Positions 1-64,000 of a stretch of 64,000 bases of DNA are shown here, piece by piece (positions within the stretch are counted from its first letter, which is position 1; the number at the start of each line of letters is the position of its first letter). The notes beneath the pieces were generated by a model. The model saw nothing but the letters and a program-made list of their open reading frames with translations, was not told where the DNA came from and did not search any database. The stretch lies in NCBI RefSeq assembly GCF_013315695.1, contig NZ_CP054353.1. One strand, given 5' to 3'. Both the position numbers and the translations under genes were made by a program. Origin of the DNA: Escherichia coli. Its GTDB lineage: Bacteria > Pseudomonadota > Gammaproteobacteria > Enterobacterales > Enterobacteriaceae.

Positions 1-1
1 A

Positions 2-70
2 AGTGTGGATGAACACAAAAAGGCCAACGCCTTTACCGGCAGTGCCCTGAGTCACGCGGCGCTGCCGTAA
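2..70 (+). CDS. 3' end of upstream head gene (position of decoration protein D in lambda), partial
   Basis: Open frame running off the 5' edge, stop TAA at 68-70 just upstream of the capsid gene; identity inferred from gene order only. Confidence 0.3.
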   Translation, partial: SVDEHKKANAFTGSALSHAALP

Positions 71-127
71 CACGTTATCAGGCCACCGCGTTGGCCTGAC
101 TGATTTCTTAATGAAAGGAACTGATTT

Positions 128-1156
128 ATGGGATTGTTTACGACCCGCCAGTTACTCGGTTATACCGAACAAAAAGTTAAATTCCGTGCGCTGTTTCTGG
201 AGCTGTTTTTCCGCCGTACGGTGAATTTCCACACCGAAGAGGTGATGCTGGACAAAATTACCGGAAAAACGCCGGTGGCGGCCTATGTCTCCCCGATCGT
301 TGAAGGAAAAGTGCTTCGCCATCGCGGTGGTGAAACCCGCGTGTTACGTCCGGGCTACGTCAAGCCCAAACACGAATTTAATTACCAGCAGGCGGTTGAG
401 CGCCTTCCTGGTGAAGATCCGGCTCAGCTGAACGACCCGGCCTACCGTCGTCTGCGTATCATTACCGATAACCTCAAACAGGAAGAGCACGCCATTGTCC
501 AGGTGGAAGAAATGCAGGCGGTGAATGCCGTGCTGTATGGCAAATACACCATGGAAGGGGATCAGTTTGATACTGTCGAGGTGGATTTCGGGCGCTCTGA
601 AGGAAATAACATTGAGCAGGCTGACGGTAAAAAATGGTCTGAGCAGGACCGTGATACGTTTGATCCGACGCATGATATTGACCTCTACTGCGATCAGGCC
701 AGCGGCCTTGTGAATATCGCCATTATGGACGGTACGGTCTGGCGTCTGCTGAATGGCTTTAAGCTGTTCCGCGAAAAACTGGATACCCGTCGCGGCTCAA
801 ATTCACAACTCGAAACGGCAGTGAAAGACCTGGGGGCGGTGGTGTCCTTCAAGGGGTATTACGGCGATCTGGCCATTGTGGTGGCGAAAACGTCTTATGT
901 GGCAGAAGACGGTACCGAAAAACGTTATCTGCCGGAGGGCACACTGGTCCTGGGGAATACGGCAGCAGAGGGCATTCGTTGCTATGGTGCCATTCAGGAT
1001 GCGCAGGCGTTGTCCGAAGGTGTGGTGGCCTCTTCCCGTTATCCGAAACACTGGCTGACTGTGGGCGATCCGGCCCGTGAATTCACCATGACGCAGTCCG
1101 CACCGCTGATGGTGCTGCCGGATCCGGATGAGTTTGTGGTGGTACAGGTGAAATAA
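128..1156 (+). CDS. E: Major capsid protein, lambda gpE family
   Basis: 342 aa; translation strongly resembles lambda gpE (YVSPIV...RGG motif region and overall colinearity). Confidence 0.9.
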   Translation: MGLFTTRQLLGYTEQKVKFRALFLELFFRRTVNFHTEEVMLDKITGKTPVAAYVSPIVEGKVLRHRGGETRVLRPGYVKPKHEFNYQQAVERLPGEDPAQLNDPAYRRLRIITDNLKQEEHAIVQVEEMQAVNAVLYGKYTMEGDQFDTVEVDFGRSEGNNIEQADGKKWSEQDRDTFDPTHDIDLYCDQASGLVNIAIMDGTVWRLLNGFKLFREKLDTRRGSNSQLETAVKDLGAVVSFKGYYGDLAIVVAKTSYVAEDGTEKRYLPEGTLVLGNTAAEGIRCYGAIQDAQALSEGVVASSRYPKHWLTVGDPAREFTMTQSAPLMVLPDPDEFVVVQVK

Positions 1157-1164
1157 TCCGTGAG

Positions 1165-1193
1165 CGGGGGCGAAATGCCCCCGTGTCTTTTTT
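1165..1193 (+). terminator. Hairpin plus T-run immediately after capsid gene (terminator/attenuator)
   Basis: CGGGGGC-gaaat-GCCCCCG stem followed by TGTCTTTTTT. Confidence 0.55.
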
Positions 1194-1207
1194 CACAGGA
1201 GGCTGAG

Positions 1208-1591
1208 ATGGCAACAAAAGAAGAAAATCTGAATCGTCTTCGTCAACTGGCTGGCCTGCTGGGGCGCGAGGCGGATATGTCGGGGAGTGCTGCGGATATT
1301 GCTCAACGTGTGTCTGAGTGGGAAGAGGAGCTTGCTGTTTCCCCGGAGGGCATTATGCACTCTGATGAGAGCGGGGCTGATCAAAATCACACAGACGATG
1401 GTGAGCAGTTGCACAACACTGATGCTCCGGATGATGTTAAAGCGGTCCGTGTGCGGAAATGCCTGCATGTGATGGGGTATTGCCCGGAGACAGGCCGTCC
1501 CGTTGAACTGACGTACCGGGGCATGCGTGTTATGGTGCCATCACCACTGGCGACAGCCATGATACAGCACGGAACGGCTGAGCATGCGTGA
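1208..1591 (+). CDS. DNA packaging protein FI-like
   Basis: Start chosen at ATG 1208 preceded by AGGAGG; position between E and FII as in lambda; weak similarity to gpFI. Confidence 0.6.
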   Translation: MATKEENLNRLRQLAGLLGREADMSGSAADIAQRVSEWEEELAVSPEGIMHSDESGADQNHTDDGEQLHNTDAPDDVKAVRVRKCLHVMGYCPETGRPVELTYRGMRVMVPSPLATAMIQHGTAEHA

Positions 1592-1937
1592 TTTTCAGAA
1601 TGCCTTTGATGCTGCCCTCGCCGGGGTGGACAGTACGATCGTTGAAGTGATGGGGATCCGTGCGCAGTTCACCTCCGGAGCACAACGTGGCGGCGAAGTT
1701 CAGGGGGTTTTTGACGATCCGGAGTCGCTGGGTTTTGCCGGTGGCGGGGTCCGTATTGAAGGAAGCAGCCCGTCATTATTTGTGCGGACGGATACGGTGC
1801 GTGCCGTGCGGCGTGGTGACACGCTGACCATTAACGGCGAGATGTTCTGGGTGGATCGTGTTTCTCCGGATGACGGGGGAAGCTGTTATCTCTGGCTCAA
1901 CCGTGGGCAACCACCCGCTGTTAACCGGCGACGATAA
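1584..1937 (+). CDS. Head-tail joining protein FII
   Basis: 117 aa; C-terminus ...VSPDDGGSCYLWLNRGQPPAVNRRR matches lambda gpFII. Confidence 0.85.
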   Translation: MRDFQNAFDAALAGVDSTIVEVMGIRAQFTSGAQRGGEVQGVFDDPESLGFAGGGVRIEGSSPSLFVRTDTVRAVRRGDTLTINGEMFWVDRVSPDDGGSCYLWLNRGQPPAVNRRR

Positions 1938-1952
1938 ACGCAGGGTGAAATT

Positions 1953-2528
1953 ATGGCGATAAAAGGGCTTGATCAGGCGATTGATAATCTGAGCCGGGTT
2001 CGTAAAAACGCCATTCCGGCGGCTTCAGCAATGACGATTAACCGCGTGGCCACAACGGCGATTAATCAGTCTTCATCACAGGTTGCCCGGGAGACAAAGG
2101 TACGCCGGAAACTGGTTAAGGAACGGTCCAGACTGAAACGGGCCACGGTCAGAAATCCGAATGCAAAAATTATCGTTAACCGCGGTGATCTCCCTGTGAT
2201 TAAGCTGGGGATCAGAATGCTGGGGCGTCGTCCGGACAGCATACTCAAAGCCGGTCAGCATCGTTATCAGCGGGCATTTATCCAGCGATTAAATAATGGG
2301 CGCTGGCATGTTATGCAACGTCTTCCCCAGGCCAGATATGAGGAGGGCAATGACGACAAGGGAAGGAAAAAGCGTAATCGCCTTCCCATTCAGGTGGTGA
2401 AAATCCCGATGGCGGCCCCACTGAAACAGGCATTTGATGAGAATGTTGACCGTATCCGGCGTGAACGCCTGCCTAAAGAACTGGCATACGCGCTGAAACA
2501 ACAACTGAGGATTGCGATAAAACGATGA
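1953..2528 (+). CDS. Z: Minor tail protein Z
   Basis: 191 aa; MAIKGL...RVRKNAIPAASAMTINRVA... matches lambda gpZ. Confidence 0.85.
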   Translation: MAIKGLDQAIDNLSRVRKNAIPAASAMTINRVATTAINQSSSQVARETKVRRKLVKERSRLKRATVRNPNAKIIVNRGDLPVIKLGIRMLGRRPDSILKAGQHRYQRAFIQRLNNGRWHVMQRLPQARYEEGNDDKGRKKRNRLPIQVVKIPMAAPLKQAFDENVDRIRRERLPKELAYALKQQLRIAIKR

Positions 2529-2920
2529 AACACACTGACATTCGTGCCGCAGTGCTGGATGCACTCGAGCAGCATGAACACGGGGCGACGCTGTTTGATG
2601 GTCGCCCCGTTGTTTTTGACGAAGAGGATTTTCCTGCGATCGCGGTTTATCTGACGGATGCAGAGTATACCGGTGAAGAGCTGGATGCAGATACCTGGCG
2701 GGCCACGCTGCATATTGAGGTGTTTTTACCGGCACAGGTACCGGATTCAGAGCTTGATCAGTGGATGGAAAGCCGGATTTACCCGGCGATGACCGCGATC
2801 CCGGCACTGGCAGGACTGATTACCACGATGGTTACGCAGGGCTATGAGTATCGTCGTGATGACGATATGGCGTTATGGAGTTCTGCAGATCTGACTTATT
2901 CCATTACATACGAGATGTGA
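2525..2920 (+). CDS. U: Tail terminator protein U
   Basis: 131 aa; [15 protein letters not shown]... matches lambda gpU; overlaps Z stop (ATGA). Confidence 0.85.
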
Positions 2921-2927
2921 GGACGAT

Positions 2928-3674
2928 ATGGCAACACCAAATCCCCTTGAGCCGGTAAAAGGTGCCGGTACCACTCTGTGGGTTTACAACGGCAAGGCTG
3001 ATGCTTACGCAAACCCGTTGTCAGACGATGGCTGGCAGCGACTGGCTAAGGTGAAGGATCTGACGCCGGGCGAGATGACGGCTGAACCCTACGATGATAA
3101 CTACCTGGATGATGAAGACGCGGACTGGACCGCGACCGGGCAGGGACAGAAATCTGCAGGTGATACCAGTTTTACGCTGGCCTGGAAACCGGGAGAGGAA
3201 GGCCAGAAAGGGCTTATAGGCTGGTTTGAAAGCGGCGATGTCCGGGCCTATAAAATCCGTTTTCCGAATGGCACGGTGGATGTGTTTCGTGGCTGGGTCA
3301 GCAGTATCGGTAAGGCCGTGACGGCGAAAGAAGTGATCACCCGCACGGTGAAAGTCACTAACGTGGGTAAACCTTCTGTAGCGGAAGAACGCAGCAAAAT
3401 TACGCCGGTCACTGCGATTAAGGTAACGCCGACAGGTACGGTTGAAAAAGGGAAAACAACCACCCTGACCGTTACTGTGGAACCGGAAAATGCAACGGAT
3501 AAGACATTCAGGGCGATTTCCGCCGATCCATCAAAAGCCACCATTAGCGTGAAAGATATGACGATTACTGTGACGGGGGTTAAGGATGGAAAAGTCAGCA
3601 TCCCTGTGATTTCCGGTAATGGTCAGTTTGCTGCGGTGGCTGAAATTACCGTTAATAATGTGCCGGGTGGCTAA
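2928..3674 (+). CDS. V: Major tail tube protein V with C-terminal Ig-like domain
   Basis: 248 aa; near-colinear with lambda gpV ([10 protein letters not shown]...[20 protein letters not shown]...). Confidence 0.9.
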
Positions 3675-3692
3675 AGAGCTGAGAGATAAGCG

Positions 3693-4124
3693 ATGTTCCT
3701 GAAAACAGAACAATTTGAATATAACGGTGTATCCGTCACGCTTTCTGAGCTGTCTGCGCTGCAGCGTATTGAGCATCTTGCCCTCCTGAAACGGCGGGCA
3801 GAAGAGGCTGAAGCCAGCGGCAACCTGCAGGTGAGTGTGGAAGATCTTGTCAGAACCGGCGCGTTTCTGGTGGCGATGTCCCTGTGGCATAACCATCCAC
3901 AGAAAACGCAGTCACCGTCAATGAATGAGGCCGTGATGAAGATAGAGCAGGAAGTGCTCACCACCTGGCCTGCCGATGCCATTGCCCGGGCGGAAGACGT
4001 GGTGTTGTGCCTGTCCGGGATGATCGAAGCTGTTCGTCCGGATACTGATATTACTGAAGTGGCGAAAAATAACACGCTGACTGATGATGATTTTTCTGCG
4101 GGAAAGTCTTCGACGGCGAGCTGA
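3693..4124 (+). CDS. G: Tail assembly chaperone G
   Basis: 143 aa; MFLKTEQFEYNGVSVTLSELSALQRIEHL... matches lambda gpG. Confidence 0.85.
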   Translation: MFLKTEQFEYNGVSVTLSELSALQRIEHLALLKRRAEEAEASGNLQVSVEDLVRTGAFLVAMSLWHNHPQKTQSPSMNEAVMKIEQEVLTTWPADAIARAEDVVLCLSGMIEAVRPDTDITEVAKNNTLTDDDFSAGKSSTAS

Positions 4125-4564
4125 ACTTTGCCCTCAGACTGGCGCGTGAGATGGGGAGACCCGACTGGCGCGCCATGCTTGCCGGGATGACATCCACCGA
4201 ATATGCCGACTGGCACCGTTTTTACCGCACGCATTATTTTCAGGATACCCAGCTGGATATGCATTTTTCCGGGCTGACGTACGCTGTACTCAGCCTGTTT
4301 TTTTGCGATCCGGATATGCATCCCTCTGATTTCAGTCTGCTTGTCCCCCGGCATGAGGAAGAGCAGGTGGAGAGGCCGGATGAGGACAAAATGCTGATGC
4401 AGAAAGCGGCAGGACTTGCCGGAGGCGTCCGGTTCGGTGGGGACGGAGGGCGCGATATTTTATCGTCTGCGGATGTGGCGGATGTCATGGTGGATGATGC
4501 CGCATTAATGATGGCTTCAGCGGGGATTCCGGGAGGTGTGAGATATGTCCCAGCCGGTTGGTGA
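3693..4564 (+). CDS. T: Tail assembly chaperone G-T fusion (via -1 frameshift at 4100-4106)
   Basis: T-frame ORF 4151-4564 resembles lambda gpT and overlaps the start of H; geometry identical to the lambda G/GT system. Confidence 0.7.
4100..4106 (+). other. Programmed -1 ribosomal frameshift slippery heptamer GGGAAAG (G to G-T fusion)
   Basis: Heptamer is read GCG-GGA-AAG in the G frame (frame 0); the downstream T ORF is in the -1 frame (frame 2) and is open from this point. Confidence 0.75.
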
Positions 4565-7118
4565 TCTTGTTATTGACCTTAGTCTGGATGCTGTCCGTTT
4601 CGATGAGCAGATGAGCCGGGTAAGGCGTCATTTTTCAGGTCTGGATACCGACGCCAGAAAAACCGCCAGTGCTGTTGAACAGGGCCTGAGCCGCCAGGCG
4701 CTGGCTGCACAAAAAGCAGGGATTTCCGTCGGGCAGTATAAAGCGGCCATGCGAACCCTGCCCGCACAGTTTACGGATATCGCCACGCAGCTTGCCGGTG
4801 GTCAGAATCCCTGGCTGATCCTGCTGCAACAGGGCGGTCAGGTGAAGGACTCCTTCGGCGGGATGATCCCCATGTTCAGGGGGCTTGCCGGTGCGATCAC
4901 CCTGCCGATGGTCGGGGTCACCTCGCTGGCGGTGGCGACAGGTGCGCTGGTGTACGCCTGGTACCAGGGAGATTCCACGCTTTCAGCGTTTAATAAAACT
5001 CTGGTTCTTTCCGGTAATCAGTCCGGACTGACTGCCGATCGTATGCTGACTCTCTCAAGAGCCGGGCAGGCAGCAGGGCTGACGTTTAACCAGGCGAGAG
5101 AGTCACTGGCAGCCCTGGTGAATGCCGGTGTGCGTGGTGGTGAACAGTTTGATGCCATCAACCAGAGTGTCGCGCGTTTTGCGTCTGCATCCGGTGTGGA
5201 GGTGGATAAAGTCGCTGAAGCCTTCGGGAAGCTGACCACTGACCCGACGTCGGGACTGATGGCGATGGCGCGCCAGTTCCGTAACGTGACGGCAGAGCAG
5301 ATTGCGTATGTTGCACAGCTGCAGCGTTCCGGAGACGAGGCCGGGGCATTGCAGGCGGCGAACGATATCGCCACGAAAGGCTTTGATGAGCAGACCCGTC
5401 GCCTGAAAGAAAACATGGGAACACTGGAGACCTGGGCGGATAAAACAGGGAAGGCATTCAAATCGATGTGGGATGCCATTCTGGATATCGGTCGTCCGGA
5501 ATCCTCAGCGGATATGCTCGCCAGTGCGCAGAAGGCATTTGATGAGGCGGATAAAAAATGGCAGTGGTACCAGAGCCGGAGCCAGCGCCGGGGAAAGACC
5601 TCCTCTTTTCGTGCGAACCTTCAGGGGGCATGGGATGACCGGGAAAATGCCCGTCTGGGTCTGGCAGCGGCCACGCTGCAGTCGGATATGGAAAAAGCCG
5701 GTGAACTGGCGGCAAGGGACCGGGCTGAGCGTGAGGCGTCACAGCTGAAGTATACCGGAGAGGCGCAGAAGGCGTATGAGCGCCTGCAGACGCCGCTGGA
5801 TAAATATACCGCCCGTCAGAAAGAGCTGAATAAGGCCCTGAAAGACGGAAAAATCCTGCAGGCGGATTACAACACGCTGATGGCGTCGGCAAAAAAGGAT
5901 TATGAATCGACGCTGAAAAAGCCGTCAGGTGTGAAGGTGTCTGCCGGTGAGCGCCAGGAAGACCGGGCGCATGCAGCCATGCTGGCGCTTGAAACCGAGC
6001 TCAGGACGCTGGAAAAACACAGCGGTGTGAATGAGAAAATCAGCCAGCAGCGCCGGGATTTATGGGAAGCGGAAAATCAGTATGTGGTCCTGAAAGAGGC
6101 CGCCACGAAACGGCAGTTATCTGAGCAGGAAAAATCCCTGCTGGCCCATGAGAAAGAAACGCTGGAGTACAAACGCCAGCTGGCTGAGCTGGGCGACAAG
6201 ATAGAACACCAGAAGCGGCTGAATGAGCTGGCACAGCAGGCGGCGCGGTTTGAACAGCAGCAGAGCGCGAAGCAGGCGGCAATCAGCGCAAAAGCCCGCG
6301 GCCTCACTGACCGTCAGGCGCAGCGGGAGTCGGAAGAGCAGCGCCTTCGTGAGGTGTACGGTGATAATCCGGCTGCGCTGGCGAAGGCCACATCGGCACT
6401 GAAGAACACCTGGTCTGCGGAGGAGCAGCTTCGTGGAAGCTGGATGGCCGGGATGAAGTCCGGCTGGGGCGAGTGGGCGGAAAGTGCGACGGACAGTTTT
6501 TCGCAGGTTAAAAACGCGGCCACGCAGACCTTTGACGGTATTGCACAGAATATGGCGGCGATGCTGACCGGCAGTGAGCAGAACTGGCGTGGTTTCACCC
6601 GTTCCGTGCTCTCCATGCTGACAGAGATTTTTCTGAAGCAGGCAATGGTGGGGATTGTCGGAAGTATCGGCAGCGCCATTGGCGGGGCTGTTGGTGGTGG
6701 CGCATCCGCGTCAGGCGGTACAGCCATTCAGGCTGCGGCGGCGAACTTCCATTTTGCGACCGGAGGATTTACGGGAACCGGCGGCAAATATGAGCCAGCG
6801 GGGATTGTTCACCGTGGTGAATTTGTCTTCACGAAGGAGGCAACCAGCCGGATTGGTGTCGGCAACCTGTATCGTCTGATGCGCGGGTATGCGGAAGGTG
6901 GTTATGTCGGCGGTGCCGGAAGTCCGGCGCAGATGCGGCGGGCGGAAGGTATCCGGTTTGAGCAGAACAACAGCGTGGTGATTCAGAACGACGGTATCAA
7001 CGGACAGGCCGGGCCGCAGCTGATGAAAGCGGTGTATGAGATGGCCCGTAAAGGTGCGCAGGATGAGATTCAGGCGCAGATGCGTGATGGCGGCGTATTT
7101 TCCGGAGGCAGGCGATGA
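4545..7118 (+). CDS. H: Tail tape measure protein H
   Basis: 857 aa; colinear with lambda gpH over its full length (lambda H is about 853 aa). Confidence 0.95.
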   Translation: MSQPVGDLVIDLSLDAVRFDEQMSRVRRHFSGLDTDARKTASAVEQGLSRQALAAQKAGISVGQYKAAMRTLPAQFTDIATQLAGGQNPWLILLQQGGQVKDSFGGMIPMFRGLAGAITLPMVGVTSLAVATGALVYAWYQGDSTLSAFNKTLVLSGNQSGLTADRMLTLSRAGQAAGLTFNQARESLAALVNAGVRGGEQFDAINQSVARFASASGVEVDKVAEAFGKLTTDPTSGLMAMARQFRNVTAEQIAYVAQLQRSGDEAGALQAANDIATKGFDEQTRRLKENMGTLETWADKTGKAFKSMWDAILDIGRPESSADMLASAQKAFDEADKKWQWYQSRSQRRGKTSSFRANLQGAWDDRENARLGLAAATLQSDMEKAGELAARDRAEREASQLKYTGEAQKAYERLQTPLDKYTARQKELNKALKDGKILQADYNTLMASAKKDYESTLKKPSGVKVSAGERQEDRAHAAMLALETELRTLEKHSGVNEKISQQRRDLWEAENQYVVLKEAATKRQLSEQEKSLLAHEKETLEYKRQLAELGDKIEHQKRLNELAQQAARFEQQQSAKQAAISAKARGLTDRQAQRESEEQRLREVYGDNPAALAKATSALKNTWSAEEQLRGSWMAGMKSGWGEWAESATDSFSQVKNAATQTFDGIAQNMAAMLTGSEQNWRGFTRSVLSMLTEIFLKQAMVGIVGSIGSAIGGAVGGGASASGGTAIQAAAANFHFATGGFTGTGGKYEPAGIVHRGEFVFTKEATSRIGVGNLYRLMRGYAEGGYVGGAGSPAQMRRAEGIRFEQNNSVVIQNDGINGQAGPQLMKAVYEMARKGAQDEIQAQMRDGGVFSGGRR

Positions 7119-7444
7119 AAACCTTTCGCTGGAAAGTGAAACCGGATATGGAGGTGAACTCGCAGCCATCGGTGCGTGAAGTGCGTTTTGGTGACGGGTA
7201 CTCACAGCGTATGGCGGCAGGGCTGAATGCTGACCTGAAAACATACAGGGTGACGCTTTCCGTGACCCGGGAGGAGGCCCGGCATCTGGAAGCGTTCCTG
7301 GCAGAGCACGGTGGCTGGAAGGCATTTTTGTGGAAGCCACCCTATGCATACCGGCAGATAAAGGTGACCTGTGCCGGGTGGTCTGCGCGGGTCGGGATGT
7401 TGCGCGTTGAGTTCAGCGCGGAGTTTAAGCAGGTGGTGAACTGA
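7115..7444 (+). CDS. M: Minor tail protein M
   Basis: 109 aa; position and similarity to lambda gpM. Confidence 0.85.
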   Translation: MKTFRWKVKPDMEVNSQPSVREVRFGDGYSQRMAAGLNADLKTYRVTLSVTREEARHLEAFLAEHGGWKAFLWKPPYAYRQIKVTCAGWSARVGMLRVEFSAEFKQVVN

Positions 7445-8142
7445 TGCAGGATATTCGCGAAGAAAGTCTGAACGAGTCGGTTAAGTCAGAGCAGTCACCG
7501 CGGGTGGTACTCTGGGAAATCGACCTGACGGTACAGGGTGGTGAGCGGTATTTTTTCTGTAATGAGCTGAATGAAAAAGGGGAGCCGGTCACCTGGCAGG
7601 GGCGTAAGTATGAGGCATACCCGATTGACGGCAGCGGCTTTGAGATGAACGGCCGGGGCAGCAGTGCCAGACCGTCGCTGACGGTGTCCAATCTGTTCGG
7701 TCTGGTCACCGGGATGGCGGAAGACCTGCAGAGTCTGGTGGGGGCCACGGTGGTCCGCCGCCGGGTGTATGCCCGTTTTCTGGATGCGGTGAATTTCGTT
7801 GCGGGCAATCCGGAGGCGGACCCGGAGCAGGAGCTGAGTGACCGCTGGGTGGTGGAGCAGATGTCGCAGCTGACAGCCATGACGGCCTCGTTTGTGCTGG
7901 CCACACCGACCGAGACGGACGGGGCGCTGTTTCCCGGTCGCATCATGCTGGCGAACACCTGTATGTGGGATTACCGGGGAGATGAATGCGGGTATAACGG
8001 TCCTGCGGTGGCGGATGAGTTCGACAACCCCACCACGGATATCCGTAAGGACAGATGCAGCAAGTGCATGCGCGGGTGTGAGATGCGCGGCATGGTGGCT
8101 AATTTTGGCGGTTTCCTTTCCATTAACAAACTTTCGCAGTAA
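7444..8142 (+). CDS. L: Tail tip protein L (Cys cluster at C-terminus)
   Basis: 232 aa; lambda gpL-like; C-terminal CSKCMRGCEMRG cysteine motif. Confidence 0.85.
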   Translation: MQDIREESLNESVKSEQSPRVVLWEIDLTVQGGERYFFCNELNEKGEPVTWQGRKYEAYPIDGSGFEMNGRGSSARPSLTVSNLFGLVTGMAEDLQSLVGATVVRRRVYARFLDAVNFVAGNPEADPEQELSDRWVVEQMSQLTAMTASFVLATPTETDGALFPGRIMLANTCMWDYRGDECGYNGPAVADEFDNPTTDIRKDRCSKCMRGCEMRGMVANFGGFLSINKLSQ

Positions 8143-8147
8143 ATCCA

Positions 8148-8891
8148 ATGACACAGACAGAATCAGCGATTCTGGCGCATGCCCGGCGGTGTGTGCCTGC
8201 GGAGTCGTGCGGCTTAGTGGTGAGAACGCCGGAGGGGGAGCGGTATATCCCTTGTGTGAATATCTCTGCAGAGCCGGAGGCGTATTTTCGTATTGCACCG
8301 GAAGACTGGCTGCGGGCAGAGATGCAGGGGGAGATTGTGGCACTGGTCCACAGTCATCCCGGTGGGCTGCCCTGGCTGAGCGAGGCTGACCGGCGGCTGC
8401 AGATAAAAAGCGCACTGCCCTGGTGGCTGGTCTGCCGGGGTGACATTCACAAATTCCGCTGCGTGCCGCACCTGACGGGACGGCGCTTTGAGCACGGGGT
8501 GACGGACTGTTACACCCTGTTCCGGGATGCATACCATCTGGCGGGGACTGAAATGCCGGATTTTCATCGCGAGGATGACTGGTGGCGCAACGGTCAGAAC
8601 CTTTACCTGGACAATATGGCGGTCACCGGCTTTTACCGGGTGCCCCTGTCCTCTGCACAGGCGGGCGATATTCTGCTGTGCTGCTTTGGTGCTTCGGTAC
8701 CGAACCATGCCGCCATTTACTGCGGCAACGGTGAGCTGCTTCACCATCTGCCTGAACAACTGAGTAAACGGGAGAGGTATTCCGAAAAATGGCAACGACG
8801 AACGCATTCTGTCTGGCGTCACCGCCACTGGCACGCATCTGCCTTCACGGGGATTTGCAACGATTTGGCCGCCGCCTCAGCCTGTATGTGA
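8148..8891 (+). CDS. K: Tail tip assembly protein K (MPN/JAB plus NlpC/P60 domains)
   Basis: 247 aa; HSHP metal motif then Cys/His NlpC-like region; lambda gpK-like; 3' end overlaps I. Confidence 0.8.
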   Translation: MTQTESAILAHARRCVPAESCGLVVRTPEGERYIPCVNISAEPEAYFRIAPEDWLRAEMQGEIVALVHSHPGGLPWLSEADRRLQIKSALPWWLVCRGDIHKFRCVPHLTGRRFEHGVTDCYTLFRDAYHLAGTEMPDFHREDDWWRNGQNLYLDNMAVTGFYRVPLSSAQAGDILLCCFGASVPNHAAIYCGNGELLHHLPEQLSKRERYSEKWQRRTHSVWRHRHWHASAFTGICNDLAAASACM

Positions 8892-9469
8892 ACACGGCAG
8901 CGGAAGCCATTCGCGCCCTGTCGATGCAGATGCCGGGCTTTCGCCGTCAGATGAACGAAGGCTGGTACCAGATACGTATTGCCGGTGATGACACGGCACC
9001 GGAGGCGGTGTATGCCCGTCTTCACGAACAGCTGGGTGAGGGAACGGTCATCCACATTGTGCCGCGACTGGCCGGGGCCGGAAAGGGTGGACTGCAGATT
9101 GTGCTGGGGGCGGCAGCCATCGTGGGCTCTTTCTTCACGGCCGGAGGCTCGATGGCGTTATGGGGTACAGCCCTGAGTGCCGGTGGTTTTTCTGCCACCA
9201 CGATGCTGTTTTCACTGGGTGCCAGCATGATACTGGGCGGAGTGGCCCAGATGCTGGCCCCGAAGGCAAAAACACCGGATTACCGCGCAACGGATAACGG
9301 CAGACAGAACACGTACTTTTCCTCGCTGGATAACATGATTGCCCAGGGGAACCCGATGCCGGTGCCTTACGGGGAAATGCTGGTTGGCTCCCGCCGTATA
9401 TCCCAGGACATCAGCACCCGTGATGAAGGCGGGGGCGGAAAGGTCGTGGTTATCGGGCGGCAGGGGTAA
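8789..9469 (+). CDS. I: Tail tip assembly protein I
   Basis: 226 aa; ...ARICLHGDLQRFGRR... and Gly-rich hydrophobic middle match lambda gpI. Confidence 0.85.
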   Translation: MATTNAFCLASPPLARICLHGDLQRFGRRLSLYVNTAAEAIRALSMQMPGFRRQMNEGWYQIRIAGDDTAPEAVYARLHEQLGEGTVIHIVPRLAGAGKGGLQIVLGAAAIVGSFFTAGGSMALWGTALSAGGFSATTMLFSLGASMILGGVAQMLAPKAKTPDYRATDNGRQNTYFSSLDNMIAQGNPMPVPYGEMLVGSRRISQDISTRDEGGGGKVVVIGRQG

Positions 9470-9473
9470 AAAG

Positions 9474-9515
9474 AATAAAAAAATCCCGCAGTGATCGCGG
9501 ACAGGAACTGCGGGA
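9474..9515 (-). terminator. Hairpin with adjacent A-run (terminator-like when read on minus strand) in the I-J intergenic insert
   Basis: TCCCGCAG ... CTGCGGGA 8-bp stem, 16-nt loop, preceded on + strand by AATAAAAAAA. Confidence 0.35.
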
Positions 9516-9680
9516 GAGTTACGAAGATTAAGTGTAAGGAATTATTCTTATATCACGACAAAAAAATTAACGCAGAGAAATTATACGCGCCACAGTCAGT
9601 TTGTGAAAATGTGAAGATATTCAGAATTTTTATGCCATTACCGGTTTTAACCAACAGGATTATCGGTGGGCATGAAAGAA

Positions 9681-9715
9681 AACCCCGGTATCTGCTGATA
9701 CCGGGGTTTCTCTTT
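9681..9715. terminator. Perfect 11-bp palindromic hairpin flanked by A-rich and T-rich tracts (bidirectional terminator-like)
   Basis: AACCCCGGTAT-ctgctg-ATACCGGGGTT followed by TCTCTTT. Confidence 0.35.
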
Positions 9716-9812
9716 AGCATGGCAGAAATGTGTTTCATGCTTTTCGGGCGAAGGATATCCGACTTCTGTACGGAATGGCAAGTGGCGGTTAATTTATTCA
9801 GGGGAAGGCTGT

Positions 9813-12800
9813 ATGGGAAAAGGTGGCGGTAAGGCACACACGCCTCGTGAGGCGAAGGATAATCTCAAATCCACGCAGATGATGAGTGTGATTGATGCGA
9901 TTGGTGAGGGACCGATAGAAGGTCCGGTGAAGGGACTGCAGAGTATTCTGGTGAACAAAACCCCGCTGACGGACACGGACGGTAATCCCGTGATACACGG
10001 TGTGACTGCGGTCTGGCGTGCCGGGGAGCAGGAGCAGACACCACCGGAAGGCTTTGAGTCCTCCGGAGCTGAAACCGGACTGGGCGTGGAAGTGACGAAG
10101 GCAAAACCGGTGACGCGCACCATTACGTCCGCGAACATTGACCGCCTGCGGGTTACCTTCGGGGTGCAGTCACTGGTGCAGACCACGTCAAAGGGCGACC
10201 GTAATCCTTCCTCTGTCCGGATTCTGATTCAGTTACAGCGTAATGGCCGCTGGGTGACGGAAAAGGATGTCACCATTAACGGCAAGACCACCTCGCAGTT
10301 CCTGGCCTCGGTGATTCTGGATAATCTGCCTCCCCGGCCCTTTAACATCCGGATGGTCAGGGAGACGGCGGACAGCACCACGGACCAGCTGCAGAATAAG
10401 ACGCTGTGGTCGTCATACACCGAAATCATCGATGTGAAACAGTGCTACCCGAACACGGCCATTGTGGGGCTGCAGGTGGATGCGGAGCAGTTCGGCGGCC
10501 AGCAGATGACGGTGAACTACCATATCCGCGGTCGCATCATCCAGGTGCCGTCAAACTATGACCCGGAAAAACGCACGTACAGTGGTATCTGGGACGGCAG
10601 CCTGAAACCGGCATACAGCAACAACCCGGCCTGGTGTCTGTGGGACATGCTGACTCACCCGCGCTACGGCATGGGAAAACGTCTGGGGGCGGCGGATGTG
10701 GACAAGTGGGCGCTGTATGCCATCGGGCAGTACTGCGACCAGACGGTCCCGGATGGTTTCGGGGGGACCGAGCCGCGGATGACCTTTAATGCGTACCTGG
10801 CACAACAGCGTAAGGCGTGGGACGTTCTCAGTGATTTCTGCTCTGCGATGCGCTGTATGCCGGTATGGAACGGCCAGACGCTGACGTTCGTTCAGGACCG
10901 TCCGTCGGATGTGGTGTGGCCGTACACCAACAGCGATGTGGTGGTGGATGATAACGGCGTGGGTTTCCGCTACAGCTCCAGTGCCCTGAAGGACCGGCAC
11001 ACGGCAGTGGAGGTGAATTACACCGACCCGCAGAACGGCTGGCAGACCTCCACGGAACTGGTGGAAGACCCGGAAGCCATACTGCGCTACGGACGCAACC
11101 TGCTGAAGATGGACGCGTTCGGCTGTACCAGCCGCGGTCAGGCCCACCGTGCCGGGCTGTGGGTGATAAAGACCGAACTGCTGGAAACGCAGACGGTGGA
11201 TTTCACGCTTGGGTCACAGGGGCTGCGTCACACACCCGGTGACATCATTGAAATCTGTGATAACGACTATGCCGGGACCATGACCGGCGGACGTGTCCTG
11301 TCCATCGATGCCGCCAGCCGTACCCTGACGCTGGACCGGGAGGTGACACTGCCGGAGACCGGCACGGCCACTGTTAATCTGATTAACGGCAGCGGTAAGC
11401 CGGCGAGCGTGGCCATCACCGCACACCCCGCGCCTGACCGGATACAGGTCAGCACCCTGCCGGATGGTGTGGAGACATACGGTGTGTGGGGACTCTCCCT
11501 GCCGTCACTGCGTCGTCGCCTGTTCCGCTGTGTCTCCATCCGGGAAAACACGGACGGCACCTTTGCCATCACGGCGGTGCAGCACGTACCTGAAAAAGAA
11601 GCCATCGTGGATAACGGGGCCCGCTTTGAGCCGCAGTCAGGCACCCTGAACAGCGTTATCCCACCGGCAGTGCAGCACCTGACGGTGGAGGTGAGCGCAG
11701 CTGACGGCCAGTATCTGGCGCAGGCTAAATGGGACACGCCGCGGGTGGTGAAGGGCGTGCGCTTCAGTCTGCGCCTGACCAGTGGTAAGGGAACGGATGC
11801 CAGACTGGTGACCACCGCCATCACCGCAGACACGGAGCACCGTTTCAGCGGCCTGCCACTGGGGGAATACACCCTGACGGTGCGGGCCATTAACAGCTAC
11901 GGCCAGCAGGGCGAACCTGCGACCACCACCTTCCGGATTAACGCGCCTGCAAAACCCGCCACCATTGAGCTGACGCCGGGGTATTTTCAGATAACGGCGG
12001 TACCGGTGCTGGCGGTGTATGACCCGACGGTGCAGTTTGAATTCTGGTTCTCAGAAAAACGCATCACGAACACGGCACAGGTGGAAAAATCTGCCCGTTA
12101 TCTGGGGACCGGCAGTCAGTGGACTGTCCAGGGGAGCCGGATTAAGCCGGGGACGGATTTCTGGTTTTACGTGCGAAGCGTCAACCTGGTGGGAAAATCT
12201 GCTTTTGTGGAAGCCAGCGGGCAGCCCAGCAATGATGGTGAAGGGTATCTGGAAATTTTCCGGGGGCTGATAGATGAGACGCTTCTGGGGCAGGCACTGA
12301 AAGAGCGCATTGATGCTTCAGCGCTGCGTACGGAGGTCACGCAACTGGAAGAAGATATCCGTCAGCGGATGGACACGGATATCGCAGAAGTGACCCGGAA
12401 AATCGGGAAGGCGGAAAACAGCCTCACGCAGCTGGTTGCGAAAAAGAATGAGGACCAGACACTGGCCATCGCGCAGGTGAGCCAGAAAGTGGACCGGGTG
12501 AGCAGTGAAATCTCACAGACTGTCAGCCAGGGGCAGTCAGAAAACGCCCGACAGATAGCACAGGTCCGCCAGTACGTGGATAAAAAAGGGAGTGAAATTA
12601 CCTCGACCACGGATAAAAAGCTGGGTGACCAGGCCGTGACCATACAGCAAATCCAGCGGGTTCAGTCAGACACGCGCAATGAGCTGAATGCCATGTATAT
12701 GCTGAAGGTGCAGAAAACAAAAAACGGTATTCCCTATGTGGCCGGGATTGGCGCGGGGATTGAGGATGTTGATGGTCAGACCCTGAGTAACATTCTGCTG

Positions 12801-13505
12801 CAGGCCGATCGCATTGCGATGATTACCCCGGAGAACGGCAACACCACGCCGCTGTTTGTGGCGCAGGGGAATCAGCTGTTCATGAACGACGTGTTCCTGA
12901 AGCGACTGTTTGCGGTGAGCATCACGTCATCCGGCAATCCTCCGACGTTTTCCCTGACGCCGGATGGCAGGCTGACAGCCCGCAATGCGGATATCAGTGG
13001 AGCCATCACGGCGAATACCGGCACGCTCAATAATGTCACCATTAACGAGAACTGTGTCATCAGAGGGAAACTGTCTGCAAACCAGATTGAAGGCGATCTC
13101 GTTAAAACAGTGGGTAAGGCTTTCCCCCGTGACTCCCGTGCACCGAAGCGTTGGCCATCAGGAACCATTACCGTCAGGGTTTATGACGATCAGCCGTTTA
13201 ACCGGCAGATTGTTATTCCGGCGGTGGCTTTCAGCGGTGCCAGACATGAGCGGGAGAACAGCGATACTTATTCGTCATGCCGCCTGATAGTGAAGAAAAA
13301 CGGTGCTGAAATTTATAACCGTACCGCGATGGATAATACGCTGGTTTACAGTGGTGTTATTGATATGCCTGCTGGTCGCGGCCACATGACGCTGGAGTTT
13401 TCTGTATCAGCATGGTGGGTAAATGGCTGGTATCCCACAGCAAGTATCAGCGATTTGCTGGTTGTTGTGATGAAGAAAGCCACTGCAGGCATCACGATTA
13501 GCTGA
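9813..13505 (+). CDS. J: Host specificity / central tail fibre protein J
   Basis: 1230 aa; N-terminal 850 aa and C-terminal 270 aa colinear with lambda gpJ; extra coiled-coil segment in between. Confidence 0.95.
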
Positions 13506-13523
13506 ATTTTATAACCCCAATAC

Positions 13524-13548
13524 GGGCGCCAGAAATGGCGCCTTTTTT
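13524..13548 (+). terminator. Rho-independent terminator after J
   Basis: GGCGCC-agaaat-GGCGCC stem then TTTTTT. Confidence 0.6.
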
Positions 13549-13572
13549 ATTGCAGAAAAGCGAGAGGTAATT

Positions 13573-14172
13573 ATGCGTAAATTATGTGCAGCCATTTTGT
13601 CCGCAGCCATCTGTCTGTCCGTATCCGGTGCGCCTGCATGGGCGTCTGAACATCAGTCCACACTGAGCGCGGGGTATCTTCATGCCCGTACGAACGCTCC
13701 CGGCAGCGATAATCTGAACGGGATTAACGTGAAATACCGTTATGAGTTTACGGACACGCTGGGGCTGATTACGTCCTTCAGTTATGCCAATGCTGAGGAT
13801 GAGCAAAAAACGCACTACAACGATACCCGCTGGCATGAAGATTCCGTGCGTAACCGCTGGTTCAGCGTGATGGCGGGGCCGTCTGTACGCGTGAATGAAT
13901 GGTTCAGCGCGTATGCGATGGTGGGTGTGGCTTACAGCCGTGTGTCGACTTTCTCCGGGGATTATCTCCGCGTAACTGACAACAAGGGGAAAACGCACGA
14001 TGTGCTGACCGGAAGTGATGACGGTCGCCACAGCAACACGTCTCTGGCGTGGGGGGCTGGCGTGCAGTTTAACCCGACCGAATCCGTGGCCATTGATATT
14101 GCTTATGAAGGCTCCGGTAGTGGTGACTGGCGCACTGACGGTTTCATCGTGGGTGTCGGTTATAAGTTCTGA
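13573..14172 (+). CDS. lom: Outer membrane protein Lom (Ail/PagC family)
   Basis: 199 aa; nearly colinear with lambda Lom including signal peptide. Confidence 0.9.
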   Translation: MRKLCAAILSAAICLSVSGAPAWASEHQSTLSAGYLHARTNAPGSDNLNGINVKYRYEFTDTLGLITSFSYANAEDEQKTHYNDTRWHEDSVRNRWFSVMAGPSVRVNEWFSAYAMVGVAYSRVSTFSGDYLRVTDNKGKTHDVLTGSDDGRHSNTSLAWGAGVQFNPTESVAIDIAYEGSGSGDWRTDGFIVGVGYKF

Positions 14173-14198
14173 TTAGCCAGGTAACACAGTGTTATGAC

Positions 14199-14225
14199 AG
14201 CCCGCCGGTTCAGGCGGGCTTTTTT
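14199..14225 (+). terminator. Rho-independent terminator after lom
   Basis: AGCCCGCC-ggttca-GGCGGGCT stem then TTTTT. Confidence 0.65.
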
Positions 14226-14236
14226 GTGGAGTGGAT

Positions 14237-16303
14237 ATGGCAGCAGTAAAAATCTCAGGTGTGCTGAAAGATGGTGCGGGAAAACCAATACAGAACTGCA
14301 CTATTCAACTGAAGGCAAAGCGTAACAGCACCACGGTACTGGTGAACACGGTGGCCTCTGAAAATCCGGATGAAGCCGGGCGTTACAGCATGGATGTTGA
14401 GTATGGCCAGTACAGCGTCACCCTGCTGGTTGAAGGTTTTCCACCTTCACATGCCGGGACCATTACCGTCTATGAAGGTTCCAGACCAGGTACGCTGAAT
14501 GATTTTCTCGGTGCCATGACGGAGGATGATGTTCGTCCGGAGGCACTGCGCCGTTTTGAGCTGATGGTGAATGAAGTGGCACGTCATGCCGGAGCGTCAT
14601 CACAGAGTGCAGCGGCGGCAAAGAAATCCGAAACGGCAGCAGCCTCATCGAAGAATGCGGCGAAAACCTCAGAAACGAATGCAGCTAACAGCGCACAGGC
14701 GGCAGCGGCCTCGCAGACTGCATCGGCAAACTCCGCGACAGCAGCCAAAAAATCAGAAACCAGCGCGAAAAATAGCGAGACAGCCACAAAGGCCAGCGAA
14801 AAAAACGCAAAATCCAGCCAGACGGCAGCGAAAACCAGTGAGACGAATGCCAAAGACAGTGAAGCCAACGCAAAGGTGAGCGAAACAGCGGCGGCGAACT
14901 CGGCGAAAGCATCGGCAGCAAGCCAGACGGCAGCAAAAGCAAGTGAAGATGCTGCCAGAGAATACGCAAACCAGACAGCAGAGCCGTACAGATATGTTTT
15001 ACAGCCGCTGCCGGATGTGTGGATACCCTTTAATGATTCGCTGGATATGATTACGGGCTATTCTCCGGGTTATAAAAAAGTGAAGATTGGTGATAATGTG
15101 GTTCAGGTTGCCAGTGATAAACAGGTTAATTTCAGTCGCGCATCAACGGCAACATATATCAACAAATCTGGCGAACTGAAAACGGCGGAAATTAATGAGC
15201 CACGATTTGAGTGTGATGGCCTGCTTATTGAGGGGCAAAGAACGAACTTCTTCCCGAACAGTACAGACCCTTCGAAGTGGAATAAGTCAACTTCACTGGA
15301 CGTTACAGAAACAGGCACAGATAGTTTCGGGTTTAATTATGGCCGGTTTGTCGTACAGGATTCGATTGTTGGTACAAGTAAAGCGCATACCATTATCGGA
15401 CTGTATTCGAGTACCGGAGGGGTTGATACTTCAGGGGACGAAAAGCATGTAACTATATCCTGTCGGGTAAAAAGTGAAGTTGATAATATCGCCGTTCGTA
15501 TTTTATTTGAACATTATGATGGGGAGGTAAGGACATCAATAGGAGCAGCAAACCTGAACCTTACCACCCGCATAATTAGCAAGACAGGTCAGACAAGCCG
15601 TGTTACAGCAAGGTCTGTTAAGGATGATGCAACTGGCTGGATATTTTTTGAGGCTACATTAAAAGCAGATACAACAGAAAATACGGTTGGTGGTTTTGTC
15701 CAGTATTCTCCGGATACAGGGCAGATGGTTGCATCAGGGGATTATCTCGATGTAACCACTCCACAGATTGAGGCTGGTACAGGCGCATCATCTTTTATTG
15801 TTACGGGGACGGCACCGGTAACGCGGGCAAGCGATATGGTTACAGTTCCGATTAAGAATAATCTTTATAATCTTCCTTTTACGGTTCTTTGTGAGGTACA
15901 TAAGAACTGGTATAAAACGCCAAATGCAGCACCGCGTGTTTTTGACACATACCGGCATCAGGCAGATGCGGGGATCGTAATGGGGTTTGGTTCATCAGGT
16001 GGGTACGACGGTTTTCCGTATTGCGATATAGGTGGTTCAGACCGACGAATAAATGAAAATGCCGGGCTGGAAAAAATGCTTATTGGTATGCGGGTAAAGT
16101 CCGAACGGTCCACATGTGTAGTCAGTAACGGTAAGTTAAGCAGCGAAACTAAAACCAAATGGGAATATATCCGGAGTACAGCAACCATTCGCATTGGTGG
16201 ACAAACTACAGCAGGATTACGCCATTTATTTGGGCATGTGAGGAATTTTCGTCTCTGGCATAAAGAGCTAACAGATGCGCAGCTTGGGGAGGTTGTGGAG
16301 TGA
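14237..16303 (+). CDS. stf: Side tail fibre protein, lambda Stf-like N-terminus with divergent C-terminal receptor-binding domain
   Basis: First 120 aa match lambda Stf (AVKISGVLKDG...), then Ala/Ser/Thr-rich SETNA/AAKxSE repeats, then about 400 aa with no lambda counterpart; start set at ATG 14237. Confidence 0.75.
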   Translation: MAAVKISGVLKDGAGKPIQNCTIQLKAKRNSTTVLVNTVASENPDEAGRYSMDVEYGQYSVTLLVEGFPPSHAGTITVYEGSRPGTLNDFLGAMTEDDVRPEALRRFELMVNEVARHAGASSQSAAAAKKSETAAASSKNAAKTSETNAANSAQAAAASQTASANSATAAKKSETSAKNSETATKASEKNAKSSQTAAKTSETNAKDSEANAKVSETAAANSAKASAASQTAAKASEDAAREYANQTAEPYRYVLQPLPDVWIPFNDSLDMITGYSPGYKKVKIGDNVVQVASDKQVNFSRASTATYINKSGELKTAEINEPRFECDGLLIEGQRTNFFPNSTDPSKWNKSTSLDVTETGTDSFGFNYGRFVVQDSIVGTSKAHTIIGLYSSTGGVDTSGDEKHVTISCRVKSEVDNIAVRILFEHYDGEVRTSIGAANLNLTTRIISKTGQTSRVTARSVKDDATGWIFFEATLKADTTENTVGGFVQYSPDTGQMVASGDYLDVTTPQIEAGTGASSFIVTGTAPVTRASDMVTVPIKNNLYNLPFTVLCEVHKNWYKTPNAAPRVFDTYRHQADAGIVMGFGSSGGYDGFPYCDIGGSDRRINENAGLEKMLIGMRVKSERSTCVVSNGKLSSETKTKWEYIRSTATIRIGGQTTAGLRHLFGHVRNFRLWHKELTDAQLGEVVE

Positions 16304-16578
16304 GAGATTTCACGTTGCGTTTCAGTGATAAAGCAGATTTCAGGGCATTTCTCAGGAAACTTAACTGGGAAGAGGACGAAGAGCTGCAGAATGCCGTTCT
16401 GGTTGATGAGATTGGTTTTACGTTCAGGGAGACAGATGTTTCTGATGACGGAGAACCAGAATACACGCGAAACGAAGGGTACTTTGTTAATATCCGTCTT
16501 CTTGACGATGGATTTGATGATTCCGTGTTCCGTGAGTGGGTGGTTACACCAGAGCGCCCGCTCAGGGAGTGGTTTTAA
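16300..16578 (+). CDS. Hypothetical acidic protein (92 aa) downstream of stf
   Basis: ORF overlapping stf stop by 4 nt (translational coupling); occupies the tfa position but is shorter and unlike lambda Tfa. Confidence 0.4.
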   Translation: MRDFTLRFSDKADFRAFLRKLNWEEDEELQNAVLVDEIGFTFRETDVSDDGEPEYTRNEGYFVNIRLLDDGFDDSVFREWVVTPERPLREWF

Positions 16579-16587
16579 GGATAGCAG

Positions 16588-16875
16588 ATGGATATCACGT
16601 CGATACTTCATGCGCTTTGTGCCGTAGCGGTGCAGGTACTGGCTGGTCTTTTTACCGGAAACTGGGCTTACGGTGCGATAGCCGGTTGTACGTTCTTCAT
16701 TGCGCGTGAACACACCCAGGCAGAATATCGCTGGATTGAAATGTTTGGGCATGGCAAGAGGATTAACATGCCGTGGTGGGGCGGTTTTGATCCGCGCGTG
16801 TGGGATGTGGCAAGCCTGATGGATTTTGCTGTGCCGGTGGTGGCGTGTCTGCTGATCTGGATGTTGATCCGTTAA
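16588..16875 (+). CDS. Hypothetical small membrane protein (95 aa)
   Basis: Two predicted hydrophobic segments at N- and C-termini; last ORF before att. Confidence 0.4.
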   Translation: MDITSILHALCAVAVQVLAGLFTGNWAYGAIAGCTFFIAREHTQAEYRWIEMFGHGKRINMPWWGGFDPRVWDVASLMDFAVPVVACLLIWMLIR

Positions 16876-17224
16876 ATATAAAAAGTAAAAAGCCGCAGTA
16901 ACTTGTCATGACAGGATACTGCGGCTGGCTGGTTAACTTTCGATAGTGCGAGTATTGAATGATTTCCAGCTGTTACTGATTTTATATAACTGCAGTGGAA
17001 TTATTCAACACACAGGCAAAACGGAATAAGCTGAGAAAAAAAGCGTGCTTTCCCAATCTGGGGTAAATCACATCTGAATGACACCTGAAAACAGGTGGTG
17101 GCCTCAAGAAGGCTTGGAATATTCTTCTTTAATGTTATGTAATTTATTGATTTTTCGTGTACGATTTTAAGACATTTATTCCAAGAAAAATTTTTAACTC
17201 TTTGATTTTTCGACTCTGTATCAT

Positions 17225-17286
17225 CGGTCTCGAAAACCGGAGTAGGGGCAACTCTACCGGGGGTTCAAATCCCCCTCTCTCCGCCA
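17225..17286 (+). tRNA. Partial tRNA-Ser (3' 62 nt, serU-like, anticodon loop to CCA end): prophage attachment-site repeat, not a full gene
   Basis: CGGTCTCGAAAACCGGAGTAGGGGCAACTCTACCGGGGGTTCAAATCCCCCTCTCTCCGCCA matches the 3' part of E. coli tRNA-Ser(CGA) as I recall it; the 5' acceptor/D-arm is absent. Confidence 0.7.
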
Positions 17287-17830
17287 CTTTATCAATGACT
17301 TATCTCCCGACTTCCCGCCTTGCTTTTCCTAAACAGAACAATCGTAGAATATTCTTGAAGGGTTAGATCGTCACTGTTTTCTGTTCGATACTGTGACATT
17401 CAGCACTTGATTCGCTATGGAGCTGACAGGAAGGTTTCGAGCGAAAATCTACAGTTATTCAGTCGTTTTCTTATCGATCACCATTATTCTTTTAGACATT
17501 GATCCTATGAAACTGCCGCAAAGTTGCTGGCGGGAACTGAAGTTGCGTAGAGAAGGGGTCAATAATTGAGCCAAAAAAGGAACGCGGCCGTCAGATTAAA
17601 GCCGCGGGACAAAGTCCATAATTTCCAAGAGTTGTTGAATTTCCCAGCTTTTTTGAAAGCCTTTGTATTATACTAACAAGTAAAAAAGGTTTAAACACCA
17701 AAATTAACCTATATTTCTGGTTAGCTTTACCATGACAGATGACTTGCTCCTGGAAACATTTGCGCTGCCAGTCTGTATGGCTGAGTTGTGTATTTATTGT
17801 TCGCCTTTTTCGCAGTTTTTTTCTACAGAC

Positions 17831-17867
17831 ATAATAAAAAAGACACGACTCAAGTATGAGCGTGTCT
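17831..17867 (-). terminator. Rho-independent terminator of zinT
   Basis: AGACACG ... CGTGTCT stem followed on minus strand by a U-run (plus-strand ATAATAAAAA). Confidence 0.6.
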
Positions 17868-17955
17868 GAGTTTGTCTTACTTATTTGTCTTGGTAAATTA
17901 TTGTTGTTACTACCAGGCACTGTTCTGTTAAATAACTGAAGTCAGCGCAAAAAAA

Positions 17956-18606
17956 TCAATGAGACATCATCTCCTCGACCACTTCTTCGCTACTCAACTG
18001 ATAGGGATAATACGTTGGCCAGTTTTCCATTTCATTCAATAAAGATTGCTGGGAATCATTACCCATAAAAATGTGAAAATGAGATGATTTTCGTGGTGCA
18101 ATTATATGATCGCTAAATTGTATATATTTAGGGGCTTTGCTTTCAGGATCTTTACATTCGAATAAGTAACGAACGCCTTTCTTGCCTGATTTATAGGTGA
18201 GTATTTTGTATCCATCGTAATCATATTTACAGGATGTTGTTTCATTATTTCTATGGAATTCGACAATGCCGTCCTCAATGCCAATCATTTCGATATCTGT
18301 CGCATAACCTTTGCGATAATAATCTTTAATTTCAGCAAATGGTTTGGTTTTATCTGCATCCGCTTTCTTCTGAAAGACGGGATCAAGTTTGCCACTTTGC
18401 AGTAAAGGGTAAACGGATTGCCAGACTCCATCCCAGTCACTGAGCGTTCGGTTTTGTACATTGGTATCATCAAAAACACCATTAGCAGCTTTTTGTTCGA
18501 CCTCTGTTAAGGGTTTGCCGTGTGAGTGATGACCATGCGAAAAGGCAGGAGCGCTAACAATAAAGACACCTAAAGCAACAGCCAGTTTATGAAGACGAAT
18601 CGCCAA
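17956..18606 (-). CDS. zinT: Metal-binding periplasmic protein ZinT (YodA)
   Basis: 216 aa; His-rich N-terminus HGHHSHG after signal peptide; matches E. coli ZinT. Confidence 0.9.
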
Positions 18607-18863
18607 AACAATTTCCTCCAGAGTTAATGTACATGATGTGTAATGTTATATTGTAACATATGAAAAAATGCAACAACTCATTAGGAAATGAGAGCATGGT
18701 ATTCTCAGGTGTATTTAACTATCTTATTGAAATAAAATAAATTATTCTGGTGATGAAAGGTTGATGACAAACGAAACATAACTTGATGCGATCTGTGTGG
18801 GCCGGATAGGGCGCTCGCGCCGCATCCGGCCGGGATAACGCGAAGTTTGTCGGCAATATGAAG

Positions 18864-19499
18864 TTATAGAGATAATTTGTTGTGGGCCTGCTTGCGTAAC
18901 CGGTTGAAAAGGGAAAGCAACTTCTTATACCGTAAGGCTAAAAGCAGTACAGCCAGCCCAGCGTAGATGAGTGGCTGCGGTGAAATAATCTTCACTGACC
19001 ACAGATAATGTATTGGGGCCAGGATCGCGACAAGATAGACGAAGTTATGCAACTGTTGCCAGTGTTTGCCGAGTTTTCGCTGCATCGACTGGGTTGAAGT
19101 GAACGCTAAAGCAAGCAAAATAACCCAGCTGATAATTCCTAACGTTAAATAAGGCCGGGTAATTAACTCCTTACCTAATAACGCCAGATTATTCACGCCC
19201 AACTCCAGCAATGCGTAACTGGTTAAATGCAGTGTCGCCCAGGCAAAGCACCATAAGCCTAACAGGCGGCGAGTGCGTATCAATAACGGCTGTTTTGCGT
19301 AGCGTGCCAGAGGTGTGATTAACAAGGCCGCAAGCAAAAATTTCAGTGCAGTGCGACCGGTAAAATGCTGAATATCTTTCACCGGATCGGCACCTAGTCC
19401 ACCGTGATTGATCGCCCAGACCAGCCAGAGAAACGGCAACAATCCGGCAAGATGCAGGCAAACTTTCAGCCATATCACCTGCTTTGCTGTCAGACGCAT
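18864..19499 (-). CDS. msrQ: Methionine sulfoxide reductase heme-binding subunit MsrQ (YedZ)
   Basis: 211 aa polytopic membrane protein matching E. coli MsrQ. Confidence 0.9.
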
Positions 19500-20510
<1,011 letters not shown>

Positions 20511-20612
20511 TCACACTTTTTTGTCGTTAGCCAACAAGAGCCGTTTACTGTTAATCTGTCAGGGAGTCACCTCCCTAACAGTAGCAGAGATCAGCTTTTA
20601 CATATTTACGCA

Positions 20613-21026
20613 TTAACTGCCACGATAGGTTGAATACCCATATTGGCTGAGTAATAAAGGCACATGATAATGCTCGTTCACTTTATTAATATGAAATTCA
20701 ACGGGGATCTCAGGGAAGAAACTTTCAAGATTTTGTTTCTTGAAATAGTCTCCGGTTTTAAATACGACACGGTAATCGCCAGTAGTCGCAGTTTGCTCGG
20801 GCCACAGTGCCTTAATTCGTCCATCCTTATCTGTTTTGGCGGTATTAAGTTGTAACCAGCCGTTATCCGCTTTCTTTTCAAGAGTGACTGTCACGTCGGC
20901 AGCGGGTTTTCCTGTTTGCTGGTTCAAAATGTGCACGCTAAGAATGTTTTGTTGTGCGGCATAAACCAAAGAAGGTAATGAAAATGCTGCCGTTGCTACC
21001 GAGAGTACTAAATAACGCTTTAACAT
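20613..21026 (-). CDS. hiuH: 5-hydroxyisourate hydrolase (transthyretin-like) HiuH (YedX)
   Basis: 137 aa; C-terminal YRGS motif; matches E. coli HiuH. Confidence 0.9.
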
Positions 21027-21158
21027 GTTTATATCCTTGTCATGTGAATGAGTTTTGAGGATAGCGAAAAAACGTCCAGGGTAACCTTACAGCAGCATTA
21101 CAATTTTGTAATGAACCAGGTTGTTTCTATAACATATGATTTATGGCATATTATTTTC

Positions 21159-21830
21159 ATGAAGATTCTACTTATTGAAGATAATCAAAGGACCCAGGAA
21201 TGGGTAACGCAGGGGCTTTCCGAAGCGGGTTATGTCATTGATGCCGTTTCTGATGGCAGAGATGGGCTTTATCTTGCGCTGAAGGATGATTATGCATTGA
21301 TCATTCTGGATATTATGCTTCCGGGTATGGATGGCTGGCAGATCTTACAAACGTTAAGAACGGCAAAGCAAACTCCTGTTATTTGCCTTACAGCAAGGGA
21401 TTCTGTCGATGACAGAGTCAGAGGGCTGGACAGTGGAGCAAATGATTATCTGGTAAAACCTTTTTCATTTTCTGAGTTGCTGGCAAGGGTTCGGGCACAA
21501 TTAAGGCAACATCACGCTTTGAATTCAACATTAGAAATCAGTGGCTTAAAAATGGACTCTGTCAGTCAAAGTGTGAGCAGGGACAATATCAGTATTACAC
21601 TGACGCGCAAGGAGTTTCAGTTACTTTGGCTACTGGCCTCCAGAGCTGGCGAGATTATACCCAGAACGGTTATTGCGAGTGAAATTTGGGGAATCAACTT
21701 TGATAGTGAGACCAATACGGTGGATGTCGCCATTCGCAGGCTCCGCGCAAAAGTTGATGATCCTTTTCCTGAAAAGCTAATCGCCACAATCCGGGGGATG
21801 GGCTATTCATTCGTAGCGGTAAAAAAATAA
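21159..21830 (+). CDS. hprR: Two-component response regulator HprR (YedW)
   Basis: 223 aa from ATG 21159 (MKILLIEDN...); OmpR-family receiver plus winged helix. Confidence 0.9.
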   Translation: MKILLIEDNQRTQEWVTQGLSEAGYVIDAVSDGRDGLYLALKDDYALIILDIMLPGMDGWQILQTLRTAKQTPVICLTARDSVDDRVRGLDSGANDYLVKPFSFSELLARVRAQLRQHHALNSTLEISGLKMDSVSQSVSRDNISITLTRKEFQLLWLLASRAGEIIPRTVIASEIWGINFDSETNTVDVAIRRLRAKVDDPFPEKLIATIRGMGYSFVAVKK

Positions 21831-23188
21831 TGAAAAGATTATCTATAACCGTCCGTTTAACCTTGCTTTTTATATTGCTGCTGTCTGTTGCTGGCGCTGG
21901 AATTGTATGGACTCTCTATAATGGCCTGGCAAGTGAGTTGAAATGGCGCGATGATACAACACTCATTAACCGGACAGCGCAGATCAAGCAGTTGTTAATT
22001 GATGGGGTAAATCCAGATACGTTACCTGTGTACTTTAACCGGATGATGGATGTTAGTCAGGATATTTTGATCATTCATGGTGATGGCATCAATAAAATTG
22101 TTAACCGGACAAATGTCAGTGATGACATGTTAAATAACATACCTGCTAGTGAGACAATCAGCGCAGCAGGCATTTACAGAAGCATTATTAATGATACAGA
22201 GATAGATGCTTTACGAATTAACATTGATGAAGTTTCGCCATCATTAACGGTTACTGTGGCTAAATTGGCTTCAGCCAGACATAATATGCTTGAACAGTAT
22301 AAAATTAATAGCATTATAATTTGCATTGTCGCCATTATATTGTGCTCAGTATTAAGTCCGTTGTTAATCAGGACGGGGTTGCGAGAGATCAAAAAGTTGA
22401 GTGGCGTAACGGAAGCGCTGAATTATAACGATAGCCGAGTGCCGGTTGAGGTTAGCGCATTACCGAGAGAACTAAAACCTCTTGGGCAGGCGTTGAATAA
22501 AATGCATCATGCTTTAGTCAAAGATTTTGAGCGCCTTAGTCAATTTGCTGACGATCTCGCTCATGAACTTAGAACGCCAATTAATGCATTACTGGGTCAG
22601 AATCAGGTTACGCTCAGTCAAATCAGAAGTATCGCTGAATATCAAAAAACAATTGCCGGAAACATTGAAGAGCTGGAAAATATTTCGCGGTTAACAGAGA
22701 ATATACTGTTTCTTGCCAGGGCAGACAAAAACAATGTTTTGGTGAAACTGGATGCGCTTTCTCTCAATAAGGAAGTTGAAAATCTTTTGGACTATCTTGA
22801 ATATCTTTCAGACGAGAAAGAGATTCGTTTTAAGGTCGAGTGCAATCAACAAATCTTTGCGGATAAAATTTTACTGCAACGAATGTTATCGAATCTTATT
22901 GTTAACGCCATTCGATATTCACCAGAAAAATCGCGTATTCATATAACCAGTTTTCTTGATGCCAACGGTTCTCTTAATATTGATATCGCCAGTCCTGGAA
23001 CGAAAATTAATGAGCCTGAAAAACTCTTCCGTAGATTTTGGCGGGGAGATAATTCGCGTCATTCCGTAGGTCAGGGACTTGGCCTTTCTTTAGTCAAAGC
23101 GATTGCCGAATTACATGGAGGAAGTGCTACGTATCACTATCTCAGTAAGCATAACGTGTTCCGAATTACGTTACCGCAAAGAAATTAA
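21830..23188 (+). CDS. hprS: Sensor histidine kinase HprS (YedV)
   Basis: 452 aa; two TM segments, HAMP, H-box (LAHELRTP) and ATPase domain; start overlaps hprR stop. Confidence 0.9.
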   Translation: MKRLSITVRLTLLFILLLSVAGAGIVWTLYNGLASELKWRDDTTLINRTAQIKQLLIDGVNPDTLPVYFNRMMDVSQDILIIHGDGINKIVNRTNVSDDMLNNIPASETISAAGIYRSIINDTEIDALRINIDEVSPSLTVTVAKLASARHNMLEQYKINSIIICIVAIILCSVLSPLLIRTGLREIKKLSGVTEALNYNDSRVPVEVSALPRELKPLGQALNKMHHALVKDFERLSQFADDLAHELRTPINALLGQNQVTLSQIRSIAEYQKTIAGNIEELENISRLTENILFLARADKNNVLVKLDALSLNKEVENLLDYLEYLSDEKEIRFKVECNQQIFADKILLQRMLSNLIVNAIRYSPEKSRIHITSFLDANGSLNIDIASPGTKINEPEKLFRRFWRGDNSRHSVGQGLGLSLVKAIAELHGGSATYHYLSKHNVFRITLPQRN

Positions 23189-23295
23189 CATCGGGCTTCA
23201 GTACGCCATAAGTTAACCGTGAAAAAACGCAGCCACGTCGTGAGTATTAACGTGGCTGCGATTGATTATGCGCTTACATCACAATGTAACAGGGA

Positions 23296-24147
23296 TTAAC
23301 TCGCGTAAGCTGCCAGCATTTCCTGCGCCGCCAGTTTACCCAACGCATTCGCTGCAAAAGGACTGTCGCCGGTGAGAAGTTTACGGTCCTTATGTACTCG
23401 CCCGGTGATGTCGTCATTAATGATGTTCATGCCCATTTTCTTCAACTCTTCGCCGAAGTACCAGGTGAGATGACCCGGCATATAGCCAATATCTGGCGTT
23501 TGTTTGTCTGCGGCGTCTGGGAATGCGCAAATAGAATAACCATTCAGTGGGTTATCGCTGTGGCGAAGTGCCAGAAAAGCCGCCGGACCGTGGCAAAGGG
23601 AGATAACAAAACGGTCATTTTTGATTGCCCACTGTAAAGCGGCAGCCACGTCCTGGCTTTCTGGTAAACCAATAAGTGCGCCATGCCCACCAGGAACAAA
23701 GATTGCTGCATATTCGCTATCAGCGTTGAGGCTGGCGACAACATCCGCGAGTTTCTTCGGATTACGGAATAACGATTTATGCTGTTCAAAGAATGGCATT
23801 ACTTTTTCATCTTTGTGCGGCATAGCCCAGTATTCAAACTTGGTCATCAGACCGGAAATGGTCGCCACTTCGAATTCGAAACCTGCAGCATGGAGATGAT
23901 ACAACGGCAGCAACGTTTCAATCGGATGGTTACCGGTCGAGAACAGTTTTCCGTTATCGGTCGGCAAATAACGTTCGTCCGCGGCGATCACCAGAATTTT
24001 ATGTTTACCGCGATACGGTTTTGGATAGTCCACGCCATCAAGATCAGAGACGGGACTCGTATATTGGCTAAGCGAATATTCTGAAGGGAAGAACGCATTA
24101 TCTTCAGCAATATCGACCTGCGGGTTTTTACTTGTTTGAACAGTCAT
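23296..24147 (-). CDS. hchA: Hsp31 glyoxalase/chaperone HchA
   Basis: 283 aa; DJ-1/PfpI fold with conserved Cys (ISLCHGPAA); matches E. coli HchA. Confidence 0.9.
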   Translation of the reverse strand: MTVQTSKNPQVDIAEDNAFFPSEYSLSQYTSPVSDLDGVDYPKPYRGKHKILVIAADERYLPTDNGKLFSTGNHPIETLLPLYHLHAAGFEFEVATISGLMTKFEYWAMPHKDEKVMPFFEQHKSLFRNPKKLADVVASLNADSEYAAIFVPGGHGALIGLPESQDVAAALQWAIKNDRFVISLCHGPAAFLALRHSDNPLNGYSICAFPDAADKQTPDIGYMPGHLTWYFGEELKKMGMNIINDDITGRVHKDRKLLTGDSPFAANALGKLAAQEMLAAYAS

Positions 24148-24662
24148 AGTGTATTCCTTATTGTTGCTTAGTTAGGGTAGTCACTATATTTGCGACTGAG
24201 CTGGTCGCTATTTTTAACCAGGCTGAAAAATTGAGTCAATATATCGAAAGCGGTAGTTGGCGGGCATAAGTATGTAATGATGATGCTGCACTGGTGTTGA
24301 ATATTATTCACGCCAAACTTTCCTTATTGAGTAACGTCGTCGCAAGTGGCCTCAATGATTTTAGACCATTATCAGAGGTTTGGGGGCGATGGGGAGAGAT
24401 TTAGTGCTGTGGAATGTTGTGGTACTGATGAATATTTATATCCCGGATTGGTAGGGAAAAAGCTTTTTTCATGCACTATTTTTGCAAATATTTCTATATG
24501 GGAAGCGGTTTTGTTACAGATTAAATTTATAAAGAAATGCATTTGGGGTGTTGGCTGGAAGAGTTGCTGGTAGAGGATATTGTGCCAGGAGGGGCAGGGT
24601 AAGTGGCTGTATCGAGATGCTTTGGCAATTGCGTGTGCCGCAGATGGAGATGAAATGCCAAT

Positions 24663-24700
24663 AAAAAAAGCCTGAGTTCGATGAGGGACGAACTCAGGCT
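24663..24700 (-). terminator. Rho-independent terminator of yedS
   Basis: GCCTGAGTTCG-atgaggga-CGAACTCAGGC 11-bp stem; A-run on plus strand gives a U-run on minus. Confidence 0.6.
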
Positions 24701-24742
24701 GGTGTTATGTTTTACAGTAACACGCCTCGGCGCGTTGGCTGA

Positions 24743-25801
24743 TTAGAACTGGTAGACGATACCAACTGCCAGTTGGTCGTCGGTGTTCAGTCCATGAGCG
24801 AGAACATAATCACTCTTATCAAGCAGGTTGATCTGATAAGCGGTATATACGTTCATATTCTTATTGAAGTAATACCAGGTACCGATTTCAATATAGTTCA
24901 GACGATCAGAATCTTTGTAACCTGCTACGTCCAGTGCTTTAGAATAGGAGTAACCGATGGATGGACGCAGACCAAAGTCGAACTGATATTGCAGAACAGC
25001 TTCGAAGTTTTGTGTTTTGTTCACAACATCACCGTCGTCGGAATTCATGTTGTGAGATTCACCGTACATCACAGCAGCATAGACATTGTTAGCGTCATAT
25101 TTTGTTGACAACGCCCAAACTTCGGCTCTTTCGCCTTTACCATCACCAGACTGCCAATCAGTACGGTCAGAGTTTGCATAAGCACCAGCAAATGAGAAAC
25201 CGTCAATAGTGTAAGTTGCAGATAAACCATGGCCATCGCCATTTGCTTTGTAGTTGCCTGTACCTTCATTTTTACCCTGATATTGCAGAGCAAAATTTAG
25301 ACCTTCAACCATGCCAAAGAAATCTGTGTTACGATAGGTTGCAACACCGTTGGTACGGTTGGTCATGAACAGGTCAGTACCAGCCCATGAGTCACCGCCC
25401 CACTCAACAAACATATCAGTAAATGCTTCTGCATCATACGCGACACCGACATTACGACCGTAGTCGAATGAACCAAAATCTTTGTAACTCAAACCAGCAT
25501 ATGCCAAACGAGTTTGGTCAGGGTTGTGTCTGTTTGATGCTTCCAGGTCTAGTTCAAACTGACCGTAACCAGTCAGTTCAGGGTTGATCTGAGTTTCACC
25601 TTTCACGCCTACACGGGCATAAGAGGTATCTTGAGAATTATCGCCTTTTTCACCATTTTCACGGTCGGTCAGAATGCGCTCACCAACCATCTTGCCGTAT
25701 AGCTCAACTTTATTGCCATTTTTATTATAAATTTCAGCCGCATTTGCTGCGCCAGCAACTAATAACGCCGGGACCAGCATTGCCAGAACTTTTCTTTTCA
25801 T
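24743..25801 (-). CDS. yedS: Outer membrane porin (OmpC/OmpN family), YedS-like, apparently intact
   Basis: 352 aa from MKRKVLAM...; signal peptide, C-terminal ...VGIVYQF typical of general porins. Confidence 0.8.
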   Translation of the reverse strand: MKRKVLAMLVPALLVAGAANAAEIYNKNGNKVELYGKMVGERILTDRENGEKGDNSQDTSYARVGVKGETQINPELTGYGQFELDLEASNRHNPDQTRLAYAGLSYKDFGSFDYGRNVGVAYDAEAFTDMFVEWGGDSWAGTDLFMTNRTNGVATYRNTDFFGMVEGLNFALQYQGKNEGTGNYKANGDGHGLSATYTIDGFSFAGAYANSDRTDWQSGDGKGERAEVWALSTKYDANNVYAAVMYGESHNMNSDDGDVVNKTQNFEAVLQYQFDFGLRPSIGYSYSKALDVAGYKDSDRLNYIEIGTWYYFNKNMNVYTAYQINLLDKSDYVLAHGLNTDDQLAVGIVYQF

Positions 25802-26349
25802 TATGTATTCCCTTGTGATTATAATCTTCATGAATATATCAATAAGTGCTGTTATCCAAAAAAAGCACATTTGGATACTATTCTATGAAGTTCATTTTAT
25901 TTTAAAGATTACATGTAACAAATGTATTTAAAAGATTTCAAAATGTTTCTAATCTATTTAATATAATTCATAGTTATGAATTCTGAATATAAATATTCAC
26001 GAATATTATGGATATATATCAATATGTTATGAGTTGATCGAAAAGATAGGGAGTATCAATGATTGTTGCGCTAAACGGCTGGTGTGATCTCGCGCACATT
26101 AATGAAGGCATAAAAAAAAGCCGGCATCATGCCGGCCCAAAAAAATATAAACAAGACGATAAAAGGCTAATAACGGAGGCATGATGACACAGAAAAATAA
26201 AAAGGTATAATTGTAATCAGTACCAATATATTGATTGAATGAATTAATAAAGCCGAAATCAAAGATAAATAACATCGTTCAAATCGATTTTTCCTGTATT
26301 CACCGCCGTTGCGCAAAATTTATCTATTTGTTCAAAAAATGATTGAGTC

Positions 26350-26733
26350 TTGACTGGCTCATCCAATGTGGAAAAATGTGACTTTTATCACATAATAGTT
26401 CTAAGTCTGAATTTTCCGGGTTATCTCAAAATGGAATACGGTTCGACAAAGATGGAAGAGAGACTCTCTCGCAGCCCTGGCGGCAAATTGGCTTTGTGGG
26501 CTTTCTATACATGGTGTGGCTATTTCGTCTGGGCAATGGCGCGATACATCTGGGTGATGAGCCGGATCCCCGATGCCCCCGTGTCGGGATTTGAAAGTGA
26601 TTTAGGATCTACCGCGGGGAAGTGGTTAGGAGCATTGGTCGGATTTCTGTTTATGGCCCTGGTTGGTGCCTTGTTAGGCGGCATTGCATGGTACACCCGA
26701 CCTCGTCCCGCACGTTGCAGACGCTATGAATAA
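26350..26733 (+). CDS. yedR: Inner membrane protein YedR (start uncertain: ATG 26350, in-frame GTG 26368 or ATG 26431)
   Basis: Translation contains MEYGSTKMEERLSRSPGGKLALWAFYTW... and two TM segments as in YedR. Confidence 0.7.
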   Translation: MTGSSNVEKCDFYHIIVLSLNFPGYLKMEYGSTKMEERLSRSPGGKLALWAFYTWCGYFVWAMARYIWVMSRIPDAPVSGFESDLGSTAGKWLGALVGFLFMALVGALLGGIAWYTRPRPARCRRYE

Positions 26734-26772
26734 AAACTGCTAAGGTTGCGACTCTTTGGCAACGGAGCGCGT

Positions 26773-27468
26773 ATGGAGTTACAACACTGGCAGGCACAGT
26801 TCGATAACTGGTTGAAAAACCATCATCAACATCAGGACGCGGCGCATGACTTGTGTCATTTTCGCCGTGTCTGGGCTACGGCACAGAAACTGGCGGCAGA
26901 TGACGATGTCGATATGCTGGTGATTTTAACCGCCTGTTATTTTCACGATATCGTGACCCTGGCGAAAAATCATCCGCAACGGCAGCGTTCTTCAATCCTG
27001 GCGGCAGAAGAGACGCGTCGCCTGCTCCGTGAAGAGTTCGCGCAATTTCCGGCGGAGAAAATTGAGGCCGTTTGTCATGCCATTGCCGCTCACAGTTTCA
27101 GCGCGCAAATCGCCCCCTTAACAACGGAAGCTAAAATCGTCCAGGATGCGGATCGGCTGGAAGCCCTGGGGGCGATTGGCCTGGCGCGCGTATTTGCCGT
27201 TTCAGGGGCATTGGGCTTGGCGCTGTTTGATGGCGAAGATCCGTTCGCACAGCATCGCCCGCTTGATGATAAACGCTACGCGCTGGATCATTTCCAGACA
27301 AAGTTACTGAAATTACCGCAAACCATGCAAACCGCAAGAGGCAAGCAGCTGGCACAGCACAACGCGCAATTTTTAGTCGAGTTTATGGCGAAGCTCGGTG
27401 CCGAACTGGCGGGGGAGAATGAAGGTATCGATCACAAGGTGATAGATGCGTTTTCACCCGCTGGCTGA
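26773..27468 (+). CDS. yedJ: HD-domain phosphohydrolase YedJ
   Basis: 231 aa from MELQHWQ...; HD motif (CYFHDIV); matches E. coli YedJ. Confidence 0.85.
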
Positions 27469-27534
27469 GCGCGTGGCCCTAAACGGCAGTAATTATGTTA
27501 ACCTGTCGGCCATCTCAGATGGCCGGTTAAATCT

Positions 27535-28953
27535 ATGCAGGAAAATATATCAGTAACCGATTCATACAGCACCGGGAATGCCGCACAGGCAATGCTGGAG
27601 AAACTGCTGCAAATTTATGATGTTAAAACGCTGGTGGCGCAGCTTAATGGTGTGGGTGAGAATCACTGGAGCGCGGCAATTTTAAAACGTGCGCTGGCGA
27701 ATGACTCGGCATGGCACCGTTTAAGTGAGAAAGAGTTTGCCCATCTGCAAACGTTGTTACCCAAACCACCGGAACATCATCCGCATTATGCGTTTCGCTT
27801 TATCGATCTATTTGCCGGAATTGGCGGCATCCGTCGCGGTTTTGAATCGATTGGCGGACAGTGCGTGTTTACCAGCGAATGGAACAAACATGCTGTACGC
27901 ACTTATAAAGCCAACCATTATTGCGACCCGGCGACGCATCATTTTAATGAAGATATCCGCGACATCACCCTCAGTCATCAAGAAGGCGTGAGTGATGAGG
28001 CGGCGGCGGAACATATTCGTCAACACATTCCTGAACACGATGTTTTACTGGCCGGTTTCCCTTGTCAGCCATTTTCGCTGGCTGGCGTATCGAAAAAGAA
28101 CTCGCTCGGGCGGGCGCACGGTTTTGCCTGCGATACCCAGGGTACGCTGTTCTTTGATGTGGTGCGCATTATCGACGCGCGTCGTCCGGCGATGTTTGTG
28201 CTCGAAAATGTCAAAAACCTGAAGAGTCACGATAAGGGAAAAACGTTCCGCATCATCATGCAGACGCTGGACGAACTGGGCTATGACGTTGCCGACGCAG
28301 CAGATAACGGGCCGGACGATCCGAAAATCATCGACGGTAAACATTTCCTGCCGCAGCACCGTGAACGCATCGTGCTGGTGGGTTTTCGTCGCGATCTGAA
28401 TCTGAAAGCCGATTTTACTCTGCGTGATATCAGCGAATGTTTCCCTGCACAGCGAGTGACGCTGGCGCAGCTGCTGGACCCGATGGTTGAGGCGAAATAT
28501 ATCCTGACGCCGGTGCTGTGGAAGTACCTCTATCGATATGCGAAAAAACATCAGGCGCGCGGTAACGGCTTCGGTTATGGAATGGTTTATCCGAACAATC
28601 CGCAAAGCGTCACCCGTACGCTGTCTGCTCGTTATTACAAGGATGGCGCGGAAATTTTAATCGACCGCGGCTGGGATATGGCCACGGGTGAGAAAGACTT
28701 TGACGATCCGCTGAATCAGCAACATCGTCCACGTCGGTTAACACCTCGTGAATGCGCGCGCTTAATGGGTTTTGAAGCGCCGGGAGAAGCGAAATTCCGC
28801 ATTCCGGTTTCGGACACTCAGGCCTATCGCCAGTTCGGTAACTCGGTGGTCGTGCCGGTCTTTGCCGCGGTGGCAAAACTGCTTGAGCCAAAAATCAAAC
28901 AGGCGGTGGCGTTGCGTCAGCAAGAGGCACAACATGGTCGACGTTCACGATAA
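27535..28953 (+). CDS. dcm: DNA-cytosine C5-methyltransferase Dcm
   Basis: 472 aa; motifs FxGxGG (FAGIGG), PCQ (GFPCQPFS), ENV (ENVKN); matches E. coli Dcm. Confidence 0.95.
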
Positions 28954-29404
28954 GGCCACCCGCAGCAAAAATATGCGCGCGATTGCCACGCGTGATACGG
29001 CGATTGAGAAGCGCCTCGCCAGTTTGTTAACCGGGCAGGGCCTTGCGTTTCGCGTTCAGGACGCCAGTCTGCCCGGACGCCCGGATTTTGTCGTTGATGA
29101 ATATCGCTGCGTGATATTTACCCACGGCTGCTTCTGGCATCATCATCACTGCTATCTGTTTAAAGTGCCTGCGACTCGAACCGAGTTCTGGCTGGAGAAG
29201 ATAGGTAAAAATGTTGAACGCGATCGCCGCGATATCAGTCGCTTGCAGGAGCTCGGCTGGCGCGTACTGATTGTCTGGGAGTGTGCGTTACGTGGGCGCG
29301 AGAAGCTGACGGATGCGGCGCTTACCGAGCGTCTGGAAGAGTGGATCTGCGGCGAAGGTGCCAGCGCGCAGATCGACACGCAGGGGATTCATTTACTCGC
29401 TTGA
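28934..29404 (+). CDS. vsr: Very-short-patch repair endonuclease Vsr
   Basis: 156 aa from ATG 28934 ([16 protein letters not shown]...), overlapping the dcm 3' end as in E. coli. Confidence 0.9.
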
Positions 29405-30313
29405 TGCATCCTGAATAACTGGCGCGACAACGGGTTTGGCCGGGAAGAGATATTTTCCCAACGTGACCAGTACCACCGCGAAAACAATTACGCCGAGCGC
29501 CAGCCATTCAATTTTCGACAGCGTTTCGCCACCCAGTCCCGTACCCAGCAAGACCGCGACCACCGGGTTAACGTAGGCGTAGCTGGTGGCGAGAGCCGGA
29601 CTGACATTACGGATTAAATACATATAAGCGTTAATGGCGATAATCGAACCAAACAGCGCCAGATAGCCGACCGCAAGGAAGCCTGACAGGGAAGGGAGCG
29701 CCGTCAGTTTTTCACCCGCAATCATCGATGCGATCATTAACACCACGCCTGCCGCCAGCATCTCAATCGCACCCGCCATCATCCCTACAGGTAAGGTAAT
29801 GCGCGAGCCATAAACTGAGCCAAACGCCCAGCTAATCGAGCCGATTAAAATCAGAATCGCGCCCCACGGATTGCCGCTTAAATTTCCACCGCTATTGAGC
29901 ATGATGATTCCGGCAAGCCCAATGGCGATACCCACCCATTCCAGTTTGCGCGTTTTAATGCCAAACAGGCGGCTGAAGCACAGGGTAAAGAGGGGCACGG
30001 TTGCAACCACTACGGCGGCGATGCCGGAAGGAACATTTTGATGTTCGGCAACCGTCACCATGCCATTACCGACAGCCAGCAATAACAGGCCAATCAGCGC
30101 GGCATTGAGCAGCGGACGTAGCGGGGGAAGTTTGTGTCCGCGCAGTAGCAAAAATGCCAGCAATAAAATACCGGCTGCCAGGAATCGAACGCCCGCCATC
30201 ATTAACGGAGGCCAGCTTTCCACGCCAATCCGAATGACAAAATAGGTTGAGCCCCAAATGATATACAACGCAAACAGCGCGCCAAAAAGCGGTAACAACT
30301 GGCGGAAACGCAT
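29393..30313 (-). CDS. yedA: EamA/DMT-family transporter YedA
   Basis: 306 aa, 10 TM-like segments; matches E. coli YedA. Confidence 0.9.
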   Translation of the reverse strand: MRFRQLLPLFGALFALYIIWGSTYFVIRIGVESWPPLMMAGVRFLAAGILLLAFLLLRGHKLPPLRPLLNAALIGLLLLAVGNGMVTVAEHQNVPSGIAAVVVATVPLFTLCFSRLFGIKTRKLEWVGIAIGLAGIIMLNSGGNLSGNPWGAILILIGSISWAFGSVYGSRITLPVGMMAGAIEMLAAGVVLMIASMIAGEKLTALPSLSGFLAVGYLALFGSIIAINAYMYLIRNVSPALATSYAYVNPVVAVLLGTGLGGETLSKIEWLALGVIVFAVVLVTLGKYLFPAKPVVAPVIQDASSE

Positions 30314-30485
30314 AATCCCTCACGGCGGAAATAAAAAGGTGGTTCATAGTAAACGTGAAAATCATTCTGCTGGCGAGAGATATAATTGCACTTGATTGTT
30401 AAATAAATGTTGACCTGTGAAGCAAGTATCAGAGCTGCCGTTTTTGCTTCATACTTACACCCTTCAACAATAAAAATGAGAGGGA

Positions 30486-31403
30486 ATGCTTTTGGCCGGG
30501 AGTAGTTTACTGACGTTGCTCGATGATATCGCCACACTGCTGGACGATATCTCCGTGATGGGCAAACTGGCGGCGAAGAAAACCGCCGGTGTATTAGGGG
30601 ATGATTTATCGCTCAATGCGCAACAAGTTTCAGGCGTGCGGGCCAACCGGGAACTTCCCGTGGTCTGGGGCGTGGCGAAAGGATCGCTGATCAATAAAGT
30701 GATTCTGGTGCCGCTGGCGTTGATCATCAGTGCGTTTATCCCGTGGGCGATTACGCCACTGTTGATGATTGGTGGCGCGTTTCTCTGCTTTGAAGGGGTA
30801 GAGAAAGTGCTGCATATGCTGGAGGCGCGTAAACATAAAGAAGATCCAGCGCAGAGCCAGCAGCGTCTGGAGAAGCTGGCGGCGCAGGATCCGCTGAAGT
30901 TTGAAAAGGACAAAATTAAAGGGGCGATTCGTACCGATTTTATTTTGTCTGCGGAAATCGTCGCCATCACGCTGGGGATTGTGGCAGAGGCGCCGTTGCT
31001 TAATCAGGTGCTGGTGCTTTCAGGCATCGCGCTGGTAGTGACCGTGGGCGTCTACGGTCTGGTAGGGGTTATCGTTAAGATTGATGACCTGGGGTATTGG
31101 CTGGCGGAAAAATCCAGCGCGCTGATGCAGGCATTAGGTAAAGGGTTATTGATTATCGCGCCCTGGCTGATGAAAGCATTATCGATTGTCGGCACGCTGG
31201 CGATGTTCCTCGTCGGCGGCGGGATTGTGGTACATGGTATTGCGCCGCTGCATCACGCCATTGAACATTTCGCCGGGCAGCAAAGTGCAGTGGTGGCGAT
31301 GATATTACCGACTGTTTTAAATCTGATTCTTGGATTTATCATCGGCGGCATCGTGGTGCTGGGAGTGAAAGCAGTAGCGAAAATGCGCGGTCAGGCACAT
31401 TAA
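30486..31403 (+). CDS. yedI: DUF808 inner membrane protein YedI
   Basis: 305 aa; matches E. coli YedI. Confidence 0.85.
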
Positions 31404-31481
31404 TACTCGCACTGGCTATTATGCAAAATTTGCCATCTTCAACTAAGGTGAACAAGTTTCACTCGAAAAAAGGAGGCGAGT

Positions 31482-31664
31482 ATGAGCTTTATGGTTAGTG
31501 AGGAAGTTACGGTTAAAGAGGGCGGCCCGCGGATGATTGTCACTGGATACTCCAGCGGTATGGTTGAGTGTCGTTGGTATGACGGTTACGGGGTCAAGCG
31601 GGAAGCTTTTCATGAAACCGATCTTGTTCCGGGGGAGGGGAGTCGTTCTGCGGAAGAAGTTTGA
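31482..31664 (+). CDS. yodC: Small protein YodC
   Basis: 60 aa; MSFMVSEEVTVKEGGPRMIVTGY... matches E. coli YodC. Confidence 0.8.
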   Translation: MSFMVSEEVTVKEGGPRMIVTGYSSGMVECRWYDGYGVKREAFHETDLVPGEGSRSAEEV

Positions 31665-31834
31665 AAGGGTATCATTAACACCAGGCCGGATCACATCCGG
31701 CCTGGTGTCCCAATGCCTGCAATGAATGATAGTCGCGTCTTATCATGCCACCATTATAAAATTATCGCTGTTTTGCGGTACGCTATCGCCGGGTTATGCC
31801 AGAATCATAAAAAAGCAGGTTGGGAGTCGTCAGG

Positions 31835-32626
31835 GTGCAGCACGAGACAAAAATGGAAAACCAGAGCTGGTTGAAAAAACTCGCACGCCGCCTGGGGCCT
31901 GGTCATATCGTTAATCTCTGCTTTATCGTGGTATTGCTTTTTTCCACCTTGCTCACCTGGCGTGAAGTGGTGGTGCTGGAAGATGCCTATATCTCCAGCC
32001 AGCGTAATCATCTGGAAAACGTAGCCAACGCGCTCGATAAGCATTTGCAGTATAACGTCGACAAACTGATCTTTTTGCGTAATGGCATGCGCGAAGCTCT
32101 CGTGGCGCCACTGGATTTCACCTCTCTGCGTAATGCCGTAACCGAGTTCGAACAGCATCGCGACGAGCACACCTGGCAAATCGAACTCAACCGACGGCGC
32201 ACCCTGCCAGTCAATGGCGTATCGGATGCATTAGTCAGCGAGGGGAATCTCCTGTCTCGCGAAAATGAAAGCCTCGACAATGAAATTACCGCTGCACTGG
32301 AAGTTGGTTACTTGCTGCGACTGGCGCACAACTCCTCGTCGATGGTTGAACAGGCGGTGTATGTCTCGCGTGCTGGATTTTACGTTTCGACGCTGCCGAC
32401 CTTGTTTACGCGCAATGTACCAACGCGTTATTACGGCTATGTCACCCAACCCTGGTTTATCGGCCATTCACAACGAGAAAATCGTCACCGCGCGGTACGC
32501 TGGTTCACTTCGCAACCGGAACACGCCAGCAATACTGAACCGCAGGTTACCGTCAGTGTTCCGGTAGACAGTAATAACTACTGGTTGATCAGACATGAGA
32601 TAAATGAAGGGGGATCCGTGAGATAA
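31835..32626 (+). pseudogene. dgcQ: Diguanylate cyclase DgcQ (YedQ), 5' fragment only (periplasmic sensor domain); truncated by prophage insertion
   Basis: About 264 codons matching the DgcQ N-terminal region, then a premature stop in phage-derived sequence; no TM or GGDEF domain follows. Confidence 0.8.
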
Positions 32627-32628
32627 AT
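32596..32628 (+). repeat. Two direct copies of TGAGATAAAT, 23 bp apart, at the prophage left terminus (candidate transposase-binding end repeats)
   Basis: Copies at 32596-32605 and 32619-32628, immediately after the point where the dgcQ frame diverges. Confidence 0.4.
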
Positions 32629-32781
32629 AACGAATTGGAGTGGGTTAACATGGGTTCTGGTGAACAGAACTGAAATTCTTTTCCGCTATACGATAGATAA
32701 GTCGGGCATTGAAATCATCCTTCCTGGCAACTTAGAATCGAGTTTGCTGAAACATGACCCGTAACAAAAAGGATGATTCCA

Positions 32782-32943
32782 ATGACTACTCAAAACAATA
32801 AGCATGACAGCCTGGATTACTCAGAAAAGCCCAAAAGCAAGCACATTGTGACGTTCGAGCGCGATTCCGGTAGAAAAGGAGAATCGTCTTCCTCTGCCAA
32901 TAAAACCACTATGCCGGCAGCTCCTGCTCCAGGGAAAAAATAA
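32782..32943 (+). CDS. Hypothetical small hydrophilic protein (53 aa)
   Basis: ATG with AAAGGA-like RBS 8 nt upstream; below the ORF-track length cutoff; no recognisable similarity. Confidence 0.25.
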   Translation: MTTQNNKHDSLDYSEKPKSKHIVTFERDSGRKGESSSSANKTTMPAAPAPGKK

Positions 32944-32946
32944 ACA

Positions 32947-33579
32947 TCATTCATCGTTCGTTGCACGAACGCGCCTGATCTCCACTCTGGCAATCTGATC
33001 TGCTGGAATATAGGTTGCCAGAGCTCCCCAGTACTTATCAACCACGCCTTTATACTCTTCCCATTCGTTACTTCCTGAAGGGCTGCTGTGCGTGACGTAA
33101 AGAACCATATCGCCTTTATTTCCCAGGGTAAACGGACCGTTAGGCCACTCTTCAAAGTTCCCTGGCAGCCGTGACATCATACCGGAACCATCGCGAAGAA
33201 TCACTCTGACCTCGGTGACGCTGAAGCCTGTTTGATCAAACATTGCCTGCCATGCTGAGCTGGTATTGTCAGACCATGAAATATCATTATTCCACAGTAA
33301 TCTGTACATCCATTTGCGACCGTACCTGCGCCACCACGCACCGCATGTAACGGCACACAGAAGTGCTGGGGGGGTTGCCAGCCAGGCATTCAGACCTGCC
33401 CACATAACAGCCTGGTAAGCCATCATTGCTGTCAGGCCAAAAATCAGCGAAGAAAAAGTCACCTCAATGGGTTTGTGGTGATCCTTCAGCCCCACATTCG
33501 CAATAAAATACCCAATATAGCCACTGGTCAGGGTCACCAGTGTTGCCCATGGCAGATTTAATAACGAAACGTCAAACAT
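32947..33579 (-). CDS. Hypothetical membrane protein (3 N-terminal TM segments plus about 110-aa soluble C-terminal domain), terminal gene of early operon
   Basis: Start set at ATG 33579 preceded by GGGAGA; ORF track gives 33657. Confidence 0.6.
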   Translation of the reverse strand: MFDVSLLNLPWATLVTLTSGYIGYFIANVGLKDHHKPIEVTFSSLIFGLTAMMAYQAVMWAGLNAWLATPPALLCAVTCGAWWRRYGRKWMYRLLWNNDISWSDNTSSAWQAMFDQTGFSVTEVRVILRDGSGMMSRLPGNFEEWPNGPFTLGNKGDMVLYVTHSSPSGSNEWEEYKGVVDKYWGALATYIPADQIARVEIRRVRATNDE

Positions 33580-33693
33580 ATTTTCTCCCGGCATCCTGAA
33601 TATTACATAGAGAGCATAAAAAAAGCACGGTAAAGGGTCTACCGTGCTCTTATACAATAAGGAGATTTTTGAAAGGACTTTAACAAGCAGGAA

Positions 33694-34092
33694 TTATCTG
33701 GATTTGTTAACGTCTTTCGTCTCCTCTGGCAGATCTTCATCAAACAACCTGCCCTGCATCCGATCCAGTTCTTCTTTTCTGACCCGCTTAACCACGCTGT
33801 AGACCCACTGAAGCGAAACACCAAAATTGCGGGCCAGTTCGTGGTGGTTGCGTCCGTTAAACTCCCTGAAGATTTCCCGGTCGCGCTGACTGACCTTCCA
33901 TACCATGCCCATCGGGAAATAAACGTTTTGCCCGCCCCAGACCTGCATCATTCGGTTCGCGACGGCCTGACCAATCTGGTCGGCAATTGCGGGCTCAATA
34001 TCAATAATCTCGCGAACGGTCTCAGAGGTATGCTGTGCCAGTTCCACCAGGAGTTCCGGCCCTTTACTTCGAAACTGATTCAGGTCGCTCAT
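33694..34092 (-). CDS. mor: Mor/C-family transcriptional activator (middle/late gene activator)
   Basis: 132 aa; C-terminal HTH ...ELARNFGVSLQWVYSVVKR... typical of the Mu Mor/C family. Confidence 0.7.
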   Translation of the reverse strand: MSDLNQFRSKGPELLVELAQHTSETVREIIDIEPAIADQIGQAVANRMMQVWGGQNVYFPMGMVWKVSQRDREIFREFNGRNHHELARNFGVSLQWVYSVVKRVRKEELDRMQGRLFDEDLPEETKDVNKSR

Positions 34093-34555
34093 GTTTTACT
34101 CCCGCAGCTCTGCGCTGCCACTTCTTCAGTTTCTCAATAACACTGCTTGCCTGTTCAGTATTGAGCCAGCGCAGGGCGCTGATGCCCGTTTCCCGCTTGA
34201 TCCACCGCGCTAATGCATTTTCTGAACGGTCACGAACAATGCCGGCAGCAGCCATTTCAAGCCATAGCGCACGGATTTTCCTGGACTGCGGATGGTTATC
34301 CAGCGGTAAACCGGAGCTGGCTTTTCTGGCAGGCTTAACGCGAAAGCCTTTCCTTTTCATGGATTCCAGCACGCAGTTTAGTTGTGTGGTATCCATTCCT
34401 TTGGTTGAGGCTTTACCGGTCAGCCCCTGTAACATCTGGCGGTAGGTGTCTTCATCCATACCCAGTTCATTACGGGCAATATGAATGAGCTGGATAAGAC
34501 GTTGTTTAGTCATCATCGTTGCTCCTTTTACCTGCGCCACCGATATAATCGACAT
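34064..34555 (-). CDS. gemA: GemA-like protein (Mu gp16 family, DUF1018)
   Basis: 163 aa; similarity to Mu GemA/gp16-type proteins. Confidence 0.65.
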   Translation of the reverse strand: MSIISVAQVKGATMMTKQRLIQLIHIARNELGMDEDTYRQMLQGLTGKASTKGMDTTQLNCVLESMKRKGFRVKPARKASSGLPLDNHPQSRKIRALWLEMAAAGIVRDRSENALARWIKRETGISALRWLNTEQASSVIEKLKKWQRRAAGVKHERPESVSK

Positions 34556-34877
34556 ATAAAGGAAGCGCCACAGGCCAGCACAGGAACATCACCGACCAGC
34601 TAATCCAGTAGCCGGCACCACTGTAACGTGAATAAAACCCTGAACGGCGGTGCAGTTCAGCAGTACACCAACCGACAAAACAATACCAGAACAGGGCACA
34701 TACAACAGATTCAGCCGTCATTCTGAATATCCCCCCAACTGATATGAATATTACGGGCAGCAATGACAGGGTCGTTATTCCACCATGCACCTGACATGTA
34801 TTTTTCAACCTGTTCGCGTCCGGCAATAACACCAATTGTGATCCCCGGCCTGACGTTCTTAAAAAAGGCGCGGGCAA
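34506..34877 (-). CDS. Hypothetical small membrane protein (real start probably the internal Met, about 71 aa)
   Basis: Hydrophobic ORF in the early-operon orientation overlapping the gemA 5' end. Confidence 0.3.
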   Translation of the reverse strand: MPAPFLRTSGRGSQLVLLPDANRLKNTCQVHGGITTLSLLPVIFISVGGIFRMTAESVVCALFWYCFVGWCTAELHRRSGFYSRYSGAGYWISWSVMFLCWPVALPLYVDYIGGAGKRSNDDD

Positions 34878-34937
34878 AAAGGTATCTGGCAGATATTCGG
34901 CAGGCTTTTAATTTCCGGCTGTTACCTGATAGCGTAA

Positions 34938-35657
34938 TCATCTGGCCTCCAGTTTCTGTTGTTCCTGCCCACTGACCGGGCGGTGCAGTCTGACGTTCTG
35001 CCCTTCACGAAACCCCGCATAGCGCGAGGCGTCGCCATTGCGGCTTCTTCCCGGTTTACGCGCCCTGGTGGTTTGCGTCTGCGGGTATTTATGTTCCAGC
35101 CACTGCTGCATCAGTTCACGCTCATCATCGGTCAGGGCAAAGGACTGTATTTCACTGATAACGGCCAGCACCCAGCCTTCGGCAAACTGGTCTCCACGGC
35201 TGGTGCGGGTGGCGGTTTTTATTCTTTTGTTCTGTGCACTGATATACTGCTGACGCGCCTTTTTCAGCTGACGGGCCAGCACTTCCCAGGTGTATGCAGC
35301 CAGTGCCGCACGTTCCCGGTTGCCGTAGAACCCCACAGACGGGTGCGTGCCGGGGTGAATGATGGAGTTAACACCAAATACCTCGCGGATGATGTTCATC
35401 AGGCCCAGCATGTAGCGCGGTGGACGGAGACTGCCTGTCGGCCAGTAGTGACTGATGGTTTCATCAATATCACTCATAGCAATGTCGGAATGTGTGATGC
35501 CGTGAACATCCATCAGTTTACGGGCTCGGCGCAGTGCCAGAGCGGCCTCGTGCGGGTTGCCGGATGCGGCCAGCGCCAGCAACTTTTTCAGTTTCTCAAT
35601 GTGTTTATTCTGGTCTGTCATTGTTCTGTATCTCCGGTATTTTTCTGCCGTTTCCAT
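34938..35657 (-). CDS. DUF2786-like early protein
   Basis: 239 aa; N-terminal KLLALAASGNPHEAALALRRARKLM motif typical of this Mu-like prophage family. Confidence 0.5.
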   Translation of the reverse strand: METAEKYRRYRTMTDQNKHIEKLKKLLALAASGNPHEAALALRRARKLMDVHGITHSDIAMSDIDETISHYWPTGSLRPPRYMLGLMNIIREVFGVNSIIHPGTHPSVGFYGNRERAALAAYTWEVLARQLKKARQQYISAQNKRIKTATRTSRGDQFAEGWVLAVISEIQSFALTDDERELMQQWLEHKYPQTQTTRARKPGRSRNGDASRYAGFREGQNVRLHRPVSGQEQQKLEAR

Positions 35658-35833
35658 GCCCGGACAGCGTCGGACAGCTCTTTCAGGCTGTATGCTGCTT
35701 TAAGCTTTTCCCATAACCACTGTGTTGTTATGTGCATCAGCAGGGCAGCCAGGGCTGCCCCCGCACTGAGGCATGTCGCCAGGCCAGTAAGAATCAGTGT
35801 CCATGCGGTGATTTCCCTGAGTATGTCAGCCAT
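35618..35833 (-). CDS. Hypothetical small membrane protein (71 aa)
   Basis: One TM segment; in operon orientation. Confidence 0.4.
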   Translation of the reverse strand: MADILREITAWTLILTGLATCLSAGAALAALLMHITTQWLWEKLKAAYSLKELSDAVRAWKRQKNTGDTEQ

Positions 35834-35847
35834 TGAATGCCTCCCGG

Positions 35848-36144
35848 TTACTCGTTCGTGTAAATCACGCCCAGTCGTGCAGCCAGACGTTCCAGTTTTT
35901 TCTGTTTGTGGAAGTCAATCAGCCGGTCCATCCCCTGAAGGCGCAGTTGCTCTGTCATGATTTCCACGTCTGCCAGCTCTGCCGCGAGGTCACTTTCGCT
36001 GCCCTGTCCGTTCAGGTTGCGGGCGGCACTGGCCGCCAGTTCAGCGGCCTCTTCTGCCAGTTTCAGGGCCTGTGCGTCCGGCCCGAAACGCTGCAGGGCC
36101 AGACGGTAGAGGGCGGTGCGGGTGAGTTCGGTGTTTCGTGTCAT
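35848..36144 (-). CDS. Small MazG-like nucleotide pyrophosphohydrolase domain protein
   Basis: 98 aa; ...LKLAEEAAELAASAA...ELADVEIMTEQL... resembles the MazG/HisE-type helical NTP-PPase core. Confidence 0.5.
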   Translation of the reverse strand: MTRNTELTRTALYRLALQRFGPDAQALKLAEEAAELAASAARNLNGQGSESDLAAELADVEIMTEQLRLQGMDRLIDFHKQKKLERLAARLGVIYTNE

Positions 36145-36153
36145 GCCGCGCCC

Positions 36154-36426
36154 TCAGTGCTTCCGGCTGACGGTGATGTGCAGGCCGCCTTCTGCAGTGG
36201 TTTCCATCCGGTACGGCACCTCATGCTCTGCCGTGTGGGTGAGTGTGTTCATCAGTACCTGCAGGGCAGCCTCCTTTCCGTTGGTCGCCACAATGGCCTG
36301 TGTGGCCATGCTGATTAGCGCCGTCAGGACGTGATTCACATCGGTGAGGTCGCGGCATTCACACTCGTTGACATAGTGTTCAACAAGGGTTCGGGTGCGC
36401 TGTCGTGCTTCCTGTGGGGTAATCAT
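36154..36426 (-). CDS. Hypothetical protein (90 aa)
   Basis: ORF in early-operon orientation, compact spacing. Confidence 0.4.
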   Translation of the reverse strand: MITPQEARQRTRTLVEHYVNECECRDLTDVNHVLTALISMATQAIVATNGKEAALQVLMNTLTHTAEHEVPYRMETTAEGGLHITVSRKH

Positions 36427-36617
36427 TGCGCGTCCTCCCTGTCAGGGCGGGAGAATTCCATGACGGGCACGTCCGCCGAAAAATGCTGGCTGCAGTACGG
36501 GCAGACCAGGGTGACACGTACTGCAGGTATGTGATACTTACCGGACATCACGGCGATGGCGCTGTGAAAACGCAGGGCTGTTATATCCCTCTCGCACTGA
36601 ATACATTTAAATATCAT
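36423..36617 (-). CDS. Small zinc-ribbon protein
   Basis: 64 aa with CxxC (CIQC) ... CPYC motifs. Confidence 0.45.
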   Translation of the reverse strand: MIFKCIQCERDITALRFHSAIAVMSGKYHIPAVRVTLVCPYCSQHFSADVPVMEFSRPDREDAQ

Positions 36618-36714
36618 AATTTAATTCTCCTCTGTTTCCGGCGTGCAGAAGCCCACGGCGCTGACGCCGGAATAAAAAAGAAAATGTTTTTATTAAATAA
36701 TTAACGTGGTGTGT

Positions 36715-37245
36715 TTACTGCACATCCTGCTCAAAAGGAATTATTGAAAAATCCTCAATGTCGCTTTTAATGGAAATACCGGGAATATTTTTCACGGCCT
36801 CTTTTTCATTCAGAATGGCATCTTTATTTATTTCCTCCTTTACACGAATAAAGCGCTCAAGCCCCAGACGTCTCAGCAGTTCAATGACATTATCCGCCCC
36901 GCGAATGCTGACTGACGGCGGACGGTTTCGCCACTGCACCTCGCCGGTGGTGAGGTTAGCGAACTTCACCTTCCCGTTGCCGGTCAGTTCATCACGGTGC
37001 GCCTCACACCATGTCTGGATACCGGACTGCAGTTCGGCCATGCGTTTTTTCAGGCTCTCGGTGAGCGGGGCATAACGTGCAGTGATGTCGCCAATGGTGT
37101 CATTCATTTCTGTTTCAGCCCTGACCAGTTCACGTTGCGCGTCACCAAGCAGTCTGATTCCCTCAATGACCTCTTCGCGTGTCCCCGGCACCCAGAGTGC
37201 TGCTGCGGCTTTGATACGTTTTGCCCCTTTTGTACTTTTTGCCAT
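36715..37245 (-). CDS. gam: Host-nuclease inhibitor Gam (Mu Gam / Ku-like)
   Basis: 176 aa; near-colinear with Mu Gam (MAK...KRIK.AAA...ETEMND...GKVK.ANL.TG.V.WR.RPPSVSIRG...FIR.K.EINK.AIL...EDFSIIPFEQ). Confidence 0.95.
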   Translation of the reverse strand: MAKSTKGAKRIKAAAALWVPGTREEVIEGIRLLGDAQRELVRAETEMNDTIGDITARYAPLTESLKKRMAELQSGIQTWCEAHRDELTGNGKVKFANLTTGEVQWRNRPPSVSIRGADNVIELLRRLGLERFIRVKEEINKDAILNEKEAVKNIPGISIKSDIEDFSIIPFEQDVQ

Positions 37246-37272
37246 ATTTTATGACTCCTCCTGTTGTGCTGA

Positions 37273-37542
37273 TTACCACAAAGATTCCGGCCACACGACG
37301 CGACAGCCGTGCAGTTCGAAAACGCCCTGACGGAAATATCCCCTGTGGTCATGTCCGGTATACAGATAACAGGCCTTTCCCTGCTCAAGCATGCGCATGC
37401 AATGCGCACTCCGGGAAACGCGGATGACAGGTTTGTTACCCCTGATGGTGATGCTTTGTACATCCGTGTTCGTCGCCTTAAGCGCCATAATGGCTGACTG
37501 CACTTTGCTGATTTGCTGGTTGATACCTGTGGTGGATTTCAT
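37273..37542 (-). CDS. Hypothetical protein (89 aa) in the kil-region position
   Basis: ORF between B and gam. Confidence 0.4.
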   Translation of the reverse strand: MKSTTGINQQISKVQSAIMALKATNTDVQSITIRGNKPVIRVSRSAHCMRMLEQGKACYLYTGHDHRGYFRQGVFELHGCRVVWPESLW

Positions 37543-37544
37543 TA

Positions 37545-38711
37545 TTAAACCCCTTTGACAACGTCAGCGTTGACCTGTGGAACCCCGATTTCAGCGGCCA
37601 GATTCATGGCGGCTATCACCAGGTTACTGACGGCCAGCGGATACAGCAGGCTGACCATATTTTTACGATGACTTCCCGGATTGCTCAGGCGGGCACGTAT
37701 GGCATCCACTGCGCTGGCGTCCATAATGTCCGTCAGTTGTTTACCGGCCCGTTGCAGTTTGAACGTCAGAAATTCTTCAAGGTTATTGTCCAGAGGCAGA
37801 AGTTCGACCACCTCACAACGCTGAACGACTTCACGGACTTCCATATTGCGTTCAGACAGTTTTGTCGCCAGTTCCGGCTGGCCAATCAGCACGATGGACA
37901 GCAGTTTTTTGAAACCGGACTCCAGCTCAAAAAAGCGTTTGAGGTGTTTCAGTGTCGGAATGGGCAGACTGTGGGCCTCCTCAATCACCAAAACGTGGCT
38001 GAACCCCGCCTGGCTGCTGTCTTTCAGGACGCGATGCAACTGGCGAAAGCGGGCGTCCTGACTGCGTCTGATGCTTTCCAGTGGTGCGATGGTACTGATA
38101 ATGGCTTCGGCAATCGCTGCTGCCTTCAGGGTTTTCCCTTTCACATCGTTGTCTTCCATAGCGATGATGTATGGCTCGATAACAATTACCGGCGCATTCT
38201 CGCGGTTGATACGTTCAGTCAGGTCGCGGCGCAGCGTGGATTTACCCGCACCGGACTCACCGATGACGGCCATAAACCCACCATGACGGGCTGTCTGGTA
38301 CAACGCCTCACGCACGTAGCGAATGTCCGGGGTGGTGAACACATCATCAGAACCCTGCATGGCTTCATCGGCGAACGGGTCACGGAAAAGACCAAACGCT
38401 TTTTTGGTTGCTGGAAATAACACCTGTTTTTTGAGTAACATATTCTCTTCCTCACTGAGGCTCGTTTTATCTGTGGTACCCGCTGTACGGGGCGTGGCTG
38501 CGCCCTGTACAGCATCAAAACTCTTCGTTGTATCAATCCCCTGACTTTCCAGCCAGGACGCAAGACGCCGGCGCACTTCTCCGGGGCTGGTGCGGGGCCA
38601 CGCGTTATGATTCACAATCTGGGCCAGCGTGGCCTCAGAAACATCGACAGCTCTCGCCACCACCGCCTGTGGGATACGGGCCTCTTTCAGTTGCTGCTTC
38701 AGTACCAGCAT
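37545..38711 (-). CDS. B: Transposition ATPase B-like (AAA+, TniB/ExeA-type Walker A GESGAGKST)
   Basis: 388 aa from ATG 38711 preceded by GAGGAGG; N-terminal HTH-like segment, central P-loop ATPase; immediately downstream of transposase. Confidence 0.7.
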   Translation of the reverse strand: MLVLKQQLKEARIPQAVVARAVDVSEATLAQIVNHNAWPRTSPGEVRRRLASWLESQGIDTTKSFDAVQGAATPRTAGTTDKTSLSEEENMLLKKQVLFPATKKAFGLFRDPFADEAMQGSDDVFTTPDIRYVREALYQTARHGGFMAVIGESGAGKSTLRRDLTERINRENAPVIVIEPYIIAMEDNDVKGKTLKAAAIAEAIISTIAPLESIRRSQDARFRQLHRVLKDSSQAGFSHVLVIEEAHSLPIPTLKHLKRFFELESGFKKLLSIVLIGQPELATKLSERNMEVREVVQRCEVVELLPLDNNLEEFLTFKLQRAGKQLTDIMDASAVDAIRARLSNPGSHRKNMVSLLYPLAVSNLVIAAMNLAAEIGVPQVNADVVKGV

Positions 38712-38721
38712 GTTTTCCTCC

Positions 38722-40491
38722 TCAGTTGCCGTTAACAATGCTGATAACACTGCTGCGTGCCGGCGTGGTCAGCGTGGCCATGACTTCATCCAGTGCAGCT
38801 TCCGGTACGCCGTCCGGGTACTGTGCCGTTAACTGGCGGTAATGTTCCGGCGTCCAGGTAAGGCCGTCGGCGCTGAACTTATCGCGCAGGGCTTTCGCGG
38901 CCTCCACATGAGTCATGGGACGTTGTTCAGTGCGCGGCCCGCGTACGTCAGAGGCCTGACCACGCTTCGGCATATAGGCCGGAAGTGTGGTGTCGTCGAT
39001 ATGTTTATACGGGTCAAGCCGCCCGCCGAACGGCAGCGCCTTCGCCTTGCGTGCGGCGGCTGCATCTGCGGCGTTGTCTGTACCGGTAACCAGCGCTTCA
39101 GTTTCTTTTGCCGCCATCTGTGCCGAGGTTTCCGGCAGGGCTTTGTAACTTTCGCCAAATACCGCCGCGCCTTCAGCAAAGCCAAACTCGTTCTTTCTGA
39201 CCTCTTCGACCAGGAAGAACGTCTCGTGGCCGTCCTCACCGGTCAGAACCACCTGTGCCACATCGCTGCGCCATGGGTTACGGGTAATCATCAGTTTTTC
39301 ACCAACCAGTACGCCCGGTACCGTTGATACGTCAAATTCAGTGCCCCGGAACGAGACACGAAGTTTTGGCGTGACTTTGCGGAGTTCTGGTGCCGCCACA
39401 GCCAGTTCACGACATACCTCAACGGAAGGCGCTTTTTTCAGCTGCTCAGCAGTAATCTTCAGCCAGATATCCGTGCGGGTTTTACCGTGGCGGCTGTGAA
39501 CAGCCGTGGCGTTAAAGTGGCTGCGCCATTTCGCGGCCAGCGCGTTGAGTTCTTCCAGACTGTGAACCGGCCGGAACTTCAGCCCCGGCTCCAGCTTGCG
39601 TTCGATAATGTCACGCGCCTTTTCCACCTGTCCGGTGGCGCGGGCGTTATGCGGCTTGTGCGCTATCAGGTCGATGCCCAGTGAGCGGCACATGTTTTTC
39701 GTCATACCCGCGGTGTTTGCCGAGCCGGGGTCGAGATAGAGTATTTTCGGCACGCCGTGCAGCACGTCTGCGCCGCCACGCTCCTGCATGGCGTTGATAA
39801 GCACAGAGCACAGGTTCTCACCTGATTCCGCGCCCGTCACATACTCAACGTAAATCCAGCCGCTGGCATGGTCGGTAATCTCGTAACTCCACACGCGGTC
39901 ACTGGCGATACGGGCAAGGTTAGCGGGCTTGTTCTTGTAGAACTTCGCGCTGTCCATCACCTGCAGCCCTTTATGTCCATTGCTCAGGTAGTAAAGCGTG
40001 CAGAGTGAGGCGTCAATCTGCCAGACATGATTGGGATGCAGACTGGCCACTTCGGTATGTGGTGCAGGGGCATCCAGTTGTTCCGGGTGCAGGCCATAGT
40101 TACGCAGAGCACGGCTGATGGCATCTTCAGACAACGGGAAAAACTCACTGGTGGTTTCATCTGTTCTGCCTGCGGTGATAAAGCCGTTAGCCCGCAGGGT
40201 TTCCACTGCATCTGCGATGGAATAGAGACGCTTACCGTTCTTGCGGGTGGCCTCACGCAGTGTGGCAGATATCAGCGCGGCTTCGTCGCGGGTCAGGGCG
40301 CTGCGCCCGGCATCGGCGCGTTTTTTGCGTTTATCAGTCACAGAGACCTCCTTCAGCCTGCGCAGCAGAGTGGCGCGGGACATGCCAAGTTCAGCACAGG
40401 CAGCGTCGTATATTGCACCGCGTTTACCATGCCCCGCGTCACGTGCCGCGCGGGCGACATAAACCAGTCGTTCAGTCAGGGCAGCATTCAT
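38722..40491 (-). CDS. A: DDE transposase (Mu A-like, integrase-fold catalytic core)
   Basis: 589 aa; N-terminal HTH, central core with HVWQIDASL-type first Asp region, C-terminal domain. Confidence 0.75.
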   Translation of the reverse strand: MNAALTERLVYVARAARDAGHGKRGAIYDAACAELGMSRATLLRRLKEVSVTDKRKKRADAGRSALTRDEAALISATLREATRKNGKRLYSIADAVETLRANGFITAGRTDETTSEFFPLSEDAISRALRNYGLHPEQLDAPAPHTEVASLHPNHVWQIDASLCTLYYLSNGHKGLQVMDSAKFYKNKPANLARIASDRVWSYEITDHASGWIYVEYVTGAESGENLCSVLINAMQERGGADVLHGVPKILYLDPGSANTAGMTKNMCRSLGIDLIAHKPHNARATGQVEKARDIIERKLEPGLKFRPVHSLEELNALAAKWRSHFNATAVHSRHGKTRTDIWLKITAEQLKKAPSVEVCRELAVAAPELRKVTPKLRVSFRGTEFDVSTVPGVLVGEKLMITRNPWRSDVAQVVLTGEDGHETFFLVEEVRKNEFGFAEGAAVFGESYKALPETSAQMAAKETEALVTGTDNAADAAAARKAKALPFGGRLDPYKHIDDTTLPAYMPKRGQASDVRGPRTEQRPMTHVEAAKALRDKFSADGLTWTPEHYRQLTAQYPDGVPEAALDEVMATLTTPARSSVISIVNGN

Positions 40492-40494
40492 TGG

Positions 40495-41409
40495 TTATGC
40501 CTCCAGCCCGTTAATCTGTGGCGTCGGCTCAGTCAGCCATGAAGGCGCTGCATTGCCTGTTGGCTCGTCCGGCAGGTCAAATGTGGAGCGCAGGCTACGC
40601 GCTGTGCTTTCCAGTTGACAGACCAGGCCTGCCATGAAGTCTCTGGGGGTATCAATCATGTTTTCAGCACAATATGCGCACAGCGTCTCAAAAGCGCTGG
40701 ACAGTCGGACGGCGATAGCAGATTCCGCCTCAACCGCTAATGCTGTTACTTCCGCCCGCAGCTTCTTAACCTCCTCATCAGGCTCAGGCGGCTGAATACG
40801 GGATTTCTTCTCCAGTCTGGTGGAGAGTGAATCTATTTTTTCATTTTTGTCGGCGAGTACGCGCTGTTGTGCTGCGTTGGTTTCGCGCGCTTCGCGCAGG
40901 GCCTGACGCAATTCACGTACTGACATGCGATCAACGTCGTCAAGCGTCAGGCCGGCAACTGTGCCGCCGTCGGCCAATTCATCAAGTTCTTCATTATCCA
41001 GAACCATCAGGTCGTACAGTTTGGCTTTCCCCAAAACGCTCAACGTTGAGCGTTTTGTTGGCTCATCACCTTCTCCCAAAAACTTCATACTGGCTTGCAT
41101 CATGCGGCGAGCAACTTGTGGTGCAAGTCCGAGTTCATTTTCTAAAATGTTTGTAAAATCACCGTGTGGCTCATTTTCTTTTAAGATGATCAGCCGCTTA
41201 CCCGCTTCCAGCATAGATTCAGCACTCTGCGCCATATAAAAACGTGCTTCGTGAACAATGCGATCACGTTCATAAGGCAGTCCATCACCAAACTGCTGCA
41301 TAATTTCCATGCGATGCTGTGTCATAGCGTTCAAATTGACATTGATGTTATCTGACAGCGGAACCTCAACATTCAGTTCAGTGTTAACGGGTGATTTGGT
41401 GCGTCCCAT
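40495..41409 (-). CDS. Hypothetical coiled-coil early protein (304 aa)
   Basis: ORF between the Ner-like regulator and transposase; long acidic coiled-coil; no confident family assignment. Confidence 0.45.
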   Translation of the reverse strand: MGRTKSPVNTELNVEVPLSDNINVNLNAMTQHRMEIMQQFGDGLPYERDRIVHEARFYMAQSAESMLEAGKRLIILKENEPHGDFTNILENELGLAPQVARRMMQASMKFLGEGDEPTKRSTLSVLGKAKLYDLMVLDNEELDELADGGTVAGLTLDDVDRMSVRELRQALREARETNAAQQRVLADKNEKIDSLSTRLEKKSRIQPPEPDEEVKKLRAEVTALAVEAESAIAVRLSSAFETLCAYCAENMIDTPRDFMAGLVCQLESTARSLRSTFDLPDEPTGNAAPSWLTEPTPQINGLEA

Positions 41410-41419
41410 TGATTACTCC

Positions 41420-41728
41420 TTACAAACGACTACCTGAAATAACTCGTTGGTTGATTTCGTTAATACGATCCTGTGCACGCGCCATCTCGTGACTGTGAGC
41501 CATGGCGATCTGTAGTAACTGGATTCCCGGTGCGAAACGTCCGTTCTCTAATTTCATGGCCAGTCCCTCTTCAATAAGGGTATTAAGTGCTCGATTGATA
41601 TTCGCCGGGGACTCCCCCAGGGCTGATGCCAGTTCACCGTTAGAAACACCGTTCAGAGCATGACCGCGTAGAGCTTTGAGTACACGTAGGATGCGGGTCC
41701 CAGAACTGGAAATATTTACTTTACTCAT
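41420..41728 (-). CDS. Winged-helix DNA-binding protein (102 aa from internal Met)
   Basis: ...GELASALGESPANINRALNTLIEEGL... wHTH-like; ORF track start 41791 would overlap the upstream gene. Confidence 0.45.
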   Translation of the reverse strand: MSKVNISSSGTRILRVLKALRGHALNGVSNGELASALGESPANINRALNTLIEEGLAMKLENGRFAPGIQLLQIAMAHSHEMARAQDRINEINQRVISGSRL

Positions 41729-41780
41729 GTCACATTTCCATTTTTGCAATATGTGATAACCTGTTGCATATGTGGAAAAT

Positions 41781-41969
41781 TTATGCCGCATTTGACGTGG
41801 GTTTTAATCCCAGTTTTACGGCAATTTCATGGGCTTTGCCGTAACGAGCTTTGGTCTGTCCATTGAGAACACGATAGACCTCATTGCGGCTGTAGCCGTG
41901 TTCTTCGGCCCAGCGGGTAAACGTGATACCACGCTGACGGAAGAGATTTTTAACTTGTTCGGAAGTCAT
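41781..41969 (-). CDS. Small HTH DNA-binding protein, Ner/Cro-like early regulator
   Basis: 62 aa; first gene of the leftward early operon, divergent from the putative repressor. Confidence 0.55.
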   Translation of the reverse strand: MTSEQVKNLFRQRGITFTRWAEEHGYSRNEVYRVLNGQTKARYGKAHEIAVKLGLKPTSNAA

Positions 41970-42052
41970 TGTTGTCTCCTTTGTTGATGCAATGATGTTT
42001 GTTTTATATGTGATAGATTATGAGAACTATTGTTCTCATTGTCAATGAGGTT
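41970..42052. promoter_or_regulatory. Divergent early/immunity control region with 20-bp palindromic operator candidate ATGAGAAC-tatt-GTTCTCAT (42020-42039)
   Basis: AT-rich intergenic region between divergent regulators; perfect 8-bp inverted repeat. Confidence 0.5.
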
Positions 42053-42481
42053 TGTGTGAATTTTGATTCTCTTTGCGCGTCGCGGTTCAAAGCTGAGCGT
42101 TCGCGGTTATCACTCAAGCAGGCTGAAGTAGCAGCCCTTTGTGGCGTTTCAAGAGAAATGTGGGGGAAATATGAACGAGGGGTTGCTGTTCCCGGAGGTG
42201 AGTTACTTGCAGCCTTTGCAAGAATTGGGGCCAATGTACAGTTCATTCTTACCGGGGAGTCATCAGGTATAACTTTATCACGTGATGAAATGGAGTTACT
42301 GCAGCACTACCGGCAGGCACCATTACAGGTCAAAGGTTCAGTTTTGTCGGCCTTGACTACTGGCTCCTCCAGAGAACGGGCGGAACAGGTTATTCATGGA
42401 GATGTTCTGGGGAATGTTATCAAAGGTAACGTAACCATAGGAACAGGTGGAATAATGAACAAAAATACCAAGAGAAGATGA
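42053..42481 (+). CDS. XRE-family HTH repressor (putative prophage immunity repressor)
   Basis: HTH ...LSLKQAEVAALCGVSREMWGKYERG...; start proposed at GTG 42053 (GAGG 5 nt upstream); ORF-track ATG 42020 lies inside the palindrome. Confidence 0.6.
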   Translation, partial: CVNFDSLCASRFKAERSRLSLKQAEVAALCGVSREMWGKYERGVAVPGGELLAAFARIGANVQFILTGESSGITLSRDEMELLQHYRQAPLQVKGSVLSALTTGSSRERAEQVIHGDVLGNVIKGNVTIGTGGIMNKNTKRR

Positions 42482-43464
42482 GTAAAGAGAAGCAAACAGT
42501 TAACGGGGATGTGGGTAACGTTGTCAGCGGTGATGTTACCATTCATAACTATTCTGCTGACATACTTCCTTCGGCCCAGCAACCAATTTCGTTGCTGCAA
42601 AAACGCGATTTACACAGATTGATGGATGAATTGGTTGATCTGGGGGAAAGTAAGCGCGAGCTATGGATGACGATCCACACGAAACTTAATACCAAAACAG
42701 TTAATGAAATGACTGCGGCTGATTATCATGGTGCGGTTGAGATCCTTCAGAGATATGCACAACAGATCCAGAATATGAAGGACTGTAATCTTCTGGTCAG
42801 CAAAATAATGGCGCTTACTGACCCTGGGTATCGTCTTGACCGTGACAGATACTGTCTGAAGCATTTCGGTACAACCCATCTTAAAGGCCTAGACAAAGAG
42901 CAGTTGCAGGCTGTGTTTGGTTATTTTGATGATCTGCTGAATATTCGTGATGAGAGTAAAACTCTATCACCTCCATCGGAAAGCGGTGCAAAATCAGTCG
43001 CAACTGTACCAACCAGAAGCCGGAAGCCTCATGTAGTAGTGTTGGGGGGAGTGTTAGTTCTTGTAGCAATATTTTTCGTGGGAATGATTGTGTTCGCTGG
43101 TAAATGGGGAAATGCCAAAGCAGTAGCTTCTACTGAAACCAGCGTTTTTAACATTAAAACCAACGATAAAATAATAGAAGATTCCATCCCCGCACTGCGC
43201 AGCATGTTTCCAGGGTTAAATAAGTACTCAGATGATTTCCATTCGGTTTCAAGCTACAAGCAAAAAACGGGCTGGCATACCCTTAAATTTACTGTATCAG
43301 CAAAGGCATCCGTCCCCGAAAATTATAGTGTTAAGGGCAAGGTTTGTTACATTAACATAAGCCCTGATGGTAGTTATGCTCGGGTTTTGACTGCTCCATG
43401 TCGTTCACTGCTACTTGATCAGCAAAGCACTCCTGACAGTAAATACCGTTTTATTCTTAAATAG
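42478..43464 (+). CDS. Hypothetical single-pass membrane protein (328 aa), translationally coupled to the repressor
   Basis: ATGA start/stop overlap with repressor; about 175-aa cytoplasmic N-domain, TM (VVVLGGVLVLVAIFFVGMIVFA), about 120-aa C-terminal domain; no recognisable family. Confidence 0.6.
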   Translation: MSKEKQTVNGDVGNVVSGDVTIHNYSADILPSAQQPISLLQKRDLHRLMDELVDLGESKRELWMTIHTKLNTKTVNEMTAADYHGAVEILQRYAQQIQNMKDCNLLVSKIMALTDPGYRLDRDRYCLKHFGTTHLKGLDKEQLQAVFGYFDDLLNIRDESKTLSPPSESGAKSVATVPTRSRKPHVVVLGGVLVLVAIFFVGMIVFAGKWGNAKAVASTETSVFNIKTNDKIIEDSIPALRSMFPGLNKYSDDFHSVSSYKQKTGWHTLKFTVSAKASVPENYSVKGKVCYINISPDGSYARVLTAPCRSLLLDQQSTPDSKYRFILK

Positions 43465-43545
43465 AAAATAACAGCTGAATTACCATGGGATCAGAAAAAA
43501 GACAAAGGCGGCATCATGCTGCGTTCTGAAATTTTAATGTAAAAG

Positions 43546-44136
43546 GTGATGAACATGGCAGGGATTCAGGTTATCGCAGGAAGTTTTCCTAAAGGGTGGG
43601 CAAGCATGGGGTTCGGTACCATCGTGTTTGCCAAAAAAACAAAACAAGGCTTTCCTGAAAATATTGTATTAAATCTGAAAGAAGAGCTTTTATCGATTGA
43701 ACTTGCGGATAGTGAAGAGGAAAGCCGTATAGGTAAGGCGGCAGGCGCAGGTTTGCTTGGTGGATTAATCTTTGGTGGTGCAGGGTTGGTCATTGGAGGT
43801 TTGCTTGGTGCGGCGGACAAGACGAAAAAAACTATCACTTTTAAGGCAATGTTTACGGGAAATAGGTTACTTCTGGCTAAAACAGATTCAAAAACTTTTG
43901 TAAAACTTCAGTCAATTGCTGCTGATAATGCCCATAACGCATCTGTAATCAACATGAAGCAAACTAATAGGGGCGATGTTTCTTCTCGTAAACAACTAAC
44001 AGAAAATCCACAGCAGCAAGACTTACCTGCGCCCGCTACAACAGTAAAAATGACTGCCAAAGATAAGTTAGAATCGGCTCTTGGGCTGGGAATCATCGTT
44101 ATAGCTGTTTGGGCAATAATACACTTCTTTTTTTAG
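43546..44136 (+). CDS. Hypothetical glycine-zipper membrane protein (196 aa)
   Basis: Central GxxxG-rich segment AAGAGLLGGLIFGGAGLVIGGLLGAA and C-terminal TM LGLGIIVIAVWAIIHFFF. Confidence 0.55.
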   Translation: MMNMAGIQVIAGSFPKGWASMGFGTIVFAKKTKQGFPENIVLNLKEELLSIELADSEEESRIGKAAGAGLLGGLIFGGAGLVIGGLLGAADKTKKTITFKAMFTGNRLLLAKTDSKTFVKLQSIAADNAHNASVINMKQTNRGDVSSRKQLTENPQQQDLPAPATTVKMTAKDKLESALGLGIIVIAVWAIIHFFF

Positions 44137-44173
44137 TGCAGCCCTTCAGGGCTGTTTCTGTTCAGGAGGTATC

Positions 44174-44650
44174 TTAAGGATTATCCGGGGCGTTTTCCTG
44201 TTTGCCGTACTTCGGAGACGAACAACATTCTGTTGGCTGACCGGTGAGTTTACGTAACTCCTTCATGAGCAGCTCCTGATCGTAAACTGTCATCAGTGCC
44301 GCAATGGTGGCATGCAGTGCATCGGGCAGTATCCAGGGTTGCCGGCCCGTGGGGCATATAACATCCAGCAGCTCATTCGTCCGACAGATACGCTCCTCGC
44401 CGTATGACAACAGGCCCTGTCCCGTGTATTCCTCTAGCCTGATCACTGTGCCACCCCGTGGCTTCTGCCAGGTCGTCAGATCTTCGCCATTCATACGGCG
44501 CTCATTCTCCACGTCAGCAGCATCGACAATGACGCTGTTTCCGAGTTCCTGTTTCACCATCTCTTCTATCCGCGCCAGTACGTAACTTTTACCGCTGCCC
44601 ACAGGACCGGACACAGTGACAGTGATGACCGGATTCAGTGTGTGCGTCAT
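44174..44650 (-). CDS. Small P-loop NTPase (158 aa), function unknown
   Basis: Walker A GPVGSGKS at residues 25-32, Walker-B-like VIVDAAD; convergent with the membrane protein genes. Confidence 0.55.
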   Translation of the reverse strand: MTHTLNPVITVTVSGPVGSGKSYVLARIEEMVKQELGNSVIVDAADVENERRMNGEDLTTWQKPRGGTVIRLEEYTGQGLLSYGEERICRTNELLDVICPTGRQPWILPDALHATIAALMTVYDQELLMKELRKLTGQPTECCSSPKYGKQENAPDNP

Positions 44651-44780
44651 ATCGTATTCTCCTCTGTGAATAATTCATCGTTTATCCTGCACATCCCGTA
44701 TCCCCGGCTCTCTTAACGCGCTTTAAAATCCTTCGCGCCCTGTATTTGTGATGCTGTCTCCACCAAACGAGGAGACACAC

Positions 44781-45131
44781 ATGAAAAACCTGAAAAAATT
44801 CATTCCCCCTGTTAAAAAACCTCGCCTCAGCGGCTGGCTGCTGACCTCAGTGCTGTTGCTGGGCACCATCGCTCTGGTCTCACCACAGCAGCTGCCTGTT
44901 GTGATCTACAAGCTGGCACTCATCACGCTGGCAGCAGTGCTGGGTTACTGGCTTGACCGTTCGCTCTTCCCCAAAGCCCGTCCCGGTCAGTACCTGAAAC
45001 ATGACGACAGGCTGATGGCTGAAGGGCGTTTCCCGGTACAGACCGGCCTTCACCTGGTGTTTTCTGCTGCGTTAATCCGCCGTGCACTGATTGTTGCAGC
45101 GGTCTGCCTGGCTGTTGCGATGGGGCTTTAA
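44781..45131 (+). CDS. Putative holin (3 TM segments)
   Basis: 116 aa from ATG 44781 (GAGGAG upstream); first gene of lysis cassette upstream of endolysin. Confidence 0.5.
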   Translation: MKNLKKFIPPVKKPRLSGWLLTSVLLLGTIALVSPQQLPVVIYKLALITLAAVLGYWLDRSLFPKARPGQYLKHDDRLMAEGRFPVQTGLHLVFSAALIRRALIVAAVCLAVAMGL

Positions 45132-45133
45132 TC

Positions 45134-45874
45134 ATGAACTGGCCGCAGATCACCTGGATTGTATGCATGTCCCTGAAACTGGCTTTCGAAGCCTTTCGGG
45201 TCTTCATCAGAACCGAACGCCTGTCAGTCCGCGCCGGGACCTTTCTGGTTCATATGGCATGGGTATTCTTTGTCGCAATGTTGCTCTGGTGTGGCGGCTT
45301 TTTCAGCCAGGCATGCGCAGCACAACCTCCGCAGGCTGCGCTGCAGTATCGCGATGATGTGATCCGTAATGCCCGGCTTGAATGGGGACTGTCTGCGCCG
45401 GTGGCCGATTTCGCCGCGCAACTGCATCAGGAAAGCGGCTGGCGACCTGATGCGATCTCGCCGGCTGGCGCTCAGGGACTGGCGCAGTTCATGCCTGCCA
45501 CTGCCGACTGGATAAGCCAGTTGATACCGATGCTGAGCAGTCGTGAGCCGTTTAATCCGGCATGGGCTATCCGGGCGCTGGTCAGCTATGACCGCTGGCT
45601 GTGGCAGCGTGTCAGCGCCGCCAGTGACTGCGAGCGTATGGCCATGACACTGTCGGGCTATAACGGTGGTCTGGGCTGGGTACAACGGGACAGGCGGCTT
45701 GCATCACAGAAAGGTCTGGACAGCACCCGCTGGTTCGGACATGTCGCCACGGTGAATGCCGGACGCAATGCGGCCAGCTGGCGGGAGAACCGCCATTATC
45801 CGCAGCGCATCCTGCGCGAACTGGCACCGCGATATCTCACATGGGGAGGCAGCAGTTGTGTGGCATCTGGTTAA
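45134..45874 (+). CDS. Endolysin, lytic transglycosylase (SLT domain) with N-terminal hydrophobic signal-anchor-release-like segment (start may be 45254)
   Basis: Catalytic region ...HQESGWRPDAISPAGAQGLAQFMPATA...; hydrophobic Gly-containing N-terminal stretch. Confidence 0.75.
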   Translation: MNWPQITWIVCMSLKLAFEAFRVFIRTERLSVRAGTFLVHMAWVFFVAMLLWCGGFFSQACAAQPPQAALQYRDDVIRNARLEWGLSAPVADFAAQLHQESGWRPDAISPAGAQGLAQFMPATADWISQLIPMLSSREPFNPAWAIRALVSYDRWLWQRVSAASDCERMAMTLSGYNGGLGWVQRDRRLASQKGLDSTRWFGHVATVNAGRNAASWRENRHYPQRILRELAPRYLTWGGSSCVASG

Positions 45875-46508
45875 AAAGCTGCCGTGGCGCGGCATTCTGC
45901 TGGCCATTCTTATCAATGCCTTTCTGGTCGGCCTGTATGCCATGGGATACAGAAGTGGTCATGACTCTGCAAAGCGTGACGGTGATACCGCGCTCAGTCA
46001 GTTGCAGTCAGCATTTGACGCGTACAAAACGGAGCAGGCAACGCTTGAGAATGCTGCGCTGCGGGCCTGGGCCAGACGGTATCAGGAGCAGGTGGCCGCC
46101 GGGCAGCGGGCTGAAGCCGGTTATCTTGAGCAGATTGCTCAACTGGAGAGCCGGAACAAACAACTACAGGGGCAAATTAACGATGTCACACAGCGCTGGA
46201 TTGATGAAAAAGGTAAGAGTCATCCCATTGAGTGCGTGTTTACTCGCGGTTTCGTGCGCCAGTACAACGCCGCACTCGGGTATGACAACGCATCTGTCGA
46301 CACCGGTCATTCAGACTCAGTTGCCGCCACTGGCACCCGCTCTGGCACAGCGACCGGGCAACCTGAAACCACTGACACCCGGTTACGCGATTCGGGTGTC
46401 TCCCAGCGTGACGTTCTCGCCAACATCATCGACAACGCAGGACAATGTCGTCGCTGGCGGAACCAGATAAACGCGTTACTGGATGAACGGGAAGGATTAC
46501 AGAAATGA
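45858..46508 (+). CDS. Inner-membrane spanin Rz-like (i-spanin)
   Basis: GTG start with GGAGG RBS; N-terminal TM then long coiled-coil; overlaps endolysin 3' end. Confidence 0.65.
   Translation: MWHLVKKLPWRGILLAILINAFLVGLYAMGYRSGHDSAKRDGDTALSQLQSAFDAYKTEQATLENAALRAWARRYQEQVAAGQRAEAGYLEQIAQLESRNKQLQGQINDVTQRWIDEKGKSHPIECVFTRGFVRQYNAALGYDNASVDTGHSDSVAATGTRSGTATGQPETTDTRLRDSGVSQRDVLANIIDNAGQCRRWRNQINALLDEREGLQK
46204..46470 (+). CDS. Outer-membrane lipoprotein spanin Rz1-like (o-spanin), embedded in the +1 frame of Rz
   Basis: MKKVRVIPLSAC... with lipobox LSAC, Pro-rich mature region. Confidence 0.6.
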   Translation: MKKVRVIPLSACLLAVSCASTTPHSGMTTHLSTPVIQTQLPPLAPALAQRPGNLKPLTPGYAIRVSPSVTFSPTSSTTQDNVVAGGTR

Positions 46509-46831
46509 CACTGCAGGTTGAATTCTGGACGGTGGTGAGTTTTTTGCTCACCTTCATGGGGTTTGTGGGAGGGCTCGCCAAATGGTTGTTCAGTAAAACA
46601 GAAGAACGCCAGGCGGCACGATTCGCCTCTCTTGAACAGGCCCTGCAACAGTCCGCATCCAACTGGGGCGAGCTGGAAAAAGAATTTATGCGATTTAAAG
46701 CGGATTTACCGCTGAATTATGTCCGTCGCGAGGATTATATCCGTGGCCAGACAGTCATCGAGGCCAAACTGGACGCGCTTTATAACAAACTGGAAGTGGT
46801 ACAGCAGTACCGCAATACCGGAGGTCAATAA
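46505..46831 (+). CDS. Small membrane-anchored protein (Mu gp25-like position)
   Basis: 108 aa; N-terminal TM then coiled-coil; between spanins and packaging genes. Confidence 0.45.
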   Translation: MTLQVEFWTVVSFLLTFMGFVGGLAKWLFSKTEERQAARFASLEQALQQSASNWGELEKEFMRFKADLPLNYVRREDYIRGQTVIEAKLDALYNKLEVVQQYRNTGGQ

Positions 46832-47142
46832 TGGTCGATATTACCCGGGTACGCCGCGAATCCCTGCGCTGGAGTCTGCTGGTTGCCCTGAACAAAACCC
46901 GCCCTTACACCGCCAGCGAAACGTTGCTGCTGGACGTGTCCCGCGCCATCTACCCGGACACCACGCAACTGGAGCTGCGCCGGGAGCTTGATTATCTGGC
47001 AGATCGCAAAATGGTGGAGCTGGAGAAGAGACCGTCCGGTGACTGGTTTGCCGATCTGAGTCGCCTTGGTGTGGATATTGTGGAATACACCGTGGAATGC
47101 GGCCCGGGTATTGCCCGACCGGAAAAATACTGGAGTGAGTGA
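46831..47142 (+). CDS. Hypothetical protein (Mu gp26-like position)
   Basis: 103 aa; operonic with ATGA overlaps. Confidence 0.45.
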   Translation: MVDITRVRRESLRWSLLVALNKTRPYTASETLLLDVSRAIYPDTTQLELRRELDYLADRKMVELEKRPSGDWFADLSRLGVDIVEYTVECGPGIARPEKYWSE

Positions 47143-47687
47143 TTATGGGACGTCGCAGCAGCATTGATTCTCTGCCGACGGATGTCCGCCGCTGGCTGGA
47201 GCGGGCGCTGACGGAGAATAATTTCACCGGCTATGCTGAACTTGAAAGTTTGTTAAAAGAGAGGGGATATGTGATAACCCGCTCCTCCCTGCAGCGGTTC
47301 GGCTACAAAATGGAGCAGCAACTGGCCCGTGTTCGTGCGGCAACTGAAGCAGCCAGGCTGATGGCTCGTGAAGCGGGGGATGATGCGGATGACCGTTCTG
47401 CGGGACTGATGACGTTGATCCAGACGGAGATGATCGACATCCTGATGCGTCTGCAACAAGTCAGTGACGAGAATGATCCGACTGATCGGGCGAAATTGCT
47501 GGCCACCGCTTCCCGCAATATTGCGACCCTGACCCGCGCCTCTGTCAATCTCAAGCGTTTTCAGAGTGAGGTCAAGGAAAAAGCAGAACTTGCAGCGAAT
47601 GCGGCCGAGAAAATTGCCCGTAAGGGCGGATTGTCAAGCGACGCAGTACAGGCACTTCGTCGCGAGATTCTGGGGATTGCCACATGA
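47139..47687 (+). CDS. Putative terminase small subunit (Mu gp27-like)
   Basis: 182 aa immediately upstream of large terminase; N-terminal HTH-like region. Confidence 0.55.
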   Translation: MIMGRRSSIDSLPTDVRRWLERALTENNFTGYAELESLLKERGYVITRSSLQRFGYKMEQQLARVRAATEAARLMAREAGDDADDRSAGLMTLIQTEMIDILMRLQQVSDENDPTDRAKLLATASRNIATLTRASVNLKRFQSEVKEKAELAANAAEKIARKGGLSSDAVQALRREILGIAT

Positions 47688-49207
47688 GCCAGTTCACGCC
47701 GGTAATACCAGACACTTCCGGTTATGATGCCCCTCCCGTTCTGTTGCCCTACCAGCAGCGCTGGGTGGCAGATGCCTCTCCGCTTAAGGTGATAGAAAAG
47801 AGCCGTCGTACCGGTATTACATGGGCTGAGGCATCCGATAACGTACTGACCGCCGCCTCTTCTGCGCCAGCAGGCGGGATGAATGTGTATTACATCGCTT
47901 ATAACCAGGACATGACCGTCGAATACATTCAGGCGTGTGCGATGTGGGCACGGGCATTCAACTATGCGGCCAGTGAAATTGAAGAAGGATTCTGGGAAGA
48001 GGACGACGACGACAAACACATCAAGACTTACACCATCAAATTTCCTGACTCCGGCTTTCGTATTGTTGCGCTCTCCAGCCGCCCGTCTAACCTGCGTGGC
48101 CGTCAGGGTATTATTGTTATCGACGAAGCGGCGTTCCATGAGCAACTGGACGAACTGCTGAAAGCGGCGCTGGCGATGCTTATCTGGGGGGGAAAGGTAC
48201 GCGTTATCTCCACCCATGACGGTGACGACAATCCGTTCAATACGCTTATCGGGGATATCCGTGCCGGACGTCAGGGAGGCAGCGTACATCGCATCACTTT
48301 CCGGGAAGCCGTATCTGAGGGGCTGTTCCGGCGCGTCTGTCTGCGCACCGGGAAGGAATGGTCAGAGGCATCCGAGCAGGCCTGGATGGCGTCGGTGTAC
48401 AAATTCTACGCTGCCGGCGCATCCGAAGAGCTTGACTGTATTCCGGTCAACGGTGGCGGCGCCTGGCTGTCCCGTGCCCTGATAGAGTCCCGCATGTCCG
48501 CTGATACGCCGGTATTGCGTCTGACCTGTCAGGAAGGTTATGAACTGCTGTCTGATGAGGTTCGCTTCCACGAGACACAGGACTGGCTTGATGAGCATCT
48601 GAAACCCTTGCTGGAGGCACTCCCCGCTGATGCCCGCTCTTTCCTGGGGCGCGACTTTGGCCGTAGCGGTGATTTGTCGGTGGACTATCCCCTGCTGCAG
48701 GAGAAGAACCTGGTACGACGCGTGCCATTCGTACTGGAGCTGCGTAACGTGCCGTTCAGACAGCAGGAGCAAATCACCTGGTATCTGATGGATGGCCTGC
48801 CCGGTCTACTGGGTGCAGCGTTTGATGCCCGTGGTAATGGTGCCTATCTGGCTGAATACGCCATGCAGCGCTACGGCTCCAGCCGGGTTCAGCAGGTGAT
48901 GCCAACTGAAGGCTGGTACCGGGAGCATATGCCTCCGGTCAAAGCTGCACTGGAAGACGGTAACCTGGTGGACTTACCAAAGGATGAAGACACACTGGAT
49001 GACCTGCGGGCCGTTCAGGTGGTGAACGGTGTCCCCCGCGTGCCGGAGCAACGCTCAAAAGCAAAGGCTGACGGTGGTAAACGCCACGGGGATTCAGCCA
49101 TCGCACTGGCGCTGGCGTATTTCGCCAGCCGTGAAATTAACAAAGGGCCGGTGAAGGCAAGCTCACGCCGTCGTCGTCAGGCGGCCCGTATGCTGGAGGG
49201 ATTCTGA
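47684..49207 (+). CDS. Terminase large subunit (Mu gp28-like)
   Basis: 507 aa; ATPase and nuclease regions; resembles Mu-family TerL. Confidence 0.85.
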   Translation: MSQFTPVIPDTSGYDAPPVLLPYQQRWVADASPLKVIEKSRRTGITWAEASDNVLTAASSAPAGGMNVYYIAYNQDMTVEYIQACAMWARAFNYAASEIEEGFWEEDDDDKHIKTYTIKFPDSGFRIVALSSRPSNLRGRQGIIVIDEAAFHEQLDELLKAALAMLIWGGKVRVISTHDGDDNPFNTLIGDIRAGRQGGSVHRITFREAVSEGLFRRVCLRTGKEWSEASEQAWMASVYKFYAAGASEELDCIPVNGGGAWLSRALIESRMSADTPVLRLTCQEGYELLSDEVRFHETQDWLDEHLKPLLEALPADARSFLGRDFGRSGDLSVDYPLLQEKNLVRRVPFVLELRNVPFRQQEQITWYLMDGLPGLLGAAFDARGNGAYLAEYAMQRYGSSRVQQVMPTEGWYREHMPPVKAALEDGNLVDLPKDEDTLDDLRAVQVVNGVPRVPEQRSKAKADGGKRHGDSAIALALAYFASREINKGPVKASSRRRRQAARMLEGF

Positions 49208-50700
49208 TGGCGAGGGGTATCTGGGTTTCACCCGATGAATTTGTTGCTTTTTCTGAGCCTCAGAAATCACTGACCGCGCAGATTGCCTCCCGCAGCCGCG
49301 CGATCGACTTTTACGGACTGGGCATGTATCTGCCCAATCCTGATCCCATTCTCAAGGCTCAGGGACGGGATATCCGTATCTACCGCGAACTGCGCACCGA
49401 CCCGCTGGTCGGGGGCTGTATCCGCAGACGTAAAGCAGCGCTCAAATCGCTGGAGCGTGGACTGGAGCGTGGTCACGCCTCTGCCCGGGTCTTCCGTTTC
49501 ATCCGCGACATGCTCGACGATCTGGATCTGTCCCGCATCATCGGTGAAATGAGCGATGCCGTGCTCTACGGGTATCAGCCCTGTGAAATCATGTGGGGCC
49601 GTTCGGTCAGGGCGTGGGCGGTGACGGATATTGTCGGCAAACCGCCTGAGTGGTTTCAGTTTGATACGGACAACTGCCTGCGCTTCCGGGCGCGTGATGC
49701 GGGTGTGGAGGGTGAGCTGCTGTCACCGTCAAAATTCGTGGTGCCGGCACAGGATGCCTCGTATGACAATCCTTACGGTTTCCCTGACCTGTCCATGTGC
49801 TTCTGGCCGGTCGCCTTCAAGAAAGGCGGGATGAAATTCTGGCTCCGCTTTGCCGAAAAGTTTGGCTCCCCGTGGGTGATCGGTAAGCACCCGAGGGGCG
49901 CAAATGATGCAGAGATTGAAAAACTGCTGGACTCCATGGAGCAGATGGTGGAGGACGCGGTGGCCGCCATCCCCGATGACAGCAGTATTGAGCTCAGGGC
50001 AGCGGATGGCAAGGCAGACAGCAGCGAGGTATTTCGCGAGCTGATCACACTGTCACGCAGTGAGATCTCCATTGCATTACTCGGTCAGAATCAGACCACG
50101 GAAGCGAACAGTAACAAGGCCTCTGCACAGGCCGGGCTGGAGGTAACGGCTGATATCCGCGATGCGGATGCGGACATCATTCAGGCGGCAGTGAATCAGG
50201 TCATCAGAACGGTGGTCACCCTGAACTTCGGCGATGTGCCGTGTCCGGTCTGGGCCATGTGGGAACAGGAGGCCATTGATGACACCCGCGCCACCCGCGA
50301 CGAAAAACTCACCCGCGCGGGACTGCGCCTGACCCCGCAGTACTTCATGCGGGAGTACCAGCTGCAGGAGGGGGATATTGACCTCTCTGATGCACCGGTT
50401 GCGGACGGGGCAGTGCCTGCGGAATTTGCCGAGGCGATAAGCGCCGATCATGATGCACAACAGCAGCTTGACGACGCGCTGGACATTCTGATGAACGGAG
50501 GTGTGTTAAATGGCACGCTGGAACCCGTCCTGGCACCTCTGTTTAAGCGGGTCGAAAATGGGGTTAACCCGTCTGAGCTGCTGGGCGAACTGGCGGAGCT
50601 CTACCCTCAGATGAACACGGACGATCTGCAGGAACGGTTGGCCCGCATTCTCTTTGTGGCAAATATCTGGGGGCGTCTGCATGAGCGTGACAACGGCTGA
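49207..50700 (+). CDS. Portal protein (Mu gp29 family, DUF935)
   Basis: 497 aa; position and similarity. Confidence 0.85.
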   Translation: MARGIWVSPDEFVAFSEPQKSLTAQIASRSRAIDFYGLGMYLPNPDPILKAQGRDIRIYRELRTDPLVGGCIRRRKAALKSLERGLERGHASARVFRFIRDMLDDLDLSRIIGEMSDAVLYGYQPCEIMWGRSVRAWAVTDIVGKPPEWFQFDTDNCLRFRARDAGVEGELLSPSKFVVPAQDASYDNPYGFPDLSMCFWPVAFKKGGMKFWLRFAEKFGSPWVIGKHPRGANDAEIEKLLDSMEQMVEDAVAAIPDDSSIELRAADGKADSSEVFRELITLSRSEISIALLGQNQTTEANSNKASAQAGLEVTADIRDADADIIQAAVNQVIRTVVTLNFGDVPCPVWAMWEQEAIDDTRATRDEKLTRAGLRLTPQYFMREYQLQEGDIDLSDAPVADGAVPAEFAEAISADHDAQQQLDDALDILMNGGVLNGTLEPVLAPLFKRVENGVNPSELLGELAELYPQMNTDDLQERLARILFVANIWGRLHERDNG

Positions 50701-51502
50701 ACTGGCGTACTGCATGACGCTTCCCCCGAAGCGGGCAGTCAGTTACCTGAAGTCCAAAGGGTATCAGATTACCTGGGACTGGGAAGAAATGTGGCAGGAG
50801 GCCCATGCCCGCGCCTTTACCGTTGCTAAAGTGACCCGCCTGGATATCCTGGAAGATATTCGCGGGGCACTGCAGCAGGCTGTCGATGAAGGAAAAACCG
50901 ATCGCTGGTTCCGGCAGGAGCTGGAGCCGGTGCTGAAGCGTAAGGGATGGTGGGGACCACGTGACACGACTGACCCGGTAACGGGTAAGCCGGTCACCAT
51001 TCAGCAGGGCAGTCCGTGGCGGCTCGATACCATCTTTCGCACCAATATGTCCGTACTCTACAGCGCCGGTCGTTGGGCGGAACAGATGGAAAACGTCGAC
51101 GACAGGCCGTACTGGATGTATACCGGCATCAACGACAGCCATACCCGCAGGAGCCATCTGGCGCTGCATGGTCTGGTGCTGCGCTGGGATGACCCGTTCT
51201 GGCAGGCATTTTACCCGCCGAACGGCTGGCGCTGCCGCTGTAGTGTGATTGCCCTGAGTGCGGCGGATGTACGTGCCCGTGGCCTGAAGGTTATCAGCTC
51301 CGGCTCTGCCATGGGCCAGGAACTGAAACTGGTCTCAGAGAAAACCGGCGAAATGCGGAACGTGGCCACCTTTAATACCGGCACCACGAAGGTGACCACC
51401 GACGTCGGCTGGTCTTATGCACCGGGGGCAGCATACCGTCCCGACCTGGCCCGCTATCAGGGTACGCTTCAGCCACTGGCACAACAGGAACTGAGAGGAT
51501 AA
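50681..51502 (+). CDS. Head morphogenesis protein (Mu F / SPP1 gp7 family)
   Basis: 273 aa; conserved ...WMYTGINDSHTRRSH...GW.CRC... region. Confidence 0.8.
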   Translation: MSVTTAELAYCMTLPPKRAVSYLKSKGYQITWDWEEMWQEAHARAFTVAKVTRLDILEDIRGALQQAVDEGKTDRWFRQELEPVLKRKGWWGPRDTTDPVTGKPVTIQQGSPWRLDTIFRTNMSVLYSAGRWAEQMENVDDRPYWMYTGINDSHTRRSHLALHGLVLRWDDPFWQAFYPPNGWRCRCSVIALSAADVRARGLKVISSGSAMGQELKLVSEKTGEMRNVATFNTGTTKVTTDVGWSYAPGAAYRPDLARYQGTLQPLAQQELRG

Positions 51503-51504
51503 CA

Positions 51505-51963
51505 ATGGCTTCCGATAACCTGGTCAGTATCACCATTAACGATAAATCCCTGCGCCGGAGCCTCCGTGCGCTGGATCTTGCTGCCACAGACCTGGAGCCC
51601 GCGATGCGCAAAATCGCCGGAACCCTGCTGGCGGAAACACAGTTTAACTTTCTTGATGAGGGGCGTCCGGGGTGGATCCCCTCGCTGGCAGCGGAAGAAC
51701 GTGACGGGCAGACACTGCAGGATACCGGGCGTCTGATGGGGTCAGTATCAACCGACCATGACGACCGGCAGGCTGTTGTGGGGACCAACGTTGTTTACGG
51801 TGCCATTCACCAGTTCGGGGGTAAAACGGGGCGTAATGAGTCTGTTGAACTTCCGGCCCGCCCGTTCCTGCCGGTGACGGGGGATGGAGAACTACAGCCT
51901 GAAGTGGTAATCCCCATCCTCGATACCATTGTCCGCCATCTTGAATCAGCGGCCCGTCGCTGA
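51505..51963 (+). CDS. Virion morphogenesis protein (Mu G family)
   Basis: 152 aa; position and similarity. Confidence 0.7.
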   Translation: MASDNLVSITINDKSLRRSLRALDLAATDLEPAMRKIAGTLLAETQFNFLDEGRPGWIPSLAAEERDGQTLQDTGRLMGSVSTDHDDRQAVVGTNVVYGAIHQFGGKTGRNESVELPARPFLPVTGDGELQPEVVIPILDTIVRHLESAARR

Positions 51964-52177
51964 GTTTTCTCTCTTCAGGCGGGTGATTTATCATTGCCAG
52001 CGAATGAGGGGCTGTATTACCTTTATAAAGGCTTTACAGCCTCTGTTTTATAACCGCCTCCGGTTCACCGCATTGCTTTCCCTGTCCTTCTCCCCTGATG
52101 TTTTCTAAAGCAGATTAAAATCGCCGGGCCTGCATTTCTCACAAACTGTCTCCGACAACATAACGCGGGACAGCAAA
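51964..52177 (+). promoter_or_regulatory. Intergenic region upstream of the protease/scaffold gene; candidate Mor/C-dependent late promoter (analogue of Mu P_I) with a hairpin GGCTGTA ... TACAGCC
   Basis: Only gap over 200 bp inside the otherwise tightly packed head operon; Mu has a late promoter at the same position. Confidence 0.3.
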
Positions 52178-53293
52178 ATGTCAGCCATTCACATTTTTAA
52201 AGCCGGTACTCATACCGATATGCACGGCAAAAAACTGCCGTTCACGCCAGACGATCTTGCCGCCTGCGTGAAAGCCTATGACCCGTCCGTCCATGAAGCA
52301 CCACTCGTGATTGGTCATCCCAGAACGGAAGACCCGGCGTGGGGCTGGGTGAAAGCCCTGTCGCTCAGCGGCGTCGATCTGATGGCAGAGCCTGCCCAGC
52401 TGGACCCGCAGTTTGCTGAGATGGTCACCGACGGACGATTCAAAAAAGTGTCCGCCTCTTTCTACCTCCCGGATTCACCGTCCAATCCGAAGCCCGGCGT
52501 GCTCTACCTTCGCCATGTGGGCTTTCTCGGGGCACAGCCACCTTCCGTCAAGGGGCTGAAACAGGTGTCCTTCAGTGAGCAGGAAGAAGGTGTGGTGGAG
52601 TTCGCCGACTGGCAGGCCATCACGAATGCCTCCCTGTGGGGAAAGCTGCGCGATTTTCTGATCGCCCGCTTCAGTCTGGACGAGGCAGAAAAAGTCCTGC
52701 CGGAATGGCAGCTCAACAGTCTGCGCGAAGAGGCGTACCGCGACACACTGTCGCAGGATGCAGCAGGTGCACAATTCAGTGAGACAGGCCCGGGGCCGTC
52801 TTCCGCAAGTAACGAGGAATCATCGATGACAAAAGAAGAGATTGAAGCCCTTCAGGAGGAGAACCGCCGCTTGAAGCAGCAGGCTGCTGATCGCGATGCG
52901 CGTGATGCACAGGTCAGACAGGAGCAACTGCATAAGGACAATGTGGCCTTTGCAGAAAAACTGGTCGCAGAGGGCCGTCTGGCTCCCCGCGCCTCCTCCG
53001 TGGTGGTTGCCCTGCTGGATGCCGTCGCCGGTGGCGACAAGCCGGTGGAGTTTGCTGAGGGGGAAAGCCGCACACCGCTGGCCACCGCCTTTCGTTCATT
53101 GCTCTCCGACGGGGAGCCGGTGATGAATTTCGCCGAACAGGCCACAAAAGAGCGTGTCGGCGACACGGTGAAGGTGGATGTGGCAGAGTTTGCGGAAGCC
53201 GATCCTGAGCGTCTGGCCCTGCATCAGAAAGCAGTGGCCCTGTCCAAAAAAGAAGGCATCAGCTATGAGGCTGCTGTCGCACGCTGCCTGTAA
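52178..53293 (+). CDS. Head maturation protease / scaffold protein (Mu I family)
   Basis: 371 aa; N-terminal protease-like domain, C-terminal coiled-coil scaffold region. Confidence 0.8.
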   Translation: MSAIHIFKAGTHTDMHGKKLPFTPDDLAACVKAYDPSVHEAPLVIGHPRTEDPAWGWVKALSLSGVDLMAEPAQLDPQFAEMVTDGRFKKVSASFYLPDSPSNPKPGVLYLRHVGFLGAQPPSVKGLKQVSFSEQEEGVVEFADWQAITNASLWGKLRDFLIARFSLDEAEKVLPEWQLNSLREEAYRDTLSQDAAGAQFSETGPGPSSASNEESSMTKEEIEALQEENRRLKQQAADRDARDAQVRQEQLHKDNVAFAEKLVAEGRLAPRASSVVVALLDAVAGGDKPVEFAEGESRTPLATAFRSLLSDGEPVMNFAEQATKERVGDTVKVDVAEFAEADPERLALHQKAVALSKKEGISYEAAVARCL

Positions 53294-53307
53294 TTTAAGG
53301 AGAGAGC

Positions 53308-54261
53308 ATGTCTGATTACTTAAAAGGTAAACGTGTCGTTGATCCGGTACTGACCAGTATCGCCCGTGGCTATAAAAATGCCGCATTCATCGGCGAACGT
53401 ATTTTCCCCGTCGTGCTGACGGACAAGGAAGGCGTGCGTGTACCGACCTTCGGGAAAACCGCCTTTGTGGAATATGACACCGAGCGTGCCGTCGGGGCGG
53501 ACAGCAATGTTCTGGTCCGTGAAAAAACAGGCACGCTGGACCTGGTGCTGGGTGAACACGATCTGGCTGCGCCGGTGGACTATCGCGAGCAGGCGGAGTC
53601 CATGTTTAACGAAGAGAGCAAGGCCATCCGTCGCGCCACGAATGGCGTGAACCTGCGCCGTGAACTTATCGCTGCCCGTCTGGCTCAGGATGAAAAGGTC
53701 TACCGTACCGGGCACGTCAAAAAACTGACAGCCAGTGATCGCTGGGCCGGTGGTAAGGGGGACCCCATCGGGGTGATTGAAGCCGGTATGGAAGCGGTCC
53801 GTACGGCCACGGGGCTGCGTCCTAACCTGATGACCATGGGGGCCGGCGTGATGGCGCTGCTGAAGTTCCACCCGGCGATTCAGGCCGCCATCGGAGCCAA
53901 CGAACGCAAGCGCATCACCACAGAAATCCTGCAGGACCTCTTTCAGATCGAAGAGATCGTCATCGGTGCCCCAGTCTCCCTGCCGTCCATGAAAGCGGCA
54001 ATGGATAAGAACAGCGTGCCGGCGGATATCTGGGGAGACAATCTGATGCTGCACTATGTCGGCAAACCGCAGCCGGGGGCGGACAGCGCGGACGAGAACG
54101 AGCCGTCCTTCGGCTACACCCTGCGTCGTAAGGGGATGCCTGTTGCCGACAAATACGACGGAGCCGGTGGCAAGGTGAAGTACTGCCGTTATACCGATAT
54201 CTACAAAGTCGCCGTGGTTGGTGGCGATGCCGGGTATCTCATTACCGGTATCAGTAAATAA
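53308..54261 (+). CDS. Major capsid protein (Mu T family)
   Basis: 317 aa; position after I; similarity to Mu-like major head subunits. Confidence 0.85.
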   Translation: MSDYLKGKRVVDPVLTSIARGYKNAAFIGERIFPVVLTDKEGVRVPTFGKTAFVEYDTERAVGADSNVLVREKTGTLDLVLGEHDLAAPVDYREQAESMFNEESKAIRRATNGVNLRRELIAARLAQDEKVYRTGHVKKLTASDRWAGGKGDPIGVIEAGMEAVRTATGLRPNLMTMGAGVMALLKFHPAIQAAIGANERKRITTEILQDLFQIEEIVIGAPVSLPSMKAAMDKNSVPADIWGDNLMLHYVGKPQPGADSADENEPSFGYTLRRKGMPVADKYDGAGGKVKYCRYTDIYKVAVVGGDAGYLITGISK

Positions 54262-54270
54262 GGAGGCGTT

Positions 54271-54609
54271 ATGGGAACCACTCAGCAGGTCATTCTGATC
54301 ACAACCGTAACGGCAGGGGCAGCACTGGCACAGCAGCGTTTTGTCGGGGCAGATAATACCCCCTGTAAAGCCGGTGCCGCAGCGCTCGGGGTTGCCGAAG
54401 TGGATGCTGTTACCGGCGACAGCACGCCGGTGAGCGTTCTGGGCATTATTGCTGTCGAGGCCGGGGCCGCTGTCAGCCGTGGTGTGGCTGTTCAGTCAGA
54501 TGCTCAGGCCAGAGCCGTGCCGCAGTCCGGCGACGGTAAATCCTGTGGTATTGCACTTGATGAAGCCGGGGGTGAAGGCGACGTCATTCGTATCCTGCGC
54601 GGGGTGTGA
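54271..54609 (+). CDS. Small Gly/Ala-rich head protein (possible decoration protein)
   Basis: 112 aa downstream of capsid gene. Confidence 0.45.
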   Translation: MGTTQQVILITTVTAGAALAQQRFVGADNTPCKAGAAALGVAEVDAVTGDSTPVSVLGIIAVEAGAAVSRGVAVQSDAQARAVPQSGDGKSCGIALDEAGGEGDVIRILRGV

Positions 54610-54610
54610 C

Positions 54611-55057
54611 ATGTACTGCACCCTGGAGGATTTGCTTGCGCAGGTGCCGGAGCGGACGCTTATCGAGCTCACCAGTGAAGAGATGGACTTCGACTCACCT
54701 GCAACAGTGAATACCCGTGTGGTGGACAGCTGTATCCGCTATGCCGACGAGCTGATTGATGCCCATCTGCGCGGACGCTATATCCTGCCACTGGCAGAGA
54801 TACCGACTGTTCTGCGGGACATTGCCATCACGCTGGTCCGTTACCGGCTCTACGCCCGCCGCCCGGAAGGTGACCTCCCGGATACGGTGAAGGATGACCA
54901 CAAAGAAGCGCTGCGGCAACTCAGGGAGTTACGTGATAACAGGCTCACGCTGGGGCTGCCGTCCACTCAGAAAGATGTGCCTGAGCCTGGCGAGTTTCGT
55001 GTACGCAGTCGCCCGGCTACTTTCGGCGGTCGTGACGGTTTACTGGAGAAATACTGA
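54611..55057 (+). CDS. Head-tail connector protein (Mu gp36 family, DUF1320)
   Basis: 148 aa from ATG 54611. Confidence 0.6.
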   Translation: MYCTLEDLLAQVPERTLIELTSEEMDFDSPATVNTRVVDSCIRYADELIDAHLRGRYILPLAEIPTVLRDIAITLVRYRLYARRPEGDLPDTVKDDHKEALRQLRELRDNRLTLGLPSTQKDVPEPGEFRVRSRPATFGGRDGLLEKY

Positions 55058-55521
55058 TGAACGTTCTGCCCGTCCTTGATGCGGTACTGGCCCGGTTACG
55101 CGAGAAGCTGCCGCAACTGCAGGTGGAGTACTTCCCGGAGAAACCGGCTGAATATCGCCTGAACCATCCGGTTGGCGCGTTGCTGTTGAGCTATGCCGGT
55201 TCGCGCTTTGACAGGCCGGATGATACCGGTGCAGTGATCCAGTCTCAGACTATCCAGCTCTGCGTCACGGTGGTCTTCCGCCAGCTCAACGGTAAAAAAG
55301 GGGCGATTAATGTCCTGGATGCTGTCCGCCGCATTCTCGGTGGCCACACCCCGCCCGGCTGCCGCCGCCGTATCTGGCTGACCCGCGAGGTGTTTATCGG
55401 TGAAGTCAGGGGGCTGTGGCAGTACGCCCTCGACTTCGCGACTGAAAGCGTCTTTATCGAAGACAGCGATTTACCGTCCGGCCCGCTGTTAACCGAAGTG
55501 AACTATGAGGAAAGCGAGTGA
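55057..55521 (+). CDS. Head-tail joining protein (Mu gp37 family)
   Basis: 154 aa. Confidence 0.6.
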   Translation: MNVLPVLDAVLARLREKLPQLQVEYFPEKPAEYRLNHPVGALLLSYAGSRFDRPDDTGAVIQSQTIQLCVTVVFRQLNGKKGAINVLDAVRRILGGHTPPGCRRRIWLTREVFIGEVRGLWQYALDFATESVFIEDSDLPSGPLLTEVNYEESE

Positions 55522-55772
55522 TGAAAGAATACCGCTATTCCGGCCCGGCCAGCGGCGTCACGCTGTCGGACGGAACCGAAATCCTGCTCTGGCCGGGGAA
55601 GACGGTTTCCCTGCCGGAGGAGCATGACTACGTGAAGGTACTGGTGGCGCTGAAACATCTGACGCCGGTACCTGAAGAGACTAAACCCGCCGGCACACCG
55701 GCTGTGCAGTCACCAAAGCGCAGAAGCAGCAGTGACAGCGAAGTGAAAACGGAGGACACCCATGGCAGCTAA
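55518..55772 (+). CDS. Small protein (Mu gp38 position)
   Basis: 84 aa, ATGA-coupled. Confidence 0.5.
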   Translation: MMKEYRYSGPASGVTLSDGTEILLWPGKTVSLPEEHDYVKVLVALKHLTPVPEETKPAGTPAVQSPKRRSSSDSEVKTEDTHGS

Positions 55773-57189
55773 CTATCTGCATGGTCCCGAAACCATTGAG
55801 GTGGAAAACGGTGCCCGCCCGGTTAAAACGGTGAAATCTGCCGTTATTGGCCTGATTGGTACCGCCCCGATGGGGGATGTCAATACGCTGGTACAGTGCC
55901 TGTCTGAGAAAGACGCAGCGGCATTTGGCAGCCAGTTCACCGGCTTTACCATTCCGCAGGCGCTGGATGCGATTTATGACCATGGTGCAGGTATCGTTCT
56001 GGTCATTAACGTCCTCGACCCGGCGAAACATAAAACGGCGATCGAGGATGAGGTGGTTACCTTTGACAAATCGACAGGGCAGGCCAGACTGGCGCATCCG
56101 GTTGTCGCTAATGTGGTGGTGAAAAACAGTGAAGGCAGCACCTCCCACACGGCGAACACGGACTACCGTGTTGATGCGCAGGCGGGTGTGCTCACGAACC
56201 TGGGCAAGGCTATTGAGGCCGGTGGCAGCGTGAAGGTGAGCTATGAGTACGCGGACCCGTCGAAGGTGACTGCGGCGGACATCATCGGCGGGGTGAACAG
56301 CGCCGGAAACCGAACCGGCATGAAGCTGCTTAACGACAGCTTCAACCTGTACGGCTATTTCGCCAAAATTCTGATTGCGCCGGTGTTCTGCACCCAGAAG
56401 AGTGTCGCAGTTGAGCTTATCGCCATGGCAGAGAAGCTGGGCGCGGTAACCTACATTGATGCGCCTGTCGGTACCACCTTTGCACAGGCTCTGGCAGGTC
56501 GTGGCCCGGAAGGCACCATCAACTTCAATACCAGCTCCGACCGCGTCCGTCTGTGCTATCCGCATGTGAAGGTATATGACCCGGTGACAAACACAGAGCG
56601 TCTGGAGCCGCTCAGCCAGCGTGCAGCAGGTCTGCGTGCCAGAGTCGATCTGGACAAGGGCTACTGGTGGTCATCCTCCAATCAGGAGATTCTGGGGATC
56701 ACTGGCGTGGAGCGCCAGCTGTCCGCGATGATTGATGACCCGCAGAGTGAGGTGAACCTGCTTAACGAACAGGGGATCACCACGGTATTCAGCAGTTACG
56801 GCAGCGGCCTTCGTCTGTGGGGTAACCGGACGGCAGCATGGCCAACGGTCACCCATATGCGTAACTTTGAGAACGTTCGCCGCACCGGTGATGTGATCAA
56901 CGAGTCCATTCGTTATTTCAGCCAGCAGTACATCGACATGCCGATTACTCAGGCGCTGATTGATGCACTGACGGAGTCGGTCAACGCCTACGGTCGCAAA
57001 ATGACTGGTGATGGTGCGGTACTGGGCTTCCGTTGCTGGTTTGATCCGGCCCGCAATCCGGAGACGGAGCTGGCCGCCGGGCACCTGTTGCTGAGCTACA
57101 AATATACGCCACCACCGCCGCTGGAGCGACTGACGTTTGAGACTGAGATCACCTCGGAATACCTGTTAACCCTGAAAGGGGGCAACTGA
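55762..57189 (+). CDS. Contractile tail sheath protein (Mu L family)
   Basis: 475 aa; similarity to Mu/P2-type sheath proteins. Confidence 0.9.
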   Translation: MAANYLHGPETIEVENGARPVKTVKSAVIGLIGTAPMGDVNTLVQCLSEKDAAAFGSQFTGFTIPQALDAIYDHGAGIVLVINVLDPAKHKTAIEDEVVTFDKSTGQARLAHPVVANVVVKNSEGSTSHTANTDYRVDAQAGVLTNLGKAIEAGGSVKVSYEYADPSKVTAADIIGGVNSAGNRTGMKLLNDSFNLYGYFAKILIAPVFCTQKSVAVELIAMAEKLGAVTYIDAPVGTTFAQALAGRGPEGTINFNTSSDRVRLCYPHVKVYDPVTNTERLEPLSQRAAGLRARVDLDKGYWWSSSNQEILGITGVERQLSAMIDDPQSEVNLLNEQGITTVFSSYGSGLRLWGNRTAAWPTVTHMRNFENVRRTGDVINESIRYFSQQYIDMPITQALIDALTESVNAYGRKMTGDGAVLGFRCWFDPARNPETELAAGHLLLSYKYTPPPPLERLTFETEITSEYLLTLKGGN

Positions 57190-57710
57190 TGTCAAAGATT
57201 GAGATAAACCGCATCACGAATGCCAACATCTATCTGGATGGTACTAACCTGCTGGGACGGGCTGAGGAAGTTAAACTCCCCGATGTCTCCATGATTATGC
57301 AGGAACACAAGGCGCTGGGGATGGTGGGTAAGGTGGAACTCCCGGCTGGTTTTGACAAACTGGAAGGCGAAATCAAATGGAACAGCTTTTACCGCGATGC
57401 GATGCTGTCTGCCGCGAACCCGTACAGGTCGCTGGCACTGCAGTGTCGTTCCAGCGTCCAGCGCTACAGCTCGCAGGGGCTGATTGACGAAATCCCGCTG
57501 GTCACCTTCCTGACGATTATGTTCAAGAAGAACCCGCTGGGGACGTTCAAACAGCACGAGAACGCCGAGTTCTCCAGTAGCTTCACCTGCACGTATATCA
57601 GACAGGTACTGGATGGTGAAGAGCTGCTGCAACTGGACTATCTGGCCAACATCTTCCGGGTCGGCGGTGTTGATCAACTGACTGACTACCGTATCAATAT
57701 CGGGGGCTGA
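57189..57710 (+). CDS. Tail tube protein (Mu M family)
   Basis: 173 aa; position after sheath. Confidence 0.85.
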   Translation: MSKIEINRITNANIYLDGTNLLGRAEEVKLPDVSMIMQEHKALGMVGKVELPAGFDKLEGEIKWNSFYRDAMLSAANPYRSLALQCRSSVQRYSSQGLIDEIPLVTFLTIMFKKNPLGTFKQHENAEFSSSFTCTYIRQVLDGEELLQLDYLANIFRVGGVDQLTDYRINIGG

Positions 57711-57712
57711 CG

Positions 57713-57994
57713 GTGAGTGTTGAACTGACGGATAAAGGAGGACGATGTGCGGCACTGGGCATGTCAAATGGTACGTGGTTTACCCTCCTTGATATTCCGG
57801 GGGTGGAAACCCTTTTTAATACCCGTAAAACCAATGACCCGATTGACTGCACACGTTCAAAGGCCCGCAAACTGGCGGATTTGATTGAAGCATGGGAGCC
57901 TCCCGACCACTGGTTCTCCGGCATCGGCAAATCTGAGGGAAAGACGCTTCTCATCGCTTTCCTGCGTAACTGCAAGGGGTTTCGCACTTGCTGA
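57713..57994 (+). CDS. Hypothetical protein (93 aa, GTG start)
   Basis: ORF between tube and tail chaperone genes. Confidence 0.35.
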   Translation: MSVELTDKGGRCAALGMSNGTWFTLLDIPGVETLFNTRKTNDPIDCTRSKARKLADLIEAWEPPDHWFSGIGKSEGKTLLIAFLRNCKGFRTC

Positions 57995-58091
57995 CATCAC
58001 AGGGGCTCCGGCCCCTTCTTCTTAATCTCCTTTAATATCCGTCACGCGCTTCTCCCGACATACTGCCCTGAACTTACACAGGAGCACAATC

Positions 58092-58427
58092 ATGTCACAG
58101 ACCCCATCCGATACTTTTAAATTGTCTTATCCCTTCACCACTGCTGCAGGCACCAGAATTGAGCTGGTTGAACTGAAACGCCTGACGGTAAAAGACCTGA
58201 AGCAGGTGCGCAAAATCAGCAAAAACCCGGCAGACTGGGACGAACCGCTGATTGCCCGCAGTACTGGTCTTCTCCCGGAAGATCTCGACAATATGGATCT
58301 GGCTGATTACCTGCAGTTACAGAAACGATTTCAGCTCATCACGGGGATGGGTGAGAGCAACCAGGGCGCTGACGCAGGCGCAGGGGCTGCTGGCGAGATG
58401 GTTCCGGTTTCAGCCGGGGGAGATTGA
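58092..58427 (+). CDS. Tail assembly chaperone (Mu gp41 / lambda G analogue)
   Basis: 111 aa directly upstream of tape measure gene. Confidence 0.7.
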   Translation: MSQTPSDTFKLSYPFTTAAGTRIELVELKRLTVKDLKQVRKISKNPADWDEPLIARSTGLLPEDLDNMDLADYLQLQKRFQLITGMGESNQGADAGAGAAGEMVPVSAGGD

Positions 58428-58509
58428 TGCCCTCGATACTGACGATCTGGAGATGTGGCTGGAGCAGGCTGAAGAGCAAATAAAAAGCGAGTACGGCGAC
58501 AAATCATAG
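58252..58509 (+). other. Overlapping +1-frame ORF: likely C-terminal extension of the tail chaperone produced by programmed frameshift
   Basis: Frame +1 relative to chaperone, open across its stop (58425-58427) to 58509; G-rich run GCCGGGGGAGATTGA at the end of frame 0. Confidence 0.5.
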
Positions 58510-58584
58510 TACAGACAGCCGCCAGTAGCGGCTGTTCTGCGTTATTCCCTCACGTCTTTTCACCTTCCCCGGAGGTTAACCACT

Positions 58585-61536
58585 ATGTCGGGACAGTTTT
58601 CAGTCGGCGTTGTTATCGGCGGGATGATTGGCAGCACATTCCGTTCTGCAATGAGCGGTACCCGCCGTGCGCTTGATTCCCTGAGCGATACCTCACGCCG
58701 CCTGCAGGAACGTCAGAACGCTTTAACCCGTGCAACAGAACGTTATGGTCAACTGGGTTCTTCCCGGATGCAGCATCTCAACAGCGAGCTGCTGCGGGTA
58801 AGCCGCACCATGGAGCAAATTGAGCGCCAGCAGCGCCGTCTGTCAGCGGCATCCGCTACCAGTGATGCGCTGAAAGCTAACCGCATGGCGCTGTATGGTC
58901 AGGGGATTGAAGCGTATGGCATGGCACAGACTGTTTATCATACGGTTTCCCCTGCCGTTCAGCAGTCCATGTCTTTTCAGGACAAAATGATTGATATGTC
59001 GATCACCGCAAAATATGACAATAAAACGCGGGATGCACTTGCCGGACAGATAAAAGGCTGGGCGCTTAAATACAATCAGTATCAGGATGAGCTGCAGGAG
59101 GCGGTGGGTTCACTCATCAGCGACAATATTGATAATGTGTCAGATATCGGTTTTCTGATGCCGGATATTGCCCGCGCGGCAACGGCAACACGCACGTCTG
59201 CTCAGGACTGGGCAAAAGTGGCCGCAGTCTGGCAAAACTCCCTGAAAGGTGCGGCCAGAGATTTTGGTGCCGTTCAGAATATTATGGCTTATGCCGGTGA
59301 CCAGGGGTCATTTGAAATCCCGGATCAGGTCAAGTGGATGCAGTCCCTGGCCCCAATGATGGCGGGTATTGCCAGTGGAAAAGAGGCTGTTGCTGAAATC
59401 GGGGCCAGTCTCCAGATAGCAAAAATCGGTGCAGGTTCCACCGACGAAGCAGCTAATAATTTTAAAAACTTTCTTACCAAAATTTTTGCCCGCGATACTC
59501 AGAAACAGTTTGCTGATCTGGGTATTGATTTGCAGGGATCTATTGCGAGTTATAAAGCTGCGGGGATCTCTCCGATTGAAGGGATGTTGAGTGTTATAGA
59601 ACGTTACCTCAATGCCAAAAGCCCCGAAGCGCTGGCCGGCTTCAAATCAGCCATGAAAATAAAGAATGATACGGCAAGAGATGAGGCACTTCAGGCTCTG
59701 GCGAAAAACTTTGGTCTGGGCGATATGTTCGCGGATATGCAGGTCATGGCATTTATCCGCCCGATGCTGGCCAACATGGACAGATATCGAGAGATCCGTG
59801 CCGGTGCTCTCAGGGCTGCGGATAACGATTTGCTTGCCAGTGCTTATGATCAGCGGCTGAAATCTCCCCTTGAAGCCACTAAAACACTTATGGTCAGCAG
59901 TCGCGATCTGGCAATTACGCTGGGCGATCAATTAGCTCCATCTTTTATTTCTTTGACTCAGGAACTGCTTCCACTCATTCAGGGGGCAAAACACTGGGTA
60001 GCGACTCACCCGCAATTTGTCAGTGGGGCTTTTAAGCTCATCAGTGCGCTCCTTGCGATTAAGATAGCGACTGTTGGTCTCAAACTGGGGCTGAATCTCC
60101 TTATTTCCCCCTTTGTAAGTGTCTGGAAAAATGCTGTTTTACTTCGGGCCAACTGGCTTCGTCTGTCGCTCGCACTGGGGCAAGGCGGTAAGCTCCGCTG
60201 GCTGGTGACCGGATTTAGCGCCGTCGCCAGAGGAGCCAGAACACTGAGTGGCGTGCTCTCCGGGGGGCTGGTTCGCGGAATTATGCTCGCCGGACGTGCT
60301 GTTCTCTGGATTGGACGTGCGCTGATGATGAATCCCATCGGTCTCGTTATCACCGCTGTCGCGGCAGCAGCTTACCTTATCTACCGCAACTGGGGGGCAG
60401 TCAGTGGCTGGTTTAAACAGCGCTGGGCAGACATTCAGGAAGCCTTTAACGGCGGCATTGTGGGAATTGGTAAGTTACTGATTAACTGGTCGCCGGCAGG
60501 CCTGCTCTATAAAGCCTTTGCGGCTGCGCTGAAATATTTCGGCGTTGCTCTGCCGGCAAAGTTCACCGACTTCGGTGGCCATCTTATCGACGGTCTGATT
60601 AACGGTATCAAAAACAAATGGGGGTCGCTCAAATCCAGTGTAACCGGAATGGGTGACAGCATCAGTAGCTGGTTTAAACAGTGCTGGGCTGACATTCAGG
60701 AAGCCTTTAACGGCGGTATCGCGGGAACTGGTAAGCTGCTGATTAACTGGTCGCCGGCAGGTCTGCTCTATAAAGCCTTTGCAGCTGCGCTGAAATATCT
60801 TGGTGTTGATCTGCCGGCAAAGTTCACCGACTTCGGTGGCCATCTTGTCGACGGTCTGATTAACGGTATCAAAAACAAATGGGAGTCGCTCAAATCCAGT
60901 GTAACCGGAATGGGTGACAGCATCAGTGGCTGGTTCAGCGAAAAGCTGGGCATTCATTCGCCGAGCCGCGTGTTTATGGGCTTTGGTGACAATATCGCGC
61001 AGGGGGCCGCCATTGGCCTGCAGCGGACCACTCCGCTTGCAGCTCTGGCCGGGCAGCGAATGGCCAGTGAACTGCTCCCCAAAATGCCCGTGAGCATTCA
61101 GGGGCCAGAAATACGGGATAACACTTCAGGTGTTCGCTTCAGTATGCCGTTGCCCGATATCAATGGGTTTATGTCGTCTGCTAAAAATGCGATCGGAGCC
61201 GTAATCAATAGTTTGTCTTCCATGCCCGCTATCCCGCTCTCCACCCGGGCATCGATTTTACCAGGGCAACGTCTGGCAAATGAGATGACACCGGATGTTC
61301 CCCGTATCCCCTCGCCTGAAATCATGGCTGCCGGATATTCAGGCCGTGGTGCAGCTGCAACCGGCGGTGGAACGTCTGGTGGTATCCAGGTCAGCTTTAA
61401 TCCTCAGTTTTTCCTCAATGGCAGGGAAACCACAGCGCCTGCAGGACTGACTGGTGCCCTGAATATGAGTCTGCATGAGCTGGAAAAAATGCTGGAGCGT
61501 CTGCTGGCTCAGAAACAACGTAAGGAGTACCGCTGA
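58585..61536 (+). CDS. Tail tape measure protein
   Basis: 983 aa; long helical protein with hydrophobic central segments between chaperone and baseplate genes. Confidence 0.9.
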   Translation: MSGQFSVGVVIGGMIGSTFRSAMSGTRRALDSLSDTSRRLQERQNALTRATERYGQLGSSRMQHLNSELLRVSRTMEQIERQQRRLSAASATSDALKANRMALYGQGIEAYGMAQTVYHTVSPAVQQSMSFQDKMIDMSITAKYDNKTRDALAGQIKGWALKYNQYQDELQEAVGSLISDNIDNVSDIGFLMPDIARAATATRTSAQDWAKVAAVWQNSLKGAARDFGAVQNIMAYAGDQGSFEIPDQVKWMQSLAPMMAGIASGKEAVAEIGASLQIAKIGAGSTDEAANNFKNFLTKIFARDTQKQFADLGIDLQGSIASYKAAGISPIEGMLSVIERYLNAKSPEALAGFKSAMKIKNDTARDEALQALAKNFGLGDMFADMQVMAFIRPMLANMDRYREIRAGALRAADNDLLASAYDQRLKSPLEATKTLMVSSRDLAITLGDQLAPSFISLTQELLPLIQGAKHWVATHPQFVSGAFKLISALLAIKIATVGLKLGLNLLISPFVSVWKNAVLLRANWLRLSLALGQGGKLRWLVTGFSAVARGARTLSGVLSGGLVRGIMLAGRAVLWIGRALMMNPIGLVITAVAAAAYLIYRNWGAVSGWFKQRWADIQEAFNGGIVGIGKLLINWSPAGLLYKAFAAALKYFGVALPAKFTDFGGHLIDGLINGIKNKWGSLKSSVTGMGDSISSWFKQCWADIQEAFNGGIAGTGKLLINWSPAGLLYKAFAAALKYLGVDLPAKFTDFGGHLVDGLINGIKNKWESLKSSVTGMGDSISGWFSEKLGIHSPSRVFMGFGDNIAQGAAIGLQRTTPLAALAGQRMASELLPKMPVSIQGPEIRDNTSGVRFSMPLPDINGFMSSAKNAIGAVINSLSSMPAIPLSTRASILPGQRLANEMTPDVPRIPSPEIMAAGYSGRGAAATGGGTSGGIQVSFNPQFFLNGRETTAPAGLTGALNMSLHELEKMLERLLAQKQRKEYR
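60408..60929 (+). repeat. Tandem direct duplication (2 x 261 bp, about 95 percent identical) inside the tape measure gene
   Basis: Unit WFKQ(R/C)WADIQEAFNGGI(V/A)G(I/T)GKLLINWSPAGLLYKAFAAALKY... repeated in frame; second copy begins near 60669. Confidence 0.85.
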
Positions 61537-62420
61537 TGTTTGCCGTACTGGGTGATATTGAGTTTGAGCTGATTACCTACTGGGACGGCTTCGAGGCCAC
61601 GTTCGGCGTCGATTATGCGGAGCATGCCCGCATCGGGGGTAAGCCTGGCCTGCAGTTCGTCGGCGACAGGCTGGACGAAATCCAGATAACTCTGGTTTTC
61701 CATCAGCATTATTGTGTACCCGATGTGGAGCTGGCGAGACTGCGAACAGCCATGAAAGCCCATCAGGCACTGGCGCTGGTCTTCGGCAACGGTGACTATC
61801 GCGGCTGGTTCGTGATTACCGATGTGACTGCAACCAGCGAGCAGACTGACAGTACCGGCAACGTGCTGGCTGTCAGTGCCACCGTGTCTCTCCGGGAATA
61901 CACCGGTGACCCGAAAAATCCTCTGCAACCACCGGCAATACGCACGAAGCTCCCGGGTGTCGGGGCGGTCTCCGGTGCCATTCCTTCGCCTTCAGGGGTG
62001 GCGCAGTTCATCCGCAACGGCGTCAACTATGCGAAACAGGCGCAGTCTGTACTCCAGACCACTATCAGCGCCGTTCGGGTGACACAGAAAATGAAGGATA
62101 ACCCCGTTGTCGCACTGACCCGTGTGCCGGGGCTGATGAGCGGACTGGGTAATATCTCCGGGGCTCTGGGGAAAAGTGTTCCGGCGTTTAACGCACTCTC
62201 TGAATCCATGCCCGATGCCATCAGTCTGGCCAGAACAGCCAGCGAAGCAGCCACGTATGTACAGCAGGCACAGTCTGCGCTGAGTGGTGTGGACAAAAGA
62301 AATATTGCAGGTGCTCTGGATACCGTTTCCGGGCAGCTTAACGCCGCCGGCACAGCATTCAACCGCATGTCTCCGGGATTAAGTGCAATGGCCACCAGAA
62401 TACTGACGAGGAGTGTGTGA
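61536..62420 (+). CDS. Tail protein (Mu N / P2 gpU-like, DNA circularisation protein family)
   Basis: 294 aa; position after tape measure. Confidence 0.6.
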   Translation: MFAVLGDIEFELITYWDGFEATFGVDYAEHARIGGKPGLQFVGDRLDEIQITLVFHQHYCVPDVELARLRTAMKAHQALALVFGNGDYRGWFVITDVTATSEQTDSTGNVLAVSATVSLREYTGDPKNPLQPPAIRTKLPGVGAVSGAIPSPSGVAQFIRNGVNYAKQAQSVLQTTISAVRVTQKMKDNPVVALTRVPGLMSGLGNISGALGKSVPAFNALSESMPDAISLARTASEAATYVQQAQSALSGVDKRNIAGALDTVSGQLNAAGTAFNRMSPGLSAMATRILTRSV

Positions 62421-62632
62421 TGTTTCTTGAACATATTACCCGTGACGGAGAGCGCTGGGATTCGCTGGCATGGCAGTACTACGGTGACCCGCTGGGCTAT
62501 CCCCGGATTATTGCAGCCAATCCGCACGTGGCCATCACGCCGGTGCTGCCCTCCGGGTTGTTGTTACTGATCCCGGTTATTGAGGCTGAAGATGCCCGTA
62601 CAGAAGAGGATATTGCCCCATGGCTGAGATAA
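62417..62632 (+). CDS. Tail protein X-like (LysM-like small tail protein)
   Basis: 71 aa; ...WDSLAWQYYGDP... motif typical of P2 gpX-like proteins. Confidence 0.65.
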   Translation: MMFLEHITRDGERWDSLAWQYYGDPLGYPRIIAANPHVAITPVLPSGLLLLIPVIEAEDARTEEDIAPWLR

Positions 62633-63774
62633 ACAGTACTGCGCAAGCCACATCAGCGTTAACCGGCGTCAGCGATGTGCTGACGCCGGTATTCACTCTG
62701 TGGTATCTGCAGAAAAACATCACCTCTGATATCGCGCCTTATGTCACCCGTGTGGTCTGGAGCGATAACATCAAAAATGAGTCCGATACCATTGAGGTGG
62801 AGCTGGACGACACCGATGGCCGCTGGCTGGATAAGTGGTATCCGGGCAAGGGTGACACGCTGACGCTGAAAATGGGTTATCAGGGCGAGAAACTGCTGTC
62901 CTGCGGTACATTCTCAATAGACGAGATCGAAGTGAGTTCGCCCGCGTCCGTTGTCGCTATCCGTGGGGTGGCCACCTCGGTTAACAGTGCTCTGCGGACT
63001 AAATCCAGCCGTGGTTTTGAGAACACCACGCTGGCAGCTGTTGCGGGGCGGATTGCCAGAAAGCACCGGCTGAAACTGGTGGGCAGCATTGAGTCCATCA
63101 GAATCGACCGGGTGACCCAGTATGCTGAAACCGACGTGGGTTTTCTGCGCCGGCTGGCCAGCGAGTATGGTTATGCAGTGAAAGTGGTCAGTGACCAGCT
63201 GATTTTTTCTCATCTGGCCACACTGCGCAGTCAGGAGCCGGTCAGGCAGTTAAAACCGCAGGATGTGGCCCGCTTTTCCCTGCGTGACACCATCAACCGG
63301 GTCTATAAATCTGCAAAGGTAAAACACCAGAAAAGCAGCAGTAAAAAACTGATCGTCTACGAAGCTGATGGTGGTACCCGTGAAAGCGACAAAAAGCTCA
63401 AAGGTGGTAAGGTTACCAGCGCTGACTCACTTAAAGTTAACAGCCGCGTCAGCGACCCGGACAGTGCCCGGATTAAAGCGGATTCAGCACTGGCCAGACA
63501 TAACGAATACCAGCAGAACGGCTCCCTGACGCTGACGGGAACACCTCAACTGACAGCAGGCAACAAAATTGAACTGGTGGGTTTTGGGCAGTTATCCGGG
63601 CCATGGCTCATAACCACTGCCCGCCATGCGTTTGACCGTAACAGCGGCTACACCACAGAGCTGGAAGTGGCACGGGGGCCAGTCACAAGAGGGAAAAAAC
63701 AAAAAACTCAGAAACTCACGGTTTATCACCCGGATGGCAGTACATCGACGGTGATTAAGGAGAAGAAAAAATGA
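62620..63774 (+). CDS. Tail/baseplate hub protein (P2 gpD / Mu P-like)
   Basis: 384 aa; position and similarity. Confidence 0.7.
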   Translation: MAEINSTAQATSALTGVSDVLTPVFTLWYLQKNITSDIAPYVTRVVWSDNIKNESDTIEVELDDTDGRWLDKWYPGKGDTLTLKMGYQGEKLLSCGTFSIDEIEVSSPASVVAIRGVATSVNSALRTKSSRGFENTTLAAVAGRIARKHRLKLVGSIESIRIDRVTQYAETDVGFLRRLASEYGYAVKVVSDQLIFSHLATLRSQEPVRQLKPQDVARFSLRDTINRVYKSAKVKHQKSSSKKLIVYEADGGTRESDKKLKGGKVTSADSLKVNSRVSDPDSARIKADSALARHNEYQQNGSLTLTGTPQLTAGNKIELVGFGQLSGPWLITTARHAFDRNSGYTTELEVARGPVTRGKKQKTQKLTVYHPDGSTSTVIKEKKK

Positions 63775-64000
63775 CTGGTGTCACTCGTCAGGTCGGTACG
63801 GTCAGTGCCGTTGATGCCGACAGGGTTCAGGCCCGCGTTCGTCTGCCTGAATGCGATAACCTGCGCACAAACTGGCTTAACGTGCTGCAGCGCAATATCC
63901 AGGATAACAAAGATTACTGGCTCCCTGACGTGGGGGAGCAGGTTGAGGTGCTGCTCGATGCCAACGGCGAGGATGGTGTTATTCTGGGCGCGGTGTATTC
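63771..64000 (+). CDS. Baseplate spike/assembly protein (P2 gpV / Mu gp45-like), 5' part only, runs off window
   Basis: ATG 63771; open frame to the window edge. Confidence 0.6.
   Translation, partial: MTGVTRQVGTVSAVDADRVQARVRLPECDNLRTNWLNVLQRNIQDNKDYWLPDVGEQVEVLLDANGEDGVILGAVY

What the first reader, a model, noticed from the sequence alone, without database searches (positions are those of the whole stretch)
33694..46510. Atypical genome architecture for a Mu-type phage: early operon leftward, late operon rightward, immunity island in the middle
In Mu the repressor sits at the extreme left end and ner-A-B through the late genes all read rightward. Here Ner-like, A, B, gam, gemA and mor are on the minus strand running toward the left end, while lysis-head-tail genes are on the plus strand; the repressor and cargo genes lie between the two blocks. 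The B-like ATPase has a TniB/ExeA-type P-loop rather than resembling Mu B as I recall it. This matches what I recall of BcepMu-like prophages rather than Mu proper, and implies the Mor-like activator must act on late promoters 10 kb away on the other side of the immunity region.
Basis: partly seen in the sequence, partly recalled or inferred. Interest (0 to 1): 0.45.

Follow-up and report, generated by a model that had tools for sequence, protein, structure and literature searches.

The report
Ordinary BcepMu/B3-type transposable prophage
The region is the left 31 kb of a common E. coli transposable prophage whose "backwards" early operon is the normal, already published layout of BcepMu/B3-type phages rather than an anomaly of phage Mu.

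Summary
Mor, GemA, Gam, an AAA+ "B-like" ATPase, a DDE transposase and a small HTH protein all lie on the minus strand (33694-41969). A cI-type repressor, three cargo genes and the lysis, head and tail genes follow, all on the plus strand except one cargo ORF. It is not a misassembly. The element is a clean 37,491-bp insertion in dgcQ, with 5'-TG...CA-3' ends and a 6-bp target duplication (ACTGGT). The same left end abuts different host genes in other genomes.

Thirty-six genes are collinear and on the same strand as in BcepMu. The transposase, ATPase, repressor and Cro-like protein have no detectable Mu counterpart. This two-arm layout is in the literature for BcepMu and B3. The transposition core occurs in 642 of 5,426 complete E. 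coli genomes, and phage PhiKM is 96-97% identical to this prophage over the DNA they share.

One correction: Mu B also matches Pfam AAA_22, so the contrast between P-loop types is overstated.

One addition: three plus-strand sites in the window, and a fourth just beyond it, match the geometry of the Mor-binding site mapped experimentally in Mu Pm. They are the likely late promoters for the single Mor/C-family activator.

Interest is low.

The parts
32580..32585 (.). Left copy of the 6-bp target-site duplication ACTGGT in host gene dgcQ.
   Evidence: Junction sequences are. An empty site rebuilt with a single ACTGGT matches intact dgcQ at 100% over 400 bp, and 5,356 genomes hold it as one contiguous match.
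32586..32629 (+). Prophage left terminus, 5'-TGATCAG..., with two direct repeats TGAGATAAAT (32596-32606 and 32619-32629). These are the putative transposase-binding sites.
   Evidence: Three independent insertions diverge exactly at 32586. The repeat occurs only here in the 64-kb window. BcepMu ends have the same layout, and the right end carries two GCGATAAAT copies in inverted orientation.
32782..33579 (.). Two left-end cargo ORFs, 32782-32943 (+) and 32947-33579 (-), lying outside the early operon.
   Evidence: They are annotated in RefSeq and match PHROGs of unknown function. They gave no tblastn hit in BcepMu.
33621..33651 (-). Intrinsic-terminator hairpin followed by a U7 run. It probably marks the end of the early operon, just after mor.
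   Evidence: The consensus scan found it. The fold gives -20.1 kcal/mol with z = -6.7.
33694..34092 (-). The single Mor/C-family transcription activator, and the last gene of the early operon.
   Evidence: Pfam Mor, 3.6e-43. It is 55% identical to BcepMu gp01, 31% to Mu Mor and 35% to Mu C. It is the only Mor/C locus in the prophage.
34064..34555 (-). GemA homologue. RefSeq places the start so that the gene spans 34064-34513.
   Evidence: Pfam GemA, 7.7e-41. It is 44% identical to BcepMu gp02 and 36% to Mu GemA.
34506..36617 (-). Semi-essential early genes: small ORFs, a DUF2786/DUF7168 protein and an NTP pyrophosphohydrolase-like protein.
36715..37245 (-). Gam host-nuclease inhibitor of the Mu type.
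   Evidence: Pfam Phage_Mu_Gam, 1.9e-40. It is 61% identical to Mu Gam and has no hit in BcepMu.
37545..38711 (-). Transposition ATPase, the 'B-like' protein named ExeA family in RefSeq. It has an AAA_22 core with Walker A motif GESGAGKST.
   Evidence: Pfam AAA_22, 3.7e-20. PHROG 296 'DNA transposition protein'. It is 59% identical to BcepMu gp08. BLASTP against Mu B gives E=2.4.
38722..40491 (-). DDE (rve) transposase of the BcepMu/B3 type, which the literature calls Tn552-related.
   Evidence: Pfam rve is the only domain found. It is 68% identical to BcepMu gp09 and 57% to Pseudomonas transposable phages. It has no Mu A domains. Its best NCBIfam hits, IS481 and IS21, are below their cut-offs.
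40495..41728 (-). A DUF3102 protein (40495-41409) and an IclR-like HTH regulator (41420-41728). They are homologues of BcepMu gp10 and gp12.
41781..41969 (-). BcepMu gp16-family HTH protein. It is the first gene of the early operon, in the position that Cro or Ner occupies in other phages.
   Evidence: TIGR04111, 94.4 bits against a cut-off of 34. It is 45% identical to BcepMu gp16.
42017..42045 (-). Candidate early promoter Pe (TTGACA, 17-nt spacer, CATAAT). A perfect 8-bp inverted repeat, ATGAGAAC-N4-GTTCTCAT (42020-42039), lies in its spacer and is a candidate operator.
   Evidence: The promoter scan scores 11 of 12. The inverted repeat is reported and read directly.
42020..42481 (+). cI/Cro-type (HTH_3) repressor, transcribed divergently from the early operon.
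   Evidence: Pfam HTH_31 and HTH_3. It is 39% identical to BcepMu gp17 and 36% to the B3 c2-like repressor.
42478..44650 (.). Low-GC cargo. It comprises a 328-aa protein whose start overlaps the repressor stop by 4 nt, a 193-aa protein, and on the minus strand a 158-aa truncated P-loop ORF. It forms part of a swappable immunity and cargo cassette, 42022-44185.
   Evidence: There are no Pfam or PADLOC hits above threshold. The PHROGs matched have unknown function, and PHROG 3787 is matched over only positions 1-157 of 242. Homology to PhiKM breaks at 42021 and resumes at 44186. GC content is 43-45%.
44712..44755 (+). Candidate late promoter P_lys. The Mor box is CTTAA-CGCGCT-TTAAA (44712-44727). 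A -10-like hexamer GATGCT (44750-44755) follows after 22 bp.
   Evidence: The geometry pattern taken from Mu Pm gives 4 hits in the window against 0.32 expected, and no shuffle of 100 reached that. Orthologous sites lie upstream of the holin gene in KP12, BcepMu, phiE255 and Ralstonia YO107_2. Homology to KP12 resumes exactly at 44714.
44781..46508 (+). Lysis cassette: holin, SLT endolysin and spanin.
46505..51963 (+). Packaging and head genes: homologues of gp25 and gp26, TerS, TerL, portal, Mu F-like and Mu G-like proteins.
52007..52044 (+). Conserved hairpin at the centre of the genome, in the G-I intergenic region. Its core, TTTATAAAGGCTT, is identical across the family.
   Evidence: The sequences are compared. 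The fold gives -19.6 kcal/mol with z = -4.8.
52104..52147 (+). Candidate late promoter P_head. The Mor box is TCTAA-AGCAGA-TTAAA, followed after 22 bp by CAAACT. It lies upstream of the protease/scaffold gene.
52178..57994 (+). Head protease/scaffold, major capsid protein, connector proteins, and P2-type tail sheath and tube.
58001..58064 (+). A terminator-like hairpin (58001-58016) followed by candidate late promoter P_tail. The Mor box is CTTAA-TCTCCT-TTAAT (58021-58036), followed after 22 bp by CATACT (58059-58064).
58092..64000 (+). P2-type tail genes (assembly chaperone, tape measure, gpU, gpX, gpD, gpV...). They continue beyond the end of the window.

Best explanation
Window 32586-64000 is the left 31.4 kb of a 37.5-kb BcepMu/B3-type transposable (Mu-like) prophage inserted in E. 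coli dgcQ. Its divergent two-arm layout is the native, published organisation of this phage group.

Inferred working model:
1. In the lysogen, the cI-type repressor (42020-42481, +) occupies an inverted-repeat operator inside the spacer of the leftward early promoter Pe (42045-42017).
2. On induction, Pe drives an early transcript of about 8.4 kb. It runs through the gp16-family HTH protein, a regulator, the DUF3102 protein, the DDE transposase, the AAA+ target ATPase, Gam, GemA and Mor. It ends at a strong terminator (33651-33621).
3. The transposase binds the paired TGAGATAAAT/GCGATAAAT repeats at both TG...CA ends and transposes with a 6-bp stagger.
4. Mor is encoded last, so it is made late. 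It is a diffusible protein, so its distance from its targets does not matter.
5. Mor binds 16-bp dyad boxes (nnTAA-N6-TTAAn) positioned 22 bp upstream of weak -10 hexamers. Four plus-strand late promoters carry them: P_lys at 44712, P_head at 52104, P_tail at 58021, and a fourth upstream of gpW just beyond the window. At each, the box takes the place of a -35 element, as at Mu Pm.

Gene identities, strands, ends, target duplication and synteny are shown by the sequence. Promoters, operator, terminators and the Mor-to-late-promoter link are inferred.
For: - **Strands and families:**
- **Synteny:** 36 genes are collinear and on the same strand as in BcepMu, at 31-75% amino-acid identity. B3 has the same early arm.
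- **Literature:** Lavigne 2009 (PMC2771037) describes BcepMu genes 1-13 on the bottom strand, genes 17-52 on the top strand, a Tn552/IS1604-type transposase, and lysogeny control by gp16 and gp17 at the interface. [quoted passage not shown]
- **Ends and insertion:** the termini, target duplication and independent insertion sites are.
- **Prevalence:** 642 of 5,426 complete E. coli genomes carry the core. PhiKM is 96-97% identical over the DNA it shares with this prophage.
- **Mor box in Mu:** the Mu Pm Mor site was mapped to NC_000929 positions 9173-9188, AGTAA-AGCCGG-TTAAT. This used the published position of the site, -51 to -36, and was checked against the published bases -57G and -54A.
- **Mor box here:** the same geometry occurs at three plus-strand late intergenic sites in the window, plus the reverse reading of the P_lys box, giving 4 hits against 0.32 expected. 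It also occurs at orthologous positions in Klebsiella, Burkholderia and Ralstonia relatives.
- **Supporting checks:** no canonical sigma-70 promoter lies upstream of the late operons, there is only one Mor/C gene, and the terminator hairpins fold well.
Against: - There are no transcript data. The -10-like hexamers are weak (GATGCT, CAAACT, CATACT).
- I first spotted the box by eye in these intergenic regions, before formalising it from Mu Pm.
- BcepMu and phiE255 match the strict pattern at only two of the expected four positions.
- In Mu, Mor and C do not cross-activate each other's promoters, so similarity of binding sites does not prove which protein binds. This protein is equally distant from Mor and C.
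- The role of the ATPase in choosing the target rests on analogy only.
Confidence: 0.93

Rival explanations
1. The leftward early block is an assembly artefact, or a strain-specific inversion of a Mu-like prophage that otherwise has the Mu layout.
For: None was found.
Against: - The TG terminus and its transposase-binding repeats lie directly outside mor. Three independent genomes carry the same left end at different host sites: dgcQ, kefF and a DUF6645 gene.
- A clean 6-bp target duplication flanks the whole 37,491-bp unit.
- Phages BcepMu, phiE255, KP12, PhiKM and B3 have the same layout.
- The transposition and immunity proteins are not homologous to Mu's at all.
Confidence: 0.01
2. There are two adjacent elements rather than one phage: a Tn552-like transposon carrying Mu-like early genes, sitting next to a P2-like tail and head prophage.
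For: The tail module is P2-like and the transposase is of a transposon type. A low-GC cargo island separates the two blocks.
Against: - The matching terminal repeats and the target duplication bracket the entire 37.5 kb.
- The whole unit recurs at different chromosomal sites, and both arms occur together in the deposited phage records (PhiKM, KP12, BcepMu).
- The Mor gene in the left arm matches Mor boxes in the right arm.
Confidence: 0.02
3. Late expression runs through a three-tier cascade like Mu's. On this view Mor switches on an unrecognised second activator, and the boxes found are not direct Mor targets, or are something other than promoters such as terminator-associated or packaging signals.
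For: - Mu uses Mor and then C, and the two do not cross-activate (PMC4287176).
- The predicted -10 hexamers are weak, and some sit inside GC-rich inverted repeats.
- Several small ORFs have unknown function.
Against: - tblastn at E<=1 finds only one Mor/C-family locus in the prophage.
- The boxes lie directly upstream of all four late operons with the exact Pm geometry, and they are conserved across hosts whose flanking sequence is unalignable.
- Homology to KP12 resumes exactly at the P_lys box.
Confidence: 0.12

Closest known systems
Burkholderia phage BcepMu (Bcepmuvirus; Summer et al. 2004) and phiE255
   Same: - Two-arm layout, with mor at the extreme left on the bottom strand and gp16/gp17-type switch genes at the interface.
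- Holin, SLT endolysin and Rz/Rz1 lysis genes, Mu-type packaging and head genes, and a P2-type tail.
- 36 collinear homologues, including the transposase at 68% and the ATPase at 59% identity.
- TG...CA ends with paired GAGATA(A/T)(A/T)T repeats.
- Mor-box sites upstream of the holin and protease genes.
   Different: - Nucleotide similarity is only about 18% when identity is multiplied by coverage.
- This element has a Mu-type Gam, and outside the window a Gin-like invertase beside an oppositely oriented tail-fibre gene fragment. BcepMu lacks both.
- It has extra cargo at the left end and different cargo next to the immunity genes.
- It lacks the BcepMu gp53 acyltransferase.
Escherichia phage PhiKM, Klebsiella phage KP12, Escherichia phage Phi06_2974 B
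   Same: Essentially the same phage. PhiKM is 96-97% identical in nucleotides over 77-84% of the prophage, and its transposase is 99% identical. KP12 is 84-88% identical. The layout and the late-promoter boxes are the same.
   Different: The immunity and cargo cassette (42022-44185) is replaced. PhiKM and KP12 carry a Dam methylase and other genes there, so they are heteroimmune mosaic variants.
Pseudomonas phage B3 (Beetrevirus), the 'B3-like organisation' among transposable phages with a Tn552-related transposase
   Same: The early arm has the same order and orientation: Mor, GemA..., ATPase, transposase, DUF3102 protein, regulators, HTH protein, then a divergent cI-type repressor, then BcepMu-like lysis genes. 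The published target duplication for this transposase family is 6 bp.
   Different: B3 has a siphovirus tail. Its protein identity to this prophage is lower. Its repeated late-intergenic dyad is TTTTCG-N6-CGAAAA rather than TAA-N6-TTAA.
Escherichia phage Mu (Muvirus)
   Same: - Transposable temperate myovirus of about 37 kb with TG...CA ends.
- Homologues of Mor, GemA, Gam (61%), TerL (49%), portal, F, G and Gin (76%).
- Mor at the distal end of the early operon.
- The Pm Mor site AGTAA-AGCCGG-TTAAT, 22 bp upstream of the -10 hexamer, has the same geometry as the boxes here.
   Different: - In Mu the early operon reads rightward from a repressor at the left end.
- Mu A has DDE_2 and HTH_Tnp_Mu domains, Mu B has the MuB_C domain, and c and Ner belong to different families.
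- The Mu target duplication is 5 bp (textbook knowledge) against 6 bp here.
- Mu uses two activators, Mor and then C, against one here.
- The tail module here is P2-type.

Membership tests
BcepMu/B3-type transposable phages (Tn552-related transposase group) | [quoted passage not shown] | tested here: met
   The definition comes from PMC2771037 and PMC8705779. BcepMu and B3 show the same layout.
BcepMu/B3-type transposable phages (Tn552-related transposase group) | An rve-type DDE transposase homologous to BcepMu gp09 and B3 TnpA, not to Mu A. | tested here: met
   It is 68% identical to BcepMu gp09 over 98% of its length. Pfam finds only rve. Mu A domains are absent, and tblastn with Mu A against the prophage finds nothing at E<=1. 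Direct similarity to the Tn552 transposase itself was not tested.
BcepMu/B3-type transposable phages (Tn552-related transposase group) | An ExeA/GspA-like AAA+ transposition ATPase immediately downstream of the transposase gene. | tested here: met
   It is 59% identical to BcepMu gp08. It matches Pfam AAA_22 and PHROG 296.
BcepMu/B3-type transposable phages (Tn552-related transposase group) | 5'-TG...CA-3' termini, terminal transposase-binding repeats, and a 6-bp target-site duplication. | tested here: met
   The element reads TGATCAG...GCGCATCA with ACTGGT on both sides. The repeats are at 32596-32606 and 32619-32629, and two inverted copies lie at the right end.
BcepMu/B3-type transposable phages (Tn552-related transposase group) | Insertion at many unrelated chromosomal sites, as expected for transposition rather than site-specific integration. 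| tested here: met
   Insertions were read in dgcQ, kefF and a DUF6645 gene. The element is present in 642 genomes, with up to 3 copies per genome.
BcepMu/B3-type transposable phages (Tn552-related transposase group) | Replicative transposition during lytic growth, and random host DNA at the ends of virion DNA. | not testable with these tools
   This needs virion DNA sequencing or induction experiments.
BcepMu-like myoviruses specifically | A gp16-family HTH protein and a cI-type repressor at the switch, then an SLT endolysin lysis cassette and a P2-type tail module. | tested here: met
   TIGR04111 scores above its cut-off. The repressor is 39% identical to gp17, and the holin, SLT endolysin, spanin and homologues of gpFI, FII, U, X, D, V, W, J and I are all present.
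Genus Bcepmuvirus by nucleotide criterion (about 70% genome-wide identity; threshold recalled from ICTV practice, not checked here) | High nucleotide identity to BcepMu across the genome. | tested here: not met
   blastn aligns 27% of the prophage at 68% identity, which is about 18% overall. GenBank nevertheless files PhiKM under Bcepmuvirus.
Mu proper (Muvirus) | Mu A transposase (DDE_2 plus HTH_Tnp_Mu domains), Mu B with the MuB_C domain, c repressor at the left end, and Ner (HTH_35). | tested here: not met
   Pfam profiles of the Mu proteins and of the window proteins differ. BLASTP of the ATPase against Mu B gives E=2.4. tblastn with Mu A, B, c and Ner finds nothing significant.
Mu proper (Muvirus) | A two-activator cascade, with Mor acting at Pm to express C, and C acting at the late promoters. 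| tested here: not met
   The prophage holds only one Mor/C-family locus.
Mor-dependent promoters (Mu Pm type) | A 16-bp dyad (5-bp inverted repeats and a G/C-rich 6-bp spacer) centred near -43.5, with a recognisable -10 hexamer and no -35 hexamer. | tested here: inconclusive
   The geometry is met at 44712, 52104 and 58021, is conserved in relatives, and is statistically enriched. Transcription starts and Mor binding have not been tested.

The most novel reading that the evidence does not exclude
The single Mor/C-family protein of this phage lineage directly activates four late promoters carrying a Mu-Pm-type Mor box (nnTAA-N6-TTAAn, 22 bp upstream of the -10 hexamer). That would make a two-tier cascade in place of Mu's three tiers. 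The box is conserved from E. coli and Klebsiella phages to Burkholderia and Ralstonia phages, even though the flanking DNA is unalignable. I found no description of these sites in the searchable literature. A conserved hairpin at the genome centre, in the same intergenic position as Mu's strong gyrase site, could be a further functional element.
Probability: 0.4. Interest if true: 0.3.

Novelty: already known. Interest (0 to 1): 0.14.

Why it matters
The finding matters little as a discovery. It correctly recognises a common prophage type, present in about 12% of complete E. coli genomes, whose organisation has been in the literature since 2004. It has three practical uses:

- Annotators should not force the Mu map onto these elements.
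- The prophage interrupts dgcQ, a regulator of cellulose biosynthesis, in this strain.
- The mapped ends, switch region, terminators and Mor-box promoters give a ready-made regulatory map for anyone inducing or engineering this phage family.

Tried and rejected
- **Defence genes in the cargo:** a PADLOC scan of the cargo and left-end ORFs found nothing above noise.
- **Solved structures:** PDB sequence searches for the transposase and the ATPase gave only chance-level hits. No structure prediction was run because the question did not need it.
- **Second Mor/C gene:** a search for a second Mor/C gene or any Mu A, B, c, Ner, Lys, Com or Mom homologue found none.
- **Strong gyrase site:** the central G-I intergenic region was compared with the Mu SGS region and shows no sequence similarity.
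- **B3 promoters:** the TAA-N6-TTA pattern is absent from B3, which has a different dyad.
- **Literature:** Summer 2004, Oram and Pato 2004 and Braid 2004 are not held in the library.
- **First motif:** my first, stricter motif (TAANNCNNWTTAAWA) was derived from the sites themselves and missed P_tail. I replaced it with the geometry taken from the experimentally mapped Mu Pm site.
- **Target duplication:** my first reading of the junction suggested a 4-5 bp duplication. Independent insertions fixed the terminus at TG and the duplication at 6 bp.

Full report
**Observation.**
- On the minus strand lie Mor (33694-34092), GemA (34064-34555), a DUF2786/DUF7168 protein, Gam (36715-37245), an AAA_22 ATPase (37545-38750), an rve transposase (38722-40491), a DUF3102 protein, an IclR-like HTH protein and a 62-aa HTH protein (41781-41969).
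- On the plus strand lie an HTH_3 repressor (42020-42481), two unannotated ORFs, a holin, an SLT endolysin and a spanin ending at 46508. A minus-strand 158-aa P-loop ORF sits at 44174-44650.
- AT skew is negative across 34-42 kb and rises to near zero or positive from about 45 kb.
- The window is 100% identical to E. coli isolate AF3 (NZ_OZ547117.1), whose RefSeq annotation shows the same arrangement.

**Boundaries, and why this is not a misassembly.**
- The prophage interrupts dgcQ.
- Its left terminus is at window 32586 (5'-TGATCAG...). Its right terminus (...GCGCATCA-3') is at about 70076, outside the window.
- ACTGGT is present on both sides.
- An empty site rebuilt with a single ACTGGT matches intact dgcQ at 100% over 400 bp in Nissle 1917 and other strains. 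In all, 5,356 genomes hold it as one contiguous match. The insertion is therefore a clean 37,491 bp with a 6-bp target duplication.
- In two other genomes the same left end, with mor next to it, abuts kefF and a DUF6645 gene. The sequences diverge exactly at 32586.
- The left end carries two TGAGATAAAT repeats, which occur nowhere else in the window. The right end carries two inverted GCGATAAAT copies. BcepMu ends have the same design.

**What it is.**
- By tblastn, 36 of the prophage's genes are collinear and on the same strand as in Burkholderia phage BcepMu, at 31-75% amino-acid identity. The transposase is 68% identical and the ATPase 59%.
- Against Mu, only Mor, GemA, Gam (61%), TerL (49%), portal, F, G, part of a baseplate protein, part of a tail fibre and the invertase (76%) match.
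- Mu A, B, c, Ner, C, Lys, Com and Mom find nothing in the prophage.
- Pfam shows why. Mu A has DDE_2, HTH_Tnp_Mu_1, HTH_Tnp_Mu_2 and Mu-transpos_C domains, whereas this transposase has only rve. Mu c carries HTH_Tnp_Mu_1 and Ner carries HTH_35, whereas the switch proteins here are an HTH_3 repressor and a BcepMu gp16-family protein (TIGR04111, 94 bits against a cut-off of 34).
- The closest deposited phages are Escherichia phage PhiKM (96-97% nucleotide identity over the DNA it shares), Klebsiella phage KP12 and Phi06_2974 B.
- Pseudomonas phage B3 has the same early arm.

**The ATPase claim.**
- There is no pairwise similarity to Mu B (BLASTP E=2.4), and the MuB_C domain is absent.
- However, Mu B itself hits Pfam AAA_22 at 1.1e-21, comparable to this protein's 3.7e-20.
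- The only TniB hit, which is below threshold, belongs to Mu B.
- 'ExeA family' is the RefSeq name for this protein.

**What is already published.**
- Lavigne et al. [quoted passage not shown] They describe a Tn552/IS1604-type transposase unrelated to Mu A, lysogeny control by gp16 and gp17 at the interface, then the lysis cassette and a P2-like tail.
[quoted passage not shown] They-bp repeats the footprint of B3/Tn552-family transposases.
- A 2018 paper by Toussaint and Van Gijsegem is devoted to the genomic organisations of this group. I could cite it but not read it.
- The B-A-DUF3102 core is present in 642 of 5,426 complete E. coli genomes.
- The architecture is therefore real, and atypical only relative to Mu.

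**How Mor reaches the late genes.** Mor is a diffusible protein, so the 10-kb distance poses no mechanistic problem. The useful question is where it acts.
1. Using the published description of the Mu Pm Mor site (a 16-bp dyad at -51 to -36, with 5-bp inverted repeats and a G/C-rich 6-bp spacer, centred at -43.5), I mapped it in NC_000929 to 9173-9188, AGTAA-AGCCGG-TTAAT. It lies 22 bp upstream of TATCCT. The published bases -57G and -54A fall on a G and an A under this numbering.
2. The geometry pattern TAA-N6-TTAA-N24-A-NNN-T gives four hits in the 64-kb window against 0.32 expected, and none of 100 shuffles reached that.
3. Three hits are on the plus strand in late intergenic regions:
   - 44712-44755, upstream of the holin gene;
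   - 52104-52147, upstream of the protease/scaffold gene;
   - 58021-58064, upstream of the tail-assembly gene.
   The fourth hit is the reverse reading of the P_lys box.
4. A fourth promoter-like site lies upstream of gpW, just beyond the window.
5. Orthologous boxes occur at the same positions in KP12 and Ralstonia YO107_2 (four each) and in BcepMu and phiE255 (two each), although the flanking DNA is otherwise unalignable.
6. Homology to KP12 resumes exactly at the first base of the pattern match at P_lys (44714; the box itself starts at 44712).
7. No canonical -35/-10 promoter precedes the late operons, and there is only one Mor/C gene.
8. I therefore infer a two-tier cascade: Pe drives the early operon ending in Mor, and Mor then activates four late promoters. 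This inference is untested.

**Other regulatory anatomy (inferred).**
- Pe is TTGACA-17-CATAAT on the minus strand at 42045-42017.
- A perfect inverted repeat, ATGAGAAC-N4-GTTCTCAT, sits in its spacer.
- A strong terminator follows mor (33651-33621; -20.1 kcal/mol, z = -6.7).
- Hairpins precede P_head and P_tail.

**Mosaicism.**
- Homology to PhiKM breaks at 42021 and resumes at 44186, so the repressor and cargo form a swappable cassette.
- The 158-aa P-loop ORF is a truncated copy of a 242-aa family.
- The cargo gave no defence-system hits.
- Gam and the invertase are Mu-like and are absent from BcepMu.
- Nucleotide similarity to BcepMu is only about 18%. The E. coli lineage is therefore BcepMu-like in proteins and layout, but it is not close to BcepMu at the DNA level.

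**Verdict.** Interest is low. The only possibly new element is the family-wide set of Mor-box late promoters, and I could not check whether it has been published.

Noticed in passing
window 52007-52044: A hairpin lies in the intergenic region between the Mu G-like and protease genes, about 19.4 kb from the left end of the 37.5-kb element, so at the genome centre. Its core, TTTATAAAGGCTT, is identical in the E. coli, Klebsiella, Burkholderia and Ralstonia relatives. Its outer stem shows compensatory changes (GCTGTA/TACAGC against CCCGTA/TACGGG). This is the same intergenic position as Mu's strong gyrase site, but there is no sequence similarity to it. It may be a terminator, a protein-binding site, or both.
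   Followed up: partly
L001 11507-11535 and 18834-18862; L010 (Ralstonia) late promoters; L003 36870-36899: In several predicted late promoters the -10-like hexamer sits in the loop of a GC-rich inverted repeat, for example ATGCCGTC-CAAGAT-GACGGCAT. In the BcepMu and Ralstonia P_head sites an ATG follows the hexamer by 6-7 nt, which hints at leaderless mRNAs. This is unexplained.
   Followed up: no
window 42022-44185 (and 44174-44650): The immunity and cargo cassette is swapped relative to PhiKM and KP12, which carry a Dam methylase there. The 328-aa ORF overlaps the repressor stop by 4 nt and has weak N-terminal similarity to Flk (2.9e-12, far below the cut-off). The 158-aa P-loop ORF is a truncated remnant of a 242-aa PHROG family. 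No PADLOC hits were found.
   Followed up: partly
window 32782-33579: Two ORFs of 53 aa (+) and 210 aa (-) lie between the left terminus and the terminator that follows mor. They gave no tblastn hit in BcepMu, and their function is unknown (PHROGs 15726 and 12870).
   Followed up: partly
window 32580-32585 and host flanks 31835-32585: The prophage splits dgcQ (yedQ), a diguanylate cyclase that regulates cellulose biosynthesis. Only 5 complete genomes share this insertion site. Other copies of the phage sit in kefF, inside another prophage, and at other sites.
   Followed up: partly
L003 38915-42476 (beyond the window's right edge, about window 66437-69998): The right end has a tail-fibre gene, a tail-fibre assembly gene, an oppositely oriented tail-fibre gene fragment, and a recombinase 76% identical to Mu Gin. 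Together these look like a Mu G-segment-type invertible host-range switch. The literature says BcepMu lacks one.
   Followed up: no
L012 (phage B3) 11560-11600, 19830-19856, 26815-26845: B3 has its own repeated dyad, TTTTCG-N6-CGAAAA, upstream of its holin, protease and tape-measure genes. It is presumably the B3 counterpart of the Mor box, with a different specificity.
   Followed up: no
window 1-16875: The tail half of a separate lambdoid prophage occupies the start of the window (major capsid through tape measure, gpJ, Lom and tail fibre). Host genes from zinT to dgcQ follow. The low-GC stretch at 15-27 kb spans that prophage's tail-fibre end and these host genes.
   Followed up: no

What the first reader, a model, noticed from the sequence alone, without database searches (positions are those of the whole stretch)
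35848..37245. Anti-host functions in the early operon: Gam plus a small MazG-like NTP pyrophosphohydrolase
Gam (Ku-like end-binding RecBCD inhibitor) is strongly conserved. Two genes upstream of it lies a 98-aa MazG-like protein. Phage MazG-like enzymes have been proposed to manipulate host nucleotide pools or alarmones, and could here counter nucleotide-based host defences.
Basis: partly seen in the sequence, partly recalled or inferred. Interest (0 to 1): 0.3.

Follow-up and report, generated by a model that had tools for sequence, protein, structure and literature searches.

The report
Mu-like prophage Gam and small MazG-type pyrophosphatase
The stretch holds four genes of a Mu-like prophage's early operon, including a DNA-end-protecting Gam protein and a small MazG-type nucleotide pyrophosphatase; both are real, but they are ordinary, already named in public annotation, and an anti-defence role for the pyrophosphatase is untested.

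Summary
Both genes are real. Window 36715-37245 (-) encodes a Mu Gam-family protein (Pfam PF07352, E 1.9e-40). Window 35848-36144 (-) encodes a 98-aa protein of the all-alpha NTP pyrophosphohydrolase (MazG/HisE) superfamily.

Evidence for the 98-aa protein:
- PHROG 2245 matches at E 5.5e-34.
- The EExxE...ExxD metal motif is complete (E31 E32 E35 / E56 D59) and near-invariant in 68 relatives at 35% mean identity.
- dN/dS is 0.08-0.2.

One correction: the gene lies downstream of gam in transcription, as the third gene after it, not upstream.

The gene sits at a fixed place in the early operon of all 49 closest viral relatives, all Mu/BcepMu-like, even where Gam is replaced by DUF3164. More distant relatives lie beside replication and methylase genes of other phages.

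RefSeq already names this exact protein "nucleoside triphosphate pyrophosphohydrolase family protein". The segment occurs in 623 of 5,426 complete E. coli genomes.

Substrate and biological role are unknown. I favour (d)NTP pool conditioning during lytic replication. An Atd1-like anti-defence role is possible but unsupported. Interest is low.

The parts
36715..37245 (-). gam: Mu Gam-family (Ku-like) double-strand DNA end-binding protein, 176 aa
   Evidence: PF07352 E 1.9e-40; phrog_491 E 6.7e-73; PDB 2p2u E 2.8e-07; PGAP names it 'host-nuclease inhibitor Gam family protein'; AGGAGG lies 8 nt before the ATG
36423..36617 (-). 64-aa CxxC...CxxC (zinc-ribbon-like) protein of unknown function. It lies just upstream of the MazG-like gene (or of the 90-aa gene where that is present) in most Mu-like relatives.
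   Evidence: phrog_3401 E 1.2e-40; only sub-threshold zinc-finger Pfam hits; recognised in 43 of the 49 Mu-like loci L008-L056
36154..36426 (-). 90-aa protein of unknown function. Its start overlaps the stop of the 64-aa gene by 4 nt. It is absent from many relatives.
   Evidence: phrog_3691 E 1.4e-55; no Pfam, NCBIfam or PADLOC hit; missing in e.g. L036-L039 and in phage KP12
35848..36144 (-). 98-aa all-alpha NTP pyrophosphohydrolase (MazG/HisE fold). Metal-binding residues are E31, E32, E35, E56, D59. Conserved basic residues are K80, K83, R86.
35618..35833 (-). Next gene of the operon: 71-aa hydrophobic small protein (context)
   Evidence: phrog_3958 E 1.1e-41
37273..37542 (-). 89-aa gene between B and gam (context)
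   Evidence: phrog_2041 E 3.1e-36
37545..40491 (-). Transposition genes: B-like AAA ATPase (37545-38711/38750) and A-like transposase (38722-40491), at the head of the same operon
   Evidence: PF13401 AAA_22 E 3.7e-20; PGAP 'ExeA family protein' and 'integrase catalytic domain-containing protein'; BcepMu gp08/gp09 have the same layout
33694..34555 (-). GemA (34064-34555) and Mor (33694-34092), the distal end of the early operon
   Evidence: PF06252 E 7.7e-41 and PF08765 E 3.6e-43

Best explanation
The stretch is the middle of the early (lytic, 'semi-essential') operon of a BcepMu/Mu-like transposable prophage of E. coli. It is transcribed right to left: A, B, 89-aa gene, gam, 64-aa zinc-ribbon gene, 90-aa gene, 98-aa gene, and on to GemA and Mor.

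Gam is a Ku-like protein. It binds double-strand DNA ends and shields infecting or transposing phage DNA from host exonucleases such as RecBCD.

The 98-aa protein is a small, catalytically competent member of the all-alpha NTP pyrophosphohydrolase (MazG/HisE) superfamily. Two long helices carry E31-E32-x-x-E35 and E56-x-x-D59, which would bind Mg2+. Conserved K80, K83 and R86 on the C-terminal helix would hold the phosphates, probably from the partner chain of a tight dimer or tetramer, as in MazZ. The enzyme would cleave the alpha-beta phosphoanhydride bond of a (deoxy)nucleoside triphosphate to give the monophosphate and pyrophosphate.

I take the most likely role to be conditioning or sanitising the (d)NTP pool while the phage replicates by transposition.

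Shown: gene identity, fold, motif, conservation, operon position. Inferred: activity, oligomer, substrate class, biological role.
For: Operon and phage type:
- Pfam and PHROG hits for A, B, Gam, GemA and Mor.
- 98.2% DNA identity to Escherichia phage PhiKM, genus Bcepmuvirus.
- Prophage end at 32586 with a TG terminus.

Fold:
- AlphaFold pLDDT 94.7, pTM 0.80, all five models at 93.8 or above.
- BFVD best matches are all 'nucleoside triphosphate pyrophosphohydrolase'.

Sequence:
- phrog_2245 E 5.5e-34.
- 18 of 68 relatives hit Pfam MazG on their own, 4 hit PRA-PH and 3 hit MazG-like.
- The profile aligns EExxE and ExxD with EEMGEL and EELGDV of BcMazG 5ie9.

Active site conservation in 68 relatives: E31 68/68, E32 66/68, E35 67/68, E56 67/68, D59 68/68, K83 66/68, R86 67/68, at 35% mean column identity.

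Selection: dN/dS 0.08-0.23.

Context:
- Fixed position in 49 of 49 closest viral loci, all Mu-like. It is retained where Gam is swapped for DUF3164 and where the 90-aa gene is lost.
- Distant relatives sit beside DnaB-type helicases, a primase-helicase, a VapE-like protein and C5 or N6/N4 DNA methylases. That fits a DNA-replication or nucleotide role.

Precedent: characterised small phage MazG-like enzymes hydrolyse (d)NTPs (PMC6850273; PMC8342488). The MazZ structure gives the model of metal ligands on one chain and basic residues from the partner chain.
Against: - No activity, substrate or oligomer was tested or could be tested here.
- The protein itself does not reach any Pfam or NCBIfam curated threshold (PRA-PH 15.5 bits against 21.3; TIGR03188 14.6 against 42.7).
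- The first AlphaFold run, on a shallow alignment, was unstable (five models from 87.7 down to 53.9).
- A pool-conditioning role is a base-rate argument. Mu-type phages replicate with host machinery and carry no other nucleotide-metabolism genes here, so a house-cleaning need is not obvious.
- One phage MazG-like enzyme (Atd1) does act on ppGpp.
- Motif conservation in alignment A2 is partly circular, because its members were picked by similarity to the profile.
Confidence: 0.6

Rival explanations
1. Atd1-like counter-defence. The enzyme hydrolyses the alarmones (p)ppGpp early in lytic growth. This blunts the stringent response and the toxin-mediated abortive infection downstream of TIR or other NAD-depleting defences. 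It is the first reader's idea in its concrete, published form.
For: - Atd1, a MazG-like catalytic domain of Pectobacterium phage PcCB7V, hydrolysed ppGpp (Km about 50 uM) but not rNTPs. It rescued cells from TIR-STING and retron-TIR.
- The gene here lies in the early operon next to another host-directed function, Gam.
- It is kept in every close Mu-like relative.
Against: - tblastn with this protein and with the family consensus against 50,697 phage records found only Mu-like enterobacterial phages and Clostridium or gut phages. No Pectobacterium phage was found, so there is no detectable close relationship to Atd1. I could not retrieve the Atd1 sequence for a direct test.
- The cyanophage MazG long assumed to act on (p)ppGpp does not bind or hydrolyse it (PMC6850273).
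- No PADLOC hit and no defence or anti-defence neighbours were recognised.
Confidence: 0.17
2. Hydrolysis of a nucleotide immune signal or its triphosphate precursor (for example dITP of the Kongming system, or other modified NTPs), or selective depletion of one canonical dNTP to manipulate host replication.
For: - MazG-type enzymes accept modified linear NTPs.
- Nucleotide-signal defences and phage countermeasures that remove the signal are documented (Kongming, bioRxiv 10.1101/2024.12.20.629578, listed; I did not read it in detail).
- Some distant relatives sit next to DNA methylases.
Against: - There is no direct evidence.
- MazG chemistry cleaves alpha-beta bonds of linear triphosphates, not cyclic nucleotides.
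- No co-conserved partner enzyme exists. purZ and datZ are absent: the Pfam scan of the immediate operon neighbours found nothing of the kind, and PGAP names no such gene anywhere in the early operon.
Confidence: 0.1
3. A non-catalytic role: a small helical protein that has kept the fold but acts by binding a host or phage protein. The all-alpha dimeric dUTPases of staphylococcal phages do this when they moonlight as de-repressors.
For: - The protein is very small (98 aa) and consists of two long helices.
- It falls below every curated family threshold.
- The moonlighting of phage dUTPases is recalled from general knowledge and was not checked here.
Against: All five acidic metal ligands and three basic residues are conserved at 96-100% across relatives that share only about 35% identity overall. 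That pattern is expected for an active enzyme and not for a mere binding scaffold.
Confidence: 0.05

Closest known systems
Small single-domain MazG/HisE-fold NTP pyrophosphohydrolases with solved structures: SSO3215 (1vmg), integron iMazG (2q5z/2q73), B. cereus MazG (5ie9), B. subtilis YpjD (2gta), HisE (1yvw)
   Same: - About 90-115 aa, all-helical.
- Same EExxE...ExxD acidic motif, aligned in register with 5ie9.
   Different: - Sequence similarity is below the curated thresholds of Pfam MazG and PRA-PH.
- It is phage-borne in a transposable-phage early operon rather than chromosomal or integron-borne.
- The substrate is unknown.
PHROG 2245 / RefSeq 'nucleoside triphosphate pyrophosphohydrolase (family protein)' of phages, e.g. 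Clostridium phages phiCP39-O, phiCP26F, phiCT19406B
   Same: Same sequence family: phrog_2245 E 5.5e-34, and the family consensus hits these phage genes at 55-57% identity over the motif region. RefSeq gives this exact E. coli protein, WP_001295929.1, the same kind of name.
   Different: Those phages are not transposable. I found no experimental characterisation of any member.
BcepMu gp06 ('pyrophosphatase', 145 aa), noted as MazG-like by Lynch et al. 2012 (PMC3483164)
   Same: It lies in the same early operon of the type phage of the genus, a few genes after the transposition genes. The literature calls it MazG-like.
   Different: - It is not detectably the same subfamily (hhalign probability below 1%, only the ELAD motif aligned; no Pfam hit).
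- It lies before rather than after the DUF3164/Gam slot.
Atd1 (MazG-like, Pectobacterium phage PcCB7V)
   Same: A single MazG-type catalytic domain encoded by a phage. It is the only such enzyme with a demonstrated anti-defence effect.
   Different: - No BLAST-level similarity surfaced.
- Atd1 was found beside nucleotidyltransferase anti-defence genes, which are not present here.
- Substrate specificity cannot be transferred.
MazZ of Z-genome phages (S-2L, PhiVC8) and cyanophage MazG
   Same: Phage MazG-HisE-fold enzymes. MazZ has metal ligands on one chain and basic residues from the partner chain of a tight dimer within a tetramer. Both hydrolyse (d)NTPs.
   Different: No purZ/datZ partners here. 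MazZ has two extra C-terminal beta strands, which this model lacks.
Phage Mu Gam (PF07352)
   Same: Full-length match to the family profile (positions 1-148 of 149), with the same operon neighbourhood after A and B.
   Different: It is from a BcepMu-type rather than a Mu-type phage. In 17 related loci a DUF3164 protein occupies the slot instead.

Membership tests
All-alpha NTP pyrophosphohydrolase superfamily (MazG/HisE fold) | Helical MazG-HisE fold | tested here: met
All-alpha NTP pyrophosphohydrolase superfamily (MazG/HisE fold) | Acidic metal-binding motif EExxE(12-28)ExxD on two adjacent helices | tested here: met
   E31-E32-A-A-E35, then 20 residues, then E56-L-A-D59. Conserved in 66-68 of 68 relatives. 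Aligned with EEMGEL...EELGDV of BcMazG 5ie9.
All-alpha NTP pyrophosphohydrolase superfamily (MazG/HisE fold) | Conserved basic residue(s) on the C-terminal helix for phosphate or transition-state binding | tested here: inconclusive
   K80 60/68, K83 66/68 and R86 67/68 are conserved. Equivalence to MazZ K76/R83 is inferred and was not superposed.
All-alpha NTP pyrophosphohydrolase superfamily (MazG/HisE fold) | Homo-dimer or tetramer forming the active site | not tested
All-alpha NTP pyrophosphohydrolase superfamily (MazG/HisE fold) | Mg2+-dependent NTP to NMP + PPi activity | not testable with these tools
   Needs an enzyme assay.
Pfam MazG (PF03819) / MazG-like (PF12643) | Score at or above the curated gathering threshold | tested here: not met
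   No hit for this protein at E<=1. Of 68 relatives, 18 hit PF03819 at E<=0.01 (best 2.2e-05) and 3 hit PF12643. So it is a superfamily relative, not a Pfam-defined member.
HisE phosphoribosyl-ATP pyrophosphohydrolase (PF01503 / TIGR03188) | Score at or above the curated threshold, and a histidine-biosynthesis context | tested here: not met
   15.5 bits against 21.3 and 14.6 against 42.7. The neighbours are phage early genes.
PHROG 2245 (phage nucleoside triphosphate pyrophosphohydrolase) | Significant full-length profile match | tested here: met
   E 5.5e-34, residues 1-97.
Atd1-type anti-TIR (p)ppGpp hydrolase | Close sequence relationship to Atd1 | tested here: inconclusive
   No Pectobacterium phage among the tblastn hits. 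The Atd1 sequence itself was not retrievable from the paper, and I did not verify that PcCB7V is in the phage collection.
Atd1-type anti-TIR (p)ppGpp hydrolase | ppGpp hydrolysis and protection from TIR effectors | not testable with these tools
   Needs biochemical and plating assays.
MazZ (Z-genome cluster) | Co-conserved purZ and datZ neighbours | tested here: not met
   The Pfam scan of the immediate operon neighbours gives no adenylosuccinate-synthetase-like or HD-domain protein. PGAP names none anywhere in the early operon.
Mu Gam family (PF07352) | Full-length profile match above threshold | tested here: met
   138.7 bits against 28.3, profile positions 1-148 of 149; 2p2u E 2.8e-07.
Mu Gam family (PF07352) | Double-strand end binding and protection from RecBCD | not testable with these tools
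   Inferred from the family, on established knowledge of Mu Gam as a Ku-like end binder.

The most novel reading that the evidence does not exclude
The small MazG-type enzyme is a dedicated counter-defence factor of enterobacterial transposable phages. It would be expressed early with Gam and would destroy an alarmone or a linear nucleotide immune signal or precursor ((p)ppGpp, dITP or similar). That would explain why it is kept at a fixed operon position even where Gam itself is swapped for DUF3164.
Probability: 0.2. Interest if true: 0.5.

Novelty: already known. Interest (0 to 1): 0.15.

Why it matters
There is little new here. Public annotation already recognises both genes: PGAP names this exact protein a nucleoside triphosphate pyrophosphohydrolase family protein, PHROG 2245 carries the same label, and Gam is a textbook function.

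The modest value lies in three points:
- The fold and the catalytic motif of a subfamily that escapes the Pfam and NCBIfam thresholds are now checked.
- The enzyme is a constant member of the early operon of a prophage lineage present in about 11% of complete E. coli genomes, including ST131.
- None of its members has a known substrate.

If the enzyme proved to act on alarmones or immune nucleotides, it would add a widespread anti-defence gene to transposable phages. That remains speculation.

Tried and rejected
- Single-sequence phmmer against PDB sequences gave only chance helical hits. The narrow 20-sequence profile (A1) did no better.
- The first AlphaFold model, from the shallow alignment A1, was unstable (five models 87.7 to 53.9). 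Its Foldseek search of the PDB had no hit at E<=0.001, although DCTPP1, HISN2, BcMazG, EcMazG and YpjD appeared among weak hits. I replaced it with a model from 68 diverse relatives.
- hhalign of the family profile against single sequences of E. coli MazG and BcepMu gp06 was uninformative: one short motif aligned, probability below 1%. hmmsearch of the profile against EcMazG domains also failed.
- phmmer with the family consensus against the PDB found only unrelated coiled coils.
- PADLOC gave no hit for any of six operon proteins.
- I looked for a conserved zinc-ribbon partner next to distant relatives outside Mu-like phages and found none. The adjacency is lineage synteny, not a two-gene module.
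- I looked for the Atd1 sequence or an accession in the paper and found none.
- I considered HisE (histidine biosynthesis) and the MazZ Z-cluster. Both were rejected on thresholds and context.

Full report
**What is there**

ORF listing and profile scans show that window 33.7-40.5 kb is the early operon of a Mu/BcepMu-like transposable prophage on the minus strand. In transcription order it contains:
- A-like transposase, 38722-40491
- B-like AAA ATPase, 37545-38711/38750 (PF13401, E 3.7e-20)
- 89-aa gene, 37273-37542
- gam, 36715-37245
- 64-aa CxxC...CxxC protein, 36423-36617
- 90-aa protein, 36154-36426
- the 98-aa protein, 35848-36144
- 71-aa hydrophobic protein, 35618-35833
- DUF2786/DUF7168 protein, 34938-35657
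- two small genes
- GemA, 34064-34555
- Mor, 33694-34092

The genes are packed or overlapping and carry Shine-Dalgarno-like sequences. The consensus scan found no promoter- or terminator-like excess inside the operon.

The DNA is 98.2% identical to Escherichia phage PhiKM, genus Bcepmuvirus. It is 99.97% identical over 11.2 kb to a prophage of E. coli ST131 strain 2822. That homology starts exactly at window 32586 with a TG dinucleotide, and the flanks differ, so 32586 is the prophage end.

**Check of the observation**

Gam is confirmed: PF07352 at 138.7 bits against a cut-off of 28.3, phrog_491 E 6.7e-73, and PDB 2p2u E 2.8e-07.

The 98-aa ORF is a real gene. Its dN/dS is 0.08-0.23 against relatives of 44-98% identity. 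It has hundreds of near-identical copies in E. coli: the segment is in 623 of 5,426 complete genomes, always chromosomal.

Two genes do lie between gam and the 98-aa gene, but the operon runs from high to low coordinates. The 98-aa gene is therefore downstream of gam.

**Is it MazG-like?**

By itself the protein stays below every curated threshold: PRA-PH 15.5 bits against 21.3, TIGR03188 14.6 against 42.7, and no Pfam MazG hit. Single-sequence and shallow-profile searches of PDB sequences fail. Four independent lines nevertheless agree.

1. phrog_2245 'nucleoside triphosphate pyrophosphohydrolase' matches at E 5.5e-34 over residues 1-97.
2. A full HMMER scan of 1.84 billion representatives finds 10,508 relatives at E<=1e-3. 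Of 68 diverse relatives of about 90-110 aa (alignment A2, mean column identity 35%), 18 hit Pfam MazG on their own, 4 hit PRA-PH and 3 hit MazG-like.
   - HisIE/HisE (6.9, 6.9, 6.6)
   - AF1178 pyrophosphatase (6.6)
   - integron iMazG 2q5z (6.6)
   - T. maritima MazG-related 2yxh (6.4)
   - YpjD (6.0)
   - mouse RS21-C6 (5.6)
   - E. coli MazG (5.2)

   In the viral structure library the best matches are all annotated nucleoside triphosphate pyrophosphohydrolases, with TM 0.74-0.82.
4. The catalytic signature is complete: E31-E32-x-x-E35, twenty residues, then E56-x-x-D59. In A2 these are conserved 68/68, 66/68, 67/68, 67/68 and 68/68. K83 (66/68), R86 (67/68), Q25 and Q66 (68/68) are also conserved. 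The profile alignment to the characterised B. cereus MazG (5ie9) puts both motifs in register with EEMGEL and EELGDV.

**Context in relatives**

A scan of viral contigs returned 80 loci. All 49 with 49% identity or more to the 98-aa protein (L008-L056) carry Mu-like markers (A, B, GemA or Mor). In each, the gene sits at the same place, after the zinc-ribbon gene and before DUF2786, GemA and Mor.

The gene is retained where the 90-aa gene is missing. It is also retained where Gam is replaced by a DUF3164 protein (28 loci with Gam, 17 with DUF3164). Klebsiella phages KP12 and Kp4866-3 and an NCBI assembly contig show the same arrangement.

Of the 31 more distant loci (34-42% identity), only one is recognisably Mu-like. 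In the others I examined, the gene lies next to:
- DnaB-type helicases and a primase-helicase
- a VapE-like protein
- C5 and N6/N4 DNA methylases
- the terminase/portal junction

This is the usual replication and DNA-metabolism neighbourhood of small phage genes. No zinc-ribbon partner recurs outside the Mu-like lineage.

The type phage BcepMu has a 145-aa 'pyrophosphatase', gp06, in the same operon, and the literature has noted it as MazG-like (PMC3483164). It is not detectably the same subfamily.

**How it most likely works**

*Shown:* an intact MazG/HisE-type active site in a gene under purifying selection, co-transcribed with the transposition-replication genes.

*Inferred from the superfamily:* a Mg2+-dependent hydrolase that cleaves the alpha-beta bond of a linear (deoxy)nucleoside triphosphate to give NMP and PPi. 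It probably acts as a tight dimer or tetramer. The metal ligands would come from one chain, and K80, K83 and R86 would come from the partner chain, as described for MazZ (PMC8342488).

*Role:* characterised phage enzymes of this fold hydrolyse dGTP and dCTP (cyanophage MazG, which does not touch (p)ppGpp; PMC6850273) or (d)GTP (MazZ). One, Atd1, hydrolyses ppGpp and counters TIR-based defences.

On base rates and on the replication-module context of distant relatives, I favour (d)NTP pool conditioning or sanitation during lytic replication. My confidence is about 0.9 for fold and family, 0.7 for NTP pyrophosphohydrolase activity, and 0.4 for that role.

The Atd1-like alarmone reading (about 0.17) and hydrolysis of another immune-related nucleotide (about 0.1) remain open. 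Neither has support from sequence relationship, from defence-model scans or from neighbours. A non-catalytic role is unlikely given the conservation of the active-site residues.

**Comparison with what is known, and novelty**

The gene is not new. RefSeq/PGAP already names this exact protein (WP_001295929.1) 'nucleoside triphosphate pyrophosphohydrolase family protein', and names its neighbour 'host-nuclease inhibitor Gam family protein'. PHROGs carries the same label, and RefSeq uses the same kind of name for relatives in Clostridium phages. GenBank records of PhiKM and KP12 still call it hypothetical.

What is unknown is the substrate and the reason transposable phages keep the gene.

**Verdict**

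The finding is ordinary and low in interest.

Noticed in passing
window 36715-37245, compared with loci L008-L056: In otherwise collinear early operons of related Mu-like viral contigs, the slot after the 89-aa gene holds Gam in 28 loci and a DUF3164 protein in 17 loci (e.g. L036-L038, L040-L042, L044-L050, L052, L053, L055, L056). BcepMu itself has DUF3164 (gp05). This suggests the two are functional alternatives. The MazG-like gene is kept in both versions.
   Followed up: partly
window 36423-36617 (-): A 64-aa CxxC...CxxC (zinc-ribbon-like) protein, phrog_3401 E 1.2e-40. It lies directly upstream of the MazG-like gene (or of the 90-aa gene) in most Mu-like relatives. In GenBank PQ738613 (PhiKM) an opposite-strand ORF is annotated at this place instead, probably a mis-call; PGAP calls the minus-strand gene.
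   Followed up: partly
window 32586-32630: End of the Mu-like prophage. Identity with the same prophage in E. coli ST131 strain 2822 begins exactly at 32586 (5'-TGATCAGACATGAGATAAATGAAG...), with different flanking DNA in the two genomes. GAGATAAAT occurs twice (32598 and 32621) and could be transposase-binding repeats. In strain 2822 the prophage abuts a truncated DUF6645 gene of a lambdoid prophage.
   Followed up: partly
window 16000-26000: G+C falls to 0.41-0.45, against 0.52-0.61 on either side. The block lies between large plus-strand ORFs at 1-16 kb (857, 1230 and 690 aa; not examined) and the Mu-like prophage. It may be a separate island or host accessory genes.
   Followed up: no
L089 (BcepMu NC_005882) 2668-3105: BcepMu gp06, annotated 'pyrophosphatase' and called MazG-like in PMC3483164, lies in the same early operon. 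It has no detectable profile similarity to the window's family beyond an ELAD motif, and no Pfam hit. It may be an independent recruitment of a pyrophosphatase into the same operon, or extreme divergence.
   Followed up: partly
L003 (Klebsiella phage Kp4866-3) 4983-5471; also L034, L052, L055: Some Mu-like relatives encode longer versions (162-182 aa) of the MazG-like protein, with a C-terminal extension of about 70 residues and unknown function.
   Followed up: no
window 34938-35657 (-): A 239-aa DUF2786 + DUF7168 protein (E 4.8e-11 and 1.1e-25; phrog_421 E 2e-77). It is conserved in most related early operons and has no known function.
   Followed up: no

What the first reader, a model, noticed from the sequence alone, without database searches (positions are those of the whole stretch)
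42020..44136. Repressor-coupled membrane protein pair: candidate lysogeny-expressed exclusion/defence or induction-sensing module
Three features are read directly. (1) The XRE-type putative repressor is divergent from the early operon across a perfect palindrome. (2) Its stop overlaps (ATGA) the start of a 328-aa single-pass membrane protein with no recognisable family. (3) The last 20 residues of the repressor (GDVLGNVIKGNVTIGTGG) and the first 25 of the membrane protein (VNGDVGNVVSGDVTIHNY) share a GDV-x-GNV-x-x-G-x-VTI beta-strand-like motif. A 196-aa glycine-zipper membrane protein follows. Genes co-transcribed with a prophage repressor are classically superinfection-exclusion or abortive-infection systems (rexAB, sieB). 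Alternatively the shared motif could mediate repressor to membrane-protein interaction, i.e. a membrane-anchored anti-repressor or sensor. Neither protein resembles any system I recognise.
Basis: partly seen in the sequence, partly recalled or inferred. Interest (0 to 1): 0.8.

Follow-up and report, generated by a model that had tools for sequence, protein, structure and literature searches.

The report
Phage repressor matched to membrane partner
In this E. coli Mu-like prophage, and in many related prophages, the last ~20 residues of the immunity repressor copy the first ~20 residues of the membrane protein encoded next to it, which suggests an undescribed membrane-linked control on the lysis-lysogeny switch.

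Summary
All three observations are real. The window holds a BcepMu-like transposable prophage of E. coli. A P22-C2-type HTH repressor (annotated 42020-42481, real start probably GTG 42056) faces the early operon across an operator palindrome. Its stop overlaps (ATGA) the start of a 328-aa bitopic membrane protein.

The shared motif is not chance. In 47 distinct repressor/partner pairs, from Mu-like and P2-like prophages of Enterobacterales, Pseudomonas and Betaproteobacteria, the repressor tail resembles the partner's N-terminus. At least four motif types exist, and the tail type equals the partner type in 46 of 47 pairs, even where the HTH type is the same.

The partner does belong to a family. 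It has a cytoplasmic Flk-like helical domain, one TM helix, and a periplasmic domain that is a separate lipoprotein gene in relatives.

The 193/196-aa gene is unrelated, swappable cargo (PH_gly_zipper).

No known defence family matches either protein.

Best reading, which is inferred and not shown: the matched tails pair with each other, coupling the repressor to a membrane-anchored sensor or anti-repressor. The layout parallels amyloid-signalling gene pairs such as Bab/Agp. I found no description of this pairing in the literature I could search.

The parts
42017..42045 (-). Early (lytic) promoter-like site for the ner-like/transposase operon: -35 TTGACA at 42045-42040, -10 CATAAT at 42022-42017
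   Evidence: Consensus scan, 11 of 12 matches. It points at the ner-like gene 41781-41969(-), which is followed by the HTH, DUF3102 and transposase genes.
42020..42039 (.). Putative operator: palindrome ATGAGAAC-TATT-GTTCTCAT, inside the promoter spacer
   Evidence: It is unique in the window. It is conserved at the same relative position only in loci that have the same HTH type, whatever their tail type.
42056..42481 (+). Immunity repressor. Probable GTG start at 42056 gives 141 aa; RefSeq annotates ATG 42020, giving 153 aa. HTH at 42062-42256.
42275..42364 (+). Conserved helical hairpin of the repressor (LSRDEMELLQHYRQAPLQVKGSVLSALTTG)
   Evidence: Conserved across all tail types. AF2 models two helices with pLDDT ~76. 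Repressors that lack this half have no partner gene.
42392..42451 (+). Repressor C-terminal tail motif IHGDVLGNVIKGNVTIGTGG, followed by a basic end IMNKNTKRR (42452-42478)
   Evidence: AF2 predicts it disordered, pLDDT 30-35.
42478..43464 (+). 328-aa bitopic inner-membrane partner protein; its start overlaps the repressor stop (ATGA)
   Evidence: Full-length match to PHROG 10002. Orthologues occur in Enterobacterales. dN/dS is 0.14.
42499..42552 (+). Partner N-terminal motif VNGDVGNVVSGDVTIHNY, matching the repressor tail
   Evidence: Nearly invariant in alignment A1. Cognate-specific similarity to the repressor tail. AF2 gives pLDDT 54-58 and no secondary structure.
42568..42963 (+). Cytoplasmic Flk_N-like all-helical domain (residues 31-162)
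   Evidence: NCBIfam Flk NF007987, E 2.9e-12. hhalign against E. coli K-12 Flk, 76% probability, E 2e-5. AF2 pLDDT ~97. AFDB neighbours are Flk and tail-anchored proteins of unknown function.
43030..43101 (+). Single transmembrane helix (HVVVLGGVLVLVAIFFVGMIVFAG)
   Evidence: Hydrophobicity and an AF2 helix at 192-207. Relatives are C-tail-anchored.
43135..43461 (+). Periplasmic alpha/beta domain (residues 220-328) with two conserved Cys
   Evidence: AF2 pLDDT ~97. Homologues are free-standing lipoproteins or signal-peptide proteins encoded just after tail-anchored Flk_N genes: L008 5638-6165, L028, L074, L083, L084. dS is 0.63 here against 0.06 in the Flk_N part, so the gene is a recombination mosaic.
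43555..44136 (+). 193-aa PH_gly_zipper membrane protein (ORF opens at GTG 43546): independent cargo gene in the same transcription direction
   Evidence: Precomputed Pfam PF27000 PH_gly_zipper, marked weak in L091. PHROG 12025. It follows a different repressor, with no Flk_N gene, in Citrobacter L091. It is replaced by a Dam-type methyltransferase or other genes in L005, L010 and L095.
44138..44155 (+). Terminator-like hairpin that closes the rightward operon; shared with the convergent gene

Best explanation
Positions 42017-43464 form the immunity module of a BcepMu-like transposable prophage, built from two translationally coupled genes.

Gene 1 is a cI-type repressor. It has a P22-C2-like HTH and no S24 peptidase domain. 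It most probably binds the palindrome inside the early promoter.

Gene 2 is an inner-membrane protein with a cytoplasmic Flk-like helical domain, one TM helix and a periplasmic domain.

The repressor carries a C-terminal adaptor: a helical hairpin, then a ~20-aa tail rich in G, N, V and I, then a basic end. The tail is a copy of the motif at the extreme N-terminus of gene 2.

Inference: the two matching motifs, which look disordered on their own, pair with each other by beta-strand or hairpin association, possibly by templated, amyloid-like assembly. A fraction of the repressor is thereby physically coupled to a membrane-anchored partner.

Further inference: the partner acts as a sensor or anti-repressor. 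It would convert an envelope or periplasmic signal into sequestration or inactivation of a repressor that cannot be cleaved through RecA, and so feed the lysis-lysogeny switch.

Shown here: the gene anatomy, the domain homologies, the topology logic, the recurrence and co-variation of the motif pair, the co-occurrence of the repressor C-half with the partner, and purifying selection. Inferred: that the motifs bind each other, the direction of signalling, and the phenotype.

The 193-aa PH_gly_zipper gene downstream is separate cargo.
For: Context. The window is an E. coli prophage with a Mu-type early operon divergent from the repressor, and lysis and structural genes to the right.

Repressor identity.. 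The operator lies inside the early promoter, and the palindrome travels with the HTH type.

Partner domains. The N-domain is Flk-like. Relatives are C-tail-anchored. The periplasmic domain occurs as a separate adjacent lipoprotein gene in L008 and others, a Rosetta-stone split/fusion.

Mimicry. A repressor-seeded scan, together with the window and earlier loci, gave 47 distinct pairs. On 44 motif-distinct pairs, the sum of cognate tail-versus-N-terminus scores lies 9.2 sd above permuted pairings. With 7 lineage representatives below 40% identity, the permutation p is ~0.0015. Five of those 7 cognate scores were reached by 0 of 500 shuffled tails.

Specificity. One HTH cluster carries four tail types. 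Tail type equals partner type in 46 of 47 pairs.

Non-Flk_N partners. Downstream membrane proteins that are not Flk_N (L056, L070, L089, L032, L087) still begin with the tail-like motif.

Partner-seeded checks. Five loci (L002, L005, L008, L009, L010) show a matching repressor immediately upstream. So do L098 (Obesumbacterium) and, with one small gene inserted, L096 (Betaproteobacteria).

Co-occurrence. 43 of 52 repressors with the C-half have a Flk_N gene downstream, against 0 of 11 without it (Fisher p 3e-7).

Integrity. The pair is always intact and together in 126 of 5426 complete E. coli genomes. dN/dS is 0.03 and 0.14.

Structure and composition. AF2 leaves both motifs unstructured while the flanking domains are confident. 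The motifs are enriched in N, G, V and I and depleted in L and P.
Against: There is no direct evidence of binding. An AF2 run on a single chain (partner cytoplasmic part, G25 linker, repressor) left both motifs disordered at pLDDT 30-35, and the low pTM (0.38) gives no sign of a confident interface; contacts and PAE were not available.

The tail and the partner N-terminus lie only ~50-100 bp apart. They are therefore inherited as one block, and the loci are phylogenetically related. The permutation and Fisher values overstate independence. Occasional local gene conversion could help keep the two motifs alike without any binding function.

The two genes are translationally coupled. A constitutively active anti-repressor would defeat lysogeny, so the model needs an unobserved gating step.

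The direction of control (partner acts on repressor, or the reverse) is not constrained by any result here.

No transcription data and no phenotype exist for any member that I could find.
Confidence: 0.45

Rival explanations
1. Effector model (abortive-infection-like or toxin-antitoxin-like). The membrane protein is the output. The repressor's tail caps the partner's N-terminal motif and keeps it inactive. When repressor is lost or titrated, for example at induction or superinfection, the partner self-assembles at the membrane and arrests or kills the cell, or blocks DNA entry.
For: The layout is that of type II TA operons and of rexAB-like genes co-transcribed with a repressor: an HTH protein first, then an overlapping downstream gene. 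The HTH gives weak hits to HTH antitoxin families (HipB, MqsA, PezA). In the experimentally studied E. coli Bab/Agp pair, a shared terminal motif controls a membrane-acting death effector (bioRxiv 10.1101/2024.11.07.622273).
Against: The partner's globular domain is homologous to Flk, a non-toxic tail-anchored regulator (PMC13344023). The partner has only one TM helix and no pore-forming or enzymatic domain. PADLOC gives no significant hit. In Bab/Agp and HET-S/NWD2 the protein with the C-terminal motif is the effector and the one with the N-terminal motif is the sensor. Applied here, that makes the repressor the controlled part. A periplasmic domain or lipoprotein fits a sensor better than a toxin.
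Confidence: 0.2
2. Plain superinfection-exclusion or lysogenic-conversion membrane protein that merely shares the repressor's operon. The motif resemblance is a relic of a local duplication, or is maintained by gene conversion, and has no function.
For: Genes co-transcribed with prophage repressors are classically exclusion genes (established knowledge: lambda rexAB, P22 sieA/sieB). Periplasmic or lipoprotein exclusion factors exist (T5 Llp, T4 Sp). The periplasmic domain is exchanged by recombination between E. coli variants (dS 0.63 against 0.06). The two motifs lie within ~100 bp of each other.
Against: The motif pair has diverged into at least four types yet stays matched within each locus (46 of 47). 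It is under purifying selection, with no non-synonymous change in either motif between the window and SF-088. The DNA of the two motifs differs at many synonymous positions. The match persists when the partner's globular domain is a different one. Repressors without the tail lack the partner.
Confidence: 0.1
3. Both motifs are recognition signals for a third, host-encoded factor such as a protease, chaperone or adaptor. Repressor and membrane protein would then be co-regulated, or would compete as decoys, without binding each other.
For: The termini are disordered and exposed, as degrons are. The Mu repressor is known to be controlled through its C-terminal end by ClpXP (established knowledge; that repressor is not homologous). 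All the repressors end in a basic stretch.
Against: A host factor should hold the motif constant within one host. Yet E. coli and its close relatives carry several different motif types, and each is matched only to its own partner. That points to pairwise rather than third-party specificity.
Confidence: 0.1
4. A phage-borne Flk paralogue that modulates the host flagellar type III export switch, i.e. lysogenic conversion of motility, for example to limit flagellotropic phages.
For: The N-domain is homologous to Flk. Flk is a tail-anchored inhibitor that interacts with FlhA-C in a two-hybrid assay (PMC13344023).
Against: The score is far below the Flk equivalog cut-off (46.6 against 353 bits). 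The window protein carries an N-terminal motif and a periplasmic domain that Flk lacks. The family is tightly linked to repressors. It also extends to Pseudomonas and to Chromobacterium-related bacteria.
Confidence: 0.05

Closest known systems
Amyloid-signalling gene pairs: fungal NWD2/HET-S, bacterial BASS pairs, E. coli Bab/Agp (BASS11)
   Same: Two adjacent, often overlapping genes share a ~20-25-aa motif placed at the C-terminus of the first product and the N-terminus of the second. The composition bias is similar: N, G, V and I enriched, L and P depleted. Type-B partners show pseudo-repeats (for example NRAAGRDFNE...IGRDIVNI) where the repressor has a single copy. One protein of the pair acts at the membrane. 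The Bab/Agp pair is also located in prophages.
   Different: Neither protein here is an NLR/STAND or TPR sensor, or a Bell/HeLo pore-former. The protein that carries the C-terminal motif is a DNA-binding repressor. Q is not enriched and K is not depleted. No fibril, prion or beta-fold evidence exists; monomer AF2 gives disorder. I could not obtain BASS motif sequences for a direct comparison.
Flk (Fluke, RflH) of Salmonella and E. coli
   Same: The cytoplasmic helical domain is homologous (Flk_N). Both are anchored in the inner membrane by a single helix with the globular part in the cytoplasm. Flk works by holding a partner protein (FlhA-C) in one state.
   Different: Flk has repeated Flk_N-like modules, no N-terminal G/N/V motif, a TM at the very C-terminus and no periplasmic domain. 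It is a chromosomal flagellar regulator. The window protein scores 46.6 bits against a 353-bit cut-off.
Membrane anti-sigma factors such as RseA with sigma-E
   Same: Predicted N-in topology with a cytoplasmic regulator-binding part, one TM helix and a periplasmic sensing domain. Both are co-transcribed with the transcription factor they would control.
   Different: There is no sequence or fold homology. The target is a phage repressor, not a sigma factor. The proposed contact is between two matching terminal peptides. No regulated-proteolysis sites were identified.
Phage anti-repressors that inactivate non-cleavable repressors (186 Tum, Gifsy GfoA/GfhA, P22 Ant, VP882 Qtip, CTXphi RstC); recalled from general knowledge, not tested here
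   Same: The repressor lacks an S24 peptidase domain, so induction must go through a trans-acting protein. Qtip and RstC act by driving the repressor into aggregates.
   Different: Known anti-repressors are soluble. They are encoded away from, or regulated separately from, the repressor (under LexA, quorum sensing or a small RNA). They do not mimic the repressor's own terminus. Here the candidate is membrane-anchored and translationally coupled to the repressor.
Exclusion genes co-transcribed with a repressor (lambda rexAB, P22 sieB)
   Same: The position is the same: downstream of, and in the same orientation as, the immunity repressor, so expression in lysogens is expected. The products are membrane proteins.
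   Different: There is no homology (PADLOC and PHROG searches). rex and sie products share no motif with their repressors.

Membership tests
cI-type prophage immunity repressor (HTH_XRE, P22 C2-like) | Cro/C1-type HTH DNA-binding domain | tested here: met
cI-type prophage immunity repressor (HTH_XRE, P22 C2-like) | Divergent from the early lytic operon, with a palindromic operator overlapping the early promoter | tested here: met
   Binding itself was not tested.
cI-type prophage immunity repressor (HTH_XRE, P22 C2-like) | C-terminal S24 (LexA-like) autocleavage domain | tested here: not met
   No Peptidase_S24 hit. The C-terminal half is a helical hairpin plus a disordered tail.
Flk (NCBIfam NF007987, equivalog) | Whole-protein score at or above the curated cut-off (353 bits) | tested here: not met
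   46.6 bits, and only residues 19-147 match.
Flk (NCBIfam NF007987, equivalog) | Flk_N helical domain | tested here: met
   E 2.9e-12. hhalign 76% probability, E 2e-5, against K-12 Flk. Precomputed PF27202, marked weak on the Serratia orthologue. The local Pfam-A scan had no hit.
Flk (NCBIfam NF007987, equivalog) | C-tail anchor: TM at the extreme C-terminus with no periplasmic domain | tested here: not met
   The window protein has 109 further residues after the TM helix that form a folded domain. Many relatives do meet this feature.
Amyloid signalling motif pair (BASS-type) | The same ~20-25-aa motif at the C-terminus of one product and the N-terminus of the product of the adjacent gene | tested here: met
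Amyloid signalling motif pair (BASS-type) | Composition bias: Q, N, G, V and I enriched; K, P and L depleted (bioRxiv 10.1101/2020.01.06.895854) | tested here: inconclusive
   N 3.1x, G 2.3x, I 1.4x and V 1.35x enriched; L 0.23x and P 0.43x depleted. But Q is at 0.98x and K at 1.13x; the K comes from the basic ends.
Amyloid signalling motif pair (BASS-type) | Partners are an NLR/STAND-like or TPR sensor and a Bell/HeLo-like or enzymatic effector | tested here: not met
   The partners are an HTH repressor and a Flk_N membrane protein.
Amyloid signalling motif pair (BASS-type) | The motif forms cross-beta fibrils and templates its partner | not testable with these tools
   Monomeric AF2 leaves both motifs disordered. 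No multimer prediction or experiment was possible.
Type II toxin-antitoxin module with an HTH antitoxin | The downstream gene belongs to a known toxin family | tested here: not met
   No toxin family was found in Pfam, NCBIfam, PADLOC or PHROGs.
Known anti-phage defence or exclusion systems (PADLOC-DB 2.0) | Significant match of either membrane protein to a defence-system model | tested here: not met
   The best hit for the 328-aa protein is PDC-M19B, E 0.014 with no passing stretch. The 196-aa protein has no hit.
PH_gly_zipper (PF27000), for the 193-aa protein | Match to the family model | tested here: inconclusive
   A precomputed PF27000 hit is listed for close homologues, marked weak for the 71%-identical Citrobacter protein. 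The local Pfam-A copy lacks the family. The sequence shows a glycine zipper at residues 62-87 and a C-terminal TM.

The most novel reading that the evidence does not exclude
The repressor tail and the partner N-terminus are a new family of amyloid-like signalling motifs. On this reading, a membrane-anchored sensor (Flk_N protein, with or without a periplasmic domain or lipoprotein) nucleates a templated beta-assembly once it is activated. That assembly recruits and inactivates the prophage repressor. The result would be a prion-like, RecA-independent induction switch, shared by Mu-like and P2-like prophages of Proteobacteria, in which each phage's motif type gives private specificity.
Probability: 0.2. 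Interest if true: 0.9.

Novelty: new variant of a known kind. Interest (0 to 1): 0.78.

Why it matters
Many temperate phages of Enterobacterales, including P2-like and Mu-like ones, have repressors without a LexA-type cleavage domain. How they sense when to leave the host is largely unknown. This analysis finds a conserved module that pairs a repressor with a membrane partner, linked by matching terminal peptides. It gives a concrete, testable candidate for that missing input, and it is present in 2.3% of complete E. coli genomes, including ST131 and ExPEC strains. If the motifs work by templated assembly, amyloid-type signalling would extend from cell-death and defence systems to control of a transcription factor. 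The analysis also ties the poorly understood flagellar regulator Flk to a large family of prophage proteins, which hints at what its N-domain does and where it came from.

Tried and rejected
Searches that gave nothing useful:
- Local Pfam-A on the three proteins found nothing beyond the HTH.
- PADLOC gave no meaningful hits.
- A PDB sequence search with the partner profile found nothing.
- tblastn against deposited phage genomes found only Escherichia phage 520873, where the partner is frameshifted, and two C-domain hits. The module is essentially known only from prophages.
- The search for related loci with the broad partner alignment A2 failed because no stretch was conserved enough. I used the repressor alignment A3 instead.

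Structure work that did not settle the question:
- AF2 on a single chain (partner, G25 linker, repressor) was meant to reveal a contact between the motifs. Both motifs came out disordered, so the run is uninformative about binding.

Ideas considered and rejected:
- A programmed frameshift fusing the repressor to the partner. The partner is in the -1 frame, no slippery heptamer was seen by eye, and the spacing between the two genes varies from -28 to +36 nt across loci.
- Positive selection on the periplasmic domain. dN/dS is 0.12; the excess of changes there reflects recombination, with dS 0.63.
- The 196-aa protein as a functional partner of the 328-aa protein. It is swappable and also occurs without it.

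Literature: searches for a description of this pairing found none.

I could not obtain BASS11 or other BASS sequences from the papers for a direct motif comparison.
Full report
WHAT IS THERE

The window carries an E. coli prophage with BcepMu-like organisation. The 3-kb region is 100% identical to strain MSB1_4I and 99.9% identical to IAI39 and CE10.

In IAI39 the annotation shows, leftwards, a ner-like DNA-binding gene, an HTH gene, DUF3102, a 589-aa transposase, an ExeA-type ATPase, Gam and Mor. Rightwards it shows the HTH gene of the finding, two hypothetical genes, a convergent small P-loop gene, and then holin, SLT and Mu-type head and tail genes. The finding therefore sits at the immunity region, in the centre of a transposable phage genome.

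CHECKING THE THREE OBSERVATIONS

Palindrome. ATGAGAAC-TATT-GTTCTCAT (42020-42039) has perfect 8-nt arms. It is unique in the window even with 3 mismatches allowed (0.13 expected). It lies between the -35 TTGACA (42045-42040) and the -10 CATAAT (42022-42017) of an 11/12 promoter-like site that points into the early operon. That is a textbook operator position.

Repressor start. The palindrome overlaps the RefSeq start codon at 42020. A GTG at 42056, preceded by GAGG at 42047-42050, is the more likely start. The orthologous ORFs in L020 and L021 open only at that position, and the Serratia gene is called from there.

Overlap. The repressor stop overlaps the ATG of a 328-aa ORF, as ATGA at 42478-42481.

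Motif. The local score is 60, against 23 +/- 4 for shuffled tails. At the DNA level the two stretches share only 33 of 46 bases and need a 3-nt gap, so this is not a fresh duplication.

THE PROTEINS

The 328-aa protein. The local Pfam scan found nothing. Even so, the protein is not an orphan.
- NCBIfam's Flk model matches residues 19-147 at E 2.9e-12.
- A profile of its orthologues aligns to E. coli K-12 Flk residues 24-144 (hhalign 76% probability, E 2e-5).
- Precomputed Pfam lists PF27202 Flk_N.

Flk is a cytoplasm-facing, C-tail-anchored inhibitor of the flagellar export switch. It interacts with FlhA-C in a two-hybrid assay (PMC13344023).

AF2 with a 54-sequence alignment gives the following:
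- an all-helical domain at residues 31-162, pLDDT ~97;
- a TM helix at 192-207;
- an alpha/beta domain at 220-328, pLDDT ~97;
- an N-terminal 30 residues with no secondary structure, pLDDT 54-58.

Domain independence. A profile search of 1.8 billion representative proteins found 115 relatives. The N-domain and the C-domain occur as separate proteins. The N-domain relatives are 185-270-aa tail-anchored proteins. The C-domain relatives are lipoproteins or signal-peptide proteins.

In Pseudomonas japonica (L008) the operon reads repressor, then a tail-anchored Flk_N protein, then a lipoprotein homologous to the window protein's C-domain. The window protein is therefore a fusion of two proteins that are neighbours elsewhere. 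This supports an N-in/C-out topology and a joint function across the membrane.

THE KEY RESULT: THE MIMICRY IS GENERAL AND CO-VARIES

Partner-seeded look-ups gave the same arrangement in a Serratia BcepMu-like prophage, a metagenomic relative, a Pseudomonas Mu-like prophage, a P2/186-like prophage and another BcepMu-like element. In each one the repressor tail resembles the partner's N-terminus, but with a different motif:

| Locus | Repressor tail | Partner N-terminus |
|---|---|---|
| L009 | SGKGNRVAGRDFNENKK | SGEKNRAAGRDFNEST |
| L008 | FKDVGQYIEGSVNQAGLTLNVGG | FHGGVGQVAEGDINNFGGINIHL |
| L010 | FHGSVGQVIKGD...FNVGG | FHGDTGVVAGGDVFNV |

A repressor-seeded scan of IMG/VR returned 80 loci. 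Together with the window and the earlier loci they gave 47 distinct pairs.
- On 44 motif-distinct pairs, cognate scores exceed permuted pairings by 9.2 sd.
- With 7 lineage representatives below 40% identity, the permutation p is ~0.0015.
- One HTH cluster, the window's type at 50% identity or more, is found with four tail types (A to D). Tail type B occurs with three different HTH clusters. Tail type equals partner type in 46 of 47 pairs.
- Repressors that keep the C-terminal half have a Flk_N gene downstream in 43 of 52 cases. Those with only the HTH have one in 0 of 11 cases.
- In most of the 9 apparent exceptions, the downstream gene is a different membrane protein that still begins with the repressor's tail motif. 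In L056 the tail has GQVSAENIYNI and the partner GQVAANNIYNI. L070, L089, L087 and L032 (a zinc-ribbon plus TM protein) behave the same way.
- Two more partner-seeded loci agree: HGDVGQTVKGNV against HGDVGIVAEGDV in L096 (Silvimonas, Betaproteobacteria), and HGDVGQSISGD against YGNVGQMIGRD in L098 (Obesumbacterium, Enterobacterales).

The constant features are therefore a repressor tail and a membrane-anchored protein that starts with the same motif. The Flk_N domain is the usual body of that protein, but not the only one.

CAVEATS ON THESE STATISTICS

The tail and the partner start are ~50-100 bp apart and are inherited as one block. The loci are phylogenetically related. Linkage explains why a tail travels with its partner. 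It does not explain why two different coding segments stay alike while diverging into several types.

FURTHER PROPERTIES

- The motif regions are enriched in N (3.1x), G (2.3x), I and V, and depleted in L (0.23x) and P (0.43x).
- Type-B partners carry two pseudo-repeats (NRxAGRDFxE ... IGRDIVNI) where the repressor has one copy.
- The pair is intact and together in 126 of 5426 complete E. coli genomes.
- Against the 94.7%-identical SF-088 allele, dN/dS is 0.03 for the repressor and 0.14 for the partner, and neither motif has a non-synonymous change. The periplasmic domain shows dS 0.63, against 0.06 in the Flk_N part. That indicates domain-level recombination, not positive selection.
- The operator palindrome follows the HTH type irrespective of tail type. 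The module is thus built from exchangeable parts: operator plus HTH, then hairpin plus tail plus partner N-motif, then the periplasmic domain.

THE THIRD GENE

The 193-aa protein (ATG 43555; the ORF opens at GTG 43546) belongs to PF27000 PH_gly_zipper. In Citrobacter BcepMu-like prophages it directly follows a different, Phage_CI_repr-type repressor, with no Flk_N gene present.

In Serratia and L010 the same slot holds a Dam-type methyltransferase on the other strand. In E. coli SF-088 it holds unrelated genes. It is variable cargo in the immunity-to-lysis gap. It remains a reasonable but untested candidate for an exclusion function in its own right.

MECHANISM

I commit to a direct physical coupling of the repressor to the membrane partner through the two matching, intrinsically disordered terminal motifs. 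The partner would act as a membrane-anchored sensor or anti-repressor for a repressor that cannot autocleave. Overall confidence is about 0.45.

The anatomy, the homologies, the co-variation and the co-occurrence are shown. The binding, the direction of control and the phenotype are inferred.

A single-chain AF2 run (partner, G25 linker, repressor) left both motifs disordered. This neither supports nor excludes an oligomeric beta assembly.

The architecture closely parallels amyloid-signalling gene pairs (BASS pairs, bioRxiv 10.1101/2020.01.06.895854; E. coli Bab/Agp, bioRxiv 10.1101/2024.11.07.622273). In those systems the protein with the N-terminal motif is the sensor and the one with the C-terminal motif is the controlled effector. 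Mapped onto this locus, that makes the membrane protein the sensor and the repressor the target.

Rival readings are given separately with what would refute each. They are a TA/Abi-like effector, a plain exclusion protein with a relic motif, a shared third-party recognition signal, and a Flk-like flagellar modulator.

NOVELTY

All members are annotated as hypothetical, or are auto-named 'flagella biosynthesis regulator'. Only one deposited phage record carries the module, and there the partner is frameshifted. Literature searches found no description of the pairing.

I rate it a new variant of a known kind: gene pairs with matched terminal motifs, and trans-acting control of non-cleavable repressors. 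It has a realistic chance of being something more novel.

Noticed in passing
window 44174-44650 (-): A 158-aa P-loop protein (PHROG 3787; RefSeq calls it 'ABC transporter ATPase') is convergent with the repressor operon and shares the hairpin at 44138-44155 as a possible bidirectional terminator. It gives only weak P-loop hits in PADLOC and NCBIfam. Like the PH_gly_zipper gene, it is absent from the Serratia, L010 and Citrobacter versions of the slot.
   Followed up: partly
window 42020 versus 42056: The RefSeq start of the repressor (ATG 42020) lies inside the operator palindrome and has no SD sequence. GTG 42056, with GAGG at 42047-42050, is conserved as the ORF start in relatives. The repressor is probably 141 aa, not 153 aa.
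   Followed up: yes
window 41990-42014 and 42043-42067: A 25-nt direct repeat, 76% identical and spaced 53 nt start to start, flanks the operator palindrome (CAATGATGTTTGTTTTATATGTGAT / CAATGAGGTTTGTGTGAATTTTGAT). It could be extra regulatory sites or a chance match.
   Followed up: no
L007 1951-2946 (E. coli K-12 flk): By eye, Flk itself looks like two or three tandem Flk_N-like modules plus a tail anchor. Its N-domain has a large family of prophage-encoded relatives. This raises the possibility that the enterobacterial flagellar regulator Flk derives from a prophage gene.
   Followed up: no
L043 2462-3981: Two repressor-like genes sit in tandem. Each ends in the type-B tail (GHRIAGRDYNETKG, NNRIAGCDYNETKGR). 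A single Flk_N partner that starts with NNRVAGRDFHEKN follows them.
   Followed up: no
L009 5703-6266; L079 2946-3518; L089 2782-3312: A conserved ~180-aa gene, whose product ends in ...ETGELPD(D/E)..., recurs next to the module in P2-like and other loci. It lies either after the partner or between the repressor and the partner. Its function is unknown.
   Followed up: no
L096 3095-3361; L097 3232-3504: In two betaproteobacterial prophages a homologous ~90-aa gene (MEHRYISEERPGFD...) is inserted just upstream of the Flk_N partner. In L097 the nearest HTH gene is ~3 kb away, so the link between partner and repressor could not be verified there.
   Followed up: partly
L094 3081-4113 (Escherichia phage 520873, NC_049344.1): This is the only deposited phage record with the module. 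It is a Peduoviridae (Xuanwuvirus) genome. The repressor ends in NNRIAGRDYNETKGR and the partner starts with NNRVAGRDFHEKN, but the partner is frameshifted and unannotated, and the integrase is annotated as two separate CDSs.
   Followed up: partly
L095 2927-3538 and 3948-4406 (E. coli SF-088): In a 94.7%-identical allele of the pair, the cargo slot holds a different 203-aa hypothetical protein and a DUF2441 protein instead of PH_gly_zipper and the P-loop gene. The periplasmic domain of the partner comes from a more divergent lineage (dS 0.63).
   Followed up: partly
L001 2288-12000 (E. coli IAI39): In IAI39 the early arm of this prophage abuts tail-fibre genes (one annotated 'prophage tail fiber N-terminal domain') and a truncated Ail/Lom gene, presumably from another prophage. 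Several of its structural genes carry internal stops, so that copy is probably defective.
   Followed up: no
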